DNA of 64,000 bases, taken from positions 1 to 64,000 of IMG/VR virus record IMGVR_UViG_3300045988_161046; one strand, written 5' to 3'. The translations under genes and the position numbers were made by a program. Below the pieces are notes generated by a model that saw only the letters and a list, made by a program, of their open reading frames with translations, ran no database searches and had not been told where the DNA came from. The DNA is from a virus. The first letter of the stretch is position 1. Every line of letters begins with the position of its first letter. This document shows positions 1-64,000 of this stretch, one piece after another.

Positions 1-3000
1 GCTTTTTTCTTGGCTCGCTTGGCACCAGCATCATTGATAGCCTTCCACATCTGCGTATTCACGTCGTTGAGTGCCATATTACCCCATGATTCGAGCATAG
101 ACTTCAGAGCATTTTTGATAGCTTCCTGCGCGCTGCTTGCATCGTTACGCATTTCGGCAAACGCCTTACCTACTTCCGCACCGAAAGTTTCAATAGGCTT
201 TACAAGCTGCTGCATCTGAGAGAGGCGGTTCTTCATCGCCGCTGCCATCTGATTGACGTATGCAAGTTCTGCCTCATGACGAGCCTTGTCTGCTTCATCG
301 AGGAGCTGCTTGTTCTTTGAGTTCTTGAATACAAAGGCATAGTAATCTTCTGCCATCTGCATCTTCATCTTCATCAGCTCCACCTCTGGGTCAGCGGTGA
401 GATTACCAAGACCGAGGTTCGACCACATATTGGTTCGCTTGCCGAAGAGCGCGCTTTCCTGCTGCATCTTGCGCAGGGTTTCCTGGTTGGCGAGATTGCG
501 CTTATTCACCTTCCACATCTGCTCGGCAATCTTCTTTGCCTGGTCGTAGGTCTTCTTCTGAGCCTCGGTATATTCATCAGAATACTGGATGAGCTTGTTA
601 TAGAATACATGCCAGTCTTCCGCATTATCGCCCAACATATTCTCAATGCGGGCACCCAGCGCATAAGGATCATCACCAAAGAGTACCTGCATCAGCAATC
701 CCCTACCCTCTTTACTGCTGACATCAACAGTATAAAGGTTGGCGATTTGCTTTCTTGCCTGCTCGTACATGGCAATGATGTGTTTCTTGCGTCTTTCTGC
801 AGATTCTTCATCAGCCAACTCAAAATCGGTTGGGTTAGCGAAGCCCATCTGATTGAAATCATCGTACATGCTCTGCTGCACGGCACCCGTATAGTTGTGT
901 TCTCGGGCTATCTTTCGTCGAGCTTCTGCCTGTTGAGCCTCCAGCGTTATATTGTTCTGCTGATTTTTGGTAGCCTTGGCAAAGATTTCAGACGTGATGG
1001 AGTTCATCGGTCGGTTCAGACTATTACCCAACTGAGCCATCTTCTCACGCAGGGCATCGACGTTATTCTTCTGGATGGAAGCGAGGAGGTTTTGGGAAAG
1101 ATTCACTCCAGTCTCATCGGTCTTCTCGACAAGATCATTATCCATCGTCTTCTTGAACTCCTCCCAGGTGTTAGCCTGACCTGCGATAGCAAGGCGTACT
1201 TGAGCAAGAGCTTCATTCATGCGCCTCTTTATCGGTTCTATGTAGAATTTCTGCTCTGTCTCATCTCTTCCGAGACTTACTGCCTGGGATAGCTTCTCAT
1301 TAATCTGACGCTCATAGAAGTTACGAACGTTATCCATGATAGCGCTTGCCTCGTCCTGCTTCTGCTTTAGCTCATCACGCCAGGAACGCTGCTGGTCACG
1401 TTCTGCCTGTTTTCGTTCACGTGCCTCCCGCTTCGCAGCAGCGAGGGCATCTTTCCCGGGTGCATTATTATCGAGAGTACCAGGGCTTTCTTCCGGATAA
1501 TCAGTATATCCTTCTGGAACCCAATTCGCATAAGCCTTCTCAATCTCCTTTTCTTTATTGCCTCTACGATGCGTAGCGTTTGTGTACCAGCGAGACGCAG
1601 AAAGCAAATCACGAAGTTTGAATGCCATTTGCGGGTCACTGGAAGATGGGGAAATCTTTCTGCCGTCATAACCCTGGCGGTAAACGAAACCCTTATTATC
1701 AACTTTCCAATTTTCACCGCTAATCAAGCCTGACTTATTTTTCGGAAGCTTACTAGCTAAGTACCAGAATACGGAGGTACCGCTTGCGCCTTTACTAACC
1801 CATCGGTCTATATCCTGGAAAGATACGCCGAGTTTATCCAAGCCTAAACCACGAACCTTTTCCATCAAAACGTTTGAAGCAGCGTTTCTGTCGGAATCAT
1901 ATTTCGGCAAAGCCTGCTGCTTGGCTTTCTCACGCATACGGTAGTAAGTTGCCCTCTGCGCTTCCTGTGCCAACTCTGAATAATGGTCGCGAAGGTCTTT
2001 TACATTCTTTATCTCTATACCGAGATTAGCAATATAAGAGCGGAAATCTCGATTGAATCTGGACACGAGACCTTGGCGTTCCTTTTGTGAAAGGTTCGCC
2101 TCATTCATCATTCGCTTATAATTATCGAGTTTCTTGTTAAGGTTACTTGTTTCTACTGCCGCCTCGTTAAGAGTTTTTTTCCATGAATTAGCTTTACGTG
2201 TTGCCTCTGCTTCCGCAGCAGCAGCCTCTCTGTTCGCTTCCGCAAAAGACCATACCACTCCTACAGCGGTGAGAATCGCACTTGCAATAGCTACATAAGG
2301 ATTTACCTTGGCTGCTGAATTAAACAAAGTTTGCGCAGCTGCCGCAGCTTTTAAAGCCTTGCCTAATTCCCGAAGAAACGAAACGGTTTTATAGATACCA
2401 AAAGCAGCAAAATAGTTGGCAATAAGAGGAAGAAGAGTTATGAATACCTTGCAAGCAGTAATCACACTCCACAGGGCTGCCTGAAGCGTATTCTTGAACA
2501 CCGGACTTTGCAGGATCATCTGCGACATATCGTACCAAGCCTGCGCCATAGCCTTTACACTCTCCACGCCATCAGGGTTGACAAATGCCTTCTCCCAAAG
2601 GTTGTTGGCTCTATCCAATATGCCTGCGGCAGACTGCTGCTGCATCTTGTACTCATTGGTTACAGCCGTCGCCTCCTCGAATGCCTCCTTAGACTCATAA
2701 AGATGATCCTTCAGCACATCCACGTTCTTAGACATAGTTACCATGGCGGTAATGAGTCGCTGACCATCGGAGCCAAGGTCTTTAAAGATACTGCCAAGGG
2801 CATTCATATTGCCCTTATCACGCATCTTCTCCAATACAAGAACAATGGCATCCATCGCATGCCCGGCAGCATACATGTTCTTGATGGTACCCTGCTGAAT
2901 GCCCAAATCCTTCTCGATAAGGTTGTGGTTCTTCTGCAAGGCTACGATGAATTTAGACATCGCCGTAGCACTCACCTCTGGCATCAGGAAGAGAGAGTCG

Positions 3001-4751
3001 GATGCAGAACCGAGAGCCAACAGCTGGTCAGCAGTGATACCTGCAGTACGGCTCACACCGGTCAATCTCTTGGCAAACTCTACAATATTGGTAGATGTAG
3101 AAGTAGATGTAGAAGACAACTTGAACATAGCCGAACCCGTAGCAAGCATCGCTTTTTCGATACCCATCTTCGGGATAAGACCCATCGTTTCCACCATCTT
3201 AGAAAGAGCCGGGAGCGCTTCTTCTCCCATTTCCTCACCGATGGCTACATTAATCTTATCAGCGGCTTTAACAAACTGAGCCATACCATCCACGCCATAC
3301 TTAGCCATACCGAGTTTTGCGCCCTCGTAGGCAAGTTGAGCCAGGCCATCAATAGAAGTACGGGTGTCTATCTTAGCTAACTCCTCAGACAGTTTGTTGA
3401 CATCCTGCATCGTGAGTCCGGACACCTTACGAATATCCGTCAAAGAAGAAGAATATTCAAAGTTCTTCTTGATAGCAGAAGTAACTGTATCTTTGATAGC
3501 ATTGAATACTCCGAATAAACCCACGTATGCCGTAAGGTTCTTCACTGCCGTCTGCCAGGAATTGCTTTGCTTGCTTATAGCGCCAGTGGCATTATCGATG
3601 TGCTTCTTTAAATTCTTCAGTTCTTTCTGCTTTTCGTTAAACTCCTTGCTTTTGGTGTTTAACTGATTCAGCTCTTCGGAAAGCTGATTGTAAGCCTGTT
3701 TCAACTCGTTGATAGAAGCCTTTCCCTTCTTTCCTCTCTCAATAACATCATTAAGCTGACTATGCGAAAGATAGGTACCTTTCAGGGCTTTCTCCAACAT
3801 AGCATACTGCTGACGGAGCTTTGCCACCTCCTGCGAACCTACAGGCAACTTCTGAATCTGTTTCTGAATAACATCCATTGCTGCCTTAATATCTTCCGCA
3901 GGATGACCGTTAGGGTTACTCAGAATTTCGAGGAGCTGAATAGAATCCATAGAAGCCTTCTGAGCCTTACCGGAAACCGCCTCCAGGCGTTTTTCGATGG
4001 TAGCGAGGGCATCATTATAGGCTTTTATCTGAGCAGTATCAGATGTATCTACATTATCCCTCGCCTGAGTAATAGAAGTCTTAGCGCGGCGAAGTTCGGA
4101 GGCAGTAGATGTTCGGTCTTGCACCACAGTCATAGCCTCCTGTGTAGTCAGCTTGCCATTACGTCTATCCTCCTCTCTCTCCAACTGCTTCAATGTGGCG
4201 TGATTCTTGAGATAGCTGGCATCTGTCTTTTCGAGTGAAGCCACAAGGTCTCTCTGCTGCGTTATGGCCTTACTCAGCCATTGATCAGACTGAATGCTTA
4301 TATTCTTCAGTCCTTTTTCAATCTTCACATATTTGCCTTCCAGCAAGCGCACCTGGTCGCCTACTTCCTTCATCATTGAGCGGATAGCGTTTGCCTGATC
4401 CAGCTCTGCCTCCGACAAGCCTTCGAGCTGGCGCTTGCCGTCGCCCAATGCACGGCGCAGATTGCGGAGTGAAGTATTACTGAGCTGGTTTACCACGCTC
4501 TGCAAGCGTTCATTGGCAGCTATATCCTTAATCTGGGCAGAAGCCAGCAAATCATACTGCTTCTTCAAATCATTGATGGTTGCATCGAGGGCTTTGTATG
4601 GGTCAGTGTTCGGCTTCATGGTTTTCAGCTTTGCCTGAGCCGCATCTATCTGCTCGGATATACCCGCTGCTGTCTCCTGCAACTGCTTCAGTACCTGGAG
4701 CGGCTGCTGACCGTTGAGCGTGATGATAGCCTCTGTTTTATTCTTTGCCAT
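1..4751 (-). CDS. tail tape measure protein, partial (C-terminal part runs off the left window edge)
   Basis: An ATG at 4751-4749 starts MAKNKTEAIITLNGQQPLQVLKQLQE. The frame stayed open wherever I spot-translated it down to position 1. It is missing from the ORF track because the window truncates it. The plus-strand ORFs listed in 10-4638 are shadow ORFs. The product has more than 1580 codons and is Q/A/K/E/L-rich and coiled-coil-like. A hydrophobic block lies around 2250-2500 (...ITLLPLIANYFAAFGIY...ILTAVGVVW). Confidence 0.8.
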   Translation of the reverse strand, partial: MAKNKTEAIITLNGQQPLQVLKQLQETAAGISEQIDAAQAKLKTMKPNTDPYKALDATINDLKKQYDLLASAQIKDIAANERLQSVVNQLSNTSLRNLRRALGDGKRQLEGLSEAELDQANAIRSMMKEVGDQVRLLEGKYVKIEKGLKNISIQSDQWLSKAITQQRDLVASLEKTDASYLKNHATLKQLEREEDRRNGKLTTQEAMTVVQDRTSTASELRRAKTSITQARDNVDTSDTAQIKAYNDALATIEKRLEAVSGKAQKASMDSIQLLEILSNPNGHPAEDIKAAMDVIQKQIQKLPVGSQEVAKLRQQYAMLEKALKGTYLSHSQLNDVIERGKKGKASINELKQAYNQLSEELNQLNTKSKEFNEKQKELKNLKKHIDNATGAISKQSNSWQTAVKNLTAYVGLFGVFNAIKDTVTSAIKKNFEYSSSLTDIRKVSGLTMQDVNKLSEELAKIDTRTSIDGLAQLAYEGAKLGMAKYGVDGMAQFVKAADKINVAIGEEMGEEALPALSKMVETMGLIPKMGIEKAMLATGSAMFKLSSTSTSTSTNIVEFAKRLTGVSRTAGITADQLLALGSASDSLFLMPEVSATAMSKFIVALQKNHNLIEKDLGIQQGTIKNMYAAGHAMDAIVLVLEKMRDKGNMNALGSIFKDLGSDGQRLITAMVTMSKNVDVLKDHLYESKEAFEEATAVTNEYKMQQQSAAGILDRANNLWEKAFVNPDGVESVKAMAQAWYDMSQMILQSPVFKNTLQAALWSVITACKVFITLLPLIANYFAAFGIYKTVSFLRELGKALKAAAAAQTLFNSAAKVNPYVAIASAILTAVGVVWSFAEANREAAAAEAEATRKANSWKKTLNEAAVETSNLNKKLDNYKRMMNEANLSQKERQGLVSRFNRDFRSYIANLGIEIKNVKDLRDHYSELAQEAQRATYYRMREKAKQQALPKYDSDRNAASNVLMEKVRGLGLDKLGVSFQDIDRWVSKGASGTSVFWYLASKLPKNKSGLISGENWKVDNKGFVYRQGYDGRKISPSSSDPQMAFKLRDLLSASRWYTNATHRRGNKEKEIEKAYANWVPEGYTDYPEESPGTLDNNAPGKDALAAAKREARERKQAERDQQRSWRDELKQKQDEASAIMDNVRNFYERQINEKLSQAVSLGRDETEQKFYIEPIKRRMNEALAQVRLAIAGQANTWEEFKKTMDNDLVEKTDETGVNLSQNLLASIQKNNVDALREKMAQLGNSLNRPMNSITSEIFAKATKNQQNNITLEAQQAEARRKIAREHNYTGAVQQSMYDDFNQMGFANPTDFELADEESAERRKKHIIAMYEQARKQIANLYTVDVSSKEGRGLLMQVLFGDDPYALGARIENMLGDNAEDWHVFYNKLIQYSDEYTEAQKKTYDQAKKIAEQMWKVNKRNLANQETLRKMQQESALFGKRTNMWSNLGLGNLTADPEVELMKMKMQMAEDYYAFVFKNSKNKQLLDEADKARHEAELAYVNQMAAAMKNRLSQMQQLVKPIETFGAEVGKAFAEMRNDASSAQEAIKNALKSMLESWGNMALNDVNTQMWKAINDAGAKRAKKK

Positions 4752-4789
4752 TGCTTTTTATTTTTAATGTTTATTTTTGGGGGATATGA

Positions 4790-4828
4790 GACCGGCGATG
4801 GAATCGCCGGGAACGGGAGCGAGAGGGG
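4790..4828 (+). repeat. R1 hairpin element copy E1 (GACCGGCGATGGAATCGCCGGGAACGGGAGCGAGAGGGG)
   Basis: The stem is 8 bp with a 3-nt loop, followed by a G-rich tail. The stem carries a compensatory A>G/T>C pair relative to the consensus. It lies between the stop of 4829..5383 and the tape measure start. Confidence 0.85.
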
Positions 4829-5383
4829 TTACTCGTCTTTGCCTTCCAGGGCGTTCATTATCTGCAACAAGCCTTGATAGCCGTAGTAATCGGCAAGATG
4901 ATTTTCGTATCTCGTTTTCAGTCTGCGGACGGTTCGCATGATGGCAGGACGGTGAGATTTACCTGCCCTTCTATCCCACTTGCCGATATATCGGGTTTTG
5001 AACTTAGCTTTCTTCGAGCGGTCCACCTTATCGGCAGTGATATGGGCTGCAGGGTCACGAGGATCACCCGTCAAACCTACACCAATATCCACATAGCGGA
5101 GATAATCGTTATAGCGGATTCCTACCATCAGATTACCCGTCTTTTCATCAGCCTGATATACCGTACCCTCAAAGGATTTCTTACCTTCACCCGTAGAGTA
5201 CCACATGCCGTGTTCCTCGCGGTATTTGTTTACCTTCTCGTAGCCACGATATACTTCTACCGGATAAATCTTCTGGGTATTGAAGTTGACTTCTATATCA
5301 AGAAGAGCTTGTTTCAGATATACACCTGCCACCTCTTTCAGGGGCGCAAAAGGCGACTTGATAGGTTGGGTTCTGATAGGCAT
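4829..5383 (-). CDS. hypothetical protein (neighbour of the tape measure gene)
   Basis: Taken from the ORF track. It is tiled on the same strand as its neighbours. I recognised no motif. Confidence 0.6.
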   Translation of the reverse strand: MPIRTQPIKSPFAPLKEVAGVYLKQALLDIEVNFNTQKIYPVEVYRGYEKVNKYREEHGMWYSTGEGKKSFEGTVYQADEKTGNLMVGIRYNDYLRYVDIGVGLTGDPRDPAAHITADKVDRSKKAKFKTRYIGKWDRRAGKSHRPAIMRTVRRLKTRYENHLADYYGYQGLLQIMNALEGKDE

Positions 5384-5386
5384 GGC

Positions 5387-5989
5387 TTATCCCTCCTTTC
5401 CGTCTTCTGTCGATGCAGGAATGATATATTTCTGCTCTTTTTCGCATTGGAAATTATAGAGCGGACGGATGGTTTGCCAATAGCAATCGGCAAGAAGCCA
5501 GCTCGGTCCACGGAAGAGAGGGTTTACACCATAGGCGAAACTCTCTATATTAATGGATGATAACTCGATGCCCAACTTAGGCTCTTCCGTCTTGAAGTTT
5601 CTGCCCGTAATAGGACAGATACCTGTGCGGCGAAGCTGAGTGAGATAGGACGCAAGGTCTTCACAATACTCCATCAGATCATCCGATGCAGCCTGCAATT
5701 TGCTGCCATCATATCTGCCCAACGTAGCAGAGGAATCTTTCAGTCGGATAAGGAAGCAGACCTGATAGGTAATCAGGGCTTGCTTATCCGATTTCAGCTC
5801 TCCGGAGTTCACTACACGATAGAGCATACAGGGAGAGTGAATGATATTGGCGTTGCGGGAAAAGATATTTTCCTCGTCAATATCACGGATGCGGAAGAAA
5901 CTCTGTTCTTCCAGCTTCTTGCTTGTCGGGTTATGGGATAAGGGCTTGTAGATGGTTGCCCAGTGTTCCAAAACATTTGATACTGTCAT
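5387..5989 (-). CDS. hypothetical protein
   Basis: Taken from the ORF track, on the same strand as its neighbours. It is in frame with 4829..5383 across a single TAA. I recognised no motif. Confidence 0.6.
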   Translation of the reverse strand: MTVSNVLEHWATIYKPLSHNPTSKKLEEQSFFRIRDIDEENIFSRNANIIHSPCMLYRVVNSGELKSDKQALITYQVCFLIRLKDSSATLGRYDGSKLQAASDDLMEYCEDLASYLTQLRRTGICPITGRNFKTEEPKLGIELSSINIESFAYGVNPLFRGPSWLLADCYWQTIRPLYNFQCEKEQKYIIPASTEDGKEG

Positions 5990-6053
5990 AATTCAAAGGG
6001 GTTTTAACACATTATTAACTGATAGCGTACAGAAATTAAGAGATGTTGGCACA

Positions 6054-6668
6054 TTATATATCGTAATCGTCACCAGCCCCTTTCTGCGGAATCCATTCAT
6101 TATTATCAGATTCTTTGGGCTTGCCTGCATCATCTGCCTTATCCTTATCGCTCTTATCAGATGGAGTTTCTTCTTCCTCATCTTTCATCAAGTCTTTCAG
6201 CTTCACATTGAAGTGCCTTTCGGTTTTATCGGCTACAATCTTCTGCATCACTCTTGCCCAGGGTGCCCCATTACAGGTACTCTCGTTTTCGAGAATACTC
6301 ACGAGCTGCACGCCGCAATAAATAGCAGCAAGATAGTTGGCGAGATGGAGAGGATTCTGGAAATCGAGTATCACGGTATCTACCATCGTGGCCAGGAATA
6401 TCGCAAGGATGAGGACGGAGAAGTCCTTCACCATCTTTGCCATTTTCTTTGATTTCAGTTTGCCGTCGATTTTACATCGAGGGTCTTTCTTGATAGCCTC
6501 CCGATAGCGGGAATAGATGCGGCAGTTGCACCGCCACGCCGTATAGCAATCGCAAATGAGGGCGAAGAAACATACGGCGATGTAGTTAAGAGATGGTTCC
6601 AGCGTACACCACACCAAGCCGATGATGGCTGCAAGAAACCTGGTAAGGGTTGGAATTAAACTTTGCAT
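6054..6668 (-). CDS. holin-like multi-pass membrane protein with acidic C-terminal tail
   Basis: There are 3-4 hydrophobic segments. The motif VQLVSILENESTCNGAPW resembles the E..SIlEN....G.P signature of phage holin family 4. The family assignment is from memory only. Confidence 0.5.
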   Translation of the reverse strand: MQSLIPTLTRFLAAIIGLVWCTLEPSLNYIAVCFFALICDCYTAWRCNCRIYSRYREAIKKDPRCKIDGKLKSKKMAKMVKDFSVLILAIFLATMVDTVILDFQNPLHLANYLAAIYCGVQLVSILENESTCNGAPWARVMQKIVADKTERHFNVKLKDLMKDEEEETPSDKSDKDKADDAGKPKESDNNEWIPQKGAGDDYDI

Positions 6669-6714
6669 TTCTTTTTTCTTTTTAATGTTATCCTATGTTG
6701 TCTTAATACTATTG

Positions 6715-6722
6715 CAAAGGTA
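6715..6722 (-). promoter_or_regulatory. Bacteroidota-type -7 box TACCTTTG (read on the minus strand)
   Basis: It matches TAnnTTTG about 45 nt upstream of the ATG at 6668. The same octamer recurs at 12356, 40606 and 51025. Confidence 0.45.
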
Positions 6723-6929
6723 TCTGTTTTTTATTGAGAGGTGGGGACAAAAGGATTTTCTTGTCCCTATCGATTAGGGGCATTTTTGTAATTTTGCAAT
6801 CAAGATGTACGGATGGTAGATAGCCTTCCGGGGGGGCGGGGTTTTTGAACACGAATAAAACGAATAAAACGAATTTCGGTTTTCGATACCCCACCAAGTT
6901 AACATTTAACATTCAACATTCAAAAAGAG

Positions 6930-7715
6930 ATGAGCCAATTAACACAGAACACCCTACAGAGGATAGACAAATGGCTATCCAACGGTCTCAGTATGGAGAC
7001 GATGTTCCCAAAACTGGAACAGCGGTACCGTATGCAGCTCTGTGCCGAGTTCTACAAGCGATGGGTGCAAAACAACGATATAGACCCTCGTACCACCTGC
7101 CGCAATATCGCACGACGAGATTATACACTCTTCGTAAGTCAGGCAGGACAGGGCAACAAGGAGGCGCAGGAAATGGTGATGGCGCTGCATATTGATATTG
7201 ACGAGGAAGGCAATATCAAACCCCGCACGGTTACGGAACTGAATAATGATGTGGCAGTATGCAATCATATCATCCGTTTCTTTCAGACCGACGAAAGCCC
7301 CCGCCATAAGGCGATGTATCTGAGCAGCGCTGAATGGCTGATACGTACCGGCAAACAGCAGAACAACGACCGCGCGGTGGATAAGGGTATGCAAGCCCTG
7401 GCAAATGTTTACGGCAACTTCGTGGAGGATAAGGATGCTACGGATGAGATGCCGGATATGAGCCGCATTGCCATTACCCAGGATGTGAGCATCGTGAAGC
7501 ACGACCGCATCAACTATACCGATGAGTATAAACGCAAGATGGCTCGAAAGTATGGTCTTACGGTGAAGGATATGCAGCAGATAGCCGATGAGGAGAGTCT
7601 GAATGCTACTCCGGAAAAAGCTCCTGATTACTTCGACTATATGGAAGAGGTGATGGAAGAGAAGGAGGATGGTAAACAGGCTAAAGAGATAAAGGAGGAA
7701 ATAGCCGATGAGTAA
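6930..7715 (+). CDS. hypothetical protein; the position is compatible with a small terminase subunit, but this is unproven
   Basis: It is the first gene of the rightward block that ends with the large terminase. It has an acidic C-terminus. I recognised no diagnostic motif. Confidence 0.55.
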   Translation: MSQLTQNTLQRIDKWLSNGLSMETMFPKLEQRYRMQLCAEFYKRWVQNNDIDPRTTCRNIARRDYTLFVSQAGQGNKEAQEMVMALHIDIDEEGNIKPRTVTELNNDVAVCNHIIRFFQTDESPRHKAMYLSSAEWLIRTGKQQNNDRAVDKGMQALANVYGNFVEDKDATDEMPDMSRIAITQDVSIVKHDRINYTDEYKRKMARKYGLTVKDMQQIADEESLNATPEKAPDYFDYMEEVMEEKEDGKQAKEIKEEIADE

Positions 7716-7935
7716 ACGATATAGAAATCATTATCCCAACAAGATACCTCCCTTCCGTCCTGACCCAGAACACTGGACGAGGAAAAGCAGTCACGGCTGG
7801 AAAACCAAGGTTACCTACGAGAGCGAGGATGAAGCCTACGAGTTTCTGAAACTGCACCCTAAAATCATGGCTGCCGGATATACGGCTTATCAGTGCAAGG
7901 TGTGCTCGAAATGGCACGTGGGGAAGTTGAGATAA
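7708..7935 (+). CDS. hypothetical small protein with a CxxC pair
   Basis: Taken from the ORF track. Its start overlaps the end of the preceding gene. The C-terminus reads YQCKVCSKWH. Confidence 0.5.
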   Translation: MSKRYRNHYPNKIPPFRPDPEHWTRKSSHGWKTKVTYESEDEAYEFLKLHPKIMAAGYTAYQCKVCSKWHVGKLR

Positions 7936-7968
7936 TTAATAATTTATAGTTAATAGTTTGTAAACTTT

Positions 7969-8570
7969 ATGGCAAAAGACTGGATAGGCGGCAATGCTGC
8001 CGTATTTAAGACGTTAGGCGCAAGCAACCATAAAAACGGTGAGCGACAGCGTGAAGACTACTATGCCACAGAACCCGCAGCTACCGAATGGCTCTGTAAG
8101 ATAGAGCGTTTTACGGGGGGGGGGGAAAAATTTTGGAACCTTCCTGCGGCGAAGGGCATATTAGCAAAGTATTAAAGGCTCATGGCTACAATGTAGTCAG
8201 CCGTGACTTGATAGATAGAGGTTATGGTGAGGTTGCAGATTTTCTTTCCATCGACAACTTAGAATGGGACGGAGATATTATTACCAACCCACCCTACCGA
8301 TTTGCATTGGATTTTGTAGAAAAAGCTTTGCAGATTATTCCGGAAGGAAGAAAGGTTGCTATGTTCCTGAAACTTACTTTTCTTGAAGGGAAAGGAAGAA
8401 GGCATTTGTTTAGAACACAGCTTCCATGCAGGGTATGGGTAAGCAGTTCACGACTGAAATGTGCTGCCAATGGCGATTTCGATGCAATGGCTGGTAGCGC
8501 TCAAGCCTATGCCTGGTTTATCTGGGAAAAAGGATATAAAGGAGAAACTATTCTAAAATGGTTTAATTGA
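7969..8570 (+). pseudogene. gamma-class N6-adenine DNA methyltransferase split by a frameshift at a G11 tract (phase-variable, slippage-dependent or defective)
   Basis: ORF 7969..8175 and ORF 8133..8570 overlap at G11 (8115-8125). The downstream frame carries motif I (ILEPSCGEGHI) and motif IV (DIITNPPY). A tract of 12 or 9 G would fuse the two frames. Confidence 0.75.
8115..8125 (+). repeat. homopolymeric G11 tract inside the methyltransferase gene
   Basis: I counted it directly: ttac gggggg ggggg aaaaa. Confidence 0.95.
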
Positions 8571-8590
8571 TAAAAATAGATTTATAGAGG

Positions 8591-9361
8591 ATGGAATTAA
8601 ATAAGATTTATAATGAGGATTGCCTGGTAGGAATGAAAAAGATTCCGGACGCAAGCGTGGATTGTGTTATCTGCGATTTGCCTTATGGCGTTCTCAATAA
8701 AAAGAGTGAGGGCGGTGGCTGGGATAGTATTATTCCGCTTGAGCCATTATGGAAGGAATATCTGCGCATAACCAAACCCAATGCAGCGATTATTCTTTTC
8801 TGCCAGGGCATGTTTACCGCACAACTTATGATGTCACAGCCGAAACTCTGGAAATATAATCTTATTTGGAGCAAGCAGCGGGTAACAGGCTTTTTGAATG
8901 CCAACAAGATGCCTCTGCGCTCACATGAGGATATTGCAGTATTTTATCGAAAACAACCTATCTACAATCCTCAGATGGTAAAATGTATGCCACATCAGAG
9001 AAATCACCGAGGGGGCAATGGTTCTCATAGTTTGAAACGAGGTTGTTATGGCGATTATAAAGAAGTGCCTACTATCGTATCAGATGAAAAATTCCCAAAG
9101 AGCATTATCTGCTTCGACAAAGAACATTCTGCCGATACCTTCCACCCTACGCAAAAGCCAGTAGCTCTTATCCAGTATCTTATATGTACTTATACCAATG
9201 TGGGGGGGTGCGTTCTCGACAACTGCATGGGCAGCGGCACTACTGCCATCGCTGCCATCCGTGAAAAACGCAACTTTATCGGCTTTGAGCTGAACAAAGA
9301 ATATTACGACAAGGCTTGCAAGCGCATCAAGTTAGAAATGGCGCAGCCGAGCCTATTTTAA
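8591..9361 (+). CDS. beta-class N6-adenine/N4-cytosine DNA methyltransferase
   Basis: It carries motif IV-like CDLPYG near the N-terminus, FHPTQKP, and motif I DNCMGSGTTAIAA near the C-terminus. This is the permuted beta-class order. It ends in QPSLF. Confidence 0.8.
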   Translation: MELNKIYNEDCLVGMKKIPDASVDCVICDLPYGVLNKKSEGGGWDSIIPLEPLWKEYLRITKPNAAIILFCQGMFTAQLMMSQPKLWKYNLIWSKQRVTGFLNANKMPLRSHEDIAVFYRKQPIYNPQMVKCMPHQRNHRGGNGSHSLKRGCYGDYKEVPTIVSDEKFPKSIICFDKEHSADTFHPTQKPVALIQYLICTYTNVGGCVLDNCMGSGTTAIAAIREKRNFIGFELNKEYYDKACKRIKLEMAQPSLF

Positions 9362-9373
9362 ATCTGCGAAATT

Positions 9374-9697
9374 ATGGCAAAGATTATTTATTTCGGAACC
9401 AATGGATGTTCCGGTCACTACCCTATCGGTATCGACATGACGCTGACAGAAGAAGAAAGCAGAAAATGGTGCGAGTGTGATAATAAATATTGGATTGAAA
9501 ATATCCGGAAAAACCCAGGTCGCCACCTGGTTCAACATCACGGAGAAACCTACACCAACTACGGTGTACCTTTCTCTGTAGATGAAGACAGAGTTGGAGA
9601 CCATACCGAACTCTTCTGGGAGGGAGTACACTCGGAAAAAGAAATAATAGAACTCATAAAGAGTAACCCGTTTTTGAAACGACAATTTAAAATGTAA
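9374..9697 (+). CDS. hypothetical protein
   Basis: Taken from the ORF track, tiled on the same strand as its neighbours. Confidence 0.55.
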   Translation: MAKIIYFGTNGCSGHYPIGIDMTLTEEESRKWCECDNKYWIENIRKNPGRHLVQHHGETYTNYGVPFSVDEDRVGDHTELFWEGVHSEKEIIELIKSNPFLKRQFKM

Positions 9698-9703
9698 GCG
9701 ACG

Positions 9704-9985
9704 ATGATAGTAATAAAAATAAAAACATGGAAAGACTGGAAACAGGACTTTCTTAAATGGGTGCAAGCACCTCGGCGCAGTACTTGCAAGGAGTACGTAG
9801 ATTATATGGAGGCTTTACAAAATCAGGTTCTCTACAAAATAATAAACGACACTTGCGATAAATACGGCAATATGCGTGAGGATCAAATTCAAGACATCAC
9901 CGAGGCAGTCGAGAGATGCGTGGCTGAGTGTGCCCAAGAAATACGCAAGCTAATCGATGATTGCCAGCCCGCAAAATTTCTCTAA
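9704..9985 (+). CDS. hypothetical protein
   Basis: Taken from the ORF track, tiled on the same strand as its neighbours. Confidence 0.5.
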   Translation: MIVIKIKTWKDWKQDFLKWVQAPRRSTCKEYVDYMEALQNQVLYKIINDTCDKYGNMREDQIQDITEAVERCVAECAQEIRKLIDDCQPAKFL

Positions 9986-10094
9986 GACTGTAAAAAACCT
10001 GGCGTTCCTGCGGATTTCAAATCCGCAGGAACGCCTAACGGACGCAAGGACGCGGCTAAATCAACATTCATTCAAGATAACAAAATTTTAAATT

Positions 10095-12092
10095 ATGCAA
10101 CAACCACATTTGATATACCTAACCAAATTCCAGCAGCAGTCAGTGTACATGGCTGCGAAGGACGAAAGGGTAATTGCTGCAAGACGTGTGGGTAAAACCG
10201 ACGGTCTTGTGGCTCCCTACGTCTGGATGGCTTCTAACTCCATGCCCGGTATGCTGGGAGCCTGGGTAGCCGTATCACGACAGCAGGGATTCGGCAAGAC
10301 TATTCCTGGTACCATGGCTGCCATGGAACGAATGTTCGGCTTTACGCAGGGCATTCATTTCGGTTGGGGACGGCCACCGAAGCACGCTCGTGAGGCTATC
10401 TTTAAGCCGAAAAGTTATGATAATATCATTTGGTTTGCAAATGGTGCCCAGTGGGTACTTATCTCCCTCTCGCAGACCGCAAGCGCCAACAGTTACACTT
10501 TTTCGGCGATGGTAGGTGACGAGGCCAGGTTCTTCCCCTACAAGAAAGTAACAGATGAGTTGATGCCGGCGTTGTCAGGCCAGACTCACCCTTTGGGAAA
10601 CATCAATTTTACCGATTACAATCCACTCTATAAATCGACAAGATTCCTGTCTGATGCTTCGCTTACTACCAAGGGCAGTTGGCTGGAGCGTGAGGAGGAG
10701 AAGCTTGACCTTACGATAGAATCAGGTAAATTCCAGGGCAAGACTTACAGATGGGTACAGGAGCAGTTGGAAGACTATGCCAACAAGATTATCCGCTACA
10801 ACGACCTTATCTATAATGCCAAAAAGACCGGGCATACTCCCCATGCCGTGCCACCCGATTTGAGATTGATGATACGTGCCATCGCCCTCAAGATGATTAA
10901 GCACGAGGGTCAGTTTAAGATACTGCCAAATCACGGCAACAAGCTCACAAAAAACATGGTTGATATGGCGGTAAACTATAAGCTTGTGGATGCAGCGGAT
11001 GCGGAACTCATCTATGATTACGAATATCTGTTTACGGAAGAAGAATGGTGGGAAATGCAGATGTTCGACAAGGCGGATAAGTTTCGAGACGAATACCTGA
11101 GAGAGCTTCGCCGTTCGGCATTCCTCGTTCGCCGTGCCTCTACCCTCGACAATGTGGACTTGTTGAGTGAGGATTACATCCGAACCATGAAGCGAGATTT
11201 GCCTAACTACACCTTCATGGTTTCCATCCTGAACGTGAAAATCAAGAAATCGAACGATGGTTTCTATTCTAATCTGGATATAGATCATGTGCATGGCTAT
11301 ATAGTGGATGTTGACCCCCTTTCGCAAGCCAACTGGAGCACCCAGAAGGCTACAGGCATCATCGGCGGAAAAAAGATTACATCAGAGAGTTATCAGCCGG
11401 ATTTGAAGGAACTGTCCGAGAGAAACGATTGCCGTATGGATGCTGACTGCATAAACGACCTTCCTCTTTATCTCGCATTCGACTACAATGCGAATATCAA
11501 TACCCTGGTGGTAGGTCAGGTATATCAGCGCGACGGATTGGAGGCAGTGAATGTGATTAAGAGTTTCTATACGAAGAACGAACGGAAGCTGCGTGAACTG
11601 GTAGATGATTTCTCGCATTACTATGCTCCGAAGAGGGCCGTGAACAGGGATGTGGTTTACTTCTACGATTCCACAGCAAAACAAGGTGCATCGTATGCGC
11701 TGACCGATGAGCGATTCTATCAGGCAGTCATTAAAGAGTTGGAGCGCAATGGCTGGAATGTTACGGCGATAGATATGGGTGTGCCGGAGAAGCATGAGGT
11801 GAAACACCGTATCATCAATAATGCCCTTGCCGGTATCGAATATCCTGCTATCCGTATCAATGAGACCCAGAACCCTGATTTGATTATCGCACTGCAGCTC
11901 TGTGAGGTGAGCATAGGCTATCAGGGGTTCCGCAAGGATAAGAGTCAGGAGAAGAAAGCAGAGACGGAAGACAGCCTTCCGTTGCAGCAGAGAACTGACT
12001 TCACCGATGCCTTCGACTCTCTATATTTGGGATGCAAGTTCTGGCGAGGAAATATCGGCTGGTTTGTACTGCCGGACGGAAGGAACGTTTAA
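10095..12092 (+). CDS. terL: terminase large subunit
   Basis: It has a Walker A-like AARRVGKTDG and a Walker B-like SAMVGDEARF. Its size is 665 aa. The C-terminal half contains acidic nuclease-like motifs (LAFDYNANINTL). Confidence 0.8.
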   Translation: MQQPHLIYLTKFQQQSVYMAAKDERVIAARRVGKTDGLVAPYVWMASNSMPGMLGAWVAVSRQQGFGKTIPGTMAAMERMFGFTQGIHFGWGRPPKHAREAIFKPKSYDNIIWFANGAQWVLISLSQTASANSYTFSAMVGDEARFFPYKKVTDELMPALSGQTHPLGNINFTDYNPLYKSTRFLSDASLTTKGSWLEREEEKLDLTIESGKFQGKTYRWVQEQLEDYANKIIRYNDLIYNAKKTGHTPHAVPPDLRLMIRAIALKMIKHEGQFKILPNHGNKLTKNMVDMAVNYKLVDAADAELIYDYEYLFTEEEWWEMQMFDKADKFRDEYLRELRRSAFLVRRASTLDNVDLLSEDYIRTMKRDLPNYTFMVSILNVKIKKSNDGFYSNLDIDHVHGYIVDVDPLSQANWSTQKATGIIGGKKITSESYQPDLKELSERNDCRMDADCINDLPLYLAFDYNANINTLVVGQVYQRDGLEAVNVIKSFYTKNERKLRELVDDFSHYYAPKRAVNRDVVYFYDSTAKQGASYALTDERFYQAVIKELERNGWNVTAIDMGVPEKHEVKHRIINNALAGIEYPAIRINETQNPDLIIALQLCEVSIGYQGFRKDKSQEKKAETEDSLPLQQRTDFTDAFDSLYLGCKFWRGNIGWFVLPDGRNV

Positions 12093-12118
12093 AGGTAAAA
12101 AGGTAAAAAGGTAAAAAA
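12093..12118 (+). repeat. R2 micro-array: three tandem GGTAAAAA units directly after the terL stop
   Basis: Read directly as taa AGGTAAAAAGGTAAAAAGGTAAAAAA. Confidence 0.9.
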
Positions 12119-12122
12119 TGAT

Positions 12123-12149
12123 GGGCGGGTGTCATCACGACAGCCGCCC
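12123..12149 (-). terminator. hairpin GGGCGG/CCGCCC with loop GTGTCATCACGACAG; on the minus strand it is followed by the T-rich complement of the R2 array
   Basis: A 6-bp GC stem. In the minus-strand reading it is followed by ATCATTTTTTACCTTTTTACC. The loop is related to the conserved-loop hairpin family. Confidence 0.55.
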
Positions 12150-12355
12150 CTCTAAACATAAACTACTTTACCTAAAAACAATTAAGACTCTTATATTTGT
12201 ATGAGAACTAATTAATGAAGAAATAAGCCCCTCGTTTCACAACGAAGGGACCAAGAAAACTTTAACAACTCTATAAAAATAAAATAATCATAACTATTAC
12301 GTTAAGCATATTTTGATAAAACACTAGAAGAATCTATTCTTTCTTTTTCTGTTTG

Positions 12356-12363
12356 CAAAGGTA
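12356..12363 (-). promoter_or_regulatory. -7 box TACCTTTG (minus strand) downstream of the GNAT gene
   Basis: It matches TAnnTTTG. It points into a roughly 220-nt ORF-free stretch that ends at the 12123-12149 hairpin. Confidence 0.4.
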
Positions 12364-12394
12364 ATACTTTTCCTTGTAACGGGTGGGACAACAT

Positions 12395-12755
12395 TCAAAG
12401 TTCCTTTACCAGCAGCAGACTGCCATTTTCATTCCTTGCCATTACACGATAGCCAAGGCGCTTATACCATTCGAGAACGAAAGGCTTGCCGCCTATATTA
12501 TCCCACTCCAGCTGCACCGACTTGCAGCCCAGTTTCTTAGCTTCCCGCTCCGAGGTCTCCATCAGGAGGCGAGCCGTTCCCTGCTTGCGGTACTTCTCAT
12601 CTACCCAGAAGGTTATAAATAGCACAATCGGCATACTGGTAATACTCATCCTTATAAGGTCCAGGCTTTGGTACCTCCACCTGTACGGTGCCGTGATGAG
12701 TCTCATCTACGACAATAATTTTTTGGGATGACTCCCAATCTTGAATCTGTATCAT
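12395..12755 (-). pseudogene. GNAT-family N-acetyltransferase, apparently frameshifted
   Basis: The C-terminal frame (12395..12706) carries the acetyl-CoA motif WVDEKYRKQGTARLL. A 52-codon ORF (12597..12755, MIQIQDWESSQKIIVVDETHHG...) in another frame supplies the missing N-terminal part. Confidence 0.6.
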
Positions 12756-12803
12756 TGTAATGTTTAATTTATAATCAAATGATTTTTTTTACTTTTTTTA
12801 CCT

Positions 12804-13151
12804 TTACTTGAAGTGAATGGCTATACTGAGGCAGGAAAAATCTATCAGCCTATGACGGCGGTCGAAGATACATTTTCTCGTTACGCTAAAGCCGCACAAC
12901 CTGCAGAGTACTCGCGTGAAATAGGTGTCCTTATAATAAAACTCTACGAAATCATACTGCCTAAACCAATAATCTTTTTCACCGTTGACTAATCTTTCAT
13001 CGAGAATTATCGCTTTTCTTAAATCGGAATCATAAGGAACGAACACTACACTTATCTTATGTTCTATAATAGCATTGAACTCGTCTACAGATACACGTAC
13101 CTGTAAAACCCTTGCCATATCGCTTTGGAGTCGAAATCTATCTATGCTCAT
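12804..13151 (-). CDS. hypothetical protein
   Basis: Taken from the ORF track. Its stop is followed by an AGGTAAAAAAAGTAAAAAAA R2-like tract. Confidence 0.55.
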   Translation of the reverse strand: MSIDRFRLQSDMARVLQVRVSVDEFNAIIEHKISVVFVPYDSDLRKAIILDERLVNGEKDYWFRQYDFVEFYYKDTYFTRVLCRLCGFSVTRKCIFDRRHRLIDFSCLSIAIHFK

Positions 13152-13163
13152 ACGCTATAATCT

Positions 13164-13745
13164 TCATTTCGTTTTTTTTCTAAGGTTGTTATAAAATTCC
13201 TTTGAGCAAAGGCAATCCAAAAAGTTATCTGCTGGCGCATTGTATCTGTCGCCAAAGAAATCACAGGCACAGTTTACGCTTGTCTGATTGAAAGCGATTG
13301 CCTCTATATCATTTATGCTGTGAACCTTAATAAAGGCACTCAGCTTTTCGTATTGTTGTGGATATATACCTCCACACTCATCAGCGACAACCTTTAAGCA
13401 TTCAAGATAAACTGGTATATCTTCGCCTAGAACCTTTGCAAAATCAAAGGTAGATCTGAATACCATCATTTCCTCATAAGTTAAGCGGAAATCTTTCTGT
13501 AGATCTTCGATCTCCTTTTTGGATGAAACACATAACCAGCGGCTTACATATTCACCTTTTGCCTGTTTTTCCTTCACCCATTCCAGTTCCAGCGGTTTTC
13601 CATCAGCTCCTACCGGTACGTAAGATGGAAGGTATTTCTTTTCCAGATACATCCAGAGGTGAGGCATTCCACCCCAAACATTGGGAACCTCTATAGCGAG
13701 TTTCCAGCACTTCTTTTTCTTCATTTTTACGTATATCTCAAACAT
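13164..13745 (-). CDS. hypothetical protein
   Basis: Taken from the ORF track, tiled on the same strand as its neighbours. Confidence 0.55.
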   Translation of the reverse strand: MFEIYVKMKKKKCWKLAIEVPNVWGGMPHLWMYLEKKYLPSYVPVGADGKPLELEWVKEKQAKGEYVSRWLCVSSKKEIEDLQKDFRLTYEEMMVFRSTFDFAKVLGEDIPVYLECLKVVADECGGIYPQQYEKLSAFIKVHSINDIEAIAFNQTSVNCACDFFGDRYNAPADNFLDCLCSKEFYNNLRKKTK

Positions 13746-13753
13746 GATAAAGC

Positions 13754-14407
13754 TTAGTTAATGATTAAATGTATCTCATCTTCGTAGTCCTTGATAATCT
13801 CTATCGGACGGAAATGCTTATCCAGGTACTTCTCGGGGACTTCATTCATCGGACCCTCAAATAAGGTCTGAATGTTGCGGGTATCGGGAAGAATAACATC
13901 AATGCTTACCTGGCAGAACTCGTCAATGATAGTACCTACAAGGTCGCCTATCTTCAATGGCGAAGGGTGTAGCTTCTTCTCCTCTTTCTTGCTGAGAGGA
14001 GGAACGAATGGCTTCTGCTTCTCGCAAATCACGTAAGGGGTCACGATACTCTTCTGCTTGGAAGCATCATCTGTAAAATCATTATACTTGATAGTAACAG
14101 CGTTAAAATTGCCGAGATAGTTAACAGGGCAAGCCTGGATAACCTCTGCAAGGCTCGGTTTGAACAAAGCCGGTGAGCCGAAAGTATGCACTGCTTCAAA
14201 ACTAGGCAGTACGCTTTTCACTTCCTTTTGGTGTTCCTTATTATATGAAGGCTCATCCCAGATGCAGGAGTCACCAAACACATCTTTAGGCTTTGGATAT
14301 TCTAAAAGCACAAACTCTTTTGCTTTAGGGTCATGCCGGAAACAGATGACACTGATACCTTCAGCTATCTTTTCTATCTGTTCCTTTGTAAATTCAATCT
14401 TTTCCAT
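13754..14407 (-). CDS. hypothetical protein
   Basis: Taken from the ORF track, tiled on the same strand as its neighbours. Confidence 0.55.
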   Translation of the reverse strand: MEKIEFTKEQIEKIAEGISVICFRHDPKAKEFVLLEYPKPKDVFGDSCIWDEPSYNKEHQKEVKSVLPSFEAVHTFGSPALFKPSLAEVIQACPVNYLGNFNAVTIKYNDFTDDASKQKSIVTPYVICEKQKPFVPPLSKKEEKKLHPSPLKIGDLVGTIIDEFCQVSIDVILPDTRNIQTLFEGPMNEVPEKYLDKHFRPIEIIKDYEDEIHLIIN

Positions 14408-14428
14408 AATCTATAAATCTTTTAATCA

Positions 14429-15157
14429 TTAAAATGCGTCTTTAATATCACATCCGGCTACTGCCTTATATTCTGCCTTGAGGAAAGAGATCTCATCCTT
14501 CAGGCGCTTAATAGCCTCAGTAGGCTGCTGCCTTTCAAGAGCCAGCTTCCAGTTGCGGTAGGCGTAATAGAACTTGTCGCATAGTTTCAGCTCCTCATTA
14601 GTATACTTATTATTATGCAACATCGGAATGCGCTTTACCTCGTTCAGTTTGCCATCCTCGGTAAGGACAACCAGTCCGGCATAATCGGGAAGAAGGGGAA
14701 GTACTTTTCCACTAAGGTACCATGGTACGCAATAGCAAAAGTAGTTCGGGCAGCGATGCTTTCTTTTGATTACTTCCCGACACTCGCGGTAGATATTCCA
14801 GGCCTTGCCAGTCTTCTTTATATGATAATCAGGGAAAGGCTCAAATTTCGACAAGGCTTTCTCATCCGTTTCTCTACAGACAAAAGTAAGAGAGTGCCAC
14901 TCCCCCGTCTTCAGCAATTCATGCTTCTGCCACTTATGCTTGAAATCGTTCTTGAAATCGGCGAAAGAGATTTTACATTCCACCTCATACCAATATCCGC
15001 TTCGGGTCTTGATGAGCATATCACTCTCCCAGTCGAACACGTATAGGTTTTCTACGATATACGTAGGGTTCGATTTCCAGCCGCGCAAATACTGCTGAAT
15101 AAGCTGCTCTGACACCTGCTCCTTGGTAAGGAGGGTTTGTTTACGCTTTGTTCCCAT
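14429..15157 (-). CDS. PD-(D/E)XK-type nuclease-like protein (MmcB-like)
   Basis: The motif WYEVECKISFADFKNDFKHK resembles the E-x-K core followed by the S..DF..D signature. The family assignment is from memory. Confidence 0.45.
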   Translation of the reverse strand: MGTKRKQTLLTKEQVSEQLIQQYLRGWKSNPTYIVENLYVFDWESDMLIKTRSGYWYEVECKISFADFKNDFKHKWQKHELLKTGEWHSLTFVCRETDEKALSKFEPFPDYHIKKTGKAWNIYRECREVIKRKHRCPNYFCYCVPWYLSGKVLPLLPDYAGLVVLTEDGKLNEVKRIPMLHNNKYTNEELKLCDKFYYAYRNWKLALERQQPTEAIKRLKDEISFLKAEYKAVAGCDIKDAF

Positions 15158-15743
15158 TAAGCTTTGTCATATCTCCGTTTTTAAATTCATAGCCTATCTC
15201 TCGCAGTTTTTTCTCTAACATCTTAACTTGTGACTGAGATGGCTGAAAGATGTAAAAATCATCAAAATGATTGATGGAGAGATTGGAACCGATAACATTA
15301 GCAAAGCCATGAGACGGCTCGCTGTGACATTCATCCACATTAGGGTCGCACACCCTAAGAAGCCTACAAACGCCATCACTTTCCCAAAAGAAATGTAAGA
15401 ATACATTCTTATTTTCCTGCCACAGATTAAGTTTTACACAAATAAAGCCTTTGCTCGTATTAAAGTGATCCTTACTTTGCAAAAAATAGATTCTATCCTC
15501 TTGAAGGGATTCGGGGGAAACAACTACAGAGCCAACATCCTCACCATACACGTTAGATTTGACACGATATACGCAATTCTTGGTGTCTATATCGCAAGTG
15601 AATGGATCGAAGTCTTGCCATGAGAGTTTTTCGTCCAGATACATTACCGGTCGCCCCTCTTTGATGGCTTGCAGCACCTCCAGCAAGCCATCAACATCAA
15701 ACAAATAATTCTTTTCCATAACTATTTTTATTACCTTTTTCAT
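15141..15743 (-). CDS. hypothetical protein
   Basis: Taken from the ORF track. It overlaps its neighbours by a few codons. Confidence 0.55.
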   Translation of the reverse strand: MKKVIKIVMEKNYLFDVDGLLEVLQAIKEGRPVMYLDEKLSWQDFDPFTCDIDTKNCVYRVKSNVYGEDVGSVVVSPESLQEDRIYFLQSKDHFNTSKGFICVKLNLWQENKNVFLHFFWESDGVCRLLRVCDPNVDECHSEPSHGFANVIGSNLSINHFDDFYIFQPSQSQVKMLEKKLREIGYEFKNGDMTKLNGNKA

Positions 15744-15984
15744 GTCGCCATGAGATAGTTAACTTATACTCACCACCAACCCCACACCAGGTTTCATAAC
15801 CGAGTTCATTTAGATATAACCTTACGATACTTCTGTCTTCGTCACTCTCGAAGGTCACAGTATCTTCGTACTTTAACTCTTTACAAGCACAATCGATGAT
15901 TGCGTCTATCAATTCGAGCTGTTCTTGATATTTCTCCTTAATGGCGTTAATGGTTTTTCTTCTTGCCTCTTCTGCTGTTGTCAT
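15697..15984 (-). CDS. hypothetical protein
   Basis: Taken from the ORF track. Confidence 0.5.
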   Translation of the reverse strand: MTTAEEARRKTINAIKEKYQEQLELIDAIIDCACKELKYEDTVTFESDEDRSIVRLYLNELGYETWCGVGGEYKLTISWRHEKGNKNSYGKELFV

Positions 15985-15990
15985 AAGTTG

Positions 15991-16707
15991 CTACATTTTG
16001 ATAACGTGAACATCGTTTATTTCAAATTCGAAATAACTGCAAAAGCCTTTCTCTACATAGTAATCAGGATGAGTCTCACGATTTACGTTATCTACGATGT
16101 CGTCGTAGTCGAAGCTCGTATTTTTCGAAAAGCCGACAATAAGAATGGTGCCTACAGAATATCCAGAGAGTGTACCTATCGGACTATAATCATCTACATA
16201 GTCTGCACCACGGACATAAACCTTGCGTCCTTTATATAACTGCCAAATCTCTTTGGCCGTCAATCCGGAAATATCTTCAAACTCGGAATCACCAAGCGCA
16301 GGCGTATTCTCCTGCTCTGCCGTATTCACTTCAGGCTCTACTCTATCTATAGTAGGATCTACTCCCATAGCAAAACAGATTTTGGCAGCTATTTTTTCTT
16401 CCTCACGTTTACATCGATGCTTTATCTTTAAAGCCATAAGCTTTGTTTTTCTCCAGCTATCAGCCCAAGAAAGGAGCCAGAAACCTACAAAGAAACCAGC
16501 CAACACAACGATCATTGCCCACAGGCAGCAATCGTATATCTCCTGAGATATAACATAAGGGTTAGTATAAATATTCTTCAGCTTGCCGATACCATAGATA
16601 AGGATAACGGCAAGGATAGGTACCAATGCCGCCAACAGGTTAACACCGATAACCTGGGCATAATACTTCAATTTACTTTTCATCATTTTCTTTTTGTTTT
16701 GATTCAT
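15991..16707 (-). CDS. membrane protein (two N-terminal hydrophobic helices)
   Basis: The hydrophobic segments are LLAALVPILAVILIYGI and LWAMIVVLAGFFVGFWLL. Confidence 0.55.
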   Translation of the reverse strand: MNQNKKKMMKSKLKYYAQVIGVNLLAALVPILAVILIYGIGKLKNIYTNPYVISQEIYDCCLWAMIVVLAGFFVGFWLLSWADSWRKTKLMALKIKHRCKREEEKIAAKICFAMGVDPTIDRVEPEVNTAEQENTPALGDSEFEDISGLTAKEIWQLYKGRKVYVRGADYVDDYSPIGTLSGYSVGTILIVGFSKNTSFDYDDIVDNVNRETHPDYYVEKGFCSYFEFEINDVHVIKM

Positions 16708-17677
16708 AAATCTTTTTTATTTCATCAAGTTTTCTGACACACAAATCTCGATAAACACCTTCAAAAGTTTCTGCCTGTTTATACATGCTGTCCTTTACCA
16801 TGAAACGGCAATCAAGACCGCGTGCCAGAGTTTTAACTGCAATAACGAAACCGACAAACTTGTTAGGATCATATCTGTCTTTTTTGATAGGCGACTGAGC
16901 ACCGATGCGTATCTCATCCGTAATCTTATATGTTTTCTTGATTACTTCCGATGCAGAATGAATATCTATTATCGGCTCTAGAGATACAAAGGTCTTAATC
17001 TTGTATTCATCGTGCAACTTGCGTAAAGCTTCGATGCGCTTCTCTGTAGAAGGAGCATTAGGCTCCAGCTCATCTTTACCGGTGATAGTGAAACCGATGG
17101 TGAGGCAGTGGGGTAAATTTTCCACATATTCAGGCCAGACTTTATGAGAACGAGTCAACCCCAGCTCCCAGCCTTCCGTGTATAACCAATCTACATTTTT
17201 TGTAAGAATCGTAACAGGAATCTGGCTTGTCACTAACGTATGAAGCATCCATTGGGTTATATTATTATTATTATCTAAATAGCTATCGAACGGATCGCAA
17301 GTAAACGAAAAGAATATACCTCCATCCTTGCGAATCTTATCCTCTCCGATTTTTGCAAGATCTGCCAGTATAAGACGTTGTGCAGCTAAGACTGCATGCA
17401 TAAAAACTACTGATGAATAGATATTTTCACGTGCAGTTATACCTCTATCTTTCATATACTTGTTTAATAGCTTTTCTCGCAACTTGATGATAGGTGCTGC
17501 CAGTTCCGGCTTATCGCCGAAGACGTGGCTCAACACTCCTCTGCGGTTATAACAATATGTGCAGCCATTAGAGCAACCATGATATAGATTGATTGCCCAC
17601 TTAGCATATTCACCAGCCGCACCCTGCGGCTGGTAAATCAATGCTCCCCAAACAGGAGTTTCTTCTTTATCTTGCAT
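16673..17677 (-). CDS. radical SAM enzyme, SplB/'DNA photolyase'-like (COG1533-type N-terminus)
   Basis: It carries the CxxxCxxC cluster motif in INLYHGCSNGCTYCYNRRG. Its size is 334 aa. Confidence 0.65.
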   Translation of the reverse strand: MQDKEETPVWGALIYQPQGAAGEYAKWAINLYHGCSNGCTYCYNRRGVLSHVFGDKPELAAPIIKLREKLLNKYMKDRGITARENIYSSVVFMHAVLAAQRLILADLAKIGEDKIRKDGGIFFSFTCDPFDSYLDNNNNITQWMLHTLVTSQIPVTILTKNVDWLYTEGWELGLTRSHKVWPEYVENLPHCLTIGFTITGKDELEPNAPSTEKRIEALRKLHDEYKIKTFVSLEPIIDIHSASEVIKKTYKITDEIRIGAQSPIKKDRYDPNKFVGFVIAVKTLARGLDCRFMVKDSMYKQAETFEGVYRDLCVRKLDEIKKIYESKQKENDEK

Positions 17678-18014
17678 AATCTTCTTCTTTTATTTTTTCT
17701 GTAATTGCGATATTTCCGTCTGAATCAATATCAACGCTGCATTCTCCCGTTTTATGCCAGCCATTTGGATATTGGAAGGTTAAAACTTTATCTCCCCTTG
17801 AATGGCGAAAAGAAAGATTTGCCAACAGACGTTTTTTGCTGATCAGCGGTTCAAATGAGCGGAAACGAATACAATCTCTAGTTTGATCATCCTTCTTGGG
17901 AGCTGAAAAATATCTTATCCATGGACCGCCATCGAACCATGCTACGAGATAGATAATAGCATCATCCCTTGCATTTTGAAAGGCAGGGGTAGATAACAAC
18001 TCTTGCTTTGTCAT
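17667..18014 (-). CDS. hypothetical protein
   Basis: Taken from the ORF track. Confidence 0.5.
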   Translation of the reverse strand: MTKQELLSTPAFQNARDDAIIYLVAWFDGGPWIRYFSAPKKDDQTRDCIRFRSFEPLISKKRLLANLSFRHSRGDKVLTFQYPNGWHKTGECSVDIDSDGNIAITEKIKEEDYAR

Positions 18015-18017
18015 ACG

Positions 18018-18812
18018 CTATTCTTTTTTATCTTCTGGCTTTTCTATCAAAAATCCGATGCCAGCGTGGATATTACCCAGCTTATACCACTTCTGACTGA
18101 GAGTCATCACATAGCTACTGAAGGCATTCTCTTCGATATCCAACTCGAAATTTTCGTCAGTATCAGGCTTACCGTGTCTGATATAACCTTTACCTGGTGT
18201 ATAAATGAGACGATAGTAAACGCCATCTTTACAGAGGTACAGACCGCTATTTTTACAATCAGAACTCCACCATTCCGGCTTGCTAACGTAGCAAAGCATC
18301 ACATCACCATCGTAGATAGGGATATTCGATTTCTTACCATCGTTCTTGCCTACATAGTCTTTGGCATCGACGCTATCTACCTGACGGGCAATAGTCATCA
18401 ATTCATAGCCATTTTTTATCATTTCGGCTATCTCGATATACGTAGCCTGCCATTGCAGGTCAAACTCCTGCTGAAAACACTCTCCATTCTTAAGAAAGAT
18501 TGCGAGGATATTCTGCTTCCTGTCCCCGTCGTTGGCAGGGGCAGTTTTGATGATGCTGTTCAATGCGTGCAGTTTACGGGCTTCCTTCGCCATGCTTACC
18601 ATGGTGTAGAAATAACCGTCTGGTTTATCATCGACGCACCAATACTGTCCGCAAGCTATCTTGCGAAGGTAACCGTACATATCCATCGCTTCACGCTCCG
18701 GTATATCATGCTGCTGGCATACGAACTTATATTGGTCGGGGTAAATGCTTTCCACCAGGTCGCTGAATGCCTGCATGTTCTTAATGGCGCTTACATATTC
18801 TTCTGTTTTCAT
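18018..18812 (-). CDS. hypothetical protein
   Basis: Taken from the ORF track. The opposite-strand ORF 18003..18836 is a shadow ORF. Confidence 0.6.
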   Translation of the reverse strand: MKTEEYVSAIKNMQAFSDLVESIYPDQYKFVCQQHDIPEREAMDMYGYLRKIACGQYWCVDDKPDGYFYTMVSMAKEARKLHALNSIIKTAPANDGDRKQNILAIFLKNGECFQQEFDLQWQATYIEIAEMIKNGYELMTIARQVDSVDAKDYVGKNDGKKSNIPIYDGDVMLCYVSKPEWWSSDCKNSGLYLCKDGVYYRLIYTPGKGYIRHGKPDTDENFELDIEENAFSSYVMTLSQKWYKLGNIHAGIGFLIEKPEDKKE

Positions 18813-18815
18813 ACG

Positions 18816-19274
18816 TTACTCCTCTTTTTTTTCTAAATCCTCACTCTGTTCAAAGTTTTTATTCCAACAGATGATGGTACTATCTTCAGGTATTCTACAT
18901 ACGAAACCTGGGCAGCACCAGCATTCAATGGAATCTGTTCTGACAGAGTCATGGTTTATCTCATCCTTTTCTCCGTGAGGACACGGGATGTTTTTAGGGT
19001 ACTCCGTAGCTACGACTTTTATGTTATTATAAGCTGAACGAAGTCTACGATTCAAAGTATTAATCTCTTCACGCAGCTTGATAATCTCTCTTTCCAAATC
19101 GCAGTTGCGTTTATACATCCCATAAGCGGCATTACCCGTCAATCGTTCGTACTGCTTACGGAAGCGATGGTTGGTATACTTACGGAAAAATTTTGACTTA
19201 CTGCCCGATTCTATAATAAGGTCAAAGATAAAGCCTGCTATCTTCTCCTTCACCTGTTTCATATTTATCTTCAT
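18816..19274 (-). CDS. hypothetical Cys-rich protein (start trimmed to MKINMKQ)
   Basis: The ORF track gives 18816..19397. The upstream gene stops at 19279, so the ATG at 19274 fits the tiling. The C-terminus contains CPHG...CWCCPGFVC. Confidence 0.5.
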   Translation of the reverse strand: MKINMKQVKEKIAGFIFDLIIESGSKSKFFRKYTNHRFRKQYERLTGNAAYGMYKRNCDLEREIIKLREEINTLNRRLRSAYNNIKVVATEYPKNIPCPHGEKDEINHDSVRTDSIECWCCPGFVCRIPEDSTIICWNKNFEQSEDLEKKEE

Positions 19275-19278
19275 ACGA

Positions 19279-19830
19279 TTATCCTTCTTTGCTACTATTA
19301 ATAAGATCCTCATATTCACCAATCGTGATTTCCGTGAAATCACGATTCTTCTTCTCGGCTCGGATGCTATCATCGAAGAAGGCAAAGTAACGGTCATTGC
19401 AGCGGAGAAGCTGAGTGATAGAGAAAGAACGAAAACCTTTAGGACCCCCTATGCCCAGTTCCTCCAATATATCGAAATGGTTTGCAACGGCTTTGTAGGA
19501 GGCAAGTGCAGCGGCGATAGCCTTACCCTGCTTGTATCGCTTGTTAGGTGCTACGGCTACATAATAGCCATCCTCCAGCATCTTGCCATCACGTTTCTTC
19601 CATACCTTCTTATCCAGCGTTTCATATCGCTCAGATGGTACCCAGATAGCGGTTATCTTATACTCTCGCAGCAGACTGCAGTTAGGCTGATAACCTTGCC
19701 ACTTTTCAAACTCGAAACCTACGGCTTCATCGACTCTTTTCATGTAAGCCTGATACTCTTTCTCTTCAGCTTCGAGAATACCTTTAATGTATTCGTAAAT
19801 CTTTGTTCCTTGTTTTGCTTCGTACAACAT
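19279..19830 (-). CDS. hypothetical protein
   Basis: Taken from the ORF track. Confidence 0.55.
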   Translation of the reverse strand: MLYEAKQGTKIYEYIKGILEAEEKEYQAYMKRVDEAVGFEFEKWQGYQPNCSLLREYKITAIWVPSERYETLDKKVWKKRDGKMLEDGYYVAVAPNKRYKQGKAIAAALASYKAVANHFDILEELGIGGPKGFRSFSITQLLRCNDRYFAFFDDSIRAEKKNRDFTEITIGEYEDLINSSKEG

Positions 19831-20041
19831 ATCTTCTTCGTTTTTTAGTTCTTACTCTTAATCTGCGACGGAATAGCAGAGGGTGAGGACGAGATGGAGG
19901 CGGCGGTGGCGGGATATTCGACGGCTTTATAGGCTTATGCCCACCTTCAAATATTCCGGAAACCAACACCAGGAAGAATATCGCAAATACCCAAAGCATG
20001 GTTACGATTACCTTTTCCTCCATCGATAACTCTAACGTCAT
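19784..20041 (-). CDS. small membrane protein with proline-rich and basic tail
   Basis: A transmembrane segment VIVTMLWVFAIFFLVLVSGIF is followed by PPPPPPSRP. Confidence 0.45.
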   Translation of the reverse strand: MTLELSMEEKVIVTMLWVFAIFFLVLVSGIFEGGHKPIKPSNIPPPPPPSRPHPLLFRRRLRVRTKKRRRYVVRSKTRNKDLRIH

Positions 20042-20163
20042 TTCTTTCTTCTCCTATTACGTTTATTCTGCAAATACTGCCCGAAATCTTTCGGAGTAGG
20101 AATCATTATTTCCATTGGCTCCGGACGTTTATAAATACTCTGAGGATAATTAATATCTAACAT
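20038..20163 (-). CDS. hypothetical 41-aa protein (below the ORF-track size cutoff)
   Basis: My own translation gives MLDINYPQSIYKRPEPMEIMIPTPKDFGQYLQNKRNRRRKK. Its stop overlaps the next ATG in an ATGA junction. Confidence 0.4.
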   Translation of the reverse strand: MLDINYPQSIYKRPEPMEIMIPTPKDFGQYLQNKRNRRRKK

Positions 20164-20180
20164 TTGTTTCTATACACTAA

Positions 20181-20318
20181 TTAAAATTTATGATCTTTAC
20201 AAACATTAAAACATGATGTTTTGTCATTATGTTTAACACACCATGCAGAGGCACGAGGGTCATCGTCGACACTGTACCAAAAACAGTTGCCACAGAACTG
20301 GTCTACTTCATCAGGCAT
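20181..20318 (-). CDS. 45-aa Cys-rich protein, paralogue of 21111..21248
   Basis: The sequence is MPDEVDQFCGNCFWYSVDDDPRASAWCVKHNDKTSCFNVCKDHKF. It shares the CGNC..W....D......WC......SC..VC..H.F pattern and the same length as the paralogue. Confidence 0.55.
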   Translation of the reverse strand: MPDEVDQFCGNCFWYSVDDDPRASAWCVKHNDKTSCFNVCKDHKF

Positions 20319-20322
20319 ACGG

Positions 20323-20781
20323 CTATTGCTTCTTTGGTTTATAAATGCTTTCCAGACTATCGTCTGTATCGAACTTATTGCCGACAACCTCGAAAAAAAG
20401 GAGGCAGCTATCTATTTCTGAAAGCTCGAACAGGTATATATCCGCGTTCTCTGTCCCGTTTCTGCGAATGAAGAATGCGCCGCGATCAAACATTACCGTA
20501 AATCGGGCATGGCTCTGTATATGCTCTAGAATATCTCCTTCAAAAATCAATTTAACATGCTTGTCACCGAAGCCGGTAAACATACAGACGGTCTTTGGGT
20601 CAACATCTGTAACAGAATAGCAAATCGGTTCCAAATCGTCATTCATTGCCAGTGGATGAGAAATATAGTACCGATTATTAGTACTACGATTGAAATTACC
20701 AAAAACCCAACTTCCTGGAGGAAAAAGCAAATCCCTTTCATCGATGCTTTTTGCTTTAAATCTTATAAGTTCAGCTTCCAT
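20323..20781 (-). CDS. YopX-family protein
   Basis: It carries DPKTVCMFTGFGDKHVKLIFEGDIL and a C-terminal FEVVGNKFD, which resemble the YopX signature. The assignment is from memory. Confidence 0.55.
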   Translation of the reverse strand: MEAELIRFKAKSIDERDLLFPPGSWVFGNFNRSTNNRYYISHPLAMNDDLEPICYSVTDVDPKTVCMFTGFGDKHVKLIFEGDILEHIQSHARFTVMFDRGAFFIRRNGTENADIYLFELSEIDSCLLFFEVVGNKFDTDDSLESIYKPKKQ

Positions 20782-21106
20782 AATCTATACCTTTCTTTTT
20801 TAGATACTCTTTTGCTGCATCAAAGCTGTCAAACTTCATAGGGCGATTGAAACGATCATTCAGATACCTGTATCTCTGCCACCAATGTTTTTTATACTTA
20901 ATGAAGTACTTCACTTCATCCGTAAAACTCGGGAGTTTCTCCCCATTAAAGAATTTGGGGAAACGAACCGAAATAATTTTTATCTTCATACTACTATCCT
21001 TTTTAAAGTAAAAATACTCAGCTACCTGCTCCATCAACACGATAAGGGATATTGCGAATATCGCAAGAAGTATGAGCTGTAAATCCAAACATTGCACAAG
21101 TGTCAT
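20771..21106 (-). CDS. hypothetical protein; the core (from the alternative start at 20989) is a paralogue of 22723..22944
   Basis: MKIKIISVRFPKFFNGEKL...KHWWQRYRYL...PMKFDS aligns along its full length with MKIKIVSLYFPSFFNGDRL...KHWWQRYKYM...PMKFDS. Confidence 0.6.
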   Translation of the reverse strand: MTLVQCLDLQLILLAIFAISLIVLMEQVAEYFYFKKDSSMKIKIISVRFPKFFNGEKLPSFTDEVKYFIKYKKHWWQRYRYLNDRFNRPMKFDSFDAAKEYLKKKGIDYGS

Positions 21107-21110
21107 ACGC

Positions 21111-21248
21111 TTAACTGAAAATATGATTATCGCAAACTAAATCGCATGATGTTTCTTCTTGATTGTTAATGCACCAGCCCTGGCCATAGGTATCCTCATT
21201 GTCGAACCAGTAGCAGTTACCACAACATTTCTTTTCTTTCTTTGCCAT
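21111..21248 (-). CDS. 45-aa Cys-rich protein (below the ORF-track cutoff), paralogue of 20181..20318
   Basis: My own translation gives MAKKEKKCCGNCYWFDNEDTYGQGWCINNQEETSCDLVCDNHIFS. Confidence 0.5.
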   Translation of the reverse strand: MAKKEKKCCGNCYWFDNEDTYGQGWCINNQEETSCDLVCDNHIFS

Positions 21249-21251
21249 AAG

Positions 21252-21728
21252 CTACTTTTGATTCTGTAAGTAATATTCTCTACCAATTTTCTGATAGTAA
21301 TCTGACAACAAATCCTTATTCTCTTGGCTTAACTGCTCCCACTCGTGTCTCCAGTTAATGTCGTTCGTCTGTCTAACTTTAATGAAGTTTACAGCTGACA
21401 CGGGGATCAATGTCAGTTCAGCCGCTTTACGTTTATATACATGTATAACCATAGAAGACTTATCAAACGTTTTGTCCTCCGGAATGTCTATTATATCACC
21501 AGTATACTCACAGGATATTACACTTCCAACAACATCATTATCAAAGACTACCTGCCCACCCGTAAAGCCTATACATATTTCTATCAAATTACATGCTTTG
21601 CTTTCGTGAAGAGCAAAAAGAGTATCCTTTAAGATAACCTTTATATCTTGCGGTATCGTTTCTTTCTTCATTATAGATTGAAACGTTTCGATATACTGAA
21701 GTAAACTTCTTACTTCTTCCTTTTCCAT
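21252..21728 (-). CDS. hypothetical protein
   Basis: Taken from the ORF track. Confidence 0.55.
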   Translation of the reverse strand: MEKEEVRSLLQYIETFQSIMKKETIPQDIKVILKDTLFALHESKACNLIEICIGFTGGQVVFDNDVVGSVISCEYTGDIIDIPEDKTFDKSSMVIHVYKRKAAELTLIPVSAVNFIKVRQTNDINWRHEWEQLSQENKDLLSDYYQKIGREYYLQNQK

Positions 21729-21750
21729 ATTAATAAAACCTTTTTATGAA

Positions 21751-22185
21751 TTATTTGAATCTGATTACGAACATATTCTTTTTTAACCACGCATCAGGGC
21801 ACATGCCCTTCTTCGGTTTATCTACAGTTATCTCGTCGATTTCCTTCTCGATATACGGTTGGTTATCTTTCGGATAGCCGAGGAGAAAATGAACGTGTGT
21901 GAAAGGCTCTAATACCTCCTTGCGGTAAGTTCTATCTTTCGGACTGTCCGAAGTGTGCTTGAGCCCTCCGGTGAGATAACCTTGCACGAAAAGGCCTCTA
22001 TCGGAAGCACGATGATATTTGGCTACACCAGCTATCACGTTTGGCCTATTCGGTATATCCTTTCTTAACAGACGAATCGTCCAGTATACAGAGCATTCCC
22101 GATACTCCTCTGTCTTCTCTCCGCTAGCTATCTTCTGGTACCACTCATCAGTAAGATGAATGGTTAATATTTTCTTTTCTGCCAT
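21751..22185 (-). CDS. ASCH/PUA-like domain protein
   Basis: The N-terminus ILTIHLTDEWYQKIASGEKTEEYRE resembles the ASCH signature (..sG.Kt.E.R). The assignment is from memory. Confidence 0.45.
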   Translation of the reverse strand: MAEKKILTIHLTDEWYQKIASGEKTEEYRECSVYWTIRLLRKDIPNRPNVIAGVAKYHRASDRGLFVQGYLTGGLKHTSDSPKDRTYRKEVLEPFTHVHFLLGYPKDNQPYIEKEIDEITVDKPKKGMCPDAWLKKNMFVIRFK

Positions 22186-22197
22186 ATTACTTACTTT

Positions 22198-22719
22198 TTA
22201 CCAGTGATGGACTAGCTGGGAACGGAAGCGTATACTTCGTAAATTACCCAAATTCAGCGCTGTTTCCAGCTTTTCGAACAACCGTTCTTCTTCTGATTTC
22301 TTTCGGAAGAAAGAAGAAGAATAGATGTTTTCCATTACTGAATAGAAGAAATTATGAGAGTTCCGGTATAGCTTAGTGTAGCTATCACGCAGTTGGAATG
22401 GGGTATGAGGAAGCGTGATAGGCAGCATAGACTTGCTGAATACCGGTAATACCGTTCTCGCCAACATCTGAGCTTCGTAGTGCGCTTCCCCTTCATCTAC
22501 CAACGTGAGGGGCACAATGAAACTGCGAGGTTTTTTCTCGCTCACTTCCTCCCCTACGATCCAATTACCGAAGTCAGAGACTGTACTGTCATCAACTATA
22601 GAAATTTTGTGCCACAGGGAAGGATTATCGAAATCTTCTTTCTTAAAGACGAAGACTTCTTTACCTAAACCAGCATATTCTTCTGTCGGTTCTTTCTTTG
22701 ATTCTTCTTTCTTTGCCAT
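22198..22719 (-). CDS. hypothetical protein
   Basis: Taken from the ORF track. Confidence 0.55.
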   Translation of the reverse strand: MAKKEESKKEPTEEYAGLGKEVFVFKKEDFDNPSLWHKISIVDDSTVSDFGNWIVGEEVSEKKPRSFIVPLTLVDEGEAHYEAQMLARTVLPVFSKSMLPITLPHTPFQLRDSYTKLYRNSHNFFYSVMENIYSSSFFRKKSEEERLFEKLETALNLGNLRSIRFRSQLVHHW

Positions 22720-22722
22720 AAG

Positions 22723-22944
22723 CTATTTACCTTTATAATCGATACCATTCTTTTTCAGATACTCTTCGGCTGCCTCTTGGCTGTCAAACTTCATGGGGCA
22801 GCAAAACATATCTTTCATATATTTATATCTCTGCCACCAATGCTTTTTATACATGATGAAAAACTTCATTTTATCTGCAAAAGCAGAGAGTCTATCCCCG
22901 TTAAAGAAACTGGGAAAATATAACGAAACAATTTTTATCTTCAT
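22723..22944 (-). CDS. hypothetical protein, paralogue of the 20771..20989 core
   Basis: See the entry for 20771..21106. Confidence 0.6.
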   Translation of the reverse strand: MKIKIVSLYFPSFFNGDRLSAFADKMKFFIMYKKHWWQRYKYMKDMFCCPMKFDSQEAAEEYLKKNGIDYKGK

Positions 22945-22958
22945 ACTACTATTTCTTT

Positions 22959-23189
22959 TTAACTTACTACCTCTACATACTTCAATTTAGCGAATCGGTA
23001 TGAGGTGTATACTCCATCGAGCGTTTTATTGACTCTGGCCGTAAATCTCAGGATGCAGCCTGTATAATCGTGAAATCCTAAGATGATATACTTCTCGCCA
23101 ACATACCCTGCTACGTATGCGCCAATATCCTTTCCCTTATAAAGGGCTGGCTTCCCCCGATACGCATCAAAAAAGGCTTTATTTGTCAT
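22959..23189 (-). CDS. hypothetical protein
   Basis: Taken from the ORF track. Confidence 0.5.
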   Translation of the reverse strand: MTNKAFFDAYRGKPALYKGKDIGAYVAGYVGEKYIILGFHDYTGCILRFTARVNKTLDGVYTSYRFAKLKYVEVVS

Positions 23190-23218
23190 ACGCTATTTGA
23201 TACACATAAACTCCATAA

Positions 23219-23632
23219 CTATTCCTCCTCTTTAATACCAAATGGAGTGCCGTCTGCAAAGGTGTTGTCTTGGTAGCTGTTTTTTGATGCCAGCAAGATG
23301 GAGCTACCATCCGGATCTGCCAAGCCTGCATAGTCATCATCGACATAAACGATATTAAAATAACCTTTTTTACATTTTATCCACCCAAACGGTTGATGTT
23401 TTGACATCTCCTGCCAGCACTCTTTTGCATCCTTGAATGGACGGTACTTTGGTTCTGGCTTAATGCGGTAAAGGTAGGGGCACGATATGAGCATAGAAAT
23501 ATCTATTCCTTCCCCGTCAAAATCTATATCCTTCCAAACGGCTCCTTCATTCATTTGAATAGTCTTGCCTTCAACTATTTTCTGAAGCACAGGAATCGTC
23601 CTCAGGATTATTTCTTTGTTTATTGTCATCAT
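23219..23632 (-). CDS. hypothetical protein
   Basis: Taken from the ORF track. Confidence 0.55.
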   Translation of the reverse strand: MMTINKEIILRTIPVLQKIVEGKTIQMNEGAVWKDIDFDGEGIDISMLISCPYLYRIKPEPKYRPFKDAKECWQEMSKHQPFGWIKCKKGYFNIVYVDDDYAGLADPDGSSILLASKNSYQDNTFADGTPFGIKEEE

Positions 23633-23660
23633 ATTATCTTCTTTTTATTCTCTCCCTGCT

Positions 23661-23702
23661 GACCAGCGATAGAATCGCTGGGGGACGGAGGCGAGAGGTG
23701 GG
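23661..23702 (+). repeat. R1 hairpin element copy E2
   Basis: The sequence is GACCAGCGATAGAATCGCTGGGGGACGGAGGCGAGAGGTGGG. It lies immediately 3' of the stop of 23706..23963. Confidence 0.9.
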
Positions 23703-23705
23703 TTA

Positions 23706-23963
23706 TTACTTCTTGACTTGGCAGGGGCAGGCGGCTGAATGAATGCAGCAGGTATGACCCTTGTCGGTTTCGAAGATGATGTACTCGTGACCTTTGGAGG
23801 TTACGGTGATACTGCTGCCTTTTATCCGGTCGCCTTCTCTGTAATCGGTAATGAGCGCATGAATAAGCAGATAGAGCATGCTAAACATAAAGAGTGTAAA
23901 TATCACATCTGAGGTCGTTGCTTTCAACTCATGAAAGAGTTTCTTTAACCTTGTTTTATCCAT
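23706..23963 (-). CDS. small membrane protein
   Basis: It has a transmembrane segment DVIFTLFMFSMLYLLIHALI and a C-terminal CCIHSAACPC. Confidence 0.5.
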   Translation of the reverse strand: MDKTRLKKLFHELKATTSDVIFTLFMFSMLYLLIHALITDYREGDRIKGSSITVTSKGHEYIIFETDKGHTCCIHSAACPCQVKK

Positions 23964-23979
23964 ATCGTTTTGTTTTTAC

Positions 23980-24438
23980 TTAATCTTCTAATAAAGACTG
24001 AGGGACCTTCAGCTCCTCGCAACCGCAAAGACGGAGAAAATGCTGCAGGTCGTGAATGCTTACTATCTGCATAACTCCTGTGGGTTTGCAAATATAACGT
24101 CCAGGAATCTTTGCTACAGGATTCATAGCTGCAATTTGCGCTATCGTAGCCTTTCCTTGCGATTCATTGGGACAGGTAAAATAAGAGACACCTTCACGGC
24201 AAAGGCGCTGATATTCCTCTTCGTTCTCATAATACAATTCGTAAACCACGATACGATATTCACAGCTAAAACGCTTGGCAGTGAATTTATACTGATAAGA
24301 AAATGAAGGGTTGCCTTCCAACGGCTTCATATCATCGCTAGGAGCAAACAACTGCGGATTCTCCTTTAACCATTCCTCCGTTATCGGCACAAGATAGAGC
24401 ATTTTGTATTCTCTATAAACCTTGCGGTACGTCTTCAC
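23980..24438 (-). CDS. hypothetical protein (an ATG start at 24402 is possible)
   Basis: Taken from the ORF track. The listed start is GTG. Confidence 0.5.
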   Translation of the reverse strand: MKTYRKVYREYKMLYLVPITEEWLKENPQLFAPSDDMKPLEGNPSFSYQYKFTAKRFSCEYRIVVYELYYENEEEYQRLCREGVSYFTCPNESQGKATIAQIAAMNPVAKIPGRYICKPTGVMQIVSIHDLQHFLRLCGCEELKVPQSLLED

Positions 24439-24465
24439 AAAGAATAGGGTGCAACCATCTTTATC

Positions 24466-24606
24466 CTAATTGCTGATACATGCCAACTGGTTCCCCTTCG
24501 ATGGGTCGATAAGAGATACCGGAGCATAAACGTAATCACCCAACTGAAAATCATGCGGTCCGTACTTGACAGGTTCACAACCGCTAATCTTTATTTTGTT
24601 TGCCAT
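24466..24606 (-). CDS. hypothetical 46-aa protein (below the ORF-track cutoff)
   Basis: My own translation gives MANKIKISGCEPVKYGPHDFQLGDYVYAPVSLIDPSKGNQLACISN. It is in frame with the next ORF across one TAG. Confidence 0.35.
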   Translation of the reverse strand: MANKIKISGCEPVKYGPHDFQLGDYVYAPVSLIDPSKGNQLACISN

Positions 24607-24620
24607 TGTCTTTATCTTTT

Positions 24621-25322
24621 TTATTTACCATACTTCCGTTTCAAACTCTCAAGACTCTCCTCTACGATTTTCTTTATCAGATCTTCGGGAAAGTCTTCAA
24701 TATTCATGCCCTGATTGAGTACATATCGTTTAAGCACTCCGGGATAGAAATCCTTAATCTCATCACGCTCGAAATCCTCATACGCAATAAAATCAATATT
24801 CTCGACAGCAAACAACTCACCATCCTTAAAGTTACATCTGACGACATTAATGCCTCCAGGATATACCGTTAAGGCATAATTGTCGAAAGGAATCAGCTTG
24901 CTTACGTTTACAGCAGCCAGAGCAAGCTCTTGTGCTATCTGCAATTCAGTAAGACGTTTATATCCCCATATCGACGGAAGATAAACGTTCGGAAAGTTGG
25001 GGTGGAAACGCATTCTTGAACAATAAAATGACCAGTAGCCGTTTTTTGCCTTAACCAGCATATCAGCCTCTACCCTACCATCAGCATAATGATACACCAC
25101 GGCATAAAGACTGCCAGCATCATTGCGAATTACGAACTCCACATCAACTTCTGTACGCTCCACCTCTCTAGGCTCTGACATACGCTTAACGGCATTGTTG
25201 AATTTTAAATATGCCGTATCATCTGCGTTTCCTCCTCTATAGAAGGTAGGTGCCAAAGTGATAGGGTCTTTATCGTTTCCTTTCGGTAATGGCAGCTGAA
25301 TATCAATTATTCTATGATCCAT
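24621..25322 (-). CDS. hypothetical protein
   Basis: Taken from the ORF track. Confidence 0.6.
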   Translation of the reverse strand: MDHRIIDIQLPLPKGNDKDPITLAPTFYRGGNADDTAYLKFNNAVKRMSEPREVERTEVDVEFVIRNDAGSLYAVVYHYADGRVEADMLVKAKNGYWSFYCSRMRFHPNFPNVYLPSIWGYKRLTELQIAQELALAAVNVSKLIPFDNYALTVYPGGINVVRCNFKDGELFAVENIDFIAYEDFERDEIKDFYPGVLKRYVLNQGMNIEDFPEDLIKKIVEESLESLKRKYGK

Positions 25323-25330
25323 ACGCCTTT

Positions 25331-26410
25331 CTACTTATTGTAATCTACCACGATGTTGTACTTTGCGAGGACGGGTACCAGACCGGTCATTACACCTTTG
25401 CCTAAGAGAGGAACGGCATCTAATACGCTGTATGGGATAACCTTCTTCTTAGGAAGCTGTTCGCGGTTGGCTTCCTCTTCGAGTATTTTCTTGTAGGTTT
25501 CCAACTCCTTGTCGGCATCATCGCGCTCATCGAGAGCCTTCTTGTATTTGGCATTCAGCTCATCATATTGCTTCTGAGCCTCCTTAGCCTCCTGTTTCTG
25601 CTTGGCGATATAGTCACTGGCTTTGAGCATGGTGGAATTGGCTTCATCGGCTTCTTTTCGCAGGTCTGTTATTTCCTGCTGATGCTGGGCTTTCTGATCC
25701 TCTAACTGATGTTGCAAATCAGAGAGTTTCTGACGAAGGGCTTCTGTATCGGTAGCGGTGTGGATAAAATCGAACAGGCGCTCGATGTTCTGCTTTAACT
25801 GGGTGCAGGCTTCAGAAGTGGTACCGATAAGAGTTACGGCTTCCTCGGCGGTGAGGGTATAGCCTGACTTTGAACCAGCGATAAAATCGCTGGGAACGGA
25901 GGCGTTTTCGGCAGTGGCGGTGGCGGCTTTCTCGGCGGCGGCTTTTGCGGCTTCCTCTTCCTTGGCTTTCTTTTTCTCGGCTTTCTGCTGCTCTAACACG
26001 AAGGAGATAGCTGTGGGCATATCTTCCAGCTTATCGTAGTAATTATCTTCCTGCGCATCGAGAGCAAGACGGCCTTCGTATACCTCCCACAGATTGTTAT
26101 CTATGAGGTAATAGATGGCGGAGAGCACCGTGCGTTCGCCGTGCTCTTCGATGTAAGTATTGAGAGGAGCAACCCAGGCTTTCTCTACTACGTCCTTGAG
26201 CCATTCCTTATAGACTACACCCATCAGGGTCTTCTTATCGTTCTCATCGGCATAACAGGAAGCTATGCGGGGGATAACGTAGAGAGGTTCTGTCTTCTGC
26301 AGGAAGTTCTCGTAGTTGATACCGAGAGCCTGGCGAACCATATTGCTCACGCTTTTAAACTTATACTTCTTCAATAAAGCTCGAAGTATATTTTGCTGTT
26401 TATTGATCAT
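25331..26410 (-). CDS. hypothetical coiled-coil protein
   Basis: The central and C-terminal parts are K/E/A/Q-rich heptad-like sequence. It contains R1 copy E7 in frame. Confidence 0.6.
   Translation of the reverse strand: MINKQQNILRALLKKYKFKSVSNMVRQALGINYENFLQKTEPLYVIPRIASCYADENDKKTLMGVVYKEWLKDVVEKAWVAPLNTYIEEHGERTVLSAIYYLIDNNLWEVYEGRLALDAQEDNYYDKLEDMPTAISFVLEQQKAEKKKAKEEEAAKAAAEKAATATAENASVPSDFIAGSKSGYTLTAEEAVTLIGTTSEACTQLKQNIERLFDFIHTATDTEALRQKLSDLQHQLEDQKAQHQQEITDLRKEADEANSTMLKASDYIAKQKQEAKEAQKQYDELNAKYKKALDERDDADKELETYKKILEEEANREQLPKKKVIPYSVLDAVPLLGKGVMTGLVPVLAKYNIVVDYNK
25872..25904 (+). repeat. R1 hairpin element copy E7 (inside coding sequence)
   Basis: The sequence is GAACCAGCGATAAAATCGCTGGGAACGGAGGCG. 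It encodes ...ASVPSDFIAGS... on the minus strand. Confidence 0.85.
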
Positions 26411-26448
26411 ACAGATTCAGTTTTAGAATCGTTGTTTATTGTTTATTA

Positions 26449-27174
26449 TTACTTTGAAGTATCAGGCGAATCATCGTCCTCACCTTCGATAATCTCGAAA
26501 CCATGCTTTCGGGCGGTAGCCTCGCTGCGTTCCGAGCGGTTTATCTCGCTATCGTAGGCTAACCACCATGGGTGATCGGGAACAGAGAAGTAATTGAAGC
26601 GATGCGTCATCATGTTTTTGAACGATGCAGCCGCGCCTTGCATTGGTCGCTGCGGAATGTTTAACTTCGTCTTGCGCTCCAAGCCATATTCTTCTCGCAA
26701 ACGTTCCTTCCGAAAGAGTTCCTTGCGAGCTTCTGACCGACGGCGAAGATAAGCCTTATACCGACGAGGATTTTTCTTCTTGAGTTCCTTTAAAGGACAA
26801 AAGCCGGATACTCGCAATCGGCGAGCACCTTCCCTGCAAGCTTCACTTGTCGGTTTACCTCGGATGGAATCGTACCAACCGTTCTCCTCACAGGTTTTCT
26901 TAACGTCCATTATCTGCTGACGGCGTATAGCTTTCATATCCTTTTTCAGTCCGAATTCGTTTTTAAACCTTTGGAGAGTAGAAAAGGAGATACCGAACCA
27001 TTCCATCATTCTGCGGTTGGAGTTTTTGGGGAAGAGTTTAATAAACTTCTTTTTCAGCTCACCTTCGAGCACATAGGTTTTCACACCGTTGCTTTCGGGT
27101 GTTGCCCTCATCGGTATCTGATACTTCGCCTCGCCAGTTGGCTTGCATGGAGTTTTCGTGTTCCCGAAACTCAT
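26449..27174 (-). CDS. basic protein with possible HTH
   Basis: The HTH-like segment is MEWFGISFSTLQRFKNEFGL. The middle is R/K-rich. Confidence 0.5.
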   Translation of the reverse strand: MSFGNTKTPCKPTGEAKYQIPMRATPESNGVKTYVLEGELKKKFIKLFPKNSNRRMMEWFGISFSTLQRFKNEFGLKKDMKAIRRQQIMDVKKTCEENGWYDSIRGKPTSEACREGARRLRVSGFCPLKELKKKNPRRYKAYLRRRSEARKELFRKERLREEYGLERKTKLNIPQRPMQGAAASFKNMMTHRFNYFSVPDHPWWLAYDSEINRSERSEATARKHGFEIIEGEDDDSPDTSK

Positions 27175-27656
27175 CCTTCAGCCTCCGGTTCTGGTTCTTC
27201 TGGCCAGCCGTCCTCCTGATAACCAGCCTTATGTTCCTCTGCTGATTTCTCACGGCGATTGTCGTAATATACAGGCTGCTCGCCTGCGGCTACTCGCTCC
27301 TTATTATACTCAGCATAGGCAATGGCTAGCTTATCCATAAACTCCTCGTTGGCACGGCGTTTAGCTATCTTGTAATCTTGGGTAGCTTTCTGATATGTGG
27401 CATGAGCTTCGGCACGATCAGCATCTTGCTTAACGAAGAAAGATTTCTTTTCCAAGGTTTGCTTGCCGAGAAATTCTTTCAGGCTAGACTTCTGACGTTC
27501 TTTGAACTCAACTTCCTTATCCAGGAGTTCCTTCTTGCGTTTCGAAAAGGCCTCTCCGCCATCAGTCTTGATTTTCAAAGCAACTTCGTGCTTCTTGTCT
27601 CGCTCCTTACGCAAAGGCGCAAGGACTTCTTTCTGAAATTCTTCTAATGTTCTCAT
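27171..27656 (-). CDS. hypothetical charged/coiled-coil protein
   Basis: Taken from the ORF track. It has an ATGA overlap with the next gene. Confidence 0.55.
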   Translation of the reverse strand: MRTLEEFQKEVLAPLRKERDKKHEVALKIKTDGGEAFSKRKKELLDKEVEFKERQKSSLKEFLGKQTLEKKSFFVKQDADRAEAHATYQKATQDYKIAKRRANEEFMDKLAIAYAEYNKERVAAGEQPVYYDNRREKSAEEHKAGYQEDGWPEEPEPEAEG

Positions 27657-27692
27657 ATCTTTATTAATCTTTAATGTATTATAAAACTTTTC

Positions 27693-28061
27693 TTAGTCGA
27701 AGAGGGAAGGCTGGCGTGCCTTCAGTTCCTCTTCTTTTGCTGTCTTCTCCGCTTTCTTTTCCTGAACTGCAGCAGATAGTATCTGTTTCAGTCCCTTGCG
27801 GGAGGCGAGAGGTTCCATCGATACGATGGAAATAAACTTATCTCTGCCAAGTTTGCGGTAGAAAGGAAGAAACTCCTTATCCACCAAATCGGCAGGTTCT
27901 CTATGGGATAGTCTACCTTGGTAAGGCTGACCTTTTCCATCTACTACCAGGAAATGGCGTTTGCCATTTTCCTCATCTGATATATCAATGCCTCCGGAAT
28001 ATTTGGCTATGCTGAGTTGACTGCATAGCCAAGCCTCCTTGGCTATCACGATTGTTTTCAT
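27693..28061 (-). CDS. hypothetical protein ending in a beta-clamp-binding-like motif (QPSLFD)
   Basis: The C-terminus ...KARQPSLFD fits the QxxLF consensus. Confidence 0.55.
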   Translation of the reverse strand: MKTIVIAKEAWLCSQLSIAKYSGGIDISDEENGKRHFLVVDGKGQPYQGRLSHREPADLVDKEFLPFYRKLGRDKFISIVSMEPLASRKGLKQILSAAVQEKKAEKTAKEEELKARQPSLFD

Positions 28062-28073
28062 TTGGCAATTATT

Positions 28074-28196
28074 CTATAATGGAATAGAGTTGATACTATG
28101 GCGAAGTTCTACCAGTTCCATTCTCGATAGCCACAAATCCTTGTCGCCTATATAGACGTGATAGCGATCGCCTTCCTTCAATATCTTGATATTCAT
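28074..28196 (-). CDS. hypothetical 40-aa protein (below the ORF-track cutoff)
   Basis: My own translation gives MNIKILKEGDRYHVYIGDKDLWLSRMELVELRHSINSIPL. Confidence 0.3.
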   Translation of the reverse strand: MNIKILKEGDRYHVYIGDKDLWLSRMELVELRHSINSIPL

Positions 28197-28199
28197 ATC

Positions 28200-28760
28200 T
28201 TATTTTTCAGTATTTAAATCGTTCTTGATTTCATCCCACATCGCCATTTCCACCTTCTTACCGTCGAAGTGGCCAACAGCAACAAGCTCGCCACCTTCCT
28301 GGGTAGCATCAGCAGAAGAGATAGCACTACTGCGGATAATCATTATATCAAACTCATGGATAGCATCGAGGATGCTCTTCATGTCGATGTGCTGCATATT
28401 CTCTCTAGCATTCTGACGAATGCGCTGAATATCAGCATCAGTCAGCTTACTGGACGTTTTCTCCTGCGCATCCCTCACTGCCTGCGTCTCGATAGTGATA
28501 CGCTGCTGTTCATAAGCATCAGCGAGCAGTTCCGAGTTTTGTATCTGGGCAGCGATATTCAGAAACTTCTTGAACAATTTACTTCCACCAGCAAGCAGCA
28601 TGGTAGCTAAACTCTGCTCAATGAGAAGAGTCTTACCTTTTACCTGCCAGTAGATCAATCCAGCCTTCTCCCACTTCTTGATCGTGGCAATTACGCTGGT
28701 CAGACTATCCAATGTTTTGAGAGCTTTCTTTGCTCTATGTCTTTTAAACGGATTCCACAT
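28200..28760 (-). CDS. hypothetical protein
   Basis: Taken from the ORF track. Confidence 0.55.
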   Translation of the reverse strand: MWNPFKRHRAKKALKTLDSLTSVIATIKKWEKAGLIYWQVKGKTLLIEQSLATMLLAGGSKLFKKFLNIAAQIQNSELLADAYEQQRITIETQAVRDAQEKTSSKLTDADIQRIRQNARENMQHIDMKSILDAIHEFDIMIIRSSAISSADATQEGGELVAVGHFDGKKVEMAMWDEIKNDLNTEK

Positions 28761-29009
28761 AATCTATATATTGTTTAAGATGAATATTCCAGTTTAAAAA
28801 GCGCCCTATGCTCACGCACCGGGGAGGTGTAGGAAAATGTGAATAAACAACCCTACATTGCTTTTGCTTGTAGTTATTGTAAATAAATACAGAACATCCT
28901 TTCGCTAAAGGTGTCTGCTATGAAACATTTACACAAATTCAATAATTTAACAATTAGAGCTTTAAAAATCTTCGATAAACTATATTGAATCTTAAAACAT
29001 GAATTACCA

Positions 29010-29321
29010 TTAATGAGTGATGAACCTTGTGCCATCTACTTCGAGTACCAGTATATCGTTAACCACGCGGATTTCTCCACTGTTTACGAACTGCACTTTT
29101 CTCTGATGACGCATAACATCCACCTTCAGGCAGACGCATTCACCTTCATCTACATGCCCAGTCTTGGTGAGGAACTTGATGTAGAACGATTTGCGCTTTA
29201 CGTTTCTCGCTGTCTGCGGATGAATATAGCCAGTTACCTGCTGTCCGCTACGTGGGTCTATCCACTGCCACTTCTCACAGAACTGACGAAGGTTCTGATA
29301 AGACTGATGATATTTTGCCAT
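29010..29321 (-). CDS. hypothetical protein
   Basis: Taken from the ORF track. Confidence 0.5.
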   Translation of the reverse strand: MAKYHQSYQNLRQFCEKWQWIDPRSGQQVTGYIHPQTARNVKRKSFYIKFLTKTGHVDEGECVCLKVDVMRHQRKVQFVNSGEIRVVNDILVLEVDGTRFITH

Positions 29322-29348
29322 AACTCTTTTCCATTAGTTTATGAATGC

Positions 29349-30065
29349 TTACATCATGCTCCCGAAGTCGTGATAATCGTGATGACTCTCCTGCGCTGCA
29401 TCTTCTGCATAAGGCGGGAAATCGGTGCTCAGAAAACGGTTGAGAATAGCATCTTTTACCTTCAGCTTATCCTTTTTTATCTTCTGGCGATGGCGCAAAG
29501 CATCAGGAAAACAGATGTTTCTCAATGGGTTTGACCAGTCGCAAGCATCATCACATGCCGAATAGTTAGGATAGAGCACCATCGAATAATACGAGAGCTT
29601 GCCCGTTGGCGTATCGAGCATCGGACCAGCTACAGTAAAAGCCTTTTCCTCGTTATAGAGCACCATGTGAGAAGTCTGTGCGGTTACGTCCTTATGACTC
29701 ACATATAAGATTCTATCCTTCCACTCCTGCAGGTGAATATCAATCCAGTCTTCCACATTCTTATCTGTAGAGAGCACCAGGTGGGTAACCCAACCTCGCT
29801 CAAAACACGTTTGCAGATAGTTGATGATATAGCCAGTGGCAGATGTTCTGCTTACGGTCATCGCCAGCACCATCACGCAGAAATGGTTTTTCTTTGTGCG
29901 GTTGGGCGTGGTATCTACCATATAGCCTATGGCGTGGAAGAATTTATCTACCAGCACATCGCCGTGAGTAAAAAAGCTCAATGCCCGCCGTGGTGCTTGC
30001 ATCACGGCTTTGGGCAGTTTTTTATCCACGCAACAAGGGGGGATAAAGAGCAAAGTATCGTCCAT
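29349..30065 (-). CDS. hypothetical protein
   Basis: Taken from the ORF track. It lies directly upstream of dnaN. Confidence 0.55.
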   Translation of the reverse strand: MDDTLLFIPPCCVDKKLPKAVMQAPRRALSFFTHGDVLVDKFFHAIGYMVDTTPNRTKKNHFCVMVLAMTVSRTSATGYIINYLQTCFERGWVTHLVLSTDKNVEDWIDIHLQEWKDRILYVSHKDVTAQTSHMVLYNEEKAFTVAGPMLDTPTGKLSYYSMVLYPNYSACDDACDWSNPLRNICFPDALRHRQKIKKDKLKVKDAILNRFLSTDFPPYAEDAAQESHHDYHDFGSMM

Positions 30066-30099
30066 AATCTTATCTCTATCTTATTCGTTCGATGTAAGT

Positions 30100-31293
30100 T
30101 TATTCTTCAATAATCATCGGCATGAGCAGCGTCAATGCTCGTGGTGATGGCTCATTGGCTGTGATGACACCAGCGCGGCTCGGGTCGCCCAGATGCAGAC
30201 AGATGGTATCGCTAGGGATAGGTGCCAGTGAGTCGAGCAGACTGCTTGCCTTGAAAGCGATGCGATGGTCTTCCGGACAAGTGCTATCCGTGATAATTAC
30301 CTGGTCGTTTGCTGCCATGTTGAAGTCGAGGTCTCGCGCTGCCACATCGAGGAACATACCTTCCCTATTGAGCACAATCATGTTGCTGCTTTCACTTGCA
30401 AACAGAGCCACACGTTTTACAACATTTGCCAACTCACGTTTGTCAACTACCACCTTATAAGGGTTATTCTTTGGGATAACCGAGTTGTAGTTAGGGTACT
30501 GACCTGACACCTTCTTGCAGATGAAGGTAATATCGCCCGAAGTAAAGCGCACCATGGTTTCGTTTGCCTCAATATCGATGTCCTCGCAATCCTCGAAAAC
30601 GGAAAGGGTTCTGAAGTAGGCGTTATGTACGAGAATCTTACCTGGTGTACCATCACGGAAGAAATCGCTGCCACCAGTCTCAGGATTGTTGGTATGAATG
30701 AGTTTGATGAGTCGGTGGCCATCCGATGCCACAAAAGTCACATCACTTCGGTCCTCGGCTACATCGATGCAGAGGCACTTCATAATCGGTCGCAACTCAG
30801 AATCGGAAACAAACTTTCCGGCATGAGCGAGCACGTTCTTGAAGGTTGCCATCGGAAGGGCGATATGAATATCAGCATTGTTAGGCTGCTGCGCACGAGG
30901 AAAATTCTCTGCACTGAAATAAACCAGACTTACGTTACCCTTCTTTACATTCTCGCCGTTCTGAATGCAATACTCGATATTCATATTGCGTTCTTTATCC
31001 TGCGAGAGGTCGAGAGTAATCGCACAATCAGGGAGCGTAGAGAGGAGCGAAAGCAGATTACCGATAGGCAGAACTACATCTTCCTTGAAGCTGCCATCTA
31101 CGATACTGAGAGGCGCAGGTATAATGAGTTCCGAATCAGTGGTTCCGGCTACGAAGAAGAACTTACCATCCTCCTTACGCTGGATAAGGAGCACGTTGCT
31201 GAGTGCTACGATGGTTGACTTGCTGTCAATACACTTCGCTGCTTTCTGAAGAGCCTGGCGAAGCAATATAGATGATTGAGCTTGTATTTTCAT
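30100..31293 (-). CDS. dnaN: DNA polymerase III beta sliding clamp homologue
   Basis: Its size is 397 aa. The N-terminus reads LLRQALQKAAKCIDSKSTIVALSNVLL. It carries the hallmark motif FVASDGHRLIK, then SGQYPNYNSVIP, and ends in LLMPMIIEE. This layout is typical of DnaN. Confidence 0.8.
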   Translation of the reverse strand: MKIQAQSSILLRQALQKAAKCIDSKSTIVALSNVLLIQRKEDGKFFFVAGTTDSELIIPAPLSIVDGSFKEDVVLPIGNLLSLLSTLPDCAITLDLSQDKERNMNIEYCIQNGENVKKGNVSLVYFSAENFPRAQQPNNADIHIALPMATFKNVLAHAGKFVSDSELRPIMKCLCIDVAEDRSDVTFVASDGHRLIKLIHTNNPETGGSDFFRDGTPGKILVHNAYFRTLSVFEDCEDIDIEANETMVRFTSGDITFICKKVSGQYPNYNSVIPKNNPYKVVVDKRELANVVKRVALFASESSNMIVLNREGMFLDVAARDLDFNMAANDQVIITDSTCPEDHRIAFKASSLLDSLAPIPSDTICLHLGDPSRAGVITANEPSPRALTLLMPMIIEE

Positions 31294-31323
31294 TTTTGTT
31301 TATTCTTTACTTTTGTTATTACG

Positions 31324-31353
31324 GACCAGCGATGGAATCGCTGGGAACGGAGG
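31324..31353 (+). repeat. R1 hairpin element copy E3
   Basis: The sequence is GACCAGCGATGGAATCGCTGGGAACGGAGG. It abuts the stop of the SSB-like gene. Confidence 0.85.
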
Positions 31354-31950
31354 TTAGAACGGCAGATCGTCTTCGTTCGGCATATCTGGGTATCCCTGAC
31401 CGTCAGCTGGCGGTACATAGGCTGTGGCGTTTCCTGCAGAGCCATAGGCTTGCTGCGGATATGGCTGCTGATTAGCAGTTAACTGCGGCTGGAAGAGAGA
31501 GGCGATTCGCTTATTCATGCGGGTACGGATAGCCTTAAAGAGGTGGCTATTTTCATCGTTGAAGTCCTGGTTCACAATGTCAGGGTCTTTTTCTTTTCCA
31601 GCTTCCTTCACCTGCTCTACGAGCTTTGGGAATCTCTGGGCTACAGCCTTGACGTAATCAACCGAATAAGAAATCTTCATCTCGTGGGTAGGCACACTTT
31701 TGTTGGTGTCTCCACGCTCGGCGTTGCTCTGACGTATCTTATTCTTATACGCGTCATTGAAAGGGTCGATGATAACTCTCATCTTAGCCACCTGCTTACT
31801 TGCATCATTTTTAGATGCCTCTACTCTAATCTCGTTCACATCTAACGGAATGCAAACGTATGGACGTTGTGCATTCTTCTCGTCGAGACCAATCAGAACC
31901 TTCGCTCCGTTCAGGGAGAGAAGGTCAATATTACCGGAAAAACTTGCCAT
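31354..31950 (-). CDS. putative single-stranded DNA-binding protein (non-canonical N-terminal domain, SSB-like tail)
   Basis: It has a Q/P/G/Y-rich linker and an acidic tip ...NEDDLPF like the bacterial SSB C-terminus (DDDIPF). It lies between dnaN and the primase gene. Confidence 0.5.
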   Translation of the reverse strand: MASFSGNIDLLSLNGAKVLIGLDEKNAQRPYVCIPLDVNEIRVEASKNDASKQVAKMRVIIDPFNDAYKNKIRQSNAERGDTNKSVPTHEMKISYSVDYVKAVAQRFPKLVEQVKEAGKEKDPDIVNQDFNDENSHLFKAIRTRMNKRIASLFQPQLTANQQPYPQQAYGSAGNATAYVPPADGQGYPDMPNEDDLPF

Positions 31951-32025
31951 ATACTTATTATATTCTATAAAAATTCGATTTCTTTGTTTCTTCTTTCTTT
32001 GCCATTTTTGCTTTAACTTAAAGAT

Positions 32026-32065
32026 GACCAGCGATAGAATCGCTGGGAACGGAGACGCAAAGGGG
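32026..32065 (+). repeat. R1 hairpin element copy E4, followed by an inverted R2 tract (32066-32095)
   Basis: The sequence is GACCAGCGATAGAATCGCTGGGAACGGAGACGCAAAGGGG followed by ttaaggttctttttaccattttaccttta. Confidence 0.9.
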
Positions 32066-32091
32066 TTAAGGTTCTTTTTACCATTTTACCT

Positions 32092-35000
32092 TTAAAAAGG
32101 CAGGGTATCTTTATCTATTTCCTCTACCGTGGCTTCTGCGGTACTGCCATTCTGAGCATTCTGGGCGGCTACAAATCTGCCCTGCTTACGCTTCTGATAG
32201 GCATTCCAGCGTTCTTCTTCTTCGGTTGTGAGCTGTACGATATGACCTTCATCATCACGATATGGTAATGGGTCTGGATTTTCTACAAACTCCTTGGCTA
32301 TACGCTTCAGTTCCTTGTAGTCGGTCGGTATCGTATCCTTGCCAGGCCGATAGAAGAAGAACACATGCTTAGAGGTTTGAATGTAACGGATGAACTTCGG
32401 TTCTATAGTGTTATCATTCTCCCACTCCCTACCTACGAAGTACTCCTGCGTTACCCATGCCTTCATCTTGAAGCAGTTGCGTTGCTTGTCGCTCACGTTC
32501 TCGAAGAGATGTTCAGGGTTGCACTTGATATTCGCCGATTCACAATACTTATGAATTTTCTTCTTGAAGGTGGCTCGGCTATACTCCTTGCTTTTGCCCT
32601 CACTGGCATCAGCCCAGTCACGGATAAACTCATTGAACATTTCATCGGCACAAATCGGAACACCGTAAACTTCTTCCCTAGAGAAGAAGAACTCGAAGTA
32701 GCGCACGCAACTCTCCGTAATCTCCGAAATCATATTACGTCTTCGCAGGTTCAACTGAGGAGCCTTGCTCACTACGTGATAGCGCATCATAAACTGCACG
32801 GCTAGAGCGGTGATGTAGATAGCCTGATTTCTTGCTATATCAGGTAATTTTTCGGGGTCTGGATTGAAACCCTTCAGAATGTCACCAGGTGATCTTGCCA
32901 TCTTGCGCTTCAACGTATTTTCTCGTGCGAAGCGGTTAGAGAAGGCTATCTGCGGAAAACGTCCTGCCGTAGAATCTACTCCACCATCATAAGGAAAGTT
33001 GGATGATATGATATGCAGAGGCGAATCCTTTAGACTGAGCGTTTTTATATCCGCTCCCTTACACTCCAACGTAACACCAGTGGTTGCCATCACGTAGAAA
33101 TAGTCCATCGGAAAAGATTTCGGGCGGTCCTCCCAGTGTATCGCTCGATACATGCCAGGGTTATGCTGTATCTCGCCCAGACTGAAACGGGCATCGGCAG
33201 TGGTGATGAATCGCTTCATATCGATGTTCAGTACATTGACTGCCGAACCTACAAACACACGCACCACCATGGATTTACCCGAACCACCCGAAGCCTGCTT
33301 CTCGTCTTCAATCTGATCTTCCAGCAGATAAGGGATGCTCTGACTATCGGTACCCGAGAAATCTCTGTAACATACCCTACCTATACCGGAAACCATATTC
33401 ACGAAATGGGCATTGATGATTGACTTGTCTTCTTCCGATAGCTCATGCTTGCTTCTGTCGGCTTCCATCTCCTCCTGCCAAAGCACATTTGAGCAACCGC
33501 GCAGAATACGGAGCATAGGCCACAATTCTCTATCTTTCTTACCTCGCCAGTCAACATCCCACCTGTAAACGGTACCCCACTCTCGCAGGTCGTTTTTCAT
33601 CTGACTGATTTCAAAGATGCTGAATACTGGCGAACCGTCCTCATTCTTCTGCGCTTCCTTCTGCGCTATCTCGTTTTCCCTACGGGTATATTCATCACTT
33701 TGCTTGATGATGAACGGCGGGTCGAAATGACGCATAGTAAAGTCGTATGGCTTTCTGGCAGTGGCAGGGATAAAAAAGTTGCACTGGTCGTAACTGATAG
33801 GAGTGATATACTCCGGTGTTATCTTCAATGCCACGTTGCGGAAATAGAAATATTCTACGTTCTCGCTGTAACCTTCCGTAAAATCGATGACGATACTCTG
33901 CAATCCTCCGGCAGATTTTTCTGAGAAATTCTTGTCTATCAGATTGGCGCAATCGCTCATCAACTTCTGTTCCTGCTCGTTATGTCTCCAACTCTGTTCG
34001 CAAAACTCCAAGAGTTTTTCCTTTGTTGCCTGTATGATGCTCTTTCCGTCGATGTATTCGACAAAGCATCGGTCGAGGTGGATAAACTGACCTACGAGGT
34101 CATTGCTTTCCGGGTCGATTTTGCGGTAATATCCGTGACTCGTCATAAAAAGCCACACCTTAGTAGGCGAAATCTTACAGGTGCAAGGTTTTTGCTTGCC
34201 ACTGCGGGGGTCTCTCGGATATTCTATATCGAAGGGGTCGGTGTTCTTGGCTCCCCGAAGCTTGGAGAATAATGGCAGACGAATATCATGGTCGAACCGG
34301 AAATTGTCTTCATCAGACATACGATACGTGAGCATGTAATCTCTTACGCTCCTCGGTGTGCAACCATAGAGCCATTGCCAGCGCTGGTTATAGCGCACAC
34401 GGAAAGACTCAGGCAGCATGGCATAACAAATATCACTGAATTTGGTGGCGATGGCACCGCAGTTGCGCTGCGATGTAATATCATTTGGATAGATCATAAT
34501 AACCCTTTCGGCAAATCGCTTCATCTTTTGATATTGCACACCGCTGAAGTCCAGTTTTTCCTGCCTCCACTCACCTCTTTCTATATACCAGAAATAGCCT
34601 CTGCCAATAGAAAAGGCTACGTGGTACCAGCTATTCTTTTCAAAGAACTTGTCGCCAGCCTTATCCTTTCGTAAGGATTGCATGGCGTAATAGACGCTCA
34701 ATGCGTCTTCGGGTGTTCGGCAGAAAACGATGTTCTGAGCCTTAATGTCACCTACTTCTATAGGTTTCTTTTCAGGATGAAAAGTGCCTTTCGGTTCTCC
34801 ATCCTTGGTTTCGTTCTCTACCCATATTTCTTTTTCCTCTGTATAGACCTCATCAGGCTGATATTTCTTGATAGCAGCATAAACAGCGGTATTCTCAGCC
34901 GTTCTGTTTTCGGCTGCATGAACAAACACCGGGTCTCCCATGAGCCATTTGCTCACCTTCCTCACGCTATGCTCCTCACAGGTAGAGAAGACGATCGGGT

Positions 35001-35775
35001 CTTGCTGCATTGCCGGACGGAAAAAGCAGCCGCAGCTTCCCTGCGGGGCTATCACGTCTGTGGCGAAGCAGACGAACAGCGGATTCCAGGGCGTTCCGTA
35101 AATCACTTCACTTACCAGTTGCCCGTTTCTCACCACATTAGGCAGCGTTACCTGGTCCACGGCATAGATGCGGAAATCCTCGTTCAACATCTTGGTATTG
35201 AAGTCCTTTCCGAAGCCGTATTGCGGGATTCCCTTAACCGATGTGACTTCGCACCCCAGGGCTGCAAGCTCCTGGGGATTGAAATCTGTTTTTGGCATAA
35301 ATGAGAAAGTTTCTATCGTTTGTGGAGCGATTGTGCGATAATCCATCTTTGCAAAGAGCATCGGCCATTTGGCTCTCGTCTTCTCGTTGTCGCCATACAC
35401 CCTCACGATGAGGTCATGGCACAGACGCAGCAGACTGGCTCCGTGCATCGGCAGGTTGCGCATGGCGGCATAAAGCTCTAAGGCTCCATAGCCATACTTG
35501 CCGGTCTTGGTACACATCCAGCGCAGGGCACCATGCTCTGCCTTGGAATTGTCTTCCACCCCTACACCGTTATACATACCGCCTCGCTCATTATTGTAGA
35601 TAATGAGGTGAGGAGTCTGTTTTGCCTTGCCCTGCTCGCCATCGTCTGCCTCTTCCTTCTGGCAGAGCGGACAGAAACAGGCTGTCTGTCCCTCGATGCG
35701 CTGCTCATCGGCAGGTTTTACGAGGAATTGCATGTCGAGATTGGCAATCTGGTTCAATATAGGGTGAAATAACAT
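32092..35775 (-). CDS. large replication protein: putative primase fused to a P-loop NTPase (helicase-like)
   Basis: Its size is 1227 aa. The N-terminus has a CPLC zinc-ribbon-like motif. It has a Walker A QASGGSGKSMVV with a downstream acidic Walker B-like segment. It ends in DKDTLPF. Its position in the replication module supports the call, but the domain family is not verified. Confidence 0.55.
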   Translation of the reverse strand: MLFHPILNQIANLDMQFLVKPADEQRIEGQTACFCPLCQKEEADDGEQGKAKQTPHLIIYNNERGGMYNGVGVEDNSKAEHGALRWMCTKTGKYGYGALELYAAMRNLPMHGASLLRLCHDLIVRVYGDNEKTRAKWPMLFAKMDYRTIAPQTIETFSFMPKTDFNPQELAALGCEVTSVKGIPQYGFGKDFNTKMLNEDFRIYAVDQVTLPNVVRNGQLVSEVIYGTPWNPLFVCFATDVIAPQGSCGCFFRPAMQQDPIVFSTCEEHSVRKVSKWLMGDPVFVHAAENRTAENTAVYAAIKKYQPDEVYTEEKEIWVENETKDGEPKGTFHPEKKPIEVGDIKAQNIVFCRTPEDALSVYYAMQSLRKDKAGDKFFEKNSWYHVAFSIGRGYFWYIERGEWRQEKLDFSGVQYQKMKRFAERVIMIYPNDITSQRNCGAIATKFSDICYAMLPESFRVRYNQRWQWLYGCTPRSVRDYMLTYRMSDEDNFRFDHDIRLPLFSKLRGAKNTDPFDIEYPRDPRSGKQKPCTCKISPTKVWLFMTSHGYYRKIDPESNDLVGQFIHLDRCFVEYIDGKSIIQATKEKLLEFCEQSWRHNEQEQKLMSDCANLIDKNFSEKSAGGLQSIVIDFTEGYSENVEYFYFRNVALKITPEYITPISYDQCNFFIPATARKPYDFTMRHFDPPFIIKQSDEYTRRENEIAQKEAQKNEDGSPVFSIFEISQMKNDLREWGTVYRWDVDWRGKKDRELWPMLRILRGCSNVLWQEEMEADRSKHELSEEDKSIINAHFVNMVSGIGRVCYRDFSGTDSQSIPYLLEDQIEDEKQASGGSGKSMVVRVFVGSAVNVLNIDMKRFITTADARFSLGEIQHNPGMYRAIHWEDRPKSFPMDYFYVMATTGVTLECKGADIKTLSLKDSPLHIISSNFPYDGGVDSTAGRFPQIAFSNRFARENTLKRKMARSPGDILKGFNPDPEKLPDIARNQAIYITALAVQFMMRYHVVSKAPQLNLRRRNMISEITESCVRYFEFFFSREEVYGVPICADEMFNEFIRDWADASEGKSKEYSRATFKKKIHKYCESANIKCNPEHLFENVSDKQRNCFKMKAWVTQEYFVGREWENDNTIEPKFIRYIQTSKHVFFFYRPGKDTIPTDYKELKRIAKEFVENPDPLPYRDDEGHIVQLTTEEEERWNAYQKRKQGRFVAAQNAQNGSTAEATVEEIDKDTLPF

Positions 35776-35833
35776 ATCTTACAGTAAGAGTATTTATAGA
35801 GTTAAAAGAGAAGGGGAAGTCACCACTCTTTTC

Positions 35834-35900
35834 AGTTGATAGTTTATAGTTGATACTTTATAGGACCGGCCTATTAACTTTTAACTATCACTTATCAACT
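35834..35900. repeat. four GTTGATA-type boxes (two direct, two inverted) upstream of the primase gene
   Basis: The direct copies are agttgatag (35834-42) and agttgatac (35848-56). The inverted copies are aactatca and cttatcaact (35883-35900). Confidence 0.7.
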
Positions 35901-36465
35901 AAATGCGAAGGGTAGGCAAAACTTCAAGTGTTTACACCTTGCCGGCTTATATTCGGGGCGGGCGGTCGGAGCATTTGAAAATCTGTAGTACCCGTCCACT
36001 GAATATTCCTAACGCCAAGACGCGGCATAACGCTAATCACGTCTTTCCATAGCACCGGCAAAGATGCAGTGTACAGCGTAGTCGTGGAACATTGCTGCTT
36101 CCACTACCCTTGCATAAGAGCGTTTCCAGAATGCCTCCCCTATTCTCTTTATGTCAACGTTTCAAAGAAAGAAGAACTTTCGGGGCAATACCGCCAAAGT
36201 TCGAGGATGCCTTGTTACCGCATCGATAAGTATTCCCAGGCTTTTTAATCAGACTTTTTGCTTATCGTTCCGAGACTGCGGTGGAGGGTATCAACTTATC
36301 AGTGAAGCTTTGCAGCGTTCACTTATTACCCGTCCAGTTCTTCCTGTCATTTTAACCGATGGATCGGTTGTCTAACAAAATAAAAATCGGAAACGAAGTG
36401 TATATCGTACCAAAGTTTGCATGATGTCATGCAGAATATCTTTTATTTTTTCATATCTTTATGTT

Positions 36466-36882
36466 TTATAAATTCAGAAATGTTTCCAGGCGATAATGCC
36501 TTATCTTGCAGTTACAGATGGTTTCCATGCGGTGTACTATCATCTGCGAGAGACTTTCCATCGTGAGGAATTCGGTATCTAGACCGATAATCTGCACCTC
36601 CTGCCTCCAATAGATCTTGCCGTTCTTGCGGCGGCAACTGTGCGAAGGCGTAATAATCATATCTTCCACACTGCCCGTCATCATCCTGCAAAGATACTCA
36701 CAGGTATCTTTTAGCAAGGCAAAGGGCGCATAGAAGAGGAGAGTCGGAATATCATCCTTCAGTCCGCTCATCGTCTCGGTATAGGCGAAACGATGCAGCA
36801 TTCTGTATCGTGATAGGTTCCTATGCCTCTTCTGTATGCCATTCCGGTTAGGGATATAGGGCAAATCAAACAGTCTTGGCAT
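36466..36882 (-). CDS. hypothetical protein
   Basis: Taken from the ORF track. Confidence 0.5.
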   Translation of the reverse strand: MPRLFDLPYIPNRNGIQKRHRNLSRYRMLHRFAYTETMSGLKDDIPTLLFYAPFALLKDTCEYLCRMMTGSVEDMIITPSHSCRRKNGKIYWRQEVQIIGLDTEFLTMESLSQMIVHRMETICNCKIRHYRLETFLNL

Positions 36883-37579
36883 AGCCTTCTCTTATCTTTT
36901 TCATCATCTGCCAGGTGGAGTAGATACTTCGCTTGCAGTCGAAAATCGGGTCATGCGCCGCACTTTCATCCGTAATGTCCTTATAGTCCGTAGTCAGGGC
37001 ATTAGCCTTGTCTAGGTCAAAAGGTTCTTCGTTTGGCTCGGCTGAATCCCATACGATTCTCGCAAGTTCAAGATAGAACGTGCGATGATCTCTCAGTTGG
37101 GTATGCTTAATCTGGAACTTGATGCACAGCTTGTAGCAGATATATCTCAAGATCGCCACATCGAAGTCAGTACCCTGCGCCCAAAGGCAAAGTTCTTCAT
37201 CACCGAGCTTCTTTTTAATATAGGCTATCCATCCGAACAGGTCGTTCACGACCACATCTATTGGCTGGCAGGGTGCCTCGTCGCTGTCATTGCCGAGCAA
37301 GGCAGCTTTTGCATCATCGCTCTGTTTGCTCCACCAGTCTGCCGTCGATTGATCGAAGGTGAAGCCATTCAGGAACATGCTCCTCAGGTCAATGTGAGCA
37401 GAGAATGTAGAGTTTCTTAACACACCATCACCATTCTCAAAGAATGGTGATTCTTTACCGTAGCGCTTCCACGCCACCGCGCCGATACTCATCACGGCAG
37501 CGGTGGGCGAAAGCGAACAGGTTTCTAAATCAACAGTTACATCTATCATATATGTAGTTACGATTTCTTGGCTTAACAT
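36866..37579 (-). CDS. DEDDh 3'-5' exonuclease (DnaQ-like)
   Basis: The Exo I motif is VTVDLETCS. The Exo II-like motif is WAQGTDFDVAILRY. The Exo III motif is AAHDPIFDC (H-x4-D). Confidence 0.7.
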   Translation of the reverse strand: MLSQEIVTTYMIDVTVDLETCSLSPTAAVMSIGAVAWKRYGKESPFFENGDGVLRNSTFSAHIDLRSMFLNGFTFDQSTADWWSKQSDDAKAALLGNDSDEAPCQPIDVVVNDLFGWIAYIKKKLGDEELCLWAQGTDFDVAILRYICYKLCIKFQIKHTQLRDHRTFYLELARIVWDSAEPNEEPFDLDKANALTTDYKDITDESAAHDPIFDCKRSIYSTWQMMKKIREGYAKTV

Positions 37580-38070
37580 TCAACATTGAACGCTTCTAAA
37601 AGCGTTCTGATTCCTTCCTTCTCCCATGGCTTCCAGTCGTCAGCGGTGAAACGCTTGATGATGGTGGTACGACTCATGCCCCGCTCCTCCATAAAGGCAA
37701 AGAACTTCATGCAGAGGCCATTGTTGGCTTTCTTCAGACAGGTGTAGAACACACCAGGCTCATCACTCTTGGCAAGTTCTGCCAGATAGCCTTTCTTACC
37801 TATCTCGTTGCCCAGCGCATCGGTTTCAACATACTCAGCCAATAGCTTACCTACTTCCGGTATAGCTAAAAACTGATTTTTGCAGTCGTTTATGCCCTGA
37901 ATCTCCCAGCCGTCGAAACCTTTCTGGAAGAAACGGAGATAAAATGTAGAAATAGTGAAGCCCTTAACTGATAAAAACTCAGCTAAATTCTTCTTTTCCT
38001 CCACCGAAATATCATTTACCTCTAATGGAGTGTTTTTTCTACATATTTTTTCTATAAATTCCTTTGTCAT
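37573..38070 (-). CDS. hypothetical protein (start trimmed to MTKEFIEK)
   Basis: The ORF track gives 37573..38127. A -7 box at 38097-38104 lies inside the longer version. The protein ends in ...NVEC, encoded by an R3 TGTTGAA tract. Confidence 0.5.
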   Translation of the reverse strand: MTKEFIEKICRKNTPLEVNDISVEEKKNLAEFLSVKGFTISTFYLRFFQKGFDGWEIQGINDCKNQFLAIPEVGKLLAEYVETDALGNEIGKKGYLAELAKSDEPGVFYTCLKKANNGLCMKFFAFMEERGMSRTTIIKRFTADDWKPWEKEGIRTLLEAFNVEC

Positions 38071-38096
38071 TTCGATTTTATTTCTTAATTTTGGTG

Positions 38097-38104
38097 CAAA
38101 TTTA
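38097..38104 (-). promoter_or_regulatory. -7 box TAAATTTG (minus strand)
   Basis: It matches TAnnTTTG about 27 nt upstream of the ATG at 38070. Confidence 0.45.
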
Positions 38105-38240
38105 AAGAATAAAATTATAGCTACCAAATGTTACCTATATTTTCTTTCAGAAATTATGGTAATTTAACATAGGCTACATATATTAATTAATTTCGAGATA
38201 AACAGATTAGAATTATTCACCTTTAAAATGTATTTGATAT

Positions 38241-38930
38241 ATGAAGTACTTTTATAATTACAGCTTCCTCGACAAGTGGATGGAAGCAAATAGGAAAATC
38301 ACCAATAGAGAAATTATGAAGGCTATGGGTACCACGAGCAATGCGTGCCTGGATAGCTGGATAAGAATGAAGTCTCCACTGCCTACCATCTCCCTGCTGC
38401 GCTTCTGCAATGCGTTTCATGTGCCGCTGTCGGCTTTTATTGTAGATGCGGATAAAGACCAACAAGGCAGTGAAGGATGCTGCGGTGCGGGGTATGTATG
38501 CCCTGGTATAGATGACCAGTTTGAGCCGGATGGGGGATATATAGATAATGATGAGAAGCGCAAACAGGGGACGAGGGCGCTGCGCAATCCCCTCGATGTG
38601 GAGAGGATGGAGTCGGTGGTACCTGGGTGGACCAGCGTTGGAAACGCTGGGAACGGAGGCGCAAAGGGACACAAGACAAGAGAAGAGGATAAGGAGGCTG
38701 CTGCTGCACCTATGAATGCTGCTGCGCCTACCCCGATGGCAGAAAAAGCTGCAAACGCAGAACCGGACATCAGCCTAAAGACCCTTAACCGCATGCTCGA
38801 TATTATTGCTGAACAGCAGAAACAGATAGGCGATCAGCAAAAGCTCATCAGCGAACTCACCCACCGTCTGGAATCTCAGCAGCCTAGCTACAACATGGTA
38901 GCAGAAGAGATACATCGTAACGAGGAATAA
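38241..38930 (+). CDS. HTH (XRE-like) DNA-binding protein with low-complexity linker and C-terminal coiled coil
   Basis: The HTH-like segment is ITNREIMKAMGTTSNACLDSWIRMKSPLPTISLLRFCNAFHVPLSAF. It is a plus-strand gene divergent from 37573..38070. It contains R1 copy E8 in frame. Confidence 0.5.
   Translation: MKYFYNYSFLDKWMEANRKITNREIMKAMGTTSNACLDSWIRMKSPLPTISLLRFCNAFHVPLSAFIVDADKDQQGSEGCCGAGYVCPGIDDQFEPDGGYIDNDEKRKQGTRALRNPLDVERMESVVPGWTSVGNAGNGGAKGHKTREEDKEAAAAPMNAAAPTPMAEKAANAEPDISLKTLNRMLDIIAEQQKQIGDQQKLISELTHRLESQQPSYNMVAEEIHRNEE
38631..38669 (+). repeat. R1 hairpin element copy E8 (inside a plus-strand coding sequence)
   Basis: The sequence is GACCAGCGTTGGAAACGCTGGGAACGGAGGCGCAAAGGG. 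The stem carries a compensatory AT>TT / AT>AA change. Confidence 0.85.
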
Positions 38931-38937
38931 ATGAAAA

Positions 38938-38968
38938 CAGCCAGCTATCCATCACGGACGGCTGGCTG
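38938..38968 (+). terminator. hairpin CAGCCAGC/GCTGGCTG with conserved loop TATCCATCACGGACG
   Basis: It has an 8-bp stem and lies 8 nt after the stop of 38241..38930. No T-tract follows it. Confidence 0.5.
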
Positions 38969-39057
38969 CAAATGTTTCAGCTTTAACTACTTTAAACCAA
39001 TAACGTTTATAAAAATATAGAAATAAATATATATAAAATATAAAGAACGAAATATGA

Positions 39058-39615
39058 TTAATGCTCGTTTACTGCTGCCATCTTACGGCGAAGGAACTCC
39101 CTCTCCGTGATTGTCTGGCAGTCCTCGCTTATGCTCTCGTAAGGCACATCGGTATAGAAAAATCCATGATGCAGGAAGAGGATAGGCGTTGTATTGCCAA
39201 AGGAGAACGGAAGCTGCACCTCCTTGCCTTCCTTGCCCTTTGCCATCTTAGGTTTGAACTGCAAGATAGCGATAAGAGCAGTTTCATTTACGATAGGCAG
39301 TGCCATCATCTCCTTCTCCAGGTCACTATTTTCATTAGGAACAAAGAGCGAAGTGCTCTGCATTCCGTCCTTGGTAGGAGTCTGAATGTTCGTCCAGCCT
39401 TCCTTGCTGATCGTGTTTTTGAACTCTACCATCGCCACACCACCTGCAAAGCCTTCGGGCGATTCGTAGTAGGTATCGGCTCCCTGCTTCTCTGCCCAGG
39501 CTCTCGCCTTCTCGCTTGCTTCACTACACTCAGCAAAAAAAGCCTTCAGCTTCTTGCCTGTCTCACTCTCCTCTGCTATCTTCAGATAGTTGTGAGGTCT
39601 GTTTTCTTTTTCCAT
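39058..39615 (-). CDS. hypothetical protein (start trimmed to MEKENRPH)
   Basis: The first 19 codons of track ORF 39058..39672 (MQGSLKVKKQKGKKVKNGF) are simply the translated R2 GGTAAAAA array. Confidence 0.55.
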   Translation of the reverse strand: MEKENRPHNYLKIAEESETGKKLKAFFAECSEASEKARAWAEKQGADTYYESPEGFAGGVAMVEFKNTISKEGWTNIQTPTKDGMQSTSLFVPNENSDLEKEMMALPIVNETALIAILQFKPKMAKGKEGKEVQLPFSFGNTTPILFLHHGFFYTDVPYESISEDCQTITEREFLRRKMAAVNEH

Positions 39616-39656
39616 AAATCCGTTTTTTACTTTTTTACCTTTTTGCTTTTTTACCT

Positions 39657-39974
39657 TTAAACTGCCCTGCAATAGATGACCGGCTCGCCGCTCTCATCAT
39701 TCTGCATACGGAAGCCCTGATAGCTTAACTCCTGCAGATAAAGAGAAAGCGGGTCGCCCAGCGGACAGACTATCGCCTTGAAATATTCACGAAGTCGGGC
39801 ATCATTGAATACCTCGCAGCCATCTACCCAATGATCCAACGGCTTATACTGATTACTGAAGGCTTCTATCTTTGCCGGGATAACGAAATCCTGCAGCGTA
39901 ACTTCTGCCTGTTCATCATTATCCACGATGTCGTAACCGTACTGCACGTGTTTCTTACTTTTTCCATTCCCCAT
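39657..39974 (-). CDS. hypothetical protein
   Basis: Taken from the ORF track. Its stop is followed by an R2 array. Confidence 0.5.
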   Translation of the reverse strand: MGNGKSKKHVQYGYDIVDNDEQAEVTLQDFVIPAKIEAFSNQYKPLDHWVDGCEVFNDARLREYFKAIVCPLGDPLSLYLQELSYQGFRMQNDESGEPVIYCRAV

Positions 39975-40575
39975 GGTCGGTATATTTATTAATTGCTGTA
40001 AGTGCCAGAACTATCACGATAAGCAGAAAAAGGGCAAGGGCGTTCTTTCTGGCTTTCTGAATCCAGTTAGCCTTTTTTATCTCTGCTGTATTCTTTTTCT
40101 GCGTATCTGATAAGCTGTCGGTGGCCTCCCAGCGGGTGCCAACATCACTGCGGTTGCTGATAGCGAGGCTATCGATGGTTTTCTGCATCTGATTGATTTC
40201 CTGCTGCTGATTTTGCAATCGCTCATCATAAGATGACTGCTTATCATAACTGCCCTTGCGCTGGGTGGTGCGGTCGATAGTCTTCTGCTTGTTTCCGGAA
40301 AAATCGGTGGTCTCGGTGATATGCTCCTGGATAGTCTCTTCATATTCGCCCGTTTCCGTCGATGTAGAAGTAGTATGCTTATCCTCGCTCACCTTCACGG
40401 CTGCGCTATCGCCCACCGTTACCTGCTTACGTACGCTGTCCTGCTGAATAACCGATACGCTATCCTTCACTTCCTGGTGGTTATTGCTAACCGCCCGTCG
40501 AGAGGTAGCACATGCCGTAAACATCATCGTCACTACTGCAATCAAGAGTAGTTGAATAATCTCTTTCCTTTTCAT
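39955..40575 (-). CDS. lipoprotein
   Basis: It has a signal peptide and lipobox, MKRKEIIQLLLIAVVTMMFTAC. Confidence 0.65.
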   Translation of the reverse strand: MKRKEIIQLLLIAVVTMMFTACATSRRAVSNNHQEVKDSVSVIQQDSVRKQVTVGDSAAVKVSEDKHTTSTSTETGEYEETIQEHITETTDFSGNKQKTIDRTTQRKGSYDKQSSYDERLQNQQQEINQMQKTIDSLAISNRSDVGTRWEATDSLSDTQKKNTAEIKKANWIQKARKNALALFLLIVIVLALTAINKYTDHGEWKK

Positions 40576-40605
40576 ACGTTTTCATTTCTTTTAATGTTTC
40601 TGACG

Positions 40606-40613
40606 CAAAGGTA
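40606..40613 (-). promoter_or_regulatory. -7 box TACCTTTG (minus strand) upstream of the lipoprotein gene
   Basis: It matches TAnnTTTG about 31 nt upstream of the ATG at 40575. Confidence 0.45.
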
Positions 40614-40723
40614 AGAAAAAAAAGGGTTTATGGTTGGGACAAACAAATAAAGGTAAAAAAGTAAAAAGGTAAAAAAGTAAAAAAGCCTAGCGGGATAATG
40701 GCTTGCTTTTTACCTTTTTACCT

Positions 40724-42016
40724 TTAACTTCTGTAGAACACAGGAGCAAAAGAGCCTTTGCAATCGAAAAACTCCTTTGCCTTCTCCTCGATACCCAACT
40801 TTCGGATCATTTCAAAATCATCATCGCTACACTCCACGCAGAACCTTCCGTTCTTCATGCCAATGAAGGAAATGCGGGAAAGCAGTAATTTCTCAGCATC
40901 GCCTATAATGAGCTTGCAGAATGCCTTCCACTTGTCAGCGCCTTGCCCGCTCTCGGTTACAATCTTACTTTCCGTAAGCTGATGCACATGGGCGAATATA
41001 TCACCCTCTACCGGTTTTCCAGTTTGCTGTGTGCTGTTCTGCTTATACCGCTCATTCAGAGTGGCAGCAATATCAGTGTTCTTATCCTTAGATAGATGAT
41101 TCTCGCCAACCACCGTGCGCCGTACATGAAACCTGATAAACTCCGGATCACCTTTTCGCTTGCCCGATTTATAGATGATGTCTTCATCTTTCAGCTCATC
41201 AAATACGATGTCCGTCTGGGATAACTTCTCCATCCTCTGCAAATCCTTACATACCACATCGAGGACCTGCTTTCTGAACTGCGAGAACTTGGGGTATTTG
41301 TTCATAACCGGTTCGCCCAGCTCATTCAATAGAATCTCCTTCTTGTTGTTATCTAGTTCTACCAAACCGAGATAAGACTTCAGTTCCAGGAAAGGCACCG
41401 ATATATCCATGCTGCGGTTCAAACCTATCTGACGCAAGAGATAGATATATACGCGTGGAGTGTTCACGTTCTTGGCAAACTTTGCTATCATGGATATATG
41501 GTGAATATACCCCTGCCCCATATCGAATACACGCTTAGAAAGTTTCGGGTCAATCTCAAGCAGGATATATCCCAGTATGCGGTCCACCTTCTTTCCGTCC
41601 TTAGTCGTATATCCGTTCTTCGACAATGGTATACGCATTCGGCTGAATATATGCGTAAATTCCTCGCTACCATCGGGCAGTGTACTCTTCACCGCCATAT
41701 CAAGAATACTTGTCTTCAGCTCCGCTCTCAACTTCTGATAGCTCATATTCTCGTAAGTAATGAAATCGTGAATATCTATCTTGATAGGCGGGATATTCAT
41801 AACAGCATGGTCCACGCCTTGCTCAAACAGAAAATCAGAACGAGCGTCGCCCAACTGTCTTTTCTCCAGGAAGTACTCATCCACAAATTTTTGGAGGTGG
41901 GTACTCGTTAGCATCAACACGTTCTGCTGGAACAAAGTGTATTGCTTATCCAGTTTCGTGAGCGAAAAAGGAGTATTTATCCAGGCTAAACCCTTGTTTT
42001 CATTATCTTCATTCAT
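40724..42016 (-). CDS. plasmid-type replication initiator (iteron-binding Rep, Rep_3-like)
   Basis: It is a 430-aa ORF whose ATG lies 3 nt from four tandem 22-bp iterons. The N-terminal FSLTKLDKQYTLFQQNVLML resembles Rep_3 initiators. The family assignment is from memory. Confidence 0.6.
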   Translation of the reverse strand: MNEDNENKGLAWINTPFSLTKLDKQYTLFQQNVLMLTSTHLQKFVDEYFLEKRQLGDARSDFLFEQGVDHAVMNIPPIKIDIHDFITYENMSYQKLRAELKTSILDMAVKSTLPDGSEEFTHIFSRMRIPLSKNGYTTKDGKKVDRILGYILLEIDPKLSKRVFDMGQGYIHHISMIAKFAKNVNTPRVYIYLLRQIGLNRSMDISVPFLELKSYLGLVELDNNKKEILLNELGEPVMNKYPKFSQFRKQVLDVVCKDLQRMEKLSQTDIVFDELKDEDIIYKSGKRKGDPEFIRFHVRRTVVGENHLSKDKNTDIAATLNERYKQNSTQQTGKPVEGDIFAHVHQLTESKIVTESGQGADKWKAFCKLIIGDAEKLLLSRISFIGMKNGRFCVECSDDDFEMIRKLGIEEKAKEFFDCKGSFAPVFYRS

Positions 42017-42018
42017 AT

Positions 42019-42106
42019 AAAATCTGACTTTTCGTTTACCTAAATCTGACTTTTCGTTTACCTAAATCTGACCTTTCGTTTACCTAAATCTGACCTTTCG
42101 TTTACC
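42019..42106 (+). repeat. four tandem 22-bp iterons (TAAATCTGACYTTTCGTTTACC)
   Basis: Read directly. Copies 1-2 have T at the variable position and copies 3-4 have C. Confidence 0.95.
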
Positions 42107-42205
42107 TAGAACTTTGTAAGTACTTAAATATCAGCACGTTAAGATTTTCCTAATATATATAATATAGATAATCTTATAATTTTCTATTTAAAGACTCCGT
42201 TTTTA
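42107..42205. promoter_or_regulatory. AT-rich spacer (candidate DNA-unwinding element) of the iteron origin
   Basis: The tract ...aatatatataatatagataatcttataattttctatttaaag... lies between the direct and inverted iterons. Confidence 0.5.
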
Positions 42206-42227
42206 GGTAAACGAAAAGTCAGATTTA
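42206..42227 (-). repeat. iteron, inverted copy
   Basis: The sequence ggtaaacgaaaagtcagattta is the exact reverse complement of the iteron unit. Confidence 0.95.
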
Positions 42228-42313
42228 GATAGGTAAATTGATACCAAGAACTATACCCCCTCGGTACTATTTCGGTACCTCGTCGAGGTAAAAGACTTTA
42301 GTAAGATTTTACC

Positions 42314-42335
42314 TAAATCTGACTTTTCGTTTACC
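42314..42335 (+). repeat. iteron, sixth copy (direct)
   Basis: The sequence is taaatctgacttttcgtttacc. It lies just downstream of the parG-like stop. Confidence 0.95.
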
Positions 42336-42339
42336 TAGA

Positions 42340-42762
42340 TTATCCGTTCTTATGTCTATCCAGATACTCGATAACTGCCTGCAGAGCGATGTCCTTGATA
42401 GGCGTACCCGTCTCCATCTTCATCTGAAGAATCTGCATGTAATATTTCATCGGCACATAGATGGTGATACCGTTTTGCGTCTTCTTGCCAGCCTTTCTCA
42501 TAGGTGCAGAGTCGGGAGCAGAAAAAGGAGCGGCTGATGCAGGAGGAACCGGAGACTGCGAAGGTGCTTCAGCCTGGGGTGCAGGTTCCGGCTCTGCGGT
42601 ACCCTGCCCGTTCTGCTGTTTCTCCAATGCCTCGGCAGCCCGCTTCTGGCGAGCTTCCTCATTCGCCTCATAAATTTTCTCTATACCTTGGATAGCTGGA
42701 GAGTCTTCCAGTCCTTTAAACTTGTTTACACTATTATTCTTTGCTTGTCTTGCCATAATCAC
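42340..42762 (-). CDS. ribbon-helix-helix centromere-binding protein candidate (ParG-like)
   Basis: It lies directly downstream of parA. It has a disordered A/P/Q-rich N-terminal half. The C-terminal segment GITIYVPMKYYMQILQMKMETGTPIKDIALQAVIEYLDRH fits a beta-alpha-alpha RHH fold. Confidence 0.55.
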   Translation of the reverse strand: MIMARQAKNNSVNKFKGLEDSPAIQGIEKIYEANEEARQKRAAEALEKQQNGQGTAEPEPAPQAEAPSQSPVPPASAAPFSAPDSAPMRKAGKKTQNGITIYVPMKYYMQILQMKMETGTPIKDIALQAVIEYLDRHKNG

Positions 42763-42797
42763 TAAACATTAATCATTAATCACTAAAACACTAATCA

Positions 42798-43670
42798 CTA
42801 CTTCGGCATACTTGCCAATATCTCCTTCGTAAAGTTCTCATAGTCTTGCCCTACTCTACTGTAAGGCGAATAAGAAAATATATCCTGATTGATAGCCTGC
42901 GCTTCCACCATCTTCGTATCACGACGAGTATACGAGTCGAACATGTAGTCATCAAACTTATTGCCCAGATACTCCTTAAACTGCTTTGTGGCTCTCGTCT
43001 GATCATTACTCATTACCATAAACAGACCACGAATATCAATATCAGGGTTCAAGTCTTCTCGCGTTTCCTGTACCGCATTCAGAATTTCGGCAATACCTTT
43101 TGTTGCCAACATTTCAAGCTGGATAGGTATCACTACACCCGATGCAACCGATAGGGCATTATGCGTGAGAAGTGACAAAGCTGGTGGGCAGTCAATCAAT
43201 ACATAGTCGAAAGCCTCCAGGATAGAAGATACTCCCTCATTTATCAGTTCATCACCCCGAACTTCGGTCAAAGGCTTGCCGAATAACTTAAACAAAGCCT
43301 TGCGTGGTACCGGCATCTGATTGAGGAATGGTTCGATATTGATAAGGCGATAAGATGCTGGAGCAAGATAGATACCTTCCCTTACCTGGTAAACAGGCAA
43401 GCGGGATTGCTGTATCATCGCATCGTACATGGTAGGCTGCCCCATATTCTCTGCCTCACTCCATCCAAAGAGGAAGGAAAGGCTCGACTGCGGATCGAGG
43501 TCGATGAGCAAGATACGAGGCTTGCGCTCCTTGCCGTTTTCACCCTTGCCAAAGTAACCCTTGCCATAACGACGAAGACCAGTTGCTAAACTCTGTACGG
43601 TTGTTGTCTTACCAACTCCTCCCTTGTGATTTACGAAGGCGAGGATTTCTTTTAATCTTGTTTCTGCCAT
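42798..43670 (-). CDS. parA: ParA/Soj-family partition ATPase
   Basis: It has the deviant Walker A NHKGGVGKTTT and a Walker B-like DYVLIDCPP. Confidence 0.9.
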   Translation of the reverse strand: MAETRLKEILAFVNHKGGVGKTTTVQSLATGLRRYGKGYFGKGENGKERKPRILLIDLDPQSSLSFLFGWSEAENMGQPTMYDAMIQQSRLPVYQVREGIYLAPASYRLINIEPFLNQMPVPRKALFKLFGKPLTEVRGDELINEGVSSILEAFDYVLIDCPPALSLLTHNALSVASGVVIPIQLEMLATKGIAEILNAVQETREDLNPDIDIRGLFMVMSNDQTRATKQFKEYLGNKFDDYMFDSYTRRDTKMVEAQAINQDIFSYSPYSRVGQDYENFTKEILASMPK

Positions 43671-43759
43671 AATCTTAAAAGTATTAATTCTTTTATATAT
43701 ATTAATGTATTCATTTCTTTGTTGAAAGAAAGAAAGCTATATTTTTTTCTTTCAATAAA

Positions 43760-44100
43760 CACACTAACGCATCCACACATAAATACACATTTGTGCTTTT
43801 CTGCTTTTGTGGAAACATGCTTTTGTGTTTTAATGCCGCAAAGTTAAGATTTTAATTTTAAACCGCCAAATGTTTTTAATATTTTTAATGCTTTTATGTA
43901 TGGATTGATGTATTGAAAGGAATAAACTAACAAATCAATCAAGAAATAAACCAATGAACGAACAAAGAAACAAACAAATGAAGAAACAAAGAAAGAAATT
44001 AATCAATAAATACACAAACACATAAATACATAAACACATAAACGTGTGTTTATGTATGCTTTTATGTATTTGCGTTTTTATGCTTTTCTGTTTTTTACCT
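43760..44100. repeat. repeat-rich AT-rich region upstream of parA (candidate centromere/operator)
   Basis: There are multiple RTGCTTTTNTG boxes at about 43792, 43800, 43817, 43889, 44055 and 44079. Arrays of ACATAAA/TTTATGT heptads form an imperfect palindrome centred near 44043. A -7 box TAACTTTG (minus strand) lies at 43839-43846. Confidence 0.6.
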
Positions 44101-44253
44101 TCTCATTTATCTTCTCAAAAGGAAAGGAAAAAGAAAACGTACCAAAGTATCGAAGTACGATAGTACTAAAGTGCTTTGGTACGTTTTCTTTTTCAGTGTT
44201 GAATGTTGAGTGTTAAATGTTGAATTTGGCTAGCGCCCTTGAGCCTGGTGGGG

Positions 44254-44290
44254 GACCAGCGATAGAATCGCTGGGGACGGGGGCGATAGG
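44254..44290 (+). repeat. R1 hairpin element copy E5, bracketed by inverted R3 TGTTGAA tracts (44196-44232 and 44313-44343)
   Basis: The sequence is GACCAGCGATAGAATCGCTGGGGACGGGGGCGATAGG. Confidence 0.9.
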
Positions 44291-44342
44291 AAGAAACGCA
44301 ACCCCGATAGACTAATTCAACATTCAACACTCAACATTGAAA

Positions 44343-45335
44343 TCAAAACTCCACCACGCTCTGTTCTTCCTCCCACGCATCATTGAGTGATACCGAAATG
44401 GTGGAATGGTGATTATAGTAAGAGCCGCTTACTACCGTAACATGGTTGCGCTGCAAACTGATGTTCGATAGCTTAAACGAGGTGTAAGGCTCGGTGCTGC
44501 CCTTGCGGTTCATGGTGAAGGTGATGTCCGTAGTATAGCCATCCTTCGGCACCAGGAAATAGTAGAAGAGGGAAGAGGAGGTTTTGCCGGCATATCTCGT
44601 AACGTCAGCGATACGCAGGTTTGATACCTTGCCGGTGGCGGCAAAGGTCTGCCAGTCCCATTGTTTATATTCATCGAGCTGTAACTGCAGGGTACTGCAA
44701 TCTTCCGGATATGTTCCGGTGTTCTTTACCGTCAGTTTCGCTACGATACGTTCCAGTTGGATATTGATACTCTGGTTCTGACCGACGCTTATACTCACGT
44801 CCTGCACTGCGCCGAAGCTGTCAGAGTTCTTCGTGCTCGTAAGCACAGCAGGAAGGACACCATCGGCAGACACCGAAAAGGCAGTATTATCTGCCAGACT
44901 CCATAACGAGCCATCAGCAGAGAGTAGGGTAGGGGTTTCGCTTCTCGTAGCTATCACCTTCAGCGTATGATTGCCGTAATCGAGACTCAGGGATGGCTCT
45001 GCAAAATCCTCGGCATCGGCAGTCTGGTGCAACACCTGGAGCAGTTTGCCGCTTGCCTTGTCGTAATCGAAGATGTAGAGGTCGGTCATCGCCTTGCCGT
45101 TGGCAGCAAGCTCGGCACGCGTGATAGGGTAGGCGATCCGTCGGCACTGGCTCACGCTCACGTCACCGCCTTCTGGCGAAGTAAACCGCAGTCTTACCAT
45201 AGTCTTGCCCGTCATAGGCCGGCTGCCTCCGTTCTCTACTGCATCTTCCACATACTCGGTGCATGAGGTATTCATCATCATGCACGCTGCCATCATCGCA
45301 AAGGTGGTGGCAAACAAAAACTTCTTAGTTCTCAT
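44343..45335 (-). CDS. lipoprotein, beta-rich (fimbrillin-like fold is only a guess)
   Basis: It has a signal peptide and a Cys, MRTKKFLFATTFAMMAACMMMNTSC, followed by acidic residues. Confidence 0.6.
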   Translation of the reverse strand: MRTKKFLFATTFAMMAACMMMNTSCTEYVEDAVENGGSRPMTGKTMVRLRFTSPEGGDVSVSQCRRIAYPITRAELAANGKAMTDLYIFDYDKASGKLLQVLHQTADAEDFAEPSLSLDYGNHTLKVIATRSETPTLLSADGSLWSLADNTAFSVSADGVLPAVLTSTKNSDSFGAVQDVSISVGQNQSINIQLERIVAKLTVKNTGTYPEDCSTLQLQLDEYKQWDWQTFAATGKVSNLRIADVTRYAGKTSSSLFYYFLVPKDGYTTDITFTMNRKGSTEPYTSFKLSNISLQRNHVTVVSGSYYNHHSTISVSLNDAWEEEQSVVEF

Positions 45336-45440
45336 AAGCCAAAAATTTTAAAAGTTGTTATAGATATATTTTAAAGCTCTATTCCCTTTTGCATCGGCGA
45401 AACTCAGTGATATTTCGCCGATGCAATAACGTAGGGAAAA

Positions 45441-46271
45441 CTATTCCGTCAGGTTCGGGTACATATCGTATTTGCTGGCGGCTTCCTGCTGCCACTCGTA
45501 AGACTTACTTTTGTATGCTTCCTCCTGATACTCTTTATCCAGGAACTCGTTCCACTGCTTGTTAAATTCATCCTGCACGAATATCCTTATCATTCCGAGA
45601 TACTTCTTTTCTTTATCATAGATGATACGGTTTTCCTTTTTGCGGTCGTCAGCATTCGGAGAAGTTGATTTCCTGAAGAAAACTCCAAATTCAACCTTAG
45701 AACGAAACAGCTTGCGGTATTCTATCAGGAAAGGAACTAGGCGGTCTCTCAGCTTTTCTAATATCTCCTCTTCCTCATCCTCTAAACCACTAGCCGAAGA
45801 ACGTAGAATCTCATCTAAAGACATTACTACCACATTCCTGTCTGTCTCTACCGTCAGTTCACAATACCAACATTCATCTTCAGAATATCCGTCCTTATAA
45901 AAACAGTGGTTTACGAACACTTTTAAGGAACCAGTCATATTCGATTTATCTATATGAACATCATAATTTTCCAGATTAGGAATAAGTGATGAAATATATT
46001 TAGTATATCCAAAGATATAGCATAGATTTTCAAAAGGTATCGTTTCGCCACGATGGGCGATGACTGGGTTATCATCAAAGTCGTCCTTTGCACCTGCAGG
46101 GATATGCCAGTAGTCATCATCGCCGATATAATACGGCTCGTCTAATCTATCTGGAATATCTTTATCTTTCTTCCATGCTATACCAACACGCTCACTCAAT
46201 ATGCCATACTCATCAACGAAAATGGCATGATCATTATAAGGAATGGCTACTATTTCTTCATTATCTTTCAT
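45441..46271 (-). CDS. hypothetical acidic protein
   Basis: Taken from the ORF track. A 12-bp-stem hairpin (GCATCGGCGAAA...TTTCGCCGATGC, about 45393-45427) lies just 3' of it. Confidence 0.55.
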   Translation of the reverse strand: MKDNEEIVAIPYNDHAIFVDEYGILSERVGIAWKKDKDIPDRLDEPYYIGDDDYWHIPAGAKDDFDDNPVIAHRGETIPFENLCYIFGYTKYISSLIPNLENYDVHIDKSNMTGSLKVFVNHCFYKDGYSEDECWYCELTVETDRNVVVMSLDEILRSSASGLEDEEEEILEKLRDRLVPFLIEYRKLFRSKVEFGVFFRKSTSPNADDRKKENRIIYDKEKKYLGMIRIFVQDEFNKQWNEFLDKEYQEEAYKSKSYEWQQEAASKYDMYPNLTE

Positions 46272-46368
46272 GTTTCTTAGTTTTAAAATTGTTCTTTATA
46301 TATATCTAAGTAACGCAAGGGTTTCCGGAATTATTATATACCCTCACGTATTTTTTATTAAAATCTGC

Positions 46369-46463
46369 TCAAGCAGCACGCCCTGAAAAGGCAGCAGCTC
46401 CTAGCCCAGGGCAGCGCCCTGGGTAATCATAAGCGCGCCCCTTTCGCCCTGTAAGGGCAAAAG
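46369..46463 (+). repeat. REP-like element, copy A of an inverted pair (partner at 57904-57998)
   Basis: It contains the CCCAGGGCGCTGCCCTGGG palindrome and CAGGGCG boxes. It overlaps the last ~20 codons of 46401..48155. Confidence 0.85.
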
Positions 46464-48155
46464 CTTTTTCTCGTTTCCAGGTGGTGGCATAGGCTGCGCA
46501 GCCACACCCACCAGATGGTGGATTTTTCTTGCGTCTATGCCCTTATCTCGCCCAGAAGGTGTAGTTGTAGGCGACGATACAAGATAGCCGCATACAGACT
46601 TAAAATCTCTGGTGTACGATGGTGATGCAAGCAACTCGGCAATATTCATCTTTACGATAGCCGCAGGAACGGAAGCATAAGGGTGTTTTATTTCTTTCTC
46701 TTCTTCCTCCTTATCCTGTGCCAAATCTGCATGCTCCTTCGCCTTCAATGCATCCTTGAACATTTTATCCAGCTTCACGCCCTTGTAGGCGAAGAAAGCG
46801 CAGCCACGATAACTGTTAGCCTTATTCCGTCTATCATCAGGCATGAACTCCTTGCAGAAACCGGAAAGGGTGTAAACCTTGCCCTGATATACCACCTTGT
46901 TATTGTCTATCGTGATAACCCTCTGCCCACCATGGATAAAAGTAATGATGTCGCCAGGCTCGATACCGATTTTATCAAAAGCAAACTTGCGGCTATCATC
47001 TACAGACTTCTTTTTCTTCTCTGAAGATAATGCAGCTTTCTCTTCTGCCGCAGGAGCAGTGATTTCGCAGGTCTTCTGTAATAGCTTAACACCTTTGCCT
47101 GGTTCCCCCGCATCATATACGCCATCAGCCACCTTTTCGCCGATATATGAATCACCATCCTTGCGAGGGCAGAGCAGATAAACGTTTCCGTTCTCACTCT
47201 CAGCCATCTTCAGAGTCTTCTCATTGATACCCAGATAGAGAATATCCAACTGAGGGATAGAGAGAAGATGCTCTGTGCCGAAACTAAGGGCAAAGCTATG
47301 TTTCAATACTTCATCGGTGGCAAAGGTGGCTACGTTCTCGCCCATCTTTACCGTGATAACCTTCTCGCCCTTCTTTCCGGAAAGAGAAACATATTCCTCT
47401 CCAGATACAGAATAGATCATCTTGCGGATAGCATCCCAGCTGCCGCCGATACGGACGCAATATCCGTCGAAGATGTTGCCGAAGCAGGATGCCCAGTCTA
47501 CGAACCGACAAGGAGAAGGTTCATAAGAAGTCATGCCATCAAACTCTATTACGGTAGTCTCTTCACGATTATCCAGTTTCACGGCCGCCAGTTCGTACAC
47601 TTCACCCGGCTTCATCTTTGCGCACATCTTCTTCCAGGTCTTCGCATTGATGAGCATTTCGCGGGTATCCCCCGATTTCTGGGTGATGGTAACAGGCATA
47701 GCCAGCAGCTTATGGCTATCAGTAGCCACCAGGCGGTTTCTCTCTGCATCTATAAATATACTGATTATTGCCTCCATATCATGCTTTTTATAGACGAAAT
47801 CGCAAAGTTCTGCCATCTCCTTGGTAGCCTGAAAACATACGCAGCCACGTTCCTTCTCGTTCTCTTCCTGATAAGTAAACATGCGCGCATTCTTGCCAAT
47901 GCCGGCAAGACCCTCGAACTTAGTAACAAGACGGAAGATATACGCAGCAGCAAACTCGCAGCGGAAGCTGCCTACCTCTATCTGGAATGACTGATCTTTA
48001 TCTGCATCACCCCAATAAAAAATCTTACCCATGTTCTTTGCTATCTCGCTGGCACGGAAACAACCGTGGTCGTTTCTTACCATCTTCTGCCAAATCATTT
48101 CGGCTATCTCATACAGTTTGTTGAGGATAGCCATATTCAGTTCCTTATTTGTCAT
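46401..48155 (-). CDS. divergent beta-clamp-like protein with extra N- and C-terminal regions
   Basis: RLVATDSHKLLAMPV matches the DnaN ATDGHRL motif. The downstream segments CRFVDWASCF (compare FPDY..VIP) and NVYLLCPRK (compare y.lMP.r) occur in DnaN-like order. It has about 200 extra C-terminal residues. Confidence 0.5.
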   Translation of the reverse strand: MTNKELNMAILNKLYEIAEMIWQKMVRNDHGCFRASEIAKNMGKIFYWGDADKDQSFQIEVGSFRCEFAAAYIFRLVTKFEGLAGIGKNARMFTYQEENEKERGCVCFQATKEMAELCDFVYKKHDMEAIISIFIDAERNRLVATDSHKLLAMPVTITQKSGDTREMLINAKTWKKMCAKMKPGEVYELAAVKLDNREETTVIEFDGMTSYEPSPCRFVDWASCFGNIFDGYCVRIGGSWDAIRKMIYSVSGEEYVSLSGKKGEKVITVKMGENVATFATDEVLKHSFALSFGTEHLLSIPQLDILYLGINEKTLKMAESENGNVYLLCPRKDGDSYIGEKVADGVYDAGEPGKGVKLLQKTCEITAPAAEEKAALSSEKKKKSVDDSRKFAFDKIGIEPGDIITFIHGGQRVITIDNNKVVYQGKVYTLSGFCKEFMPDDRRNKANSYRGCAFFAYKGVKLDKMFKDALKAKEHADLAQDKEEEEKEIKHPYASVPAAIVKMNIAELLASPSYTRDFKSVCGYLVSSPTTTPSGRDKGIDARKIHHLVGVAAQPMPPPGNEKKLLPLQGERGALMITQGAALG

Positions 48156-48199
48156 AGTCTTATAATCTTTAAAAACGAAAGTATTAAAATTGATATATT

Positions 48200-48322
48200 T
48201 TATTTGAATGCTCCAGCCAGAAGTGGCAGGAAGAACACAGCTACGCCGATGGTAGAGAATAGCAGCACGGCTACACCTACCAGGGCGATGGCTGCAACGG
48301 AATATGTAATTACTTTTTTCAT
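48200..48322 (-). CDS. 40-aa hydrophobic membrane peptide (below the ORF-track cutoff)
   Basis: My own translation gives MKKVITYSVAAIALVGVAVLLFSTIGVAVFFLPLLAGAFK. Confidence 0.45.
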   Translation of the reverse strand: MKKVITYSVAAIALVGVAVLLFSTIGVAVFFLPLLAGAFK

Positions 48323-48397
48323 AATGCTATAATCTTTTTAAAGTATTAAAATTGATGTTTATAATTTTATCTCAGCATCGGTAAAGTTTTGCCGATG

Positions 48398-48583
48398 CTA
48401 TAATGAAGGGTTTTCCTGCGCCTTTAAGGTCGCAGCCTCGATAGCGCGTACAATATCCGTGATATATCTGCTGCCTCCATGTTTTCTTATCCAGTTGTGA
48501 ACGTCATTGGGTACTACGTATTTATGCACGCTGCCCTCGGCTGCGCGTCTGCCTCTCTTATTCGTTGTTTTAATATTCTCCAT
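48398..48583 (-). CDS. small RHH-like DNA-binding protein
   Basis: The sequence RGRRAAEGSVHKYVVPNDVHNWIRKHGGSRYITDIVRAIEAA fits a beta-alpha-alpha pattern. It is divergent from the plus-strand RNA unit. Confidence 0.45.
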   Translation of the reverse strand: MENIKTTNKRGRRAAEGSVHKYVVPNDVHNWIRKHGGSRYITDIVRAIEAATLKAQENPSL

Positions 48584-48677
48584 AAAAATCCGCTTATCCG
48601 TGATGCAGTAGGGCTGTAAATTTATTAAAATTCTATAATAATTCGGGTGAAATGATACAATGTATCGTTTTATTCCT

Positions 48678-48685
48678 TAAATTTG
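48678..48685 (+). promoter_or_regulatory. -7 box TAAATTTG on the plus strand
   Basis: It matches TAnnTTTG. It points into an ORF-free stretch antisense to the surrounding genes. Confidence 0.45.
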
Positions 48686-48704
48686 CACTCGTCTTCGGAA
48701 GGCT

Positions 48705-48750
48705 TTTAATCGTACCTTTATGGATATTGATTTAATCGTACCTTTATGGA
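48705..48750 (+). repeat. two spacerless tandem copies of TTTAATCGTACCTTTATGGA (26-bp period); the second is followed by ATGGAAAG
   Basis: Read directly. Read as CTTTTAATCGTACCTTTATGGAATGGAAAG, it resembles 30-nt class 1 (Cas6-processed) repeats that end in ATTGAAA-N. Confidence 0.8.
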
Positions 48751-48826
48751 ATGGAAAGAGCAATAAAAACTTCCGTTGACGGTCAGACTTTCAAAAGTCT
48801 GTGGATTTAAACGCTCTTAATGAGCC

Positions 48827-48867
48827 AAATTTCTACTATAGTAGATTCGAGACGCCAGACTCGCAGT
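48827..48867 (+). CRISPR. solitary type V-A (Cas12a) repeat 3' handle AAATTTCTACTATAGTAGAT plus a 21-nt guide-like segment TCGAGACGCCAGACTCGCAGT
   Basis: The handle matches the consensus AAUUUCUACU-N3-5-GUAGAU (stem UCUAC/GUAGA, loop UAUA). The orientation agrees with the plus-strand promoter and terminator. There is only a single unit and no cas gene in the window. Confidence 0.6.
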
Positions 48868-48892
48868 GCCCCGGCTTAGGTCGGGGCTTTTT
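48868..48892 (+). terminator. intrinsic terminator GCCCCG-gcttaggt-CGGGGC + TTTTT
   Basis: A 6-bp GC stem is followed by a T5 tract on the plus strand only. It overlaps the stop codon of 48876..49268 on the other strand. Confidence 0.7.
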
Positions 48893-49268
48893 CGTTTCGT
48901 GCATAAACGCCAATTTTATGAAACTCCAACGTCGTGTGGTTATCAGGATAACTACAGTCCTCAAACATAACCCAATAACCTTGCTTGTCCAGGAATATCT
49001 GACCGATTGAGCTTGCAAAGTCCTTTGGTTCGCCTGCCAATCTATTGCATATTATCCTAGTCAAGTCTTTATAAGGCTGTCTTTGTTCGTCTATGATACG
49101 GAAAGAGTATATATTCTTATCTCTTCCGGTAATCGTCAGCGTGGTTATTAACCCTTCGATCGTTCCAACTCTTTTGTATGTATCACCCTTACACTCCAAA
49201 GACTCACCATTATCAAACAATCGTCTTGCAAGAAACGTTGTCGTATTGCTACAAATAATCTCAGACAT
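48876..49268 (-). CDS. hypothetical protein
   Basis: Taken from the ORF track. Confidence 0.55.
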   Translation of the reverse strand: MSEIICSNTTTFLARRLFDNGESLECKGDTYKRVGTIEGLITTLTITGRDKNIYSFRIIDEQRQPYKDLTRIICNRLAGEPKDFASSIGQIFLDKQGYWVMFEDCSYPDNHTTLEFHKIGVYARNEKAPT

Positions 49269-49309
49269 AATTATTCCGCTTAACCGTGATGCGCCTAGGG
49301 CTGAAATGA

Positions 49310-49840
49310 TTATTCCTTAAAATTTACACCTTTGAGCGGATCATTATCACCGCTGTTCTCAATCCTGATGCCTTCCGGCTTTTCCAGAAGGAGTTTTCTC
49401 GTAGCCTCCAGCATCATAATGGTGTGGATGGTGGCCTGTCTTGCGTGATAATCTGAGCCGGCATCATCCACATACTGCTTATTCATGCGGACCAACGTGT
49501 TCAGGAAGTCAGCGCACTCCTCGCGGCTCGGATTCTTCACGTGAACCTCGCAGGTAACAGCCTTCATGAAGTACTCCATACCCTTCTTCAATAAGGTTCT
49601 TATTCTGCCCGTATCAGGGTGCTGTCCTATCATCTGGTGAATCTTGATTCTCAGGCTGCACCCATGGCGAGGGAAACCGATGCGGTAATCATCGCCTACC
49701 TCCTCCTTTTCCTCGTCGATGTAATCTACCTTTGCGATAAAACCGCAATCCTTATCAGTGCAGACAAGGAAGTCGCACTCACCACGCTTGTGATTTCGCA
49801 GCGTGTCTATAATAAACAGGGGAATTTCTCTTTTTGCCAT
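49310..49840 (-). CDS. hypothetical protein
   Basis: Taken from the ORF track. Confidence 0.55.
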   Translation of the reverse strand: MAKREIPLFIIDTLRNHKRGECDFLVCTDKDCGFIAKVDYIDEEKEEVGDDYRIGFPRHGCSLRIKIHQMIGQHPDTGRIRTLLKKGMEYFMKAVTCEVHVKNPSREECADFLNTLVRMNKQYVDDAGSDYHARQATIHTIMMLEATRKLLLEKPEGIRIENSGDNDPLKGVNFKE

Positions 49841-49853
49841 ATCTCCAAGTATT

Positions 49854-50078
49854 TTATGATTCTTTGTACAGCTGACAGTACAGCTCTGATCTCATGCGCT
49901 TGATATAGAAGACCACTTCGCCGGGTGCTGGCTGATAGTCTGATTTTACAAACATTGCATTTTCGCCATCTGTGGCTACATACTTTTCCATCCCGTAAGT
50001 ATTCTTAGGGATGCTACCCTCATAGTAGCTTTTAGCTACAGAGGATAGCTGCAAAGGTGATAATATCATTTTTTCCAT
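49854..50078 (-). CDS. hypothetical protein
   Basis: Taken from the ORF track. Confidence 0.5.
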   Translation of the reverse strand: MEKMILSPLQLSSVAKSYYEGSIPKNTYGMEKYVATDGENAMFVKSDYQPAPGEVVFYIKRMRSELYCQLYKES

Positions 50079-50082
50079 ATTC

Positions 50083-50307
50083 TTATAAATCTATATTAGT
50101 ACCAGGAAGACCGAACCATTCTGGATAAAGCTTTTCTATCGGATCTCCCTCGCCCCAATTATTCAACATATTAATATCATTGTCGCAGTAAATATCCCAA
50201 CCTTTTTCACGAAGGTAAGTTTTTACATGTTTCTTAGATGTTGCTGTAATGTGCATATACGCACGGCTTGCGTGATTATATACAGAGTAAGTTCTAATTC
50301 TTGCCAT
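50083..50307 (-). CDS. hypothetical protein
   Basis: Taken from the ORF track. Confidence 0.5.
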   Translation of the reverse strand: MARIRTYSVYNHASRAYMHITATSKKHVKTYLREKGWDIYCDNDINMLNNWGEGDPIEKLYPEWFGLPGTNIDL

Positions 50308-50327
50308 AATCTATAAATCTTTAAACG

Positions 50328-50933
50328 TTAAAAAATAAGCGAAAAACGCTGCTTAACATCGAGTTCAAACTTTTCCTTGCTCACAGGATCGATGTCAGCA
50401 TGCTCGTCGCACCAAAATTCCCAAGCCTCGAAAGCTTCATCTTCATCGTCAAAACCATCAAAACTGAATGATGTAACACTCTTAGATGTTGATACTTCGA
50501 TGTTGGCAGGGTAGAACTTAATTCCGTGAATGCGGGTAAGACCTTTCTTGTTGACTGCATAGTCTTTGATGTCCTCGGAATTGTCGATGTATGAAGGAAT
50601 CTTGTCATACACATAAGCCTGATAAAGCGCCTCAATCTCCTCCTCGTTGCAGTCTTCGAGTTCCTTTACTCGCCAGGTACCGTAATCGTTGTCGTAATCA
50701 ATCTGGCCAGTCTCATCCTCGATATTGTCGCGACCTTCCAAAAGAACATTACCAGCACGATCAAGAAGCTGCCACTGCTCATTAGGAAGCGGATTGCCGT
50801 CGATGTCGGTATCATTGATGATGTCATCCTCTCTGATAACGTCAGCCAATGATTGTACGCTAGGTACGAAAATAATTTTTCTACCGTTGAGGTTCTTGAT
50901 GTTAAAAGCTACGATAATCTTATCTGTTGTCAT
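50328..50933 (-). CDS. strongly acidic protein (D/E-rich throughout)
   Basis: Taken from the ORF track. There are many D/E runs, for example DNIEDETGQIDYDNDY and FDGFDDEDEAFEAWEFW. Confidence 0.6.
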   Translation of the reverse strand: MTTDKIIVAFNIKNLNGRKIIFVPSVQSLADVIREDDIINDTDIDGNPLPNEQWQLLDRAGNVLLEGRDNIEDETGQIDYDNDYGTWRVKELEDCNEEEIEALYQAYVYDKIPSYIDNSEDIKDYAVNKKGLTRIHGIKFYPANIEVSTSKSVTSFSFDGFDDEDEAFEAWEFWCDEHADIDPVSKEKFELDVKQRFSLIF

Positions 50934-51024
50934 ATTTCTCTGCTCATGCCCTTGAGACTTATTTGGCTATCTGGCACAGCCTGTTATTATTATTGTTGTT
51001 ATTATCTTCTTGTTTTATCTGATG

Positions 51025-51032
51025 CAAAGGTA
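51025..51032 (-). promoter_or_regulatory. -7 box TACCTTTG with TTTG 20 nt upstream (minus strand)
   Basis: The minus-strand reading is TTTG-N20-TACCTTTG. It lies about 90 nt upstream of the ATG at 50933. Confidence 0.55.
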
Positions 51033-51182
51033 CTAATAATTTTTGAAACTACCAAATAAAATGCACTTTAATTGCATATTTAGGTGCGTTTTTAACGTTT
51101 TATTACGTTTCTAATGCTCAATACCCCGTTTATCAGTCATTTGTTCGCCGTGAAGTGTCGATCCTCACATCTTCTATAGATG

Positions 51183-51225
51183 TTGCCAGCCGTGGCAGCG
51201 ATAAGCAAAGGCAAGGTGGTTAAGG
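51183..51225 (+). repeat. degenerate R1-like element (E9) followed by an inverted R2 tract (51226-51256)
   Basis: The sequence is ttGCCAGCCGTGGCAGCGATAAGCAAAGGCAAGGTGGTTAAGG. Its tail matches those of E4/E6, but the hairpin differs (TGCCA/TGGCA). Confidence 0.6.
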
Positions 51226-51260
51226 CTTTTTTACCTTTTTACCCTTTTACCTTTAAAAAT

Positions 51261-51289
51261 CTGCTGCTATCCTCACGGACCGCAGACAG
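51261..51289 (+). other. hairpin CTGCTGC / GCAG(A)CAG with conserved loop TATCCTCACGGACC
   Basis: It has a 7-bp stem with one bulge. The loop matches the hairpins at 38946-38960 and 62194-62208. Confidence 0.6.
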
Positions 51290-51473
51290 CTGAGTTAAAC
51301 TAAAACAAATGCGAACGCCTTCGCACATAAACATTTAATTTTTAAAGTTATTTAAAAGAATAATTGCACCCCGCCGTGGTGTCGCTCCACCTTTTGCCGG
51401 TCTGCCGGACGGGGTAGGGGAAGGCTCTCAGGCTTCCCCTGATATGATTGATTTTGCATGATGGATAAACATC

Positions 51474-52031
51474 CTATGCCGCATCACCTTGCGCATAGCG
51501 CTTATTGTGGCAGGCCTTATATTCCTCCTCGGTCATACCTTTCTCAGTAAGATAATTCTCCCATTGACCTTCACGGATGTACTCCTCTTTCTTTTCCTCG
51601 AAGGTATGAGGAGCGAAGCTCTCAGCAACGTAATAAGCCTCACATCGCAGTTCGATGCCATCGCCTATCCACTGTCCTGATAATAGACGGTTCTCCTCGT
51701 CCGGGTCTTCCTCATCCTCCTCCATCTGCTCATCGAAATGCTCGATAGCGTATTTAATTATCGTGCGGATGTCCTTCGCCCATGAGCTGGTATCGTCAGG
51801 GCTGATATTGCATTCCTGCAGTACCATATTCACCAGCTCGTCGATACCCTTGCGACTCTTGATGTATGCGTTGTGATAGAAGTCGAAAGGGATGATGTGA
51901 TCCAACTTCCAGTCCTTCTCCTCATTGACCGATGGTCGGCCGTATGCCTTGCGGCTCTCTTCTGTTACCTGCACTTCTTCTACATTCTCAATAACGTTCA
52001 TACCGTTCTCTTTATTATTCTTTGCTTCCAT
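51474..52031 (-). CDS. acidic hypothetical protein (start trimmed to MEAKNNK)
   Basis: The ORF track gives 51474..52049. The region upstream of 52031 aligns with the conserved leader motif of the neighbouring genes. Confidence 0.55.
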   Translation of the reverse strand: MEAKNNKENGMNVIENVEEVQVTEESRKAYGRPSVNEEKDWKLDHIIPFDFYHNAYIKSRKGIDELVNMVLQECNISPDDTSSWAKDIRTIIKYAIEHFDEQMEEDEEDPDEENRLLSGQWIGDGIELRCEAYYVAESFAPHTFEEKKEEYIREGQWENYLTEKGMTEEEYKACHNKRYAQGDAA

Positions 52032-52097
52032 AATTTCTAAATTTTTCATGTTGTTATAAATATTGTGATTGATATATTGCCCTATAATTTGGGAGAT

Positions 52098-52421
52098 TTA
52101 GAAATCTCCCTCCATATAGACTTCGCCCTCCTGGGAGTAATCGCGATATAATTTCTTCGTGATAGTCATTCCAGATGTTTCTATCTTCCTAGGGATGATT
52201 AATCGGGAATCAATATCGCAATCATCGCAGAACACCCACAGGTCGGAATCTTTTTCCTTTTCGTACACCAGTATGCCCGCCGTTTTTCTGAAGGCTCTGG
52301 CAGCCGTGCCCATGCCACACCTGATTACTACCATATCTTCCTCGGTTGACCACCAGCCTACAGCCACCGGCTTCACTACCTTGTTGCCGATAGTCAATAT
52401 ATAAGTATATTCTTTTCTCAT
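52098..52421 (-). CDS. hypothetical protein (start trimmed to MRKEYTY)
   Basis: The ORF track gives 52098..52466. The conserved leader TATTATAGAACGTGTAAAAAATTAGAAGTT precedes the ATG at 52421. Confidence 0.5.
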   Translation of the reverse strand: MRKEYTYILTIGNKVVKPVAVGWWSTEEDMVVIRCGMGTAARAFRKTAGILVYEKEKDSDLWVFCDDCDIDSRLIIPRKIETSGMTITKKLYRDYSQEGEVYMEGDF

Positions 52422-52426
52422 AACTT

Positions 52427-52783
52427 CTAATTTTTTACACGTTCTATAATATTCGTATAATACCACACTACTGCCTGCGCCATCGCATCTTTCAATGCCT
52501 CCAGATACTTGTCGATAGCTGCCGGCGTATCGGTATTGATATGCTTATCTGGATATTTGTCGCCCTGGTCGCCACTGCCCAGATGGATGATGCAGAAGGA
52601 GCGGTCCGTGTCGTGGGTAGCTACCATACCACGGCGCTTGCAAAGTGACACTACCTTGTCGAAATATTGTGGCTCGAAGGTGATTACCTGGAGCACACTC
52701 CAGGGATATTCCTGGGCAGTCAGCAGGATTTTGCCCTGCTGCTGCGAAATAGCGAAATTATATATAACCGATGATTTCTTCAT
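52427..52783 (-). CDS. hypothetical protein
   Basis: Taken from the ORF track. Confidence 0.55.
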   Translation of the reverse strand: MKKSSVIYNFAISQQQGKILLTAQEYPWSVLQVITFEPQYFDKVVSLCKRRGMVATHDTDRSFCIIHLGSGDQGDKYPDKHINTDTPAAIDKYLEALKDAMAQAVVWYYTNIIERVKN

Positions 52784-52826
52784 TTTCTATCTGTTCTATA
52801 ATGAGTGATTTCTAATTTTTCCGATG

Positions 52827-52866
52827 GGCAATAATAGGGCAGCGCTCAGGCTGCCTTATTATTGCC
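52827..52866 (-). terminator. long hairpin GGCAATAATA(G)GGCAGC / GCTGCC(T)TATTATTGCC
   Basis: It has roughly a 16-bp stem and overlaps the last codons of 52846..53484. There is no clear U-tract. Confidence 0.45.
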
Positions 52867-53484
52867 AGGGTATGTGATAAACTCGGAGATGCTCATCTGC
52901 TCGAAGATGTTGTAATAAGCCATTATTTCCAGGCGATCATCGCCGTTCTTAGCCCCGATTTCAGCCTTCACTATATAATACAGCATGTAGGCAAGATAGG
53001 CTTCCTGACAGTCGCTCGTATGGTTAAATAAGGCTGCACGGTTCCAGTCTTTAATATCATTACTCAGAAAGGACCAGAACCCATCGCTGGAAGAGTGATT
53101 TTCCTTGATCCAGACGGCTATCTCTTCACGGTGATTTCTTACCTTTGCTATAATTGCCTTCTTTGCCTCGCTAGATAACCCGATTTTAACCTGGATGGTA
53201 TCGGTGCTGAAATTATAAGCCAGTGGGTGCTGAACACCTACGAAGGATAATTTAATATCTTTGCAAACATACTGCTGGAGCCAGCGTTCCCACTGCTTGG
53301 TGTATGCCTCGCAAACTGCCTTCTGGTAACTGTCTTCATTGAAGGTGAAATCCTCATCCTCTACAACTTCGTTCCGGTACTCGTAATCTGATACCTCAAA
53401 AGAAGAATCCCAGATAGTCTGATACAAGCCTTCGAAGCTTACCAGGTCGATGTTTGATACATCTAATTTCTTTTTCTTTTCCAT
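52846..53484 (-). CDS. hypothetical protein
   Basis: Taken from the ORF track. Confidence 0.55.
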   Translation of the reverse strand: MEKKKKLDVSNIDLVSFEGLYQTIWDSSFEVSDYEYRNEVVEDEDFTFNEDSYQKAVCEAYTKQWERWLQQYVCKDIKLSFVGVQHPLAYNFSTDTIQVKIGLSSEAKKAIIAKVRNHREEIAVWIKENHSSSDGFWSFLSNDIKDWNRAALFNHTSDCQEAYLAYMLYYIVKAEIGAKNGDDRLEIMAYYNIFEQMSISEFITYPGNNKAA

Positions 53485-53541
53485 AACCTTAAAATTTTAA
53501 ATGTTCTATAATATGTTATTTTTCTTTATTCCCAGGGAATC

Positions 53542-54249
53542 CTACTTTTGAGGATTCCCTGATACGATACGCACGCTATAATAAGGCGTACTGAAAGGGT
53601 ATCTTACTTCGTTAACGAAGTACTCGACAGACGGTGTACTCATTGCCAGGGTATCCTGGCAAATTACCCGTCCATTCATACCATGCACCATCATGTTAAG
53701 TGCACACATTTTACATACCAGCGGATCTGAGTCTTGAGCAATATACTGGAATGGTCGCCCAGCTGAATTGTCCAGTTTACTAGCCTCGATAAAATGAGCC
53801 AAGAGGAGTCTGCCACTGCCAGCTGCACAATCATACACCGTGATGCCTTCTATTTTCGTGCTAGTGGCTTCGTTTTTGCCAGAGCCTATAATGGAGCTCA
53901 TCAGGGTAGAAGCACTCTGAGGAGTGAAAAATTGCCCCGTTTTCGATGCCTTGCCAGCGGTTAAATACATATCCTCATACAGCATACCGAAAACGTCGAG
54001 CCACTGGCCGCGGTCCATAGTCTGGCTAACATCATTCAACCAAGCCACAGCCAAAACGCCAAACTTTGGTTTAGCCTGAAGGCGCTTCTGCTGCCAGTTT
54101 TTAAAACCGTCCAGAGTACCGTCAAAAGCCTTCACGCTGAACAGGTCAAGCAGATAGTCACAAAAATCACTGAGCGCCGTTTCGTATGGTCGCCCGTCTG
54201 CCTTCGTCTGCTGGCTCAGATAATCAATATAAAATTTCTTGTTTATCAT
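53542..54249 (-). CDS. HsdM/N6_Mtase-like AdoMet-binding protein that ends at the position of catalytic motif IV
   Basis: GQFFTPQSASTLMSSII, VYDCAAGSGRLLLA (motif I) and AQDSDPLVCKMCALNMMVHGMNGRVICQDTL follow the HsdM order. The ORF ends ...IVSGNPQK-stop where NPPF/Y would be expected. Confidence 0.6.
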   Translation of the reverse strand: MINKKFYIDYLSQQTKADGRPYETALSDFCDYLLDLFSVKAFDGTLDGFKNWQQKRLQAKPKFGVLAVAWLNDVSQTMDRGQWLDVFGMLYEDMYLTAGKASKTGQFFTPQSASTLMSSIIGSGKNEATSTKIEGITVYDCAAGSGRLLLAHFIEASKLDNSAGRPFQYIAQDSDPLVCKMCALNMMVHGMNGRVICQDTLAMSTPSVEYFVNEVRYPFSTPYYSVRIVSGNPQK

Positions 54250-54337
54250 AAATCCTCAAAAATTTAAACGTTCTATAATAAGTAATATTTCACTCGTTCT
54301 ATAAACAGATGCCCTGGATAGTCTCCAGGGCTAGCTG

Positions 54338-55162
54338 CTAGCATTCCCAGACGTGACTAACAAGCGGGTATTTTTCCAGGTCGTGTTCACGTGCCCAGCT
54401 TTTTATTGTACCGTCGGTTTTTATCAATTCATGAAATGCAGCCTCAATTTTGCGTACCTGTTCCACGTACTTTGCATAATGTTTGATACTTTCTTTATAT
54501 TTGGCTATATCCTGTCTTTTATCCAAGATATACCCGTCGATCACCCCCAGGGCTTTTTCTGCCTCCATACGGTCGCCCGTGGTCCATTCCCACGCCTCAT
54601 ATATCTTAGAGCATGCAGTAGGATAGAGTGTAATACCTGGAGCATACTCCCCGTATGAATTAATCGCAAACATAAACAGGCAGTCTTCACAAAAGCTACA
54701 ATTAAAGCCCGTCGCCTTCGTTGCAGCGTCCAGGAAGCGCTTATTTATCACTTTGCCGTCGAAGGTACTGCAAACGTCCTTAAGCGCCTTCAGGGCTATA
54801 ATTTCTTTATTTGTGCGGTCCACGAGTTTATCGACGTGTTCGCGGTACTTTCTTACTTCCTCGTTTTTCTTGCGCCGCTGCCAGGCCTTCACGGCGTTCT
54901 GGTAATCTTTTTTCGTGCCTATAATATAATTTTTTGGCTTATCTCGTTCAATAAAGCCACGGCGCATGCAAAACTCATTTCTCAGGATTCCATACTCTTT
55001 CGCGTTTTCTTCACTGCTGAAGGTTTTTGATGTTGGGACAGAAAGAGTATCATAAAACCACAGGAAAACATCTCCTGAGTCTTCAGACAAAACGCCCAGG
55101 CGGTCCGCGATATTCACGATATTTTCTTTCTCTAAATTATTTAAATCTATCTTTGTTTCCAT
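54338..55162 (-). CDS. hypothetical protein
   Basis: Taken from the ORF track. Confidence 0.55.
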   Translation of the reverse strand: METKIDLNNLEKENIVNIADRLGVLSEDSGDVFLWFYDTLSVPTSKTFSSEENAKEYGILRNEFCMRRGFIERDKPKNYIIGTKKDYQNAVKAWQRRKKNEEVRKYREHVDKLVDRTNKEIIALKALKDVCSTFDGKVINKRFLDAATKATGFNCSFCEDCLFMFAINSYGEYAPGITLYPTACSKIYEAWEWTTGDRMEAEKALGVIDGYILDKRQDIAKYKESIKHYAKYVEQVRKIEAAFHELIKTDGTIKSWAREHDLEKYPLVSHVWEC

Positions 55163-55212
55163 AATTCCTCAAAATTTAAATTGTTCTATAATATAGTGAT
55201 ATTTTACACGTT

Positions 55213-55593
55213 TTATAATTTAAAGCCTTCCTTCTCGAAATCTGAAACGAACTCTTCACGAATCGAAGTCCACACCTGAATATTACGCCTTTTATAGGTG
55301 CAATCAAATTCAACCTCAGTGCGCGCCTTAAAAACAAGGCCTATTTGTTCCGCTCCTTCGTCGGTATCTCGATACATACCTGTAGCGGTTTTAATGCCGT
55401 TTTTGGTCAAATCGACACACCATTCACGGCTTAAAATCTCGCTGAATGCCTGGCACGCCTCCTTCAGGTTTTCTGCCTGGATCTCGCTGTGCTGATTTCT
55501 TATATCGATCCAAAAATCAGCTCTCTTAATATTACCTTCTTTGTCATATGATTCTGAAGGTGTCACTGTGTAGCAAAAATGAAAAGTCTTCAT
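55213..55593 (-). CDS. hypothetical protein
   Basis: Taken from the ORF track. Confidence 0.55.
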   Translation of the reverse strand: MKTFHFCYTVTPSESYDKEGNIKRADFWIDIRNQHSEIQAENLKEACQAFSEILSREWCVDLTKNGIKTATGMYRDTDEGAEQIGLVFKARTEVEFDCTYKRRNIQVWTSIREEFVSDFEKEGFKL

Positions 55594-55766
55594 AACCTTA
55601 AAAATTTAAATGTTCTATAATATATATTTATTAATTCCTAGTGATATTTTACACCCACTATAAAAGCGGATTTTATCACCTTATTAGAAGGTGCCGGAAG
55701 TCCGCGAACCGCCTGGAGATCTCAAAATCTTTGCACCTTAATGTAAAAGCTTAGAAAAGAATATCA

Positions 55767-56027
55767 TTATAAAGAAATTGATAACAACACACACACCGCC
55801 GCGGTAATTAGATTAATACCTATAATTTGAAGCCCGGTAACTGTCACGCCTTCACCGTCGCTTGCAAAGTAAGTTTCAGGCTTAAAAAGCCACTGCCAGG
55901 CGGCTTTTATAGCCGCAAAGGTACTTTTGTTCAGGCGTGCAAAAAGAAGGGCACACACCGCGAATAAAATGCTTACTAGTTCGGCCGTACCTGGACGGCG
56001 TGAAAAAATGATATTATAATTATTCAT
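55767..56027 (-). CDS. small membrane protein
   Basis: It has two hydrophobic segments, LVSILFAVCALLFA and IIGINLITAAVCVLLSI. Confidence 0.5.
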   Translation of the reverse strand: MNNYNIIFSRRPGTAELVSILFAVCALLFARLNKSTFAAIKAAWQWLFKPETYFASDGEGVTVTGLQIIGINLITAAVCVLLSISL

Positions 56028-56126
56028 GATCCTAATATTTTAAATGTTCTATAATAGAGGGTGCCGGCGGGAACGATCCACCGTTTAAGGCCTCAAACCT
56101 TAGCACCCCGAAATCTTTAAATTATA

Positions 56127-56564
56127 TTATAGCGCTGCCATCATAGCAACGGCCGCGTTAACGGTTTTAGCCTGGTTCATGTTTGTGATTTCTGGAGTGT
56201 GATCTTGAACGAATTTCTTTTGTTCAGTACTCAACGCCGCAAAATTAGCCGCGAACGCCTGGACAAACGCCTCCACCTTCTCGTGTTCGTTTTGTGCTAC
56301 TGCCTGGATCTCCAGGCATAAAGGTTCACGCATACTTTTAGGGAATTTATCTACAGCGTGCAAAAGCGCCGTTTCGTACTGGAAAGATTCCCAGGTTCTA
56401 TTTAAATAAGACACGCGGGAATGTTCGTAATATTTACCGCCTCCACTTGCAAAAACATGGTGACAGAAGCCGTTTTTTGTGTTGGTCGTGTCACAAGTAA
56501 AATAAACGTGTTCGCCGTTTACTACAAAATTAAATGTTTTAGTATTATATCTTTTTGTTGCCAT
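56127..56564 (-). CDS. hypothetical protein
   Basis: Taken from the ORF track. Confidence 0.55.
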   Translation of the reverse strand: MATKRYNTKTFNFVVNGEHVYFTCDTTNTKNGFCHHVFASGGGKYYEHSRVSYLNRTWESFQYETALLHAVDKFPKSMREPLCLEIQAVAQNEHEKVEAFVQAFAANFAALSTEQKKFVQDHTPEITNMNQAKTVNAAVAMMAAL

Positions 56565-56627
56565 AATTTTTTAATTTTAAAATGTTCTATAATAAGGGCC
56601 GCCGGAACGGCCCCCGTTAACTATATA

Positions 56628-56996
56628 TTACAGACGGATCTCCTCTAATTTTCCAAGGTCGAAAATTGCAATTTGTTCATTTGCACGACCCGCCTCGATA
56701 GCTTCAGCGCGATTCTCAAAAATCACTGTTGCATCATAATAATAAAAACCGCTTTCGGAATCATACCACCCGCCGAATGCTAAGGTACGGCCGTTTAAAT
56801 CATCTAAAGCCTGTAGTTTCTCAATGACATTTGCCACCTTTGCCAGACCTTCAGCCCCGAAACTGTTTTGGGTCTTCTTTAATGCTACGGCATAGCCTGT
56901 AGTTACAGGCTGCAGAGTTGCAGCGTTAACGGTAAAACCTTCTGGGTTTAAAGCTGCAATTGCAGCAACACTTGAGATAATTAAATTCTTTTTCAT
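56628..56996 (-). CDS. hypothetical protein (first gene after the promoter region at 57.0-57.2 kb)
   Basis: Taken from the ORF track. Confidence 0.55.
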   Translation of the reverse strand: MKKNLIISSVAAIAALNPEGFTVNAATLQPVTTGYAVALKKTQNSFGAEGLAKVANVIEKLQALDDLNGRTLAFGGWYDSESGFYYYDATVIFENRAEAIEAGRANEQIAIFDLGKLEEIRL

Positions 56997-57042
56997 AACT
57001 TTAATTTTTTAAATGTTTGTACTATGTTTTATTTTTATGCTG

Positions 57043-57050
57043 CAAAAGTA
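57043..57050 (-). promoter_or_regulatory. -7 box TACTTTTG with TTTG 20 nt upstream (minus strand)
   Basis: The minus-strand reading is TTTGGCGGTTCAATATTTTATTATTACTTTTG. It lies about 47 nt upstream of the ATG at 56996. Confidence 0.5.
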
Positions 57051-57229
57051 ATAATAAAATATTGAACCGCCAAATATTTTGCAAAGAAAATACTTAAAAG
57101 ATAGTATTTTTAACCTTTATTTGCAATAACATGATAGTATCTTTACAAAATAAATACTATTATATGGTTACAAACAAATAATAGCTATTATATTATATTA
57201 TTATATATACCTTATTATATATAGAGAAA

Positions 57230-57700
57230 GAACAAAAGCAAGAAGAAGGGAAGGAAGAGAGAGAACCAGGGCGAAGGATGCCGCCGCCATCTTCGCCCGT
57301 TCCTCGCCTCTCTTCCTGTTCTGTCTGCTGCCCCACCGTCCACACCATCGCCAGCGCTCACCCTCTCGCCACGTCGCACAAGCAGCCAGGGCGAGAGGAA
57401 GGGCGAGCACCTCGTCCGGTTCTGGGCGATACCATCGCCACACCTCGCCACACCTCGCCACCGATTGACCAGCAGCCACAGGGCAGCGCCTCGACGGTCT
57501 GCCATCCTGCCCGCCTCGTCCCCGCCTCTCTTCCAATCCGTCAGATGGTGAGGGTAGGGCAGCGAGCCAGCCAGGGCGGCGATCCTCTCCAGCTCACCCC
57601 GTCGACCCTCTCGCCCGTCCTCGGCAATGTGGAGGGCATATTACAGGGACGACAAAAAGAGGTTAGAGGGGGAAGCTAACCAGTGTGGCGGCGCAGTCTT
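57230..57700. other. GC-rich, C-skewed (plus-strand) island with no credible coding frame; dense GGCGAG/CAGGGCG boxes and hairpins
   Basis: Its composition is clearly different from the flanking AT-rich DNA. Three mutually overlapping low-complexity ORFs cover it. There is a tandem cacctcgcca x2 and imperfect hairpins at about 57254-57318 and 57363-57399. Confidence 0.7.
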
Positions 57701-57903
57701 CCTTGCGAATCAAAGTTCTCAGGATAGACCGCACAAATGTATCGCTCTAAATATCAATTATTTAATTTCTCCGCTAGGCTATGCCGTGCAAAGCCGGTGT
57801 AGCGGGGAAATGGTAATTGTACTTAAAGTGTAAAAGATAACTAATTAAAACACAAATAGTTATAGGGGTGAATAAATAATTCGTTTTAGTAGTTTAGGTA
57901 AGA

Positions 57904-57998
57904 CTTTTGCCATTACAGGGCGAATCGAAACCGCACGCCTATACCCAGGGCGATGCCCTGGGCTAGGAGCTTCTGCCACTTCAGGGCGTGCAGCTTGA
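57904..57998 (-). repeat. REP-like element, copy B (inverted relative to 46369-46463)
   Basis: By-eye alignment of its reverse complement shows two well-conserved arms flanking a divergent ~18-nt core. Confidence 0.85.
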
Positions 57999-58049
57999 AA
58001 TAGCCAATGCTTCCATGGCGTGCGGCTTATATTCTTCCTATTCTGCCGA

Positions 58050-58808
58050 TTAATAATCATACAGCGAAAAGGCAGTGGGACCTTCCAGTTTGAAAGCGGT
58101 CTCTACATATACCAGCTGACTTATGTAGTTTCGATAAGCTTTATATTCGGTACGGCAAGCATTAGCGGCATAAGTCAAGGAGCCATGCTCATTTACGCCG
58201 CCATCCTCTATGCCGGCATTGGTTAACGCGCCTCTTACTATATCAAAGCGGTCTTCTATCATCGCATTATAGCGAGCCAAAGGTGCAAGAGTCTCCTCTA
58301 GGCTCATAGGTACCGACTGAAATACCTGGTTGCCGAGACTGATGCCGCCACCTGCTACCTTATGAAATACCTGACGATATACCTCGAATACCGGACGAAC
58401 CCTGCGGGCGATAAAAAACTCAAGGCATGGAACACTAAGCATGTAAGCATTCTGCGGGCGGCCCATCACGCTTTTACCGTCAGTTTGCGTGTCATCAGAC
58501 TTTTCCCCATTTTGGGGGAAAACTCCCGACTTTTTGCCATTTTGGGCAAAAACTCCAGACTTTTGAGCATTCTGGGAGAAAACTCCAGACTTTTGAGCAT
58601 TTGTGCTCAAAACCTGATAATCAATGTCTTTCACGAATAAATTACTCTTTGCTAATGCTCTTACAGCATCGGAGCGGAACTTAAATACCAATGGCCACAC
58701 CTCATCCAAATTCACTGGAAATTCCTCTTTGCTTCTTGAAAGGTTCAACACTTGGATAAAGTAAGCCTTTACCTCACTATCACTACTCTGTTTTGTTAGC
58801 TGAATCAT
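58050..58808 (-). CDS. putative DNA-binding/antirepressor-like protein with internal tandem peptide repeats (start trimmed to MIQLTKQ)
   Basis: The N-terminal FPVNLDEVWPLVFKFRSDAVRAL is reminiscent of phage Ant/KilA-type N-domains, but only weakly. The repeats QNAQKSGVFSQNAQKSGVFAQNGKKSGVFPQNGEKS are encoded by DNA repeats of roughly 30 bp at about 58500-58600. Confidence 0.4.
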   Translation of the reverse strand: MIQLTKQSSDSEVKAYFIQVLNLSRSKEEFPVNLDEVWPLVFKFRSDAVRALAKSNLFVKDIDYQVLSTNAQKSGVFSQNAQKSGVFAQNGKKSGVFPQNGEKSDDTQTDGKSVMGRPQNAYMLSVPCLEFFIARRVRPVFEVYRQVFHKVAGGGISLGNQVFQSVPMSLEETLAPLARYNAMIEDRFDIVRGALTNAGIEDGGVNEHGSLTYAANACRTEYKAYRNYISQLVYVETAFKLEGPTAFSLYDY

Positions 58809-58836
58809 AATCTTAATCTTTTTAAAAGGTGAAACT

Positions 58837-59025
58837 TCATGCTTGCACAAAAGTGGAGCGCAAACACGCAAAAAGAATACTCAAGCCCATATTATAGGAT
58901 ATGGACTGTTCTTGACTCATGCTCCCAGTATCGGGTGGTGCAGTGGCAAGCTGCTCGATTACTGCCGTGGCTGCCTCCTGGAGGTCAGCTTTACCCATTG
59001 GTAGGGTAATGGTTGTTTCTTTCAT
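58837..59025 (-). CDS. hypothetical small protein, first ORF of the leftward operon
   Basis: Taken from the ORF track. Confidence 0.4.
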   Translation of the reverse strand: MKETTITLPMGKADLQEAATAVIEQLATAPPDTGSMSQEQSISYNMGLSILFACLRSTFVQA

Positions 59026-59274
59026 TCTACATTACTAATTTTAATCAGACATTGGTACACATATTTATATATAAAAAGAGGCAGTGTGCCCTTAACCCCT
59101 TGTCTAATGACATAAAACGCTCGAATGTAGGAAAGAGCTTGCCACGATAGCGACATTACATCGCAATCAGGGGAGTTCACACTGCCATATATGTATACGC
59201 AGCCTCTGTATCAGAGACACATCACGTGCTTCGATACTTCCCACATTTCCGAATTTTTATTTTTTTAGACGGTG

Positions 59275-59282
59275 CAAAGATA
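59275..59282 (-). promoter_or_regulatory. -7 box TATCTTTG (minus strand)
   Basis: It matches TAnnTTTG. It would produce a roughly 245-nt leader containing the 59080-59186 hairpin. Confidence 0.4.
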
Positions 59283-59377
59283 AGGAGATTTATCGAAACT
59301 ACCAAACTTTTTCCAAGAAAATTCCATTTTATAAGTAATTTTTCGCCAAAAAACTTGCGTAAATCAATATTTTGTTA

Positions 59378-59385
59378 TACTTTTG
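59378..59385 (+). promoter_or_regulatory. -7 box TACTTTTG (plus strand) upstream of the XRE gene
   Basis: It lies about 32 nt upstream of the ATG at 59417. Confidence 0.45.
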
Positions 59386-59416
59386 CATCCGAACAATAAT
59401 ATATCAGATAAAGATT

Positions 59417-60082
59417 ATGAAGAAACTGGATATAAAAAGAGCCTTGCGTGAACATCACATGACGCAGGTTGAACTTTGCAAGAGAACCGGATTGCTTACT
59501 CAGAACATGAGTCCGATCATAAACGGCAATCCTACCATCTCTAAACTCTTCCAAGTAGCCGAAGGCATCGGCTGCGACATCACCGACCTCTTCTATCCCG
59601 ACCCTGCGGAAGAAGCAGAGGAGAGAGACAAGGCACTCGAAAACGCAAAGAATAGCAAGATGCCGCTGGAACTTATTCTGCGTGACCTGACAAGAAGAGC
59701 CTATCCTAGCATCACGAAAGAGGAAATGGAGGAATGGATGGATGTCATCAGAAATAAGAATATGGTTCCTTGGTTTGATATAAATCCAAGCCAAATGGGT
59801 CTGCAGAATGCGATGGATAAGCTAAGACAATTCGAAGAGGCTAGAAAGAAGCATGAGGGCGAAACTCTGAACGAAACGCTGCGGGGCGATTTGCCGGAAG
59901 GTATCATCAGCAGAGATGTGAAGTTTGTGCAGCAGGGAGCAGGGAGCGAGCCATCCTATCAGGTTCACGAAAACGGACTGGAATCAGAAAACCAGCAGCA
60001 AATAATTCAGACTTCCACCTTCTGCCCTCACTGCGGCAAGAAAGTAAGGGTAGGAGTGGTATTATTAAATGTTGAATGTTGA
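59417..60082 (+). CDS. XRE/Cro-CI-family HTH transcriptional regulator (repressor candidate) with C-terminal CxxC
   Basis: It carries MTQVELCKRTGLLTQNMSPIINGNPTISKLFQVAEGIGCDITDLF. It is divergent from the leftward operon. The start is trimmed from the track value 59372 to MKKLDIK. Confidence 0.7.
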   Translation: MKKLDIKRALREHHMTQVELCKRTGLLTQNMSPIINGNPTISKLFQVAEGIGCDITDLFYPDPAEEAEERDKALENAKNSKMPLELILRDLTRRAYPSITKEEMEEWMDVIRNKNMVPWFDINPSQMGLQNAMDKLRQFEEARKKHEGETLNETLRGDLPEGIISRDVKFVQQGAGSEPSYQVHENGLESENQQQIIQTSTFCPHCGKKVRVGVVLLNVEC

Positions 60083-60122
60083 GTGTTGAATGTTGAATGA
60101 TTTAAACAAAAATTAGAAGAAT

Positions 60123-60974
60123 ATGAAAAAGAATTTTTTATCTATGATGAAACGTTCCATGATGGCTATCTGCACAGTGGTGGCCATGGGAATAATTACG
60201 GCTTCGCTGGCGGCTTGCAGCAGCAGCGAGGACGAGAGCGAGAGCGAGAAGAATGCGGCTAAGGTGAAGGAATATCTTGCCGGAAATGAGTGGACCATCA
60301 ACAGCACCAGCGGTACTTATTCTTACTACAAGAACCACATGGTTTACTATGAGGGCGAAGGAAGCTGGTCATCGGGCGGTCTCTTCGGAGAGCCTAACAC
60401 AGCCTTCGGCTACTGGCAGATGGATGGCGACAGGCTTACTACCCGCTTCGAGGTAGGTACTCCCGAAAGCTTCAATATCAAGAATCTGCTGAACGAGACG
60501 ATTTCGGGCGTGCATCTGCAGGAGAGCAACAAGCTTACGGGAAGCAGGGTATCGGTAAGCATCGATATGAGACCGCTGATTGTGGGTACCTTCGCCAACG
60601 GCAATGAATGCCAGATGAGATGCGGCAATACGCTGAATGATATTTCGGATGAGACGAGCCATGATGCGGCGCTGCGGGGTACCTGGTATTGCATCGTAAC
60701 GATTACAAAGGACGGAAAGAAGAGGGGTTGCATGGGGTCCATGACGTTTAATGAGGATGGCACCATGCACATGGTGATAGAGGGTGAGAAGGACTTCACT
60801 ACCACCTATTCTACGAAGAACGGAAAGGTTACTATCAATGGTTATCTGGTAAAGGATCATGTAGCTACCTTCTATTATACGAACCTTAACGGTATAGAGA
60901 TTAAGCTGTATAGCTGCGAGAACGGCTATCTTTCGTCTATATGGTTTAAAAATAGGGAAGACGCGAAGCGATAA
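60123..60974 (+). CDS. surface-lipoprotein candidate
   Basis: The signal peptide and lipobox ...ITASLAAC are followed by SSSEDESESE. This acidic stretch resembles the Bacteroidota lipoprotein export signal. Confidence 0.65.
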   Translation: MKKNFLSMMKRSMMAICTVVAMGIITASLAACSSSEDESESEKNAAKVKEYLAGNEWTINSTSGTYSYYKNHMVYYEGEGSWSSGGLFGEPNTAFGYWQMDGDRLTTRFEVGTPESFNIKNLLNETISGVHLQESNKLTGSRVSVSIDMRPLIVGTFANGNECQMRCGNTLNDISDETSHDAALRGTWYCIVTITKDGKKRGCMGSMTFNEDGTMHMVIEGEKDFTTTYSTKNGKVTINGYLVKDHVATFYYTNLNGIEIKLYSCENGYLSSIWFKNREDAKR

Positions 60975-61007
60975 AGGTAAAAAAGTAAAAAGGTAAAAAG
61001 GTAAAAA

Positions 61008-61042
61008 GAGCCTAGCGGGAGATAGGGACTCCTGCTAGGCTC
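61008..61042. terminator. bidirectional terminator hairpin (13-bp stem GAGCCTAGCGGGA/TCCTGCTAGGCTC) flanked by inverted GGTAAAAA arrays
   Basis: It lies between convergent genes. The upstream flank is A-rich and the downstream flank is T-rich. The R2 arrays lie at 60974-61008 and 61097-61137. Confidence 0.7.
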
Positions 61043-61053
61043 TTTTCTTTTAG

Positions 61054-61091
61054 GACCAGCGATAGAATCGCTGGGGACGGAGGCAAGGGGG
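61054..61091 (+). repeat. R1 hairpin element copy E6
   Basis: The sequence is GACCAGCGATAGAATCGCTGGGGACGGAGGCAAGGGGG. Confidence 0.9.
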
Positions 61092-61141
61092 TAAGGTTCT
61101 TTTTACCTTTTTACTTTTTTACCTTTTTACCTTTAATAGGG

Positions 61142-61618
61142 TTAAGCATCGCCGCCGTCACCATCGGTGGTGCCGCTGCCTTGAGTGCCGCTGCCGCTTG
61201 CACCGGGTTTAACACCTGCGCCGCCACCTGCAGAAGGAGCAGATACATCGCCCGTTATGTCGAGGTCGCCCAGCTTCACCTTCAGATCTTCGGTTACGAG
61301 AGAGCACAGATAGCTGTAAGGATTGCCTATCTTGTGCTGACCCTTGTAGGCCTTCATCACAAGCAGGTAATGCTCGCTGCCCTTAGGCTTCTCTGTAGAT
61401 GGCTTGTTAGCCTTCCACCATGCGGCGGCAAACTTGCCTTTCGATACGAAAGTCTTGCGAACGGCCTGCTGTGCCTCGGTGTTAGCGTCGGTGAACTCGT
61501 GACGCTCCAATCGGTGAGTAATGCCCGTCTGCTTGTTGACAGCGTAGATAACTCCGCTTCTTGAGCAGAGTTTGCCTGAAATGCTCTCCACATCAGGCGC
61601 AAATTTTACTTTTGCCAT
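61142..61618 (-). CDS. hypothetical protein with G/S/T-rich C-terminal tail
   Basis: Taken from the ORF track. Confidence 0.55.
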   Translation of the reverse strand: MAKVKFAPDVESISGKLCSRSGVIYAVNKQTGITHRLERHEFTDANTEAQQAVRKTFVSKGKFAAAWWKANKPSTEKPKGSEHYLLVMKAYKGQHKIGNPYSYLCSLVTEDLKVKLGDLDITGDVSAPSAGGGAGVKPGASGSGTQGSGTTDGDGGDA

Positions 61619-61790
61619 AACTTTTTAAGAGTTTAAAAGTACAATAAAATAGTTTTTGAGACAGAGACGGGGTTGTTGTGGGCGAGATTTCAACAGGGCG
61701 TGAAACATTCTGCTTTCCTGCTCTATGAAAAGCCGGAAAAGAACCGGTAAGATGAGGGATGAGTTTTCTAGAAAAAGGCTCCTATCTATC

Positions 61791-61835
61791 TTTCGGTATT
61801 GTTTCGGGAATGTTTCGGGATTGTTTCGGGATTGG
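61791..61835 (+). repeat. four tandem 11-bp units (TTTCGGKAWTG)
   Basis: Read directly as tttcggtattg tttcgggaatg tttcgggattg tttcgggattg. Confidence 0.9.
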
Positions 61836-62037
61836 TGTTCCTTCTACAAGCCAAACTTTCGTCCGGAAATCTCTCGGAATCATGCTCCGGGTTTTCTCAT
61901 AAGCAAAGATACGAAAAAGCTGCGTGAAACATCGGACAACATCTGTTTGATTCCCAACGGAAGCTGCCATTATCTGTATGATTTTTATCAAATATTTCCA
62001 GATAATTCTTACGGATATGCCCAGAAATTTACAGATA

Positions 62038-62090
62038 ATTCTCTGATTTTCTCTGATTTTCTCTGATTTTCTCTGAATTTCTCTACATAT
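62038..62090 (+). repeat. five tandem 10-bp units (TTCTCTGATT and variants)
   Basis: Read directly as ttctctgatt x3, then ttctctgaat and ttctctacat. Confidence 0.9.
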
Positions 62091-62105
62091 CTCGGTTTTT
62101 CTTCG

Positions 62106-62113
62106 TATCTTTG
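62106..62113 (+). promoter_or_regulatory. -7 box TATCTTTG (plus strand), first copy of the duplicated TTCGTATCTTTGC
   Basis: It matches TAnnTTTG. It is followed by about 100 ORF-free nt and then the 62175-62228 terminator. Confidence 0.45.
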
Positions 62114-62174
62114 CACCCGAAATTCCGCTGCCCGTAAAAAAGGTGGCGGTGTTATAATCTTTATAAAAGTATTA

Positions 62175-62228
62175 AAAAACGATGCAGCCCTGCCGTCCGC
62201 GATGGATAGCAGGGCTTTTATCGTTTTT
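62175..62228. terminator. bidirectional terminator: A-tract, stem AAAAACGAT..GCCCTGC / GCAGGGC..ATCGTTTTT, T-tract; the loop is the reverse complement of the conserved TATCCATCGCGGACG
   Basis: Read directly. The inner stem is 7 bp and the outer stem 9 bp. Confidence 0.65.
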
Positions 62229-62264
62229 TGGTAACAGAAACATTGCGCTTTCAGATCATTTTCG

Positions 62265-62272
62265 TATCTTTG
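62265..62272 (+). promoter_or_regulatory. -7 box TATCTTTG (plus strand), second copy
   Basis: It lies about 26 nt upstream of the ATG at 62298. Confidence 0.5.
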
Positions 62273-62297
62273 CGGCAGAAAATAAAATATTAAGATT

Positions 62298-62657
62298 ATG
62301 AAAAAATTAGAACCATACGAAAATCAAATGATGTACCTGGTAGGTGGCAGTAGGTTGCCATCAACTCCTGGAGAGCGAGAGTTGGAGCACAAGTGTAATC
62401 CGCACCCTAACGACTGGATAGATGGTATCTATGATTTCAACAAACTTCCTTTCGCTGTTATAATGCAGAAAGGTCTTGTAACGCAAGCAGAGGATGAACG
62501 AAGGAAAGGTAGATATGGCTATCTTAGTGATTTAATTCCATCTTTCGGCGGCTCTGATGCTCCATATTTCTCTGACATGATATTAGAACCTATAGAGAAG
62601 TTCAATGCAACACACTTCCCTGACGGACGAGAAAAGAATAAGGCGGTCACCATGTAG
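62298..62657 (+). CDS. hypothetical protein
   Basis: Taken from the ORF track. It has its own promoter-like box. Confidence 0.55.
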   Translation: MKKLEPYENQMMYLVGGSRLPSTPGERELEHKCNPHPNDWIDGIYDFNKLPFAVIMQKGLVTQAEDERRKGRYGYLSDLIPSFGGSDAPYFSDMILEPIEKFNATHFPDGREKNKAVTM

Positions 62658-62676
62658 TGAACCGCCTTATCTGTTC

Positions 62677-63003
62677 CTATCCTTCTAGTAAATCAACTAT
62701 CTGACCATAACCACCTACAGCCATCACAGGACAGAGTATCTTCTTGATAAGAATAATGTCCTCGGCTTCGATGTCTACGTTCTCAGCATCCTTGCCTATC
62801 TTGCAAGCTACCCGATAAGCACGTAGCTTTTCTTCGCCCGATAGCTGAATACTCTGATTGTCTATCACCTCGAAGAGCACCTTTCCTACAATATCGCCCA
62901 TAATCTGTGGCTTGTAGGTTTCCTCTCCGTTCTCGTTCTTTACTGGTGATACTATCACCTCACCCTTCCAATTCTTGAAAGGTACATTGAAATTCTTTTT
63001 CAT
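62677..63003 (-). CDS. hypothetical protein downstream of the tail-fibre gene
   Basis: Taken from the ORF track. Confidence 0.5.
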   Translation of the reverse strand: MKKNFNVPFKNWKGEVIVSPVKNENGEETYKPQIMGDIVGKVLFEVIDNQSIQLSGEEKLRAYRVACKIGKDAENVDIEAEDIILIKKILCPVMAVGGYGQIVDLLEG

Positions 63004-63030
63004 ATTTCTTACTTTTTAATAATTATATTG

Positions 63031-64000
63031 CTATTTCCCAATAAACCAATTTACGTTCCAATTATTACCATCATATATTAATTCTGTTCTCTGGTTGTAT
63101 GCACCCGAAGTGAAGCTATTTCTAGAAACTCCGTACCAAGACATATTATTAAGTGATGATTTAATAACAAAGTTGTCACCAGCTTGTATAAACTTATAAT
63201 ATTGACCTCTCTGAGGTTTATCGGGGAGTGTTAGCGTTACGCCTCTTGTTACTATAATGAAGCAATCCATCTCAGATAATGTAATACTCTTATTGACTTT
63301 TCTTGTCACAGGACGTAATCCAGCATACATTCCTCTAGATGCGCATATTGCAAAGTTGCCTGATGGTTCATCGGAATAGCTACTTTGTTCCCTTGTTCCA
63401 CCTTCGGCATGCAATACTAAACATGCCTTAGAATCGTCTGGTCGGTACTCTCGGTCGTCTATCCTTATATCAGATATTAGATTACTAATACCATAAATTG
63501 GGGAGACACGCTTTGTAGTACCAATCCAGATAATTCTATCATTAGTTGTATGGTCAGTTGTGTGTGTGAAGAATAAACTATTCTCTGATAATTGCATTGG
63601 TTTGTGCGTGGTGTTATAACCATCGTCATATTCTAAGATTCCATTGTCTGTCAATGTGAATCTACCTATTCTTCCCATTAACGCATAGATTGCTCCATCT
63701 TGCGTCACATGGAATGGAGCATTTTTAGCATTATCCGCACCAACAAAGAGAGGAGCATAGGTAGTATCATCTACCTTGCAAGCTTCCATATTCTCGGTAT
63801 TTCCGAAATATCCCACATTGGCAGTTCCGTCCTCGGACTTCGCCCAAAGATGCTTAACCTCGATTTTATCTGCATCAATCAGGTTAGCATTGAGCTTACC
63901 ATTACTGAACATGGCAATGGTGTTATTGTTCTCATCAATAACGCTCGTCTGCTTCGCCTTGATAGCAACACTATCCGAACCGATTACAATACCAGCCGCC
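63031..64000 (-). CDS. tail fibre / receptor-binding protein, partial (N-terminus beyond the right window edge)
   Basis: The frame of track ORF 63031..63912 stays open upstream to position 64000 (AAGIVIGSDSVAIKAKQTSVIDENNNTIA-MFSNGKLNANLIDADKIEVKHLWAK...). The sequence is beta-rich and G/N/T/S-rich, typical of fibre C-termini. Confidence 0.55.
   Translation of the reverse strand, partial: AAGIVIGSDSVAIKAKQTSVIDENNNTIAMFSNGKLNANLIDADKIEVKHLWAKSEDGTANVGYFGNTENMEACKVDDTTYAPLFVGADNAKNAPFHVTQDGAIYALMGRIGRFTLTDNGILEYDDGYNTTHKPMQLSENSLFFTHTTDHTTNDRIIWIGTTKRVSPIYGISNLISDIRIDDREYRPDDSKACLVLHAEGGTREQSSYSDEPSGNFAICASRGMYAGLRPVTRKVNKSITLSEMDCFIIVTRGVTLTLPDKPQRGQYYKFIQAGDNFVIKSSLNNMSWYGVSRNSFTSGAYNQRTELIYDGNNWNVNWFIGK

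Follow-up and report, generated by a model that had tools for sequence, protein, structure and literature searches.

REP elements lie 3' of ORFs in unidirectional or convergent spacers, form inverted dimers and are also found inside genes, and families tagged with CGTC are present in Bacteroidetes (Di Nocera et al. 2013, PMC3733652). The element described here is a hairpin dispersed along the window, the whole stretch of 64,000 nucleotides of viral DNA that was analysed. Like the REP, BIME and REPIN families of Proteobacteria, including those tagged with CGTC, it consists of a palindrome of 20–40 bp, one end of which carries a short conserved tag. It is likewise dispersed downstream of ORFs, is rarer between divergent genes, forms inverted doublets, has occasional translated copies inside genes and shows strain-to-strain turnover. 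However, its loop is 3 nt long compared to 4–5 nt in the published CGTC-tagged families, and its tag reads CGTY rather than a fixed CGTC. It further differs from REP/BIME/REPIN in its small number of host sites (~30), its strongly gene-sense orientation and in having a phage-like replicon as its densest carrier, and we know of no transposase that accompanies it, a cognate RAYT (Y1) enzyme being one hallmark of REP elements. The element is best read as a REP-type repeat and not as a new kind of system; its sequence family is new.

Three other classes of element invite comparison. The PeSL (promoter-early stem-loop) cassettes of T4-type phages and the lambdoid 'boundary sequences' are specific to phages and include a promoter. 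The present element resembles them as a short repeated regulatory or hairpin unit between phage genes, at module break-points, but it is shared with the chromosome of the host and shows no evident promoter. As with the Rickettsia palindromic elements (RPE) and intragenic REPs, in-frame copies are tolerated in protein-coding genes, although RPEs are 100–150 bp in length and the in-gene copies here lie at linkers. The GC-rich hairpin after a stop codon also recalls Rho-independent terminators, but lacks their U-tract.

The carrier, a gut phage, is a ~100-kb phage-like replicon of Segatella (Prevotella) copri with leftward operons. Among its gene products are a holin, a weak terminase-like protein, ParA, a primase-helicase (the largest protein in the window) and a DnaN clamp. 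The eight strong copies, all on one strand, lie at 4790, 23661, 25873, 31324, 32026, 38630, 44254 and 61054, and each scores 56–62 bits when the window is scanned with a covariance model of the element. A preliminary description had reported eight copies in a single orientation; both the pattern and the covariance model bear this out, and two of its coordinates (now 25873 and 38630) were off by one. On the plus strand the copies share the pattern GACCAGCGAT-RRA-ATCGCTGG-GRACGGRGGCG, with zero matches expected by chance. Read in gene sense, the conserved unit of ~45 nt consists of a C-rich tag (..CGCCYCCGTYC), an 8-bp stem CCAGCGAT, a 3-nt loop and ATCGCTGG, followed by TC. REP elements have a conserved terminal tetranucleotide, GTAG or CGTC; here the tag ends in CGTC directly before the stem region in 3/8 window copies and some host copies, and in CGTT in most copies. 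In all eight window copies, TC and then variable sequence follow the stem.

In each of the sequence contexts that were folded, this hairpin predominates. In an alignment of 75 distinct sequences the stem positions are paired in 98.2% of cases, and double changes occur at two of the eight stem pairs, with compensatory AU>UA and AU>GC replacements in 8 cells versus 0.5 in shuffles. Covariation proposed from two window copies thus holds in the larger alignment, and selection on the stem, or its maintenance, is modestly supported. Compensatory stems had been noted in two copies, and both are real, at 4790 and 38630; the second, labelled 'E8', is however the sixth copy. Single-arm mismatches do not tell which RNA strand is functional, since G-U pairs are about equally frequent in either sense. 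The primary sequence is conserved far beyond what pairing alone requires, which points to recognition by a sequence-specific protein, one that could just as well bind DNA.

Read with the tag first, all copies in the window are on the minus strand, and most follow a stop codon. The first (4786..4830, 59.1 bits) carries the stem variant CCGGCGAT/ATCGCCGG and lies 2 nt past the stop of 4829-5383, with the next ATG ~38 nt downstream. The second (23657..23702) lies between the stop of 23706-23963, 7 nt away, and the ATG of 23219-23632, 28 nt downstream. In the fourth (31320..31364) the stop of 31354-31950 falls within the C-rich tail, and the DnaN-like clamp gene begins with an ATG 30 nt further downstream. 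The fifth (32022..32091) has a host-type leader, composed of a GGTAAAA-type tract and AACCTTAACCCC, and follows the stop of the primase-helicase gene 32092-35775. The seventh (44250-44294, within 44190..44343) is nested midway between two inverted units of a second repeat (GTTGAATGTTGAGTGTT...), in non-coding DNA upstream of ParA. The eighth (61050..61131) has a (GGTAAAAA)4 leader, follows the stop of 61142-61618 and is succeeded by a canonical bidirectional terminator common to the convergent gene 60123-60974. Six copies had been placed immediately 3' of stop codons. This is accurate for 4790, 23661 and 31324; the other three lie 29–52 nt from the stop, and at 32026 and 61054 the gap is filled by (GGTAAAAA)n tracts.

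The remaining two copies are in frame within coding sequence, as had been proposed. The third (25869..25913) is in sense (..VPSDFIAG..) in a linker of the 359-aa ORF 25331-26410, and the sixth (38626..38670), with the stem variant CCAGCGTT/AACGCTGG, is antisense in a linker of the plus-strand HTH-like gene 38241-38930. A decayed ninth copy, absent from the preliminary description, was recovered by the covariance model at 22195..22239 in the same orientation (CCGTTCC-CAGCTAGT-CCA-TCACTGG; 18.8 bits, E=6e-4). It has been absorbed into the last codons of 22198-22719, and the stop directly follows the hairpin remnant. In contrast, the degenerate copy suggested at 51183 forms no hairpin and has E>10 in the covariance model; this remnant (51183..51251) retains only the leader, (GGTAAAAG)n-AGCCTTAACC, with an ATCGCTG fragment. 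Nor is the GGCGAGAGG island at 57.2–57.7 kb, previously described as related, the same element, because it consists of three 9-mers on both strands with no hairpin.

Several known identities were considered and rejected. No curated Rfam covariance model matched at the gathering threshold over the whole window, and no relevant match appeared at E<=5 around two copies, so that membership of an Rfam family is rejected. An intrinsic terminator is rejected since no U-tract follows the hairpin, as had been pointed out; in a lenient terminator scan of the 22–40 kb stretch only one of six copies, that at 32026, passes. A solitary CRISPR repeat does not fit the host matches, which are single or paired at gene ends and never in regularly spaced arrays. 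MITEs are units of 70–300 bp with terminal inverted repeats and a target-site duplication. The present unit, conserved over ~45 nt, has no terminal inverted repeats apart from its stem, nor was a clear target-site duplication seen on comparing filled with empty sites, and this identity is rejected.

The element is not private to the phage but is shared with the chromosome of S. copri. Hairpin and tag are dispersed over ~34 distinct chromosomal sites in the genomes sampled, at least nine of the loci being in the closed chromosome of HDD04. An exact-pattern scan of bacterial genomes returned at least 120 loci, and among the matches listed nearly all are in S. copri or Prevotella chromosomes and MAGs. 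A host genome thus carries copies by the tens instead of the hundreds, and ~30 sites is few by the standard of classical REP families. At least two copies are present in 12 of 113 host clusters; those inspected proved to be inverted pairs spaced by 60–90 bp, in several cases around a palindromic centre. The window has no such doublet. The (GGTAAAAA)n-AGCCTTAACC leader also accompanies host copies. Among viruses, more than 118 loci were found, most in contigs of 87–110 kb, and ~40 related viral contigs of 90–110 kb carry the element. Site density in this phage family is ~1 per 8–8.7 kb versus roughly 1 per 129 kb for host loci, a ~15-fold difference. Of the three roles offered in the preliminary description, a REP-like element fits this dispersal best.

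The orientation of the copies was counted with orthologous sites collapsed to one, unidirectional sites being the informative ones. The element is in sense with the upstream gene at 21 of 21 viral sites (21 versus 0 antisense) and at 18 of 21 host sites (18 versus 3). Host spacers comprise 21 unidirectional, 7 convergent and 3 divergent examples, and viral spacers 21, 7 and 5, respectively. Stop codon and hairpin are separated by a median of 33 nt at viral loci and 65 nt at host loci, and hairpin and next ATG by ~45 nt. Polarity thus goes with transcription, and it is mostly the leftward operons that give the window its uniform orientation.

A polarity relative to replication or packaging had been suggested instead and is not supported. 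It would be expected if the element were a signal at the DNA level, a single-stranded hairpin and tag for a strand-specific enzyme or binding protein, for instance an HUH/Y1 (RAYT-like) transposase, a relaxase- or Rep-like nickase, or a primosome or gyrase-type factor. A hairpin beside a conserved unpaired flank is the usual form of an HUH substrate (PMC3733652), and conservation of the sequence, rather than of pairing alone, would suit such a factor. The turnover of sites between relatives and the purine-rich RGA loop on the strand that templates leftward transcription are also in keeping with it, as is strict co-orientation within contigs (144:0 across 26 contigs), which includes a conserved copy antisense to its local gene. 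However, orientation goes with the adjacent gene at those 18 of 21 host sites, and copies of either orientation are present in the first half of the HDD04 chromosome, with the origin assumed at coordinate 1. No transposase, relaxase or Rep-like protein was found among ~40 window proteins scanned, and filled and empty sites show no evident target-site duplication. We regard a DNA-level signal as unlikely.

A non-canonical transcription stop or attenuator, either Rho-dependent via the leader or a roadblock formed by the template-strand hairpin and its G-rich tract, would account for the placement directly after stop codons, the C-rich, G-poor RNA leader and the avoidance of divergent spacers. 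However, the next gene begins 20–45 nt past the hairpin at most phage and many host sites, leaving no room for a promoter of its own, so that a strong stop would silence it. Three host sites have no start site between hairpin and downstream gene, one copy lies in sense inside an ORF, and many host copies precede a canonical terminator. A dedicated stop signal is accordingly very improbable. The canonical S. copri-type terminators, GC hairpins flanked by (GGTAAAAA)n/(TTTTTACC)n, are separate from the element in phage and host.

The 3-nt loop on the template strand and an ATG 20–40 nt downstream also recall a promoter, whether recognized by the host or, as in N4, by a phage RNA polymerase. N4-type promoters initiate just downstream of a hairpin with a 5–7-bp stem and 3-nt loop and are used by a dedicated virion RNA polymerase. 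Published dRNA-seq of HDD04 places a primary start site 20 nt after the hairpin at one host copy, but none downstream of the other three of four testable copies, and a general promoter is rejected on this basis. The N4-type promoter is rejected on the same result together with the 8-bp stem and the lack of any RNA polymerase gene found in the window. In addition, the copy at 61054 is directed towards a terminator and a convergent gene, copies also occur within ORFs and, by the dozen, at chromosomal gene ends, and no S. copri-type -7 or -33 boxes are present. A promoter is thus extremely improbable.

The reading we prefer, and hold to have about an even chance of being correct, is a REP-type repeat of the S. 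copri complex that is transcribed as a hairpin at cistron 3' ends and serves incidentally as a recombination joint. By analogy, the most likely putative function is in RNA stability or processing. The element would be transcribed within leftward polycistronic mRNAs, where the hairpin, like those of enterobacterial REPs, could form a barrier to 3'-to-5' exonucleases and/or modulate termination and translation where the upstream cistron ends. A host factor recognizing the conserved sequence might then set the relative stability of operon segments. At the DNA level, identical units of 30–45 bp could act as recombination joints between phage modules and between phage and host. A strong 3'-end signal sits uneasily with the sense copy in the 359-aa ORF and the antisense copy in the HTH gene.

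Both in-gene copies are maintained across relatives. That at 38630 is kept in 42/42 orthologues (63–98% protein identity), with compensatory variants, and that at 25873 in 37/37 (72–97%). At 38630 the mean column conservation score is 0.91 versus 0.66–0.76 for the adjoining linker. In-frame copies are confined to linkers and C-terminal tails; some were taken up by ORFs at domain linkers, and in at least one case an intergenic copy seems to have been incorporated by ORF read-through or fusion. Sites of the element are acquired, lost and exchanged between relatives.

A selfish or neutral repeat would spread by recombination or insertion into tolerant 3' spacers and persist by hitch-hiking and gene conversion, its sole real effect being a patch of homology for module exchange. 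The restriction of in-frame copies to linkers and tails would be expected of such a repeat, as would the nesting of one copy in another palindrome, and compensatory change can be imitated when palindromes are repaired by template switching. Site turnover fits it as well, with at least seven sites filled in relatives and empty in the window, and the element alternates with the second repeat family at the same spacers. Against this stand the ~15-fold greater density in phage, the strict sense orientation relative to genes, and the retention of the two in-gene copies in every orthologue while the flanking linker diverges. We consider a purely selfish or neutral repeat doubtful.

In a more ambitious version, the hairpin and tag would be the recognition site of a new sequence-specific factor of S. 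copri or the phage, either a nuclease of HUH type or a protein that binds or processes RNA. The ~100-kb phage-plasmid family would then be the main reservoir and vector, using the element to punctuate long leftward operons and to exchange modules through a portable joint, and seeding host copies. This is a decidedly unlikely reading; if true, it would amount to a phage-driven REP system in Bacteroidota, in a carrier family that is highly prevalent.

Copies mark homology breakpoints. Within 40 nt of a copy lie 41 of 338 internal homology end-points, an enrichment that fits a selfish or neutral repeat but is not specific to the element, because intergenic spacers are break-point hot spots generally. 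In one pair (L316/L317), homology ends exactly at the 3' end of the 25873 hairpin, and a different gene follows 32 nt later.

The element consists of a hairpin with an 8-bp stem, a 3-nt loop and a C-rich tag. A search of the window with its 21-nt core (up to 3 mismatches) returned exactly eight matches, starting at 4790, 23661, 25873, 31324, 32026, 38630, 44254 and 61054. All are on the plus strand and shuffles predict none, in agreement with the eight clear copies in one orientation of the preliminary description. Approximately 45 nt are common to the aligned copies. In the direction of the neighbouring genes (minus strand), these read ..CTCTCGCCTCCGTYC-CCAGCGAT-TYY-ATCGCTGG-TC. When the eight copies are made into a covariance model they score 56–62 bits, and a decayed extra copy in the same orientation emerges at 22195–22239 (18.8 bits). 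The degenerate copy previously placed at 51183 is not detected by this model; all that remains there is the (GGTAAAAG)n-AGCCTTAACC leader and a fragment reading ATCGCTG. An island of GGCGAGAGG at 57.2–57.7 kb had also been linked to the element. It consists of three 9-mers, found on both strands and without a hairpin, and is rejected as unrelated. This C/T-rich region (57148–57700) contains 23-nt direct repeats 218 nt apart (57294 and 57512), again unrelated to the hairpin element, as well as an AT-rich repeat pair (57148/57176) and overlapping ORFs on both strands.

The stem was analysed in 75 distinct sequences from 79 loci, which were fetched by protein homology and therefore not selected on the element. 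In these sequences 98.2% of stem cells are paired. Two of the eight stem pairs show double changes (AU to UA five times, AU to GC twice), and there are 8 compensatory cells compared with 0.5 in shuffles; none of 500 shuffles reached the count of 8. The covariation first noted between window copies is also present in a larger alignment. Most positions are invariant, which indicates conservation of the sequence itself as well as of the fold. In both senses the hairpin dominates the predicted folding, and the G-U wobbles, considered as a guide to the functional RNA strand, are few and balanced between senses. A strand-specific recognition site in the DNA itself is a rival reading to a transcribed hairpin, and we consider it unlikely. 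Two copies lie within genes, one in sense in a 359-aa ORF (25873 copy, ORF 25331–26410) and one antisense in a plus-strand HTH-like gene (38630 copy, gene 38241–38930). Both are kept in every orthologue (37 of 37 and 42 of 42, respectively), and in the HTH-like gene mean column conservation is 0.91 for the element versus 0.66–0.76 for the adjoining linker.

Several loci are available from each of 26 related viral contigs, and all 144 copies on these agree in orientation within their contig. When orthologous sites are collapsed by flank similarity, the viral sites comprise 21 in sense, none antisense, 7 convergent and 5 divergent. The corresponding host sites comprise 18 in sense to both neighbours, 3 antisense, 7 convergent and 3 divergent. 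The two orientations coexist in the first half of the closed Segatella copri chromosome HDD04 (NZ_CP152484.1), with the GACC-sense on the minus strand at 0.335 Mb and on the plus strand at 0.612 Mb. The polarity of the element is tied to genes, not to the replicon, and gene direction in the window is mostly leftward from ~12 to 57 kb. The window copies are therefore uniform in orientation mainly because its operons run leftward. Only the 38630 copy departs from this, lying in a rightward gene surrounded by leftward ones. The earlier observation that all copies share one strand stands; a polarity relative to replication or packaging, offered there as one speculative role, is not supported, given the 18 sense to 3 antisense sites in the host.

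One genome per bacterial species was scanned for the exact pattern, which gave at least 120 loci; among the matches listed, almost all are in chromosomes and MAGs of the Segatella (Prevotella) copri complex. The HDD04 chromosome contains at least nine loci, which are spread out, and its copies include those at 335,023(+), 612,464(-), 1,784,846(-), 1,831,011(+), 1,943,609(-), 2,169,441(+) and 3,855,270(+). In gene sense, the fuller host composite consists of a stop codon, (GGTAAAAA)n, AGCCTTAACCCCTTTGCGCCCCCGTTCC, the hairpin and TCCCC, followed either by the ATG of the next gene at 23–77 nt or by a canonical GC-hairpin terminator with A/T-tract flanks. About one tenth of the host sites listed are inverted doublets with a palindromic centre, which resemble REPINs. 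In L163 (HDD04 1,128,001–1,136,000), and also in loci L153, L179, L183 and L200, the REP is nested between inverted AATGTTGAATGTTAAATG-type repeats. This architecture is much like that around 44254 in the window, and suggests either a related integrated element or a shared host site architecture. In a further locus (L274, ~3027–3071) one hairpin arm is partly duplicated in tandem (..ATCGCTGGGCAGAATGCGATTCTATCGCTGG..), so that the element has been locally rearranged there. S. copri-type terminators ordinarily have (GGTAAAAA)n/(TTTTTACC)n tracts on their flanks, and such tracts are present in the window as well. Because the element and these tracts are common to the replicon and S. copri chromosomes, the host of the replicon is judged from sequence to be the S. 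copri complex. A 99,185-bp contig filed as an 'S. copri MAG' carries the element, and one viral contig is equally long. The replicon has approximately one site per 8.7 kb compared with roughly one per 129 kb in the host (~15-fold), a rough estimate since it rests on six extra clusters in 775 kb.

The element matches no family in an Rfam search, and literature searches returned no earlier description of it in S. copri. The REP catalogue of Di Nocera et al. (PMC3733652) comprises small palindromes with a terminal tag, and its CGTC-type families occur in Bacteroidetes. The element resembles these REPs in its sites downstream of ORFs, between unidirectional or convergent genes, and in its inverted dimers, occasional intragenic copies and strain variation. 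Based on this match it is placed among REP-like elements, as a new family in the S. copri complex. Of the earlier proposal of a REP-like element with replication or packaging polarity, the first part is consistent with the catalogue and the second is not supported, the polarity being tied to genes. Neither the sequence family nor its occurrence on a phage-like replicon that is prevalent in the gut appears to have been described before. Elements of this kind are already known, and no new mechanism seems to be revealed. From position and polarity, we give about even chances to a new REP-like S. copri-complex family, also present on a phage-like replicon, that is a transcribed hairpin at the 3' ends of cistrons. 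Such a hairpin would block exonucleases, or would modulate termination or translation where the upstream cistron stops, and REP units would double as recombination joints. The value of these observations is moderate. The shared signature links the S. copri complex with a ~100-kb viral or extrachromosomal family that is abundant in the human gut yet lacks annotation, which is useful for host prediction. A REP-like family is also recorded for a phylum in which hardly any have been described. Unusually, a mobile replicon is enriched in a host repeat whose polarity is strictly in sense, some of whose copies are translated and conserved, and at which modules join. The 8–12 copies on one replicon offer a compact, tractable system for the role of REP hairpins in Bacteroidota, whether in mRNA stabilisation, in attenuation or as a recombination joint.

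No U-tract follows the stem in any copy, and a lenient T-tail test is passed by only one of six copies in the scanned 22–40 kb stretch. A classical terminator is rejected, as the preliminary description had already held. Canonical bidirectional terminators flanked by (GGTAAAAA)n/(TTTTTACC)n octamer tracts occur in the window at 12094–12118, 40652–40722 and 60976–61045, and their style is the same as that of the terminators on S. copri chromosomes. These host-type terminators serve the replicon separately from the REP, and that the hairpin is itself a non-canonical terminator or attenuator seems very improbable. A solitary CRISPR-type repeat is also rejected; the host copies are solitary at gene ends. 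Promoter function was checked against the dRNA-seq data that El Mouali et al. (bioRxiv 10.1101/2024.04.05.588293) tabulate for HDD04, with coordinates matched to NZ_CP152484.1 by two CDSs. Three of the four copies checked (335,023, 612,464 and 1,943,609) have no start site downstream, and a general promoter is rejected. For a variant copy (L236, 1,831,011–1,831,055), whose stem CAAGCGAT/ATCGCTTG is compensatory, the published data place a primary start site 20 nt past the hairpin. This site precedes the ATG by 7 nt and lacks a recognisable -7 box; it reflects either RNA processing or a promoter peculiar to this copy. A promoter is the least probable of the readings considered for the element, with hardly any weight given to it. 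None of the sRNAs listed for HDD04 in the same study overlaps a copy.

The occupied sites differ among relatives of the replicon, and at least seven positions are filled in relatives and empty in the window (~27.2, 35.8, 37.57, 39.63, 40.7, 58.8 and 60.1 kb in window coordinates). The 39.63-kb spacer has several forms, with only (GGTAAAAA)n in the window and some relatives, an extra REP and ~95 nt of AT-rich sequence in others, and a different palindromic repeat instead in one. This repeat belongs to a second family, of GTTGAATGTTGAGTGTT-type units, with which the REP alternates among relatives at 37.57 kb as well. An inverted pair of these units (44190–44228 and 44326–44343) forms a large palindrome around the 44254 REP copy, and others are found at 60063–60101, 37575–37592 and 6908–6925, and at ~2850–3150 of locus L246. 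This second family may be another small mobile or regulatory cassette. A neutral, selfish repeat has to be set both beside this turnover and beside the retention of the in-gene copies in all orthologues, and we regard it as rather doubtful. In two loci (L316 and L317) homology to the 359-aa gene runs up to the 3' base of the hairpin and no further. The ORF ends 8 codons past it, and an unrelated gene begins 32 nt downstream. The in-frame 25873 copy therefore appears to have stood between cistrons before it came to lie in the linker between two modules. C-terminal tails likewise hold the decayed copy at 22195–22239 and the 27.2-kb copy of relatives. Homology end-points fall near copies in 41 of 338 cases (12% versus 1.6%), an enrichment that is only suggestive because spacers without copies are equally hot.

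The relatives of the replicon are IMG/VR contigs of 87–110 kb. Queries of INPHARED and PLSDB with the DNA, the element and a 1227-aa protein identified no annotated relative, the sole matches being two of ~100 nt each in unannotated faecal contigs. PDB sequence searches with the 1227-aa and 584-aa proteins gave no match, nor did a tRNA/tmRNA search. The window encodes a DnaN-like clamp, ParA, DNA methyltransferases, a holin, a Cro/C1-type HTH protein and, by a weak match, a terminase-like protein. Its largest ORF is the 1227-aa primase-helicase, and a phage RNA polymerase is rejected; the ~40 window proteins scanned include no RNA polymerase, transposase or HUH enzyme. We take the replicon to be a phage or phage-plasmid that is uncultivated. 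The ORF at 36866–37579 (minus strand) carries an Rv2179c-like 3'-5' exoribonuclease (DEDD) domain (E=3e-24). Its product may act as a proofreading exonuclease, or as an RNase with a bearing on transcripts protected by 3' hairpins. Upstream of ParA, inside a ~670-nt gap to the next gene, ~520 nt of AT-rich non-coding sequence (43671–44190) hold AAACAAAGAAAC-type repeats and a palindrome with 15-bp arms, GAAAACGTACCAAAG...CTTTGGTACGTTTTC (44133–44188). This region is probably a partition or replication site. Single copies of the element also occur, often near the contig end, in viral contigs of 56–63 kb (e.g. L002, L015, L023, L034, L055, L065, L067 and L093), which may be fragments of the ~100-kb family or a second S. 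copri phage family holding the element.

What the first reader, a model, noticed from the sequence alone, without database searches (positions are those of the whole stretch)
40724..43670. Plasmid-type maintenance module (parA, RHH parG-like gene, six 22-bp iterons with AT-rich spacer, rep) inside a tailed-phage genome
- A ParA ATPase with a deviant Walker A is followed by an RHH protein.
- Next come four perfect tandem 22-bp iterons, an AT-rich block of about 100 bp, one inverted iteron and one further direct iteron.
- A 430-aa initiator gene follows, with its ATG 3 nt from the iterons.
- This is the canonical architecture of an iteron-controlled theta replicon with type Ib partition.
- The window also contains the terminase, tape measure and tail fibre genes, but no integrase is present.
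- This predicts an extrachromosomal prophage, that is, a phage-plasmid. The phage additionally encodes its own clamp, SSB-like protein and primase, so it may have two replication modes.
Basis: partly seen in the sequence, partly recalled or inferred. Interest (0 to 1): 0.65.

Follow-up and report, generated by a model that had tools for sequence, protein, structure and literature searches.

The report
Plasmid-style maintenance module in Segatella phage
A roughly 100-kb tailed phage of the gut bacterium Segatella (Prevotella) carries a complete plasmid-type replication and partition module, related to that of its host's own plasmids, so it most likely persists as a free circular "phage-plasmid", a known lifestyle not previously described for this host group.

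Summary

**What is on the minus strand**
- parA, encoding a 290-aa ATPase with the motif KGGVGKT.
- A 138-aa protein with a C-terminal ribbon-helix-helix (RHH) fold.
- Six exact 22-bp iterons: four tandem, one inverted, one distal.
- A 97-bp block of 23% GC.
- A 430-aa Rep whose ATG lies 3 nt from the iteron array.

**Rep**
- It is 58% identical to the Rep of Segatella copri plasmids and large extrachromosomal elements, which have the same gene order.
- Its profile hits the R6K π protein, and its model matches RepE and RctB.

8-bp-periodic repeat arrays upstream of parA. They look like a centromere/operator, and their motif changes with the ParA/RHH type.

**The host genome**
- It assembles as a 101.7-kb circle.
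- It carries a terminase, holin, tape-measure-like gene, tail genes and an endolysin. The last two were found outside the window or in relatives.
- No integrase was found.

**Across 46–51 related loci** (51 for Rep, 46 with the par region):
- Four Rep/iteron specificity types and four par types assort independently as two adjacent swappable cassettes.
- Iteron sequence always tracks Rep type.

**Novelty:** a new member of a known kind (phage-plasmid). Function is untested.

The parts
43745..44100 (.). Candidate centromere/operator (parC-like): arrays of 8-bp-phased short repeats (CATAAA / GCAnAAA type), direct and inverted, on both sides of a Bacteroidetes -7 box (TAACTTTG, 43846-43839, minus strand)
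   Evidence: TRF finds period-8 arrays at 44006-44042 and 44055-44095. Lag-8 autocorrelation is 0.52, higher than any other lag. The same holds in all 46 related loci, and the repeated motif changes with the ParA/RHH type. Promoter box. Function is inferred.
42798..43670 (-). parA: 290-aa partition ATPase with deviant Walker A (KGGVGKT) and no N-terminal DNA-binding domain (type Ib size)
   Evidence: Pfam AAA_31 4.9e-36 and CbiA 2.9e-11. NCBIfam ParA_partition and partition RepA hits fall below cut-off. phrog_164 ParA-like, 6e-50. 42% identical to the ParA of the S. copri plasmid.
42340..42756 (-). parG-like centromere-binding protein candidate: basic N-terminus (MARQAKN..KF), low-complexity linker, C-terminal ribbon-helix-helix
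   Evidence: No Pfam or PHROG hit. phmmer hit to the RHH protein ORF56 of pRN1, E=0.01. AF2 model: strand, helix 103-116, helix 120-136, pLDDT 77-81. Best Foldseek matches are the RHH proteins CdbA, HicB and Arc (rmsd 1.7-2.0 Å), with non-significant E-values. All four par types keep the same C-terminal pattern.
42238..42337 (-). Conserved junction between the par and rep cassettes. Holds the distal direct iteron (42315-42336), a palindrome identical to the type-4 repeat unit (42286-42302) and a copy of the type-2 repeat unit (42241-42258)
   Evidence: Motif map. The segment stays 85-93% identical in relatives whatever their par or rep type. Meaning is unexplained.
42205..42226 (-). Inverted iteron on the far side of the AT-rich block
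   Evidence: Exact match. Present in all type-1 relatives.
42108..42204 (.). AT-rich spacer (23-24% GC), candidate DNA-unwinding element
   Evidence: Composition profile. An AT-rich block sits at the same position in the S. copri plasmid and in all four replicon types. No DnaA box with one mismatch or fewer.
42020..42107 (-). Four tandem 22-bp iterons (two sequence variants) abutting the rep start codon
   Evidence: TRF period 22, 4.0 copies, 98% matches. 0 expected by chance. Copy number is 3-7 in close relatives.
40724..42016 (-). rep: 430-aa initiator. N-terminal roughly 300 aa form tandem winged-helix domains that determine iteron specificity. Then a disordered linker (residues 310-349) and a conserved C-terminal domain of about 80 aa (window 40724-40967)
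   Evidence: 58% identical to the S. copri plasmid Rep, annotated by PGAP as 'RepB family plasmid replication initiator'. Profile hit to R6K π, 1.4e-5. Homologues carry PF01051/PF21205. Foldseek matches RctB and RepE. Pfam on the protein itself gives only Rep3_C at E=0.042, below cut-off. The C-terminal domain is 68-88% identical across types whose N-termini are about 30% identical.
40640..40730 (.). Palindromic terminator-like element downstream of rep: (AAAGGTAA)n, a GC hairpin, then (CTTTTTAC)n
   Evidence: TRF period-8 arrays at 40649-40685 and 40706-40725; sequence. Role is inferred.
10095..12092 (+). Context: large terminase subunit of the carrier phage
   Evidence: tblastn gives 30% identity over 78% of the length to the Microcystis phage 'terminase large subunit', E=1e-35, and hits to Porphyromonas phage 'terminase LSU'. 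Weak phrog_2 hit.
30100..31293 (-). Context: phage-encoded DnaN β-clamp. It belongs to a separate replication gene block with the 1227-aa primase-helicase-like ORF (32092-35775), an SSB-like ORF (31354-31950) and an exonuclease (36866-37579)
   Evidence: All three DnaN Pfam domains and phrog_947 at 9e-43. Exonuclease phrog_255 at 4e-36. The 1227-aa ORF has an N-terminal CxxC and a GGSGKS Walker A, read from the sequence only.

Best explanation
**Claim.** Window 40724-44100 is a complete low-copy plasmid maintenance module carried by a tailed, temperate-type phage of Segatella/Prevotella. The phage genome is a 101.7-kb circle.

**Replication (inferred).**
- Rep binds as a monomer, through two winged-helix domains, to the 22-bp iterons next to its own start codon.
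- This melts the adjacent 97-bp AT-rich block and recruits host replication proteins, possibly through the conserved C-terminal domain. Theta replication follows.
- The iterons reach to within 3 nt of the rep ATG, so Rep binding should also repress rep.
- The inverted and distal iterons should allow pairing (handcuffing), which would limit copy number.

**Partition (inferred).**
- The RHH protein binds the 8-bp-phased repeat arrays around the parA promoter. These would serve as both centromere and operator.
- Its basic N-terminal tail stimulates the ParA ATPase, which segregates the copies, as in type Ib systems.

**Consequence.** The phage would be inherited as a free circular prophage, that is, a phage-plasmid, rather than integrating. 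Its separate primase-helicase, clamp, SSB and exonuclease genes would serve lytic replication.

**Shown:** the anatomy, the homologies, covariation of sites with proteins, a circular assembly, and no integrase found.
**Inferred:** every biochemical step and the extrachromosomal state.
For: **Anatomy.** Six exact iterons, none expected by chance. AT-rich block. Gene order parA, RHH, ori, rep.

**Rep family.**
- The Rep family profile hits R6K π at 1.4e-5.
- Homologues carry Rep_3 or Rep3_C domains.
- The predicted fold matches RctB domains 2-3 and iteron-bound RepE, probability 0.92-0.98.

**Plasmid ancestry.**
- Rep is 58% and ParA 42% identical to those of the circular, phage-free 58.9-kb S. 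copri DSM 18205 plasmid.
- That plasmid has seven 22-bp iterons abutting the rep ATG, an AT-rich block and two inverted iterons.
- The same Rep family sits on S. copri plasmids and extrachromosomal elements of 40-135 kb. Their biology is described in PMC10635906.

**Covariation, the strongest functional argument.**
- Among 51 related phage loci, four Rep types are only about 30-38% identical in the N-terminal part.
- Each type has its own repeat array in the same place, and type-1 arrays vary from 3 to 7 copies.
- Independently, the 8-bp arrays upstream of parA change motif with the ParA/RHH type: CATAAA/GCAnAAA, versus GTAC in 9-26 copies, versus TATTTA.

**Phage and lifestyle.**
- TerL, holin and a Cro/CI-type HTH protein.
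- Tail proteins and a reverse transcriptase just beyond the window.
- GH108 endolysin and a 1096-aa tape-measure-like gene in a 93%-identical relative.
- No integrase, recombinase or transposase hit in any scan.
- The window reads straight through the 99-nt overlap joining both ends of the 101,802-bp k99 contig.
- Near-full-length relatives of 94-110 kb break at different positions.
Against: - No experiment or read-level data shows an extrachromosomal state or replication from this origin.
- Pfam does not place this Rep in Rep_3 on its own: only Rep3_C at E=0.042, below the cut-off. The Rep model has moderate confidence (pLDDT 70.9, pTM 0.40).
- RHH support is weak statistically: E=0.01 by sequence, and Foldseek E above 3.
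- About 30 kb of this exact genome was judged only through 93%-identical relatives. Small ORFs and a gap of about 1.5 kb were not scanned, so a small recombinase could have been missed.
- A circular assembly also fits a terminally redundant, circularly permuted lytic phage.
- No canonical Bacteroidetes promoter box was found directly upstream of rep.
- No isolate carrying this element was found.
Confidence: 0.78

Rival explanations
1. The Rep/iteron/AT-rich unit is the phage's vegetative (lytic) origin, as λ O protein and ori-λ are. The phage would be virulent, or would persist only transiently, and ParA/RHH would have another role such as positioning replication or packaging. No stable plasmid prophage would exist.
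For: - An initiator with four or more iterons and an AT-rich block is also the layout of lambdoid lytic origins (established knowledge).
- A circular assembly fits permuted, terminally redundant packaging.
- No isolate lysogen was found.
- No clear DNA polymerase or other initiator was identified in the separate replication block.
Against: - The whole cassette (parA, RHH, ori, rep) is homologous to, and collinear with, that of real S. copri plasmids and extrachromosomal elements.
- A partition ATPase with matching centromere-like arrays that co-vary with it has no obvious use in a purely lytic cycle.
- Iterons abutting the rep ATG, plus inverted and distal copies, are copy-control features.
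- Diversification into four rep and four par specificities is what incompatibility pressure on co-resident plasmids would produce.
- A Cro/CI-type HTH gene is present.
Confidence: 0.12
2. The element is an ordinary integrating prophage. Its integrase and att site lie in the part of the genome not examined directly, and the plasmid module is a passenger or a relic.
For: - About 30 kb of this exact genome was seen only through relatives.
- A gap of about 1.5 kb and ORFs under roughly 100 aa were not scanned.
- One S. copri isolate has the plasmid-type Rep inside a 3.14-Mb contig (L178), so such modules can end up in chromosomes.
Against: - No integrase, recombinase or transposase family hit in any ORF scanned across the window, L057, L074, L097 and L119.
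- The contig closes on itself with no host flank.
- Relatives of 94-110 kb are circular permutations of one another rather than sharing fixed ends.
- The module is intact and under evident selection, given the site-protein covariation.
Confidence: 0.05
3. The element is a plasmid, or a small Segatella extrachromosomal element, that has captured a defective prophage or tailocin-like cluster. It would no longer form infectious particles.
For: - The maintenance module is of plasmid descent.
- Capsid and portal genes could not be recognised by any profile.
Against: - TerL, holin, endolysin, tape-measure-like and tail genes, a DGR-type reverse transcriptase and a phage-style replication block are all present and intact.
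- Dozens of syntenic genomes of about 100 kb occur in independent samples and were classed as viral in IMG/VR.
- A homologue is deposited as 'Caudoviricetes sp.'.
- The lack of profile hits fits a very divergent phage lineage.
Confidence: 0.05

Closest known systems
Segatella copri plasmid and large-extrachromosomal-element replicons (e.g. DSM 18205 plasmid unnamed2 NZ_CP085934.1; HDD04 extrachromosomal NZ_CP152485.1; G8 plasmid NZ_CP146525.1)
   Same: - Same order: parA, small RHH-like gene, inverted iterons, AT-rich block, direct 22-bp iterons abutting the ATG, rep.
- Rep is 58% identical over its full length, including the C-terminal domain; ParA is 42% identical.
- The iterons share the GGTAAA...AAAAGT...TTT frame.
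   Different: - Those replicons carry metabolic genes, toxin-antitoxin genes and, per PMC10635906, rRNA genes, and no phage genes.
- Their iteron (GGTAAATAGAAAAGTGGTTTT, 4-17 copies per locus, 13-17 in most) never occurs in the phage, and the phage motifs never occur on them. The two are therefore predicted to be compatible.
Phage P1 plasmid prophage (RepA with incC/incA iterons, plus ParA-ParB-parS)
   Same: - A tailed phage maintained as a low-copy circular plasmid.
- Uses an iteron-binding winged-helix initiator whose iterons overlap its own expression signals, extra iterons for copy control, a Walker-type partition ATPase, and separate lytic replication functions (established knowledge).
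   Different: - P1's partition system is type Ia: a large ParA with an HTH domain, an HTH ParB, and parS downstream. Here a small ParA is paired with an RHH protein and upstream 8-bp arrays (type Ib-like).
- There is no detectable sequence similarity.
- The host phylum differs.
- This Rep has an extra conserved C-terminal domain.
Type Ib partition systems: ParF-ParG-parH of TP228, δ-ω of pSM19035
   Same: - A small deviant-Walker-A ATPase, followed by a dimeric RHH centromere-binding protein with a flexible basic N-terminal tail.
- The centromere is an array of short repeats upstream of the ATPase gene and doubles as the operator. In TP228 the tetramer boxes plus 4-bp spacers give an 8-bp period (recalled knowledge, not tested here).
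   Different: - No sequence-level match to ParG or ω.
- The RHH protein is about twice as long, with a Pro/Ala/Gln-rich linker.
- Binding and ATPase stimulation are untested.
Iteron initiators RepE (mini-F), π (R6K), RepA (pPS10) and RctB domains 2-3 (Vibrio chromosome 2)
   Same: - Tandem winged-helix fold: Foldseek probability 0.92-0.98, and a profile hit to the π WH2 domain.
- Cognate direct repeats of about two helical turns (22 bp) beside an AT-rich region.
   Different: - Sequence identity is only 10-16%.
- This Rep is 430 aa, with an added C-terminal α-α-β-β-α-α domain of about 80 aa. That domain's only structural echoes are weak ones: DnaA domain I (TM 0.55) and DciA, with no sequence support.
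λ O protein / ori-λ
   Same: A phage-encoded initiator binding four iterons next to an AT-rich region.
   Different: - In λ the iterons lie inside the O gene and serve lytic replication; there is no partition system.
- Here the origin is intergenic, linked to par genes, and of plasmid descent.

Membership tests
Rep_3 / RepE / π-type iteron-binding initiators | Significant match to the family's sequence profile (Pfam PF01051 Rep_3 / PF21205 Rep3_C) | tested here: inconclusive
   - The protein itself gives only Rep3_C at E=0.042 (14.5 bits, cut-off 21.1) and no Rep_3 hit.
- A profile of 11 family members hits R6K π WH2 at 1.4e-5.
- Homologues at 47%, 34% and 30% identity carry PF01051 or PF21205.
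- PGAP names the 58%-identical plasmid protein 'RepB family plasmid replication initiator'.
Rep_3 / RepE / π-type iteron-binding initiators | Two tandem winged-helix domains | tested here: met
   The AF2 model (pLDDT 70.9) matches RctB domains 2-3 (E 7.6e-4, probability 0.98) and RepE (2z9o, 1rep; probability 0.92-0.98). The model has moderate confidence.
Rep_3 / RepE / π-type iteron-binding initiators | Cognate direct repeats (iterons) beside an AT-rich region next to the gene, specific to the protein | tested here: met
   - Six exact 22-bp copies, none expected by chance.
- Four Rep types each have their own repeat at the same place.
- The plasmid homologue has its own variant.
Rep_3 / RepE / π-type iteron-binding initiators | Iteron binding and origin firing | not testable with these tools
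   Needs EMSA or footprinting and a replication assay in Segatella.
Type Ib (ParA-ParG/ω-like) partition system | Small Walker-type ParA with deviant Walker A and no N-terminal HTH domain | tested here: met
   290 aa with KGGVGKT at residues 15-21. AAA_31 covers residues 8-213. phrog_164 at 6e-50.
Type Ib (ParA-ParG/ω-like) partition system | Downstream ribbon-helix-helix centromere-binding protein | tested here: inconclusive
   - No Pfam or PHROG hit.
- RHH protein ORF56 at E=0.01; the profile search was no better.
- The model shows β-α-α at pLDDT 77-81. The best structural neighbours are the RHH proteins CdbA, HicB and Arc at rmsd 1.7-2.0 Å, but with E above 3.
- No match to ParG or ω themselves.
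Type Ib (ParA-ParG/ω-like) partition system | Centromere of short repeats upstream of parA that also covers the promoter | tested here: met
   - 8-bp periodicity exceeds every other lag in all 46 loci.
- The motif switches with the ParA/RHH type.
- The arrays flank a TAACTTTG -7 box.
- Binding was not tested.
Phage-plasmids | Phage packaging, structural and lysis genes and plasmid replication/partition genes on one replicon | tested here: met
   - TerL and holin are in the window; tail proteins on the same contig.
- Endolysin and a tape-measure-like gene are in a 93%-identical relative.
- Rep and par: as in the rows for the other two families.
- Capsid and portal genes were not recognised.
Phage-plasmids | No integration machinery | tested here: met
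   No integrase, resolvase, recombinase or transposase hit in any scanned ORF of the window or of the relatives covering the rest of the genome. ORFs under about 100 aa and a gap of about 1.5 kb were not scanned.
Phage-plasmids | Extrachromosomal circular maintenance in the lysogen | not testable with these tools
   The available evidence is indirect: the assembly is circular (99-nt k-mer overlap) and relatives are circularly permuted. No isolate or read data were available.

The most novel reading that the evidence does not exclude
This phage lineage treats its maintenance functions as two adjacent hot-swappable specificity cassettes:
- parC-parA-RHH, window 42239-44361.
- ori plus Rep codons 1 to about 350, window 40968-42237.

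The cassettes are bounded by a conserved 100-bp junction and by the conserved Rep C-terminal domain. At least 10 of the 16 possible par × rep combinations occur.

In the most novel reading, the single copies of non-cognate iterons kept in the junction are functional. Examples are the type-2 and type-4 units in this type-1 genome, and a type-1 iteron in type-2 and type-3 genomes. They would act as decoy or handcuffing sites through which co-resident phage-plasmids of other types sense, titrate or exclude one another. That would be an incompatibility 'barcode' system among competing phage-plasmids in one host population.
Probability: 0.15. Interest if true: 0.75.

Novelty: new member of a known kind. 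Interest (0 to 1): 0.52.

Why it matters
**Ecology.** Segatella/Prevotella dominate the gut of much of the world's population, yet their phages and plasmids are barely characterised and genetic tools are scarce.
- If the prediction holds, a widespread phage family persists as a plasmid. The family genomes are about 100 kb, seen as dozens of near-complete genomes, with Rep clusters of hundreds of metagenomic sequences, including Hadza samples.
- That would change how its lifestyle is scored. Integrase-based tools would call it virulent.
- It would also change how phage-host dynamics and gene flow in Segatella are read.

**Tools.** The compact, well-delimited origin and partition cassettes are natural starting points for shuttle vectors for these hard-to-engineer bacteria. 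They come in four naturally orthogonal specificities that differ from the host's own plasmid iterons.

**Evolution.** The independent reassortment of the par and rep cassettes is a clean natural example of incompatibility-driven diversification in a phage-plasmid.

Tried and rejected
- **DNA searches.** Searches of the module and of 50 kb of the window against GenBank phages found only tiny fragments. No described phage is close.
- **crAss-like phage-plasmid** (PMC10983915): rejected. That model rests on RepL genes, and nothing here resembles Crassvirales genes.
- **The 1227-aa ORF as tape measure:** rejected. It lies among replication genes and has a CxxC motif and a Walker A. It has no PDB or Pfam hit.
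- **Structural genes.** PHROG and Pfam scans of presumed capsid, portal and tape-measure ORFs in relatives gave nothing.
- **Rep C-terminal domain as DnaA domain I or DciA-like:** only weak Foldseek echoes, and no sequence support from a 14-sequence profile against the PDB. Kept as a guess only.
- **RHH profile against the PDB:** did not improve on the single sequence.
- **DnaA boxes in the origin:** none with one mismatch or fewer.
- **Canonical promoter box directly upstream of rep:** none found.
- **RNA genes.** No tRNA and no Rfam family in the window.
- **Exact-protein look-ups that failed.**
  - Window 609-1292 failed because it is a spurious ORF opposite the tape-measure-like gene.
  - Window 63031-63912 failed because the real 370-aa gene runs off the window's end.
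  - Window 3762-4238 also failed; the reason was not established.
- **The 30-bp repeats at 58496-58602 as a second origin:** rejected. They encode a peptide repeat.
- **Literature.** Searches found no description of a Segatella/Prevotella phage-plasmid. The library is incomplete, so prior description cannot be excluded.

Full report
**1.

The following lie on the minus strand:
- parA at 43670..42798 (290 aa, 'NHKGGVGKTT').
- A 138-aa ORF at 42756..42340.
- rep at 42016..40724 (430 aa).

Repeats and spacer:
- The 22-bp unit AAATCTGACYTTTCGTTTACCT occurs exactly six times in 64 kb. None is expected in shuffles.
- Four copies are tandem at 42020-42107, as two variants that differ at one base (TRF 98% matches).
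- One copy is inverted at 42205-42226 and one is direct at 42315-42336.
- Between the array and the inverted copy lies a 97-bp block of 23-24% GC.
- The rep ATG is 3 nt from the array.

**2. The proteins.**

ParA:
- It is an unambiguous small partition ATPase: AAA_31 4.9e-36, phrog_164 6e-50.

The small protein:
- It has no Pfam or PHROG hit.
- Its C-terminus (ITIYVPMKYYMQILQMKMETGTPIKDIALQAVIEYLDRH) matches the RHH protein ORF56 of pRN1 at E=0.01.
- It is modelled as strand-helix-helix at pLDDT 77-81.
- Its nearest structures are the RHH proteins CdbA, HicB and Arc at 1.7-2.0 Å, but with non-significant E-values.
- The same C-terminal pattern and a basic N-terminus (MARQAKN..KF) recur in all variants of the protein in relatives, separated by a variable low-complexity linker.

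Rep:
- On its own it gives only a sub-threshold Rep3_C hit (E=0.042).
- A profile of 11 family members hits the WH2 domain of R6K π at 1.4e-5.
- Database homologues carry PF01051 or PF21205.
- An AF2 model (pLDDT 70.9) matches RctB domains 2-3 and iteron-bound RepE with probability 0.92-0.98.

**3. The module is of Segatella plasmid descent.**

- A DNA search hit the circular 58.9-kb plasmid unnamed2 of S. copri DSM 18205. That plasmid carries no phage genes and has ParA, a small protein and a 'RepB family' initiator in the same order.
- Rep is 58% identical over its full length and ParA 42%.
- The plasmid has seven 22-bp iterons (GGTAAATAGAAAAGTGGTTTTA) abutting the rep ATG, an AT-rich block and two inverted copies. 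This is the window's architecture with a related but distinct repeat.
- A scan of species-representative genomes found the same Rep family on S. copri plasmids and 'extrachromosomal' replicons of 40-135 kb, and the phage-type Rep (97% identical) in a Prevotella MAG.
- These are the large extrachromosomal elements described in PMC10635906.
- The plasmid-type iteron is present in 4-17 copies in those loci (13-17 in most) and never in the phage. The phage motifs never occur on them.

**4. The carrier is a circular phage genome of about 101.7 kb with no integrase found.**

Circularity:
- The window is 100% identical to ENA contig k99_35637, which is 101,802 bp.
- Window 60877-60975 is the 99-nt stretch present at both contig ends, and the window reads straight through it. 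The assembly is therefore circular.
- Fifty-one IMG/VR loci carry a related Rep, mostly on contigs of 94-110 kb broken at different places.
- Independent samples, including Hadza metagenomes, give contigs of 104.2 kb.

Phage genes:
- Large terminase at 10095-12092: 30% identity over 78% of the length to annotated terminases, E=1e-35.
- Holin, YopX and a Cro/CI-type HTH protein.
- Tail proteins (phrog_5302 at 4e-23, phrog_3267) and a reverse transcriptase just beyond the window.
- GH108 endolysin and a second primase in a 93%-identical relative.
- A 1096-aa tape-measure-like ORF whose residues 57-594 are encoded at window 1-1613, minus strand.

Separate replication block:
- DnaN clamp and an exonuclease.
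- An SSB-like ORF ending in DDLPF.
- A 1227-aa ORF with a zinc-finger-like CxxC and a Walker A.

No integrase, resolvase, recombinase or transposase family was hit in any scan. Capsid and portal genes were not recognised, so the lineage is very divergent.

**5. Sites co-vary with proteins, which is the best available evidence for function.**

Four Rep types occur in otherwise syntenic genomes:
- The N-terminal roughly 300 aa are about 30-38% identical between types.
- The C-terminal 80-90 aa are 68-88% identical.

Each type has its own repeat array beside an AT-rich block in the same place:

| Rep type | Repeat unit | Arrangement |
|---|---|---|
| 1 | GGTAAACGAAAAGTCAGATTT | 3-7 copies abutting the ATG, plus an inverted copy |
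| 2 | GGGTATAGTTTTTGGTAC | 6-12 copies |
| 3 | TCACTACAAATGTGGCTAAG | up to five direct copies, AT-rich block, up to four inverted copies |
| 4 | 29-bp palindromic unit | three direct and two inverted copies |

Independently, the roughly 500 bp upstream of parA shows 8-bp periodicity that exceeds every other lag in all 46 loci. Its motif follows the ParA/RHH type:
- CATAAA/GCAnAAA with the window's type.
- GTAC-containing octamers, 9-26 copies, with two other types.
- TATTTA with the fourth type.

These arrays flank a Bacteroidetes -7 box.

**6. The module consists of two swappable cassettes.**

- Par types and rep types assort independently. Ten of the 16 possible combinations were seen.
- Pairwise DNA comparison places sharp homology breaks at window 42238 and at about 40940-40967 for the rep cassette. 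That cassette holds the ori and Rep codons 1 to about 350, and ends in the predicted disordered linker.
- The par cassette breaks at 42238 and 44361.
- The 100-bp junction at 42238-42337 is conserved whatever the types. It holds the distal type-1 iteron, a copy of the type-4 unit and a copy of the type-2 unit.
- Type-2 and type-3 genomes likewise keep a type-1 iteron.
- Whether these copies are scars of exchange or functional cross-binding sites is open.

**7. Mechanism (inferred from the named families).**

- Rep monomers bind the iterons, open the AT-rich block and load host replication proteins. The conserved C-terminal domain is a candidate recruitment module.
  - Its only structural echoes are weak ones to DnaA domain I and DciA, with no sequence support.
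  - No DnaA box is present.
- Iterons over the rep start give autoregulation. The inverted and distal copies give handcuffing.
- The RHH protein on the 8-bp arrays, together with ParA, gives type Ib partition and par autoregulation.
- The separate primase-helicase, clamp, SSB and exonuclease genes would serve lytic replication.

**8. Comparison and verdict.**

- Functionally this parallels the P1 plasmid prophage. The differences are a type Ib-like partition system, a Bacteroidota host and plasmid-derived parts.
- By descent it belongs with the Segatella plasmid and extrachromosomal-element replicons.
- Phage-plasmids are a known kind. I found no paper describing one in Segatella/Prevotella, although related sequences sit unannotated in public databases, for example 'Caudoviricetes sp.'.
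- I rate it a new member of a known kind and of moderate interest. The cassette system and the non-cognate iterons are the most novel open point.
- Nothing about replication, partition or the extrachromosomal state has been shown experimentally.

Noticed in passing
window 23663, 25875, 31326, 32028, 44256, 61056 (each 19 nt, minus strand): The hairpin CCAGCGATTCTATCGCTGG occurs six times, always on the gene-sense strand, against none expected by chance. Some copies are framed by inverted GTTGAAT/ATTCAAC 7-mer arrays (44195-44225 / 44315-44338; 60068-60099). It may be a family-specific terminator, a processing site or a protein-binding site.
   Followed up: partly
window 12091-12117, 39623-39658, 40649-40725, 51228-51254, 60973-61134: 8-bp arrays (AAAGGTAA / CTTTTTAC) flank GC hairpins and form long palindromic, bidirectional-terminator-like elements between genes. 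The GGTAAA core also appears in the type-1 and type-4 iterons.
   Followed up: no
window 61791-61834 and 62039-62084: Tandem arrays TTTCGGGATTG (4 copies) and TTCTCTGATT (4.6 copies) lie in a non-coding stretch upstream of two TATCTTTG promoter-like boxes, near the Cro/CI-type HTH gene (59372-60082, plus strand, opposite to its neighbours). They are a candidate lysis-lysogeny switch or a second (lytic) origin.
   Followed up: partly
window 32092-35775 and 31354-31950: The 1227-aa primase-helicase-like ORF and the SSB-like ORF both end in an acidic D(D/T)LPF tip. This may be a shared docking motif like the SSB C-terminal tail. Neither has a Pfam, PHROG or PDB sequence hit.
   Followed up: partly
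window 46401-48155: A 584-aa ORF of unknown function has a weak stretch matching phrog_3007, a profile that is labelled RusA-like but is also hit by the phage's DnaN. It may be a second, divergent clamp-like protein.
   Followed up: no
window 58496-58602: 30-bp tandem repeats (3.6 copies) are coding. They specify SGVFxQNxxK peptide repeats in ORF 58050-58808, so they are not an origin.
   Followed up: yes
L057:5555-7003 (616-2064 nt beyond the window's 3' end) and L057:2543-5075: A reverse transcriptase (phrog_1423, 1e-61) sits next to tail-protein genes, which suggests a diversity-generating retroelement acting on a receptor-binding protein. Template and variable repeats were not searched.
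   Followed up: no
L074:6548-7750 (relative IMGVR_UViG_3300045988_160689): A β-ketoacyl synthase (PF00109 1.8e-25, PF02801 7e-19) is encoded within the tail-gene region of a related phage, an unusual gene for that location.
   Followed up: no
L178 (S. copri H-2632, NZ_JAVSCC010000001.1, 2.62 Mb into a 3.14-Mb contig): The plasmid-type Rep (58% identical), with 14 plasmid-type iterons, lies inside a chromosome-sized contig. This could be an integrated plasmid or extrachromosomal element, or a misassembly.
   Followed up: no
L012:9039-9728: Relatives with the most divergent par type carry two RHH genes in tandem (147 aa and 76 aa) between parA and the origin.
   Followed up: no
window 44343-45335: Directly upstream of the par arrays lies a lipoprotein with weak Mfa2/fimbrillin-like and DUF6562 matches. 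It varies strongly among relatives (42-98% identity) and may be a lysogenic-conversion or surface gene.
   Followed up: no

Follow-up and report, generated by a model that had tools for sequence, protein, structure and literature searches.

We report that the + strand of a 64,000-nt stretch of viral DNA (IMGVR_UViG_3300045988_161046:1-64000, hereafter the window) probably encodes, at 48688-48893, a non-coding, structured RNA of the phage, about 205 nt long, as predicted from its sequence, and that this RNA joins a near copy of the type I-B CRISPR repeat of Prevotella and Segatella, present twice and head to tail, with the Cas12a handle of type V-A systems. The reading that we favor, and to which we assign a probability of roughly two in three, is that of an RNA anti-CRISPR (Racr-like) decoy with two targets, the I-B and the V-A systems of a Prevotella-type host. 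That mimics of two CRISPR classes might be carried by one RNA had been proposed in a first-pass annotation of the window, and the proposal gains support from the conservation of promoter and terminator signals, from covariation, and from spacers of both systems that match this phage family next to the correct PAMs.

A Predicted RNA Gene Conserved among Related Phages

The 20-bp repeat, the inverted repeat and the Cas12a handle all lie inside a single predicted + strand RNA gene, with the handle about 100 bases downstream of the I-B repeat copies (Table 1). The gene is preceded by a predicted promoter box of the TAnnTTTG type, which we take to be the −7 promoter box of Bacteroidetes sigma-A, and in 116 of 119 family members this box ends 5-6 nt 5′ of a conserved TCTTCGG. 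At the other end, the predicted intrinsic terminator is kept across the family (alignment of 56 members) and overlaps the 3′ end of a convergent minus-strand ORF (48876-49268), of which the stop and the last codons, in a reading frame of 130 aa, fall within the terminator hairpin. The ORFs around the RNA gene are all on the minus strand. A longer segment that includes the box (48589-48690, with TTATTCCTTAAA(A)TTT) recurs at 49275-49330 minus about 50 nt internally (repeat families D7, D11, D13 and D14), where it lies upstream of the next minus-strand ORF, and the two may represent a shared divergent promoter or leader of small early-type genes.

Relatives of the RNA gene were collected by the anchors CTTCCGTTGA ... 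ATTTCTACTAT, which belong to other parts of the element than the 20-mer, and this anchored search gave a family of at least 118 related phage contigs; the 20-mer itself is present in 34 IMG/VR contigs of 50-106 kb. A BLAST search with the RNA gene region (317 bp) found no match among deposited phage genomes, and no Rfam family reached the gathering threshold anywhere in the window. A small ORF from an ATG inside the repeat was also considered and was rejected, as most relatives read ATG GAA TAG at this point and no conserved ORF is present in the RNA gene family.

Table 1. Position of the predicted RNA gene's parts, of the neighboring 61-aa ORF and of the protospacers of type V-A arrays in the window
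Feature	Position	Strand	Remarks
61-aa ORF	48398-48583	-	Divergent; Pfam and PHROG searches without a significant hit
Predicted promoter -7 box TAAATTTG	48678-48685	+	TAnnTTTG type; predicted transcription start ~48688-48691
Helix P1, 5′ strand (UCGUC..CGG.AA)	48689-48700	+	Partner 48771-48782; RNAalifold
I-B mimic copy 1 (CTTTTAATCGTACCTTTATGGA-T-ATTGA)	48703-48730	+	Derived extra copy; 1-nt insertion, truncated tag
I-B mimic copy 2 GATTTAATCGTACCTTTATGGAATGGAAAG	48729-48758	+	Full length; 8-nt tag AUGGAAAG, host tag AUUGAAAN
A-rich unpaired linker AGCAATAAAAA	48759-48769	+	Sequence variable, length 9-11 nt in most members
Helix P1, 3′ strand (UUCCG..GACGG)	48771-48782	+	RNAalifold and pair counts
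Helix P2, inverted repeat CAGACTTT/AAAGTCTG	48784-48791 / 48794-48801	+	8 bp, perfect
Helix P3 (GCUC UUAAU GAGC)	48813-48825	+	Directly 5′ of the Cas12a handle
Cas12a (type V-A) handle AATTTCTACTATAGTAGAT = AAUUUCUACUAUAGUAGAU	48828-48846	+	Exact; single occurrence in the window
Spacer-like segment, 21 nt after the handle	48847-48867	+	Folds as a hairpin
Predicted intrinsic terminator GCCCCGGC UUAG GUCGGGGC, then UUUUU	48868-48892	+	Hairpin 48868-48887 and T run
V-A protospacer	9806-9834		29/29
V-A protospacer	14543-14569		26/27; PAM GTTC
V-A protospacer	17778-17806		28/29
V-A protospacer	51597-51625		29/29
V-A protospacer	53459-53487		27/29

The Repeat Mimic and the Type I-B Arrays of Prevotella and Segatella

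The 20-mer TTTAATCGTACCTTTATGGA occurs as two exact copies 26 bp apart (48705-48724 and 48731-48750), just as the first-pass annotation had described, and a search with its 17-mer core, allowing up to three mismatches, gave just two sites in 64 kb (mean in shuffled sequence, 0.13). The same annotation had likened the unit to Cas6-processed repeats of class 1. This likeness is borne out, since a similar repeat does exist in CRISPR arrays of Prevotella and Segatella, and the subtype can be refined to I-B. Among the loci listed, the consensus of the phage unit is identical with the array repeats at 27 of 30 positions; by hand count, copy 2 in the window shares 26 of 30 positions with the Prevotella repeat GTTTCAATCGTACCTTTATGGAATTGAAAT, and the best phage variant among the loci listed (TTTCAATCG...) shares 28 of 30 with the same array (L147). 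A 24-nt core, AATCGTACCTTTATGGAATTGAAA, is identical between phage relatives and host arrays. The 30-mer CTTTTAATCG...ATGGAAAG, which had been given as the second copy with its flanks, is a chimera, in that its "CT" comes from the left side of copy 1 and copy 2 follows "GA"; it is nevertheless close to the ancestral single-copy sequence of 101 of the 118 relatives.

The host arrays came from a scan of genomes, one for each species, for paired copies of ATGGAATNGAAA at array-like spacing, which gave at least 120 loci; those listed are mostly CRISPR arrays, many of them from Bacteroidales. The matching arrays of Prevotella and Segatella (L147, L128, L148, L151 and L171, for example) have 30-nt repeats in 5 to 85 copies, among them the arrays of Prevotella MAG HGM04827 (L147, the repeat GTTTCAATCGTACCTTTATGGAATTGAAAT above, 52 copies), Prevotella sp. 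B2-R-102 (L128, GTTCTAATCGTACCTTTATGGAATTGAAAT, 76 copies), Prevotella RUG318 (L148, GTCTTAATCGTACCTTTATGGAATTGAAAC, 63 copies) and Segatella cerevisiae DSM 100619 (L151, GTTTTACTCGTACCTTTATGGAATTGAAAC, 85 copies). The genes cas4-cas1-cas2 precede these arrays on the same strand. The array-adjacent Cas1 scores 432-451 bits against TIGR03641, the model of type I-B Cas1b (cut-off 304), and the subtype is therefore I-B. The phage unit and the host repeats agree in the length of 30 nt, in the 24-nt core and in the orientation to the 8-nt tag, but the host arrays have spacers of 34-37 nt and cas genes, whereas the phage has neither, and there are frequent differences in the first base and in the tag (host ATTGAAAN versus window ATGGAAAG). 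No repeat-spacer array was found in the window, which holds two core copies without a spacer, one V-A handle and no CRISPR-like array by Tandem Repeats Finder; nor were cas-like domains found in the ten window ORFs scanned, which include all those beside the RNA gene.

These I-B systems target the phage family. At least 14 different spacers of the array in Prevotella MAG HGM04827 match family loci (fetched parts), 7 of them at 100% identity, and a 5′-CCN PAM is found at 13 of the 14 protospacers. The matches of the sampled I-B spacers lie in relatives only, and none is to the window.

Within the phage family, the 19-nt core of the mimic, AATCGNACCTTTATGGAAT (also written AAUCGUACCUUUAUGGAAU), is nearly invariant though unpaired, while the adjoining linker varies, as seen in an alignment of 56 non-redundant members (A1). 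The 8-nt tag is less constant: it differs from that of the host in about 70% of family members, with AUAGAAA as the commonest form and AUAGAAAG among its variants.

Origin of the Tandem Copies

The unit is solitary in 101 of the 118 relatives, typically as CTTTTAATCGTACCTTTATGGAATTGAAAG or TTTCAATCGTACCTTTATGGAATAGAAAG, and it is strictly a doublet in the window. The duplication was found in 16 of the 118, that is, in the window and in 15 other independent contigs, and as judged from these sequences the tandem form is a derived minority state, one copy being the norm. Because all 16 have the 26-nt period and the junction ...ATGGA-T-ATTGA|TTTAATCG... (the GGATATTGA junction) in common, a single origin by a 25-nt duplication and a 1-nt insertion is suggested, and the presence of the identical GGATATTGA junction in the 15 other independent contigs excludes an assembly artefact. 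Copy 2 of the duplicated members has four different tags (AATGGAAAG, AATAGAAAG, AATAAAAAG and AATTGAAAG) and either CGT or CGA, and the duplication is found in at least three different backgrounds of helix P2 and spacer-position hairpin. It has therefore persisted, and was probably spread by recombination. The first-pass annotation had stated that there is no spacer between the copies, and this is indeed what a 26-nt period means for a 30-nt repeat: the copies abut or overlap, and the doublet is thus not a mini-array.

Structure and Covariation of the RNA

The consensus structure of A1, obtained by RNAalifold, consists of the long-range helix P1, the hairpins P2 and P3, the stem of the Cas12a handle and the terminator. 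When the pairs were counted on A1, 97.2% of the cells were paired and 9 pairs had changes on both sides (102 cells), whereas in a control on the same alignment with the partner columns slid by 1-3 the pairing falls to 28-46%. The window RNA folds at −62.5 kcal/mol, with a z-score of −3.3 versus shuffles.

Helix P1 has 95.5% of its cells paired and one covarying pair, which is CG in 25, UA in 11 and UG in 7 sequences. In the modeled structure, the I-B repeat mimic would be presented in a loop closed by P1; in place of P1, a local 5′ hairpin (GUCUUCGGAAGAC) could form. Helix P2 corresponds to the 8-bp inverted repeat already recorded in the first-pass annotation, and is the best supported of the helices, with compensatory changes at 4 of 6 pairs (e.g., CAGACU/AGUCUG, CAAUUC/GAAUUG and CAGGC/GCCUG). 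In P3, 99.6% of the cells of A1 are paired, and CG is replaced by UA in 7 sequences.

The Cas12a Handle and Type V-A Arrays

The stem of the Cas12a handle is invariant in the 56 aligned sequences, and metagenomic V-A arrays have the same handle apart from a loop base. The 21-22 nt that follow it form a hairpin of 4-7 bp in all 28 family variants, with at least four different stem sequences, the hairpin of the window being a weakened variant (−3.3 kcal/mol). As this hairpin is kept by compensatory changes while the seed positions 6-10 vary, selection appears to act on the structure and not on a target. In three IMG/VR relatives (L006, L016 and L020) the I-B mimic is kept and the handle is truncated (GTCTACATTGTAGAT), deleted, or mutated in its stem (…CGAAGAT), which shows that loss of one module need not entail loss of the other.

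Metagenomes were scanned for V-A arrays that use the handle AATTTCTACTATNGTAGAT, and at least 120 loci were obtained, on contigs without a taxon label. At least 20 spacers of these arrays match the phage family, and TTTV is found at 12 of 20 protospacers, including 7 of the 8 exact matches. The protospacers in the window (Table 1) are matched by the arrays L273, L335 and L354, and TTTV is found at three of the four for which the PAM was read, including both of the full matches; hosts with Cas12a must therefore have met this phage or a near relative. Moreover, three family contigs (L076, L031 and L010) are matched by both I-B and V-A arrays. The phage family thus meets both I-B and V-A immunity, the former seen in the array of a Prevotella MAG and the latter on metagenome contigs.

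The V-A repeats of the loci L242-L361 that target the family begin with a small covarying 4-bp hairpin (GGCUAGUAAGCU, GGCUAUAAAGCC or GUCUAUAAGGAC), followed by 5 nt and then by the handle, and in the phage RNA the hairpin P3 sits 1-2 nt before the handle (48813-48846 for the two together). In light of this leading hairpin in the host repeats, P3 and the handle may mimic the full 36-nt repeat, in shape and not in sequence.

A host-encoded composite element was also looked for and was rejected. Six I-B-like 12-mers were found in V-A loci, and these are chance matches: five lie far from any handle on the same strand and one some 5 kb away from the array, four have a recurring context in common, and none has the repeat core upstream. 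Four solitary V-A handles in host loci are followed by unrelated sequence.

A Proposed Two-Target Decoy and Alternative Explanations

As a decoy, the RNA would present the copy of the host I-B repeat, doubled in this genome, in the unpaired loop closed by P1. By extension from validated Racr RNAs, Cas6b and possibly the tag-reading subunits of Cascade would bind this mimic, and Cas12a would bind and probably process the handle, so that the Cas proteins would be titrated away from those host crRNAs that target the phage. Neither trapped complex could guide interference, because the spacer positions are taken by fixed self-paired structures that are not derived from a target; the compensated hairpin after the handle fits a dead guide. 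With the duplication, Cas6 would gain a second binding site, and the RNA 5′ of the main Cas6 cut would measure about 63 nt instead of about 37 nt, near the size of a natural I-B crRNA, which is about 64-67 nt. Cleavage of both copies would yield a spacerless RNA with the tag fused straight onto the 3′ handle. We suggest, more tentatively, that the decoy could disable I-B Cas6b/Cascade, possibly together with crRNA-sharing type III effectors, as well as Cas12a in the same host, and that the spacerless tag-handle RNA could trap the handle-binding subunits without the Cas7 backbone; no description of such a mode of inhibition was found in the literature. If the decoy reading is true, phages can combine repeat mimicry across CRISPR classes in one transcript; the RNA anti-CRISPRs described to date mimic a single system. 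With at least 118 contigs, this family of human-gut Prevotella phages is abundant, and its element is a tangible candidate for the first Racr of type I-B. As a compact natural scaffold, the RNA might serve to turn off I-B and Cas12a tools at once. The finding also links these uncultured phages to Prevotella hosts and shows that in nature they face I-B as well as V-A immunity.

It seems unlikely that the RNA is a regulatory guide of the Cracr, CreR or CreA kind, in which short-seed units would send Cascade and/or Cas12a to the promoters of cas genes or of CRISPR-guarding toxins for repression without cleavage. In the V-A module a single repeat-like unit is followed by some 21 nt of spacer-like sequence and by a terminator, a layout that it shares with CracrVA1 and CreR, and I-B CreA RNAs as well as I-B Cracr candidates have been reported. 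However, in 855 kb of V-A loci (promoters mostly outside) no spacer-like segment of the family has a 9-nt seed match next to a TTTV PAM, and in short-query BLAST against the fetched host loci, with promoters again mostly outside, both spacer-like segments match at chance level only. The variation at the seed positions, compensated so as to keep the hairpin, also argues against a guide, as does the order after the I-B tag, where a variable A-rich linker comes before the paired strand of P1. A phage mini-array, from which host Cas proteins would mature phage crRNAs against competing phages or host genes, is very improbable. Viral mini-arrays with host-like repeats are known, and the order of I-B repeat, 52 nt, V-A repeat, 21 nt and terminator looks array-like, but the I-B copies have no spacer, no second repeat of the same type follows either spacer-like segment, and these segments are self-paired helices conserved throughout the family instead of variable target-derived sequences, without significant matches in the fetched host loci.

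The element might also be a neutral remnant, a piece of host array or leader captured by recombination, with the 26-nt duplication a functionless slip of replication. Phages do acquire fragments of host arrays, the tag is degenerate in many members, and the handle losses in L006, L016 and L020 fit this explanation; we nevertheless regard it as improbable, given that the unit keeps one position within a covarying RNA that has a predicted promoter and terminator of its own in at least 118 contigs, that the core is nearly invariant while neighboring unpaired bases vary, and that the duplication persists in several sequence backgrounds. Hardly probable at all is an operator, that is, two 20-bp direct repeats acting as DNA bound by an adjacent small RHH-like protein and having no role as RNA, which was the alternative named by the first-pass annotation. 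The repeats do lie just downstream of a divergent promoter region beside the 61-aa ORF, and a homolog of this ORF is nearby in at least 13 of the 16 duplicated relatives. On the other hand, 101 of the 118 relatives have but one copy, and about half of the loci have the RNA gene without a detectable homolog of the 61-aa ORF within 1.5 kb, which weakens the operator idea. The neighbor had been called an RHH protein, an assignment that the Pfam and PHROG searches (Table 1) did not confirm, with no DNA-binding domain detectable. Moreover, an operator leaves unexplained why a near copy of a host CRISPR repeat should lie, in crRNA sense, inside the transcript. The 61-aa ORF may still encode a regulator of the shared promoter region.

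Relation to Known Repeat-Mimicking RNAs

The I-B unit of this family has been catalogued before. SRUFinder lists the family as I-B solitary repeat units, which are Racr candidates (Camara-Wilpert et al. 2023, PMC10651486, supplementary file 3); the rows IMGVR_UViG_3300029522_000004 (1686-1713), 3300029566_000010 and 3300029459_000001 correspond to our L029, L054 and L090, give TTTTAATCGTACCTTTATGGAATAGAAA and similar sequences, and are typed as I-B, and the core occurs at least about 117 times in that table (PMC10651486). This listing covers the 28-30-nt hit alone, whereas here the whole composite RNA is described. None of the SRUFinder rows listed carries the V-A handle of the family, and the tandem form would fail SRUFinder because its filter demands "not associated with other repeats". 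The candidates tested in that study were of types I-C, I-E, I-F and V-A, with no I-B among them, and two unit types in one transcript are not discussed (PMC10651486).

RacrIF1 was shown to form an aberrant Cas6f-Cas7f complex in a dose-dependent manner, and three V-A Racrs to inhibit the Cas12a of Moraxella bovoculi (PMC10651486). Like the phage RNA described here, RacrIF1 and RacrVA1-3 are small RNAs of phage origin that reproduce a host repeat; RacrIF1 and RacrVA1-3 compete with crRNAs for Cas proteins. They mimic one system each, whereas the phage RNA joins mimics of class 1 and class 2, and its class 1 unit lies in a closed loop and is here followed directly, with no spacer, by a second copy in the same direction. 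Inhibition by RacrIF1 resides in a long leader 5′ of the Cas6 site, whereas the leader of the phage RNA is short. The V-A part of the phage RNA resembles CracrVA1 and CreR in its single repeat-like unit, its spacer-like segment of about 21 nt and its intrinsic terminator; CracrVA1 is of viral origin, and Cas12a processes it (Liu et al., bioRxiv 10.1101/2024.10.29.618823). Cracr activity, however, needs a PAM-flanked seed match to the cas12a promoter, and none was found for the phage RNA in the 855 kb of V-A loci (promoters mostly outside); unlike in Cracr, the segment at the spacer position keeps a compensated hairpin. Cracr candidates have been reported from Pseudomonadota, Bacillota and Actinomycetota, not from Bacteroidota (bioRxiv 10.1101/2024.10.29.618823).

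In the literature we found neither a two-class or chimeric Racr nor I-B plus V-A systems in Prevotella copri, and neither the composite two-class RNA nor the spacerless duplication was found described. The view of the first-pass annotation that the arrangement had not been described thus holds for the composite form, but not for the I-B unit alone, which is in the SRUFinder list. What is known is the Racr-type repeat mimic with a catalogued I-B unit, and what is new is the two-class composite RNA together with the spacerless duplication.

A different full-length copy of an I-B repeat, GTTCTTATCGTACCTTTATGGAATTGAAAT, was found in an unrelated phage contig (L362, 7447-7476, − strand). It belongs to the second I-B group of solitary repeat units in the 2023 list (GTTCTTATCGTACC...) and, as far as its sequence tells, is an independent I-B solitary repeat unit. 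No V-A handle is found in about 300 nt downstream of it, and the pairing of I-B and V-A units therefore appears to be specific to the present phage family.

Other Repeats in the Window

Three further kinds of repeats were seen in the window. An intergenic region at 42020-42108 holds a 22-nt unit, AAATCTGACCTTTCGTTTACCT, in four near-perfect tandem copies (98% matches), and a 30-nt unit, CAGACTTTTCACCATTTTGGGAGAAAACTC, is repeated 3.6 times at 58496-58602 (83% matches). The octamer AAAGGTAA (TTTTTACC on the other strand) forms short arrays at 12091, 39623, 40649, 40706, 51228, 60973 and 61099, which may represent a phage-specific regulatory or terminator-like signal.
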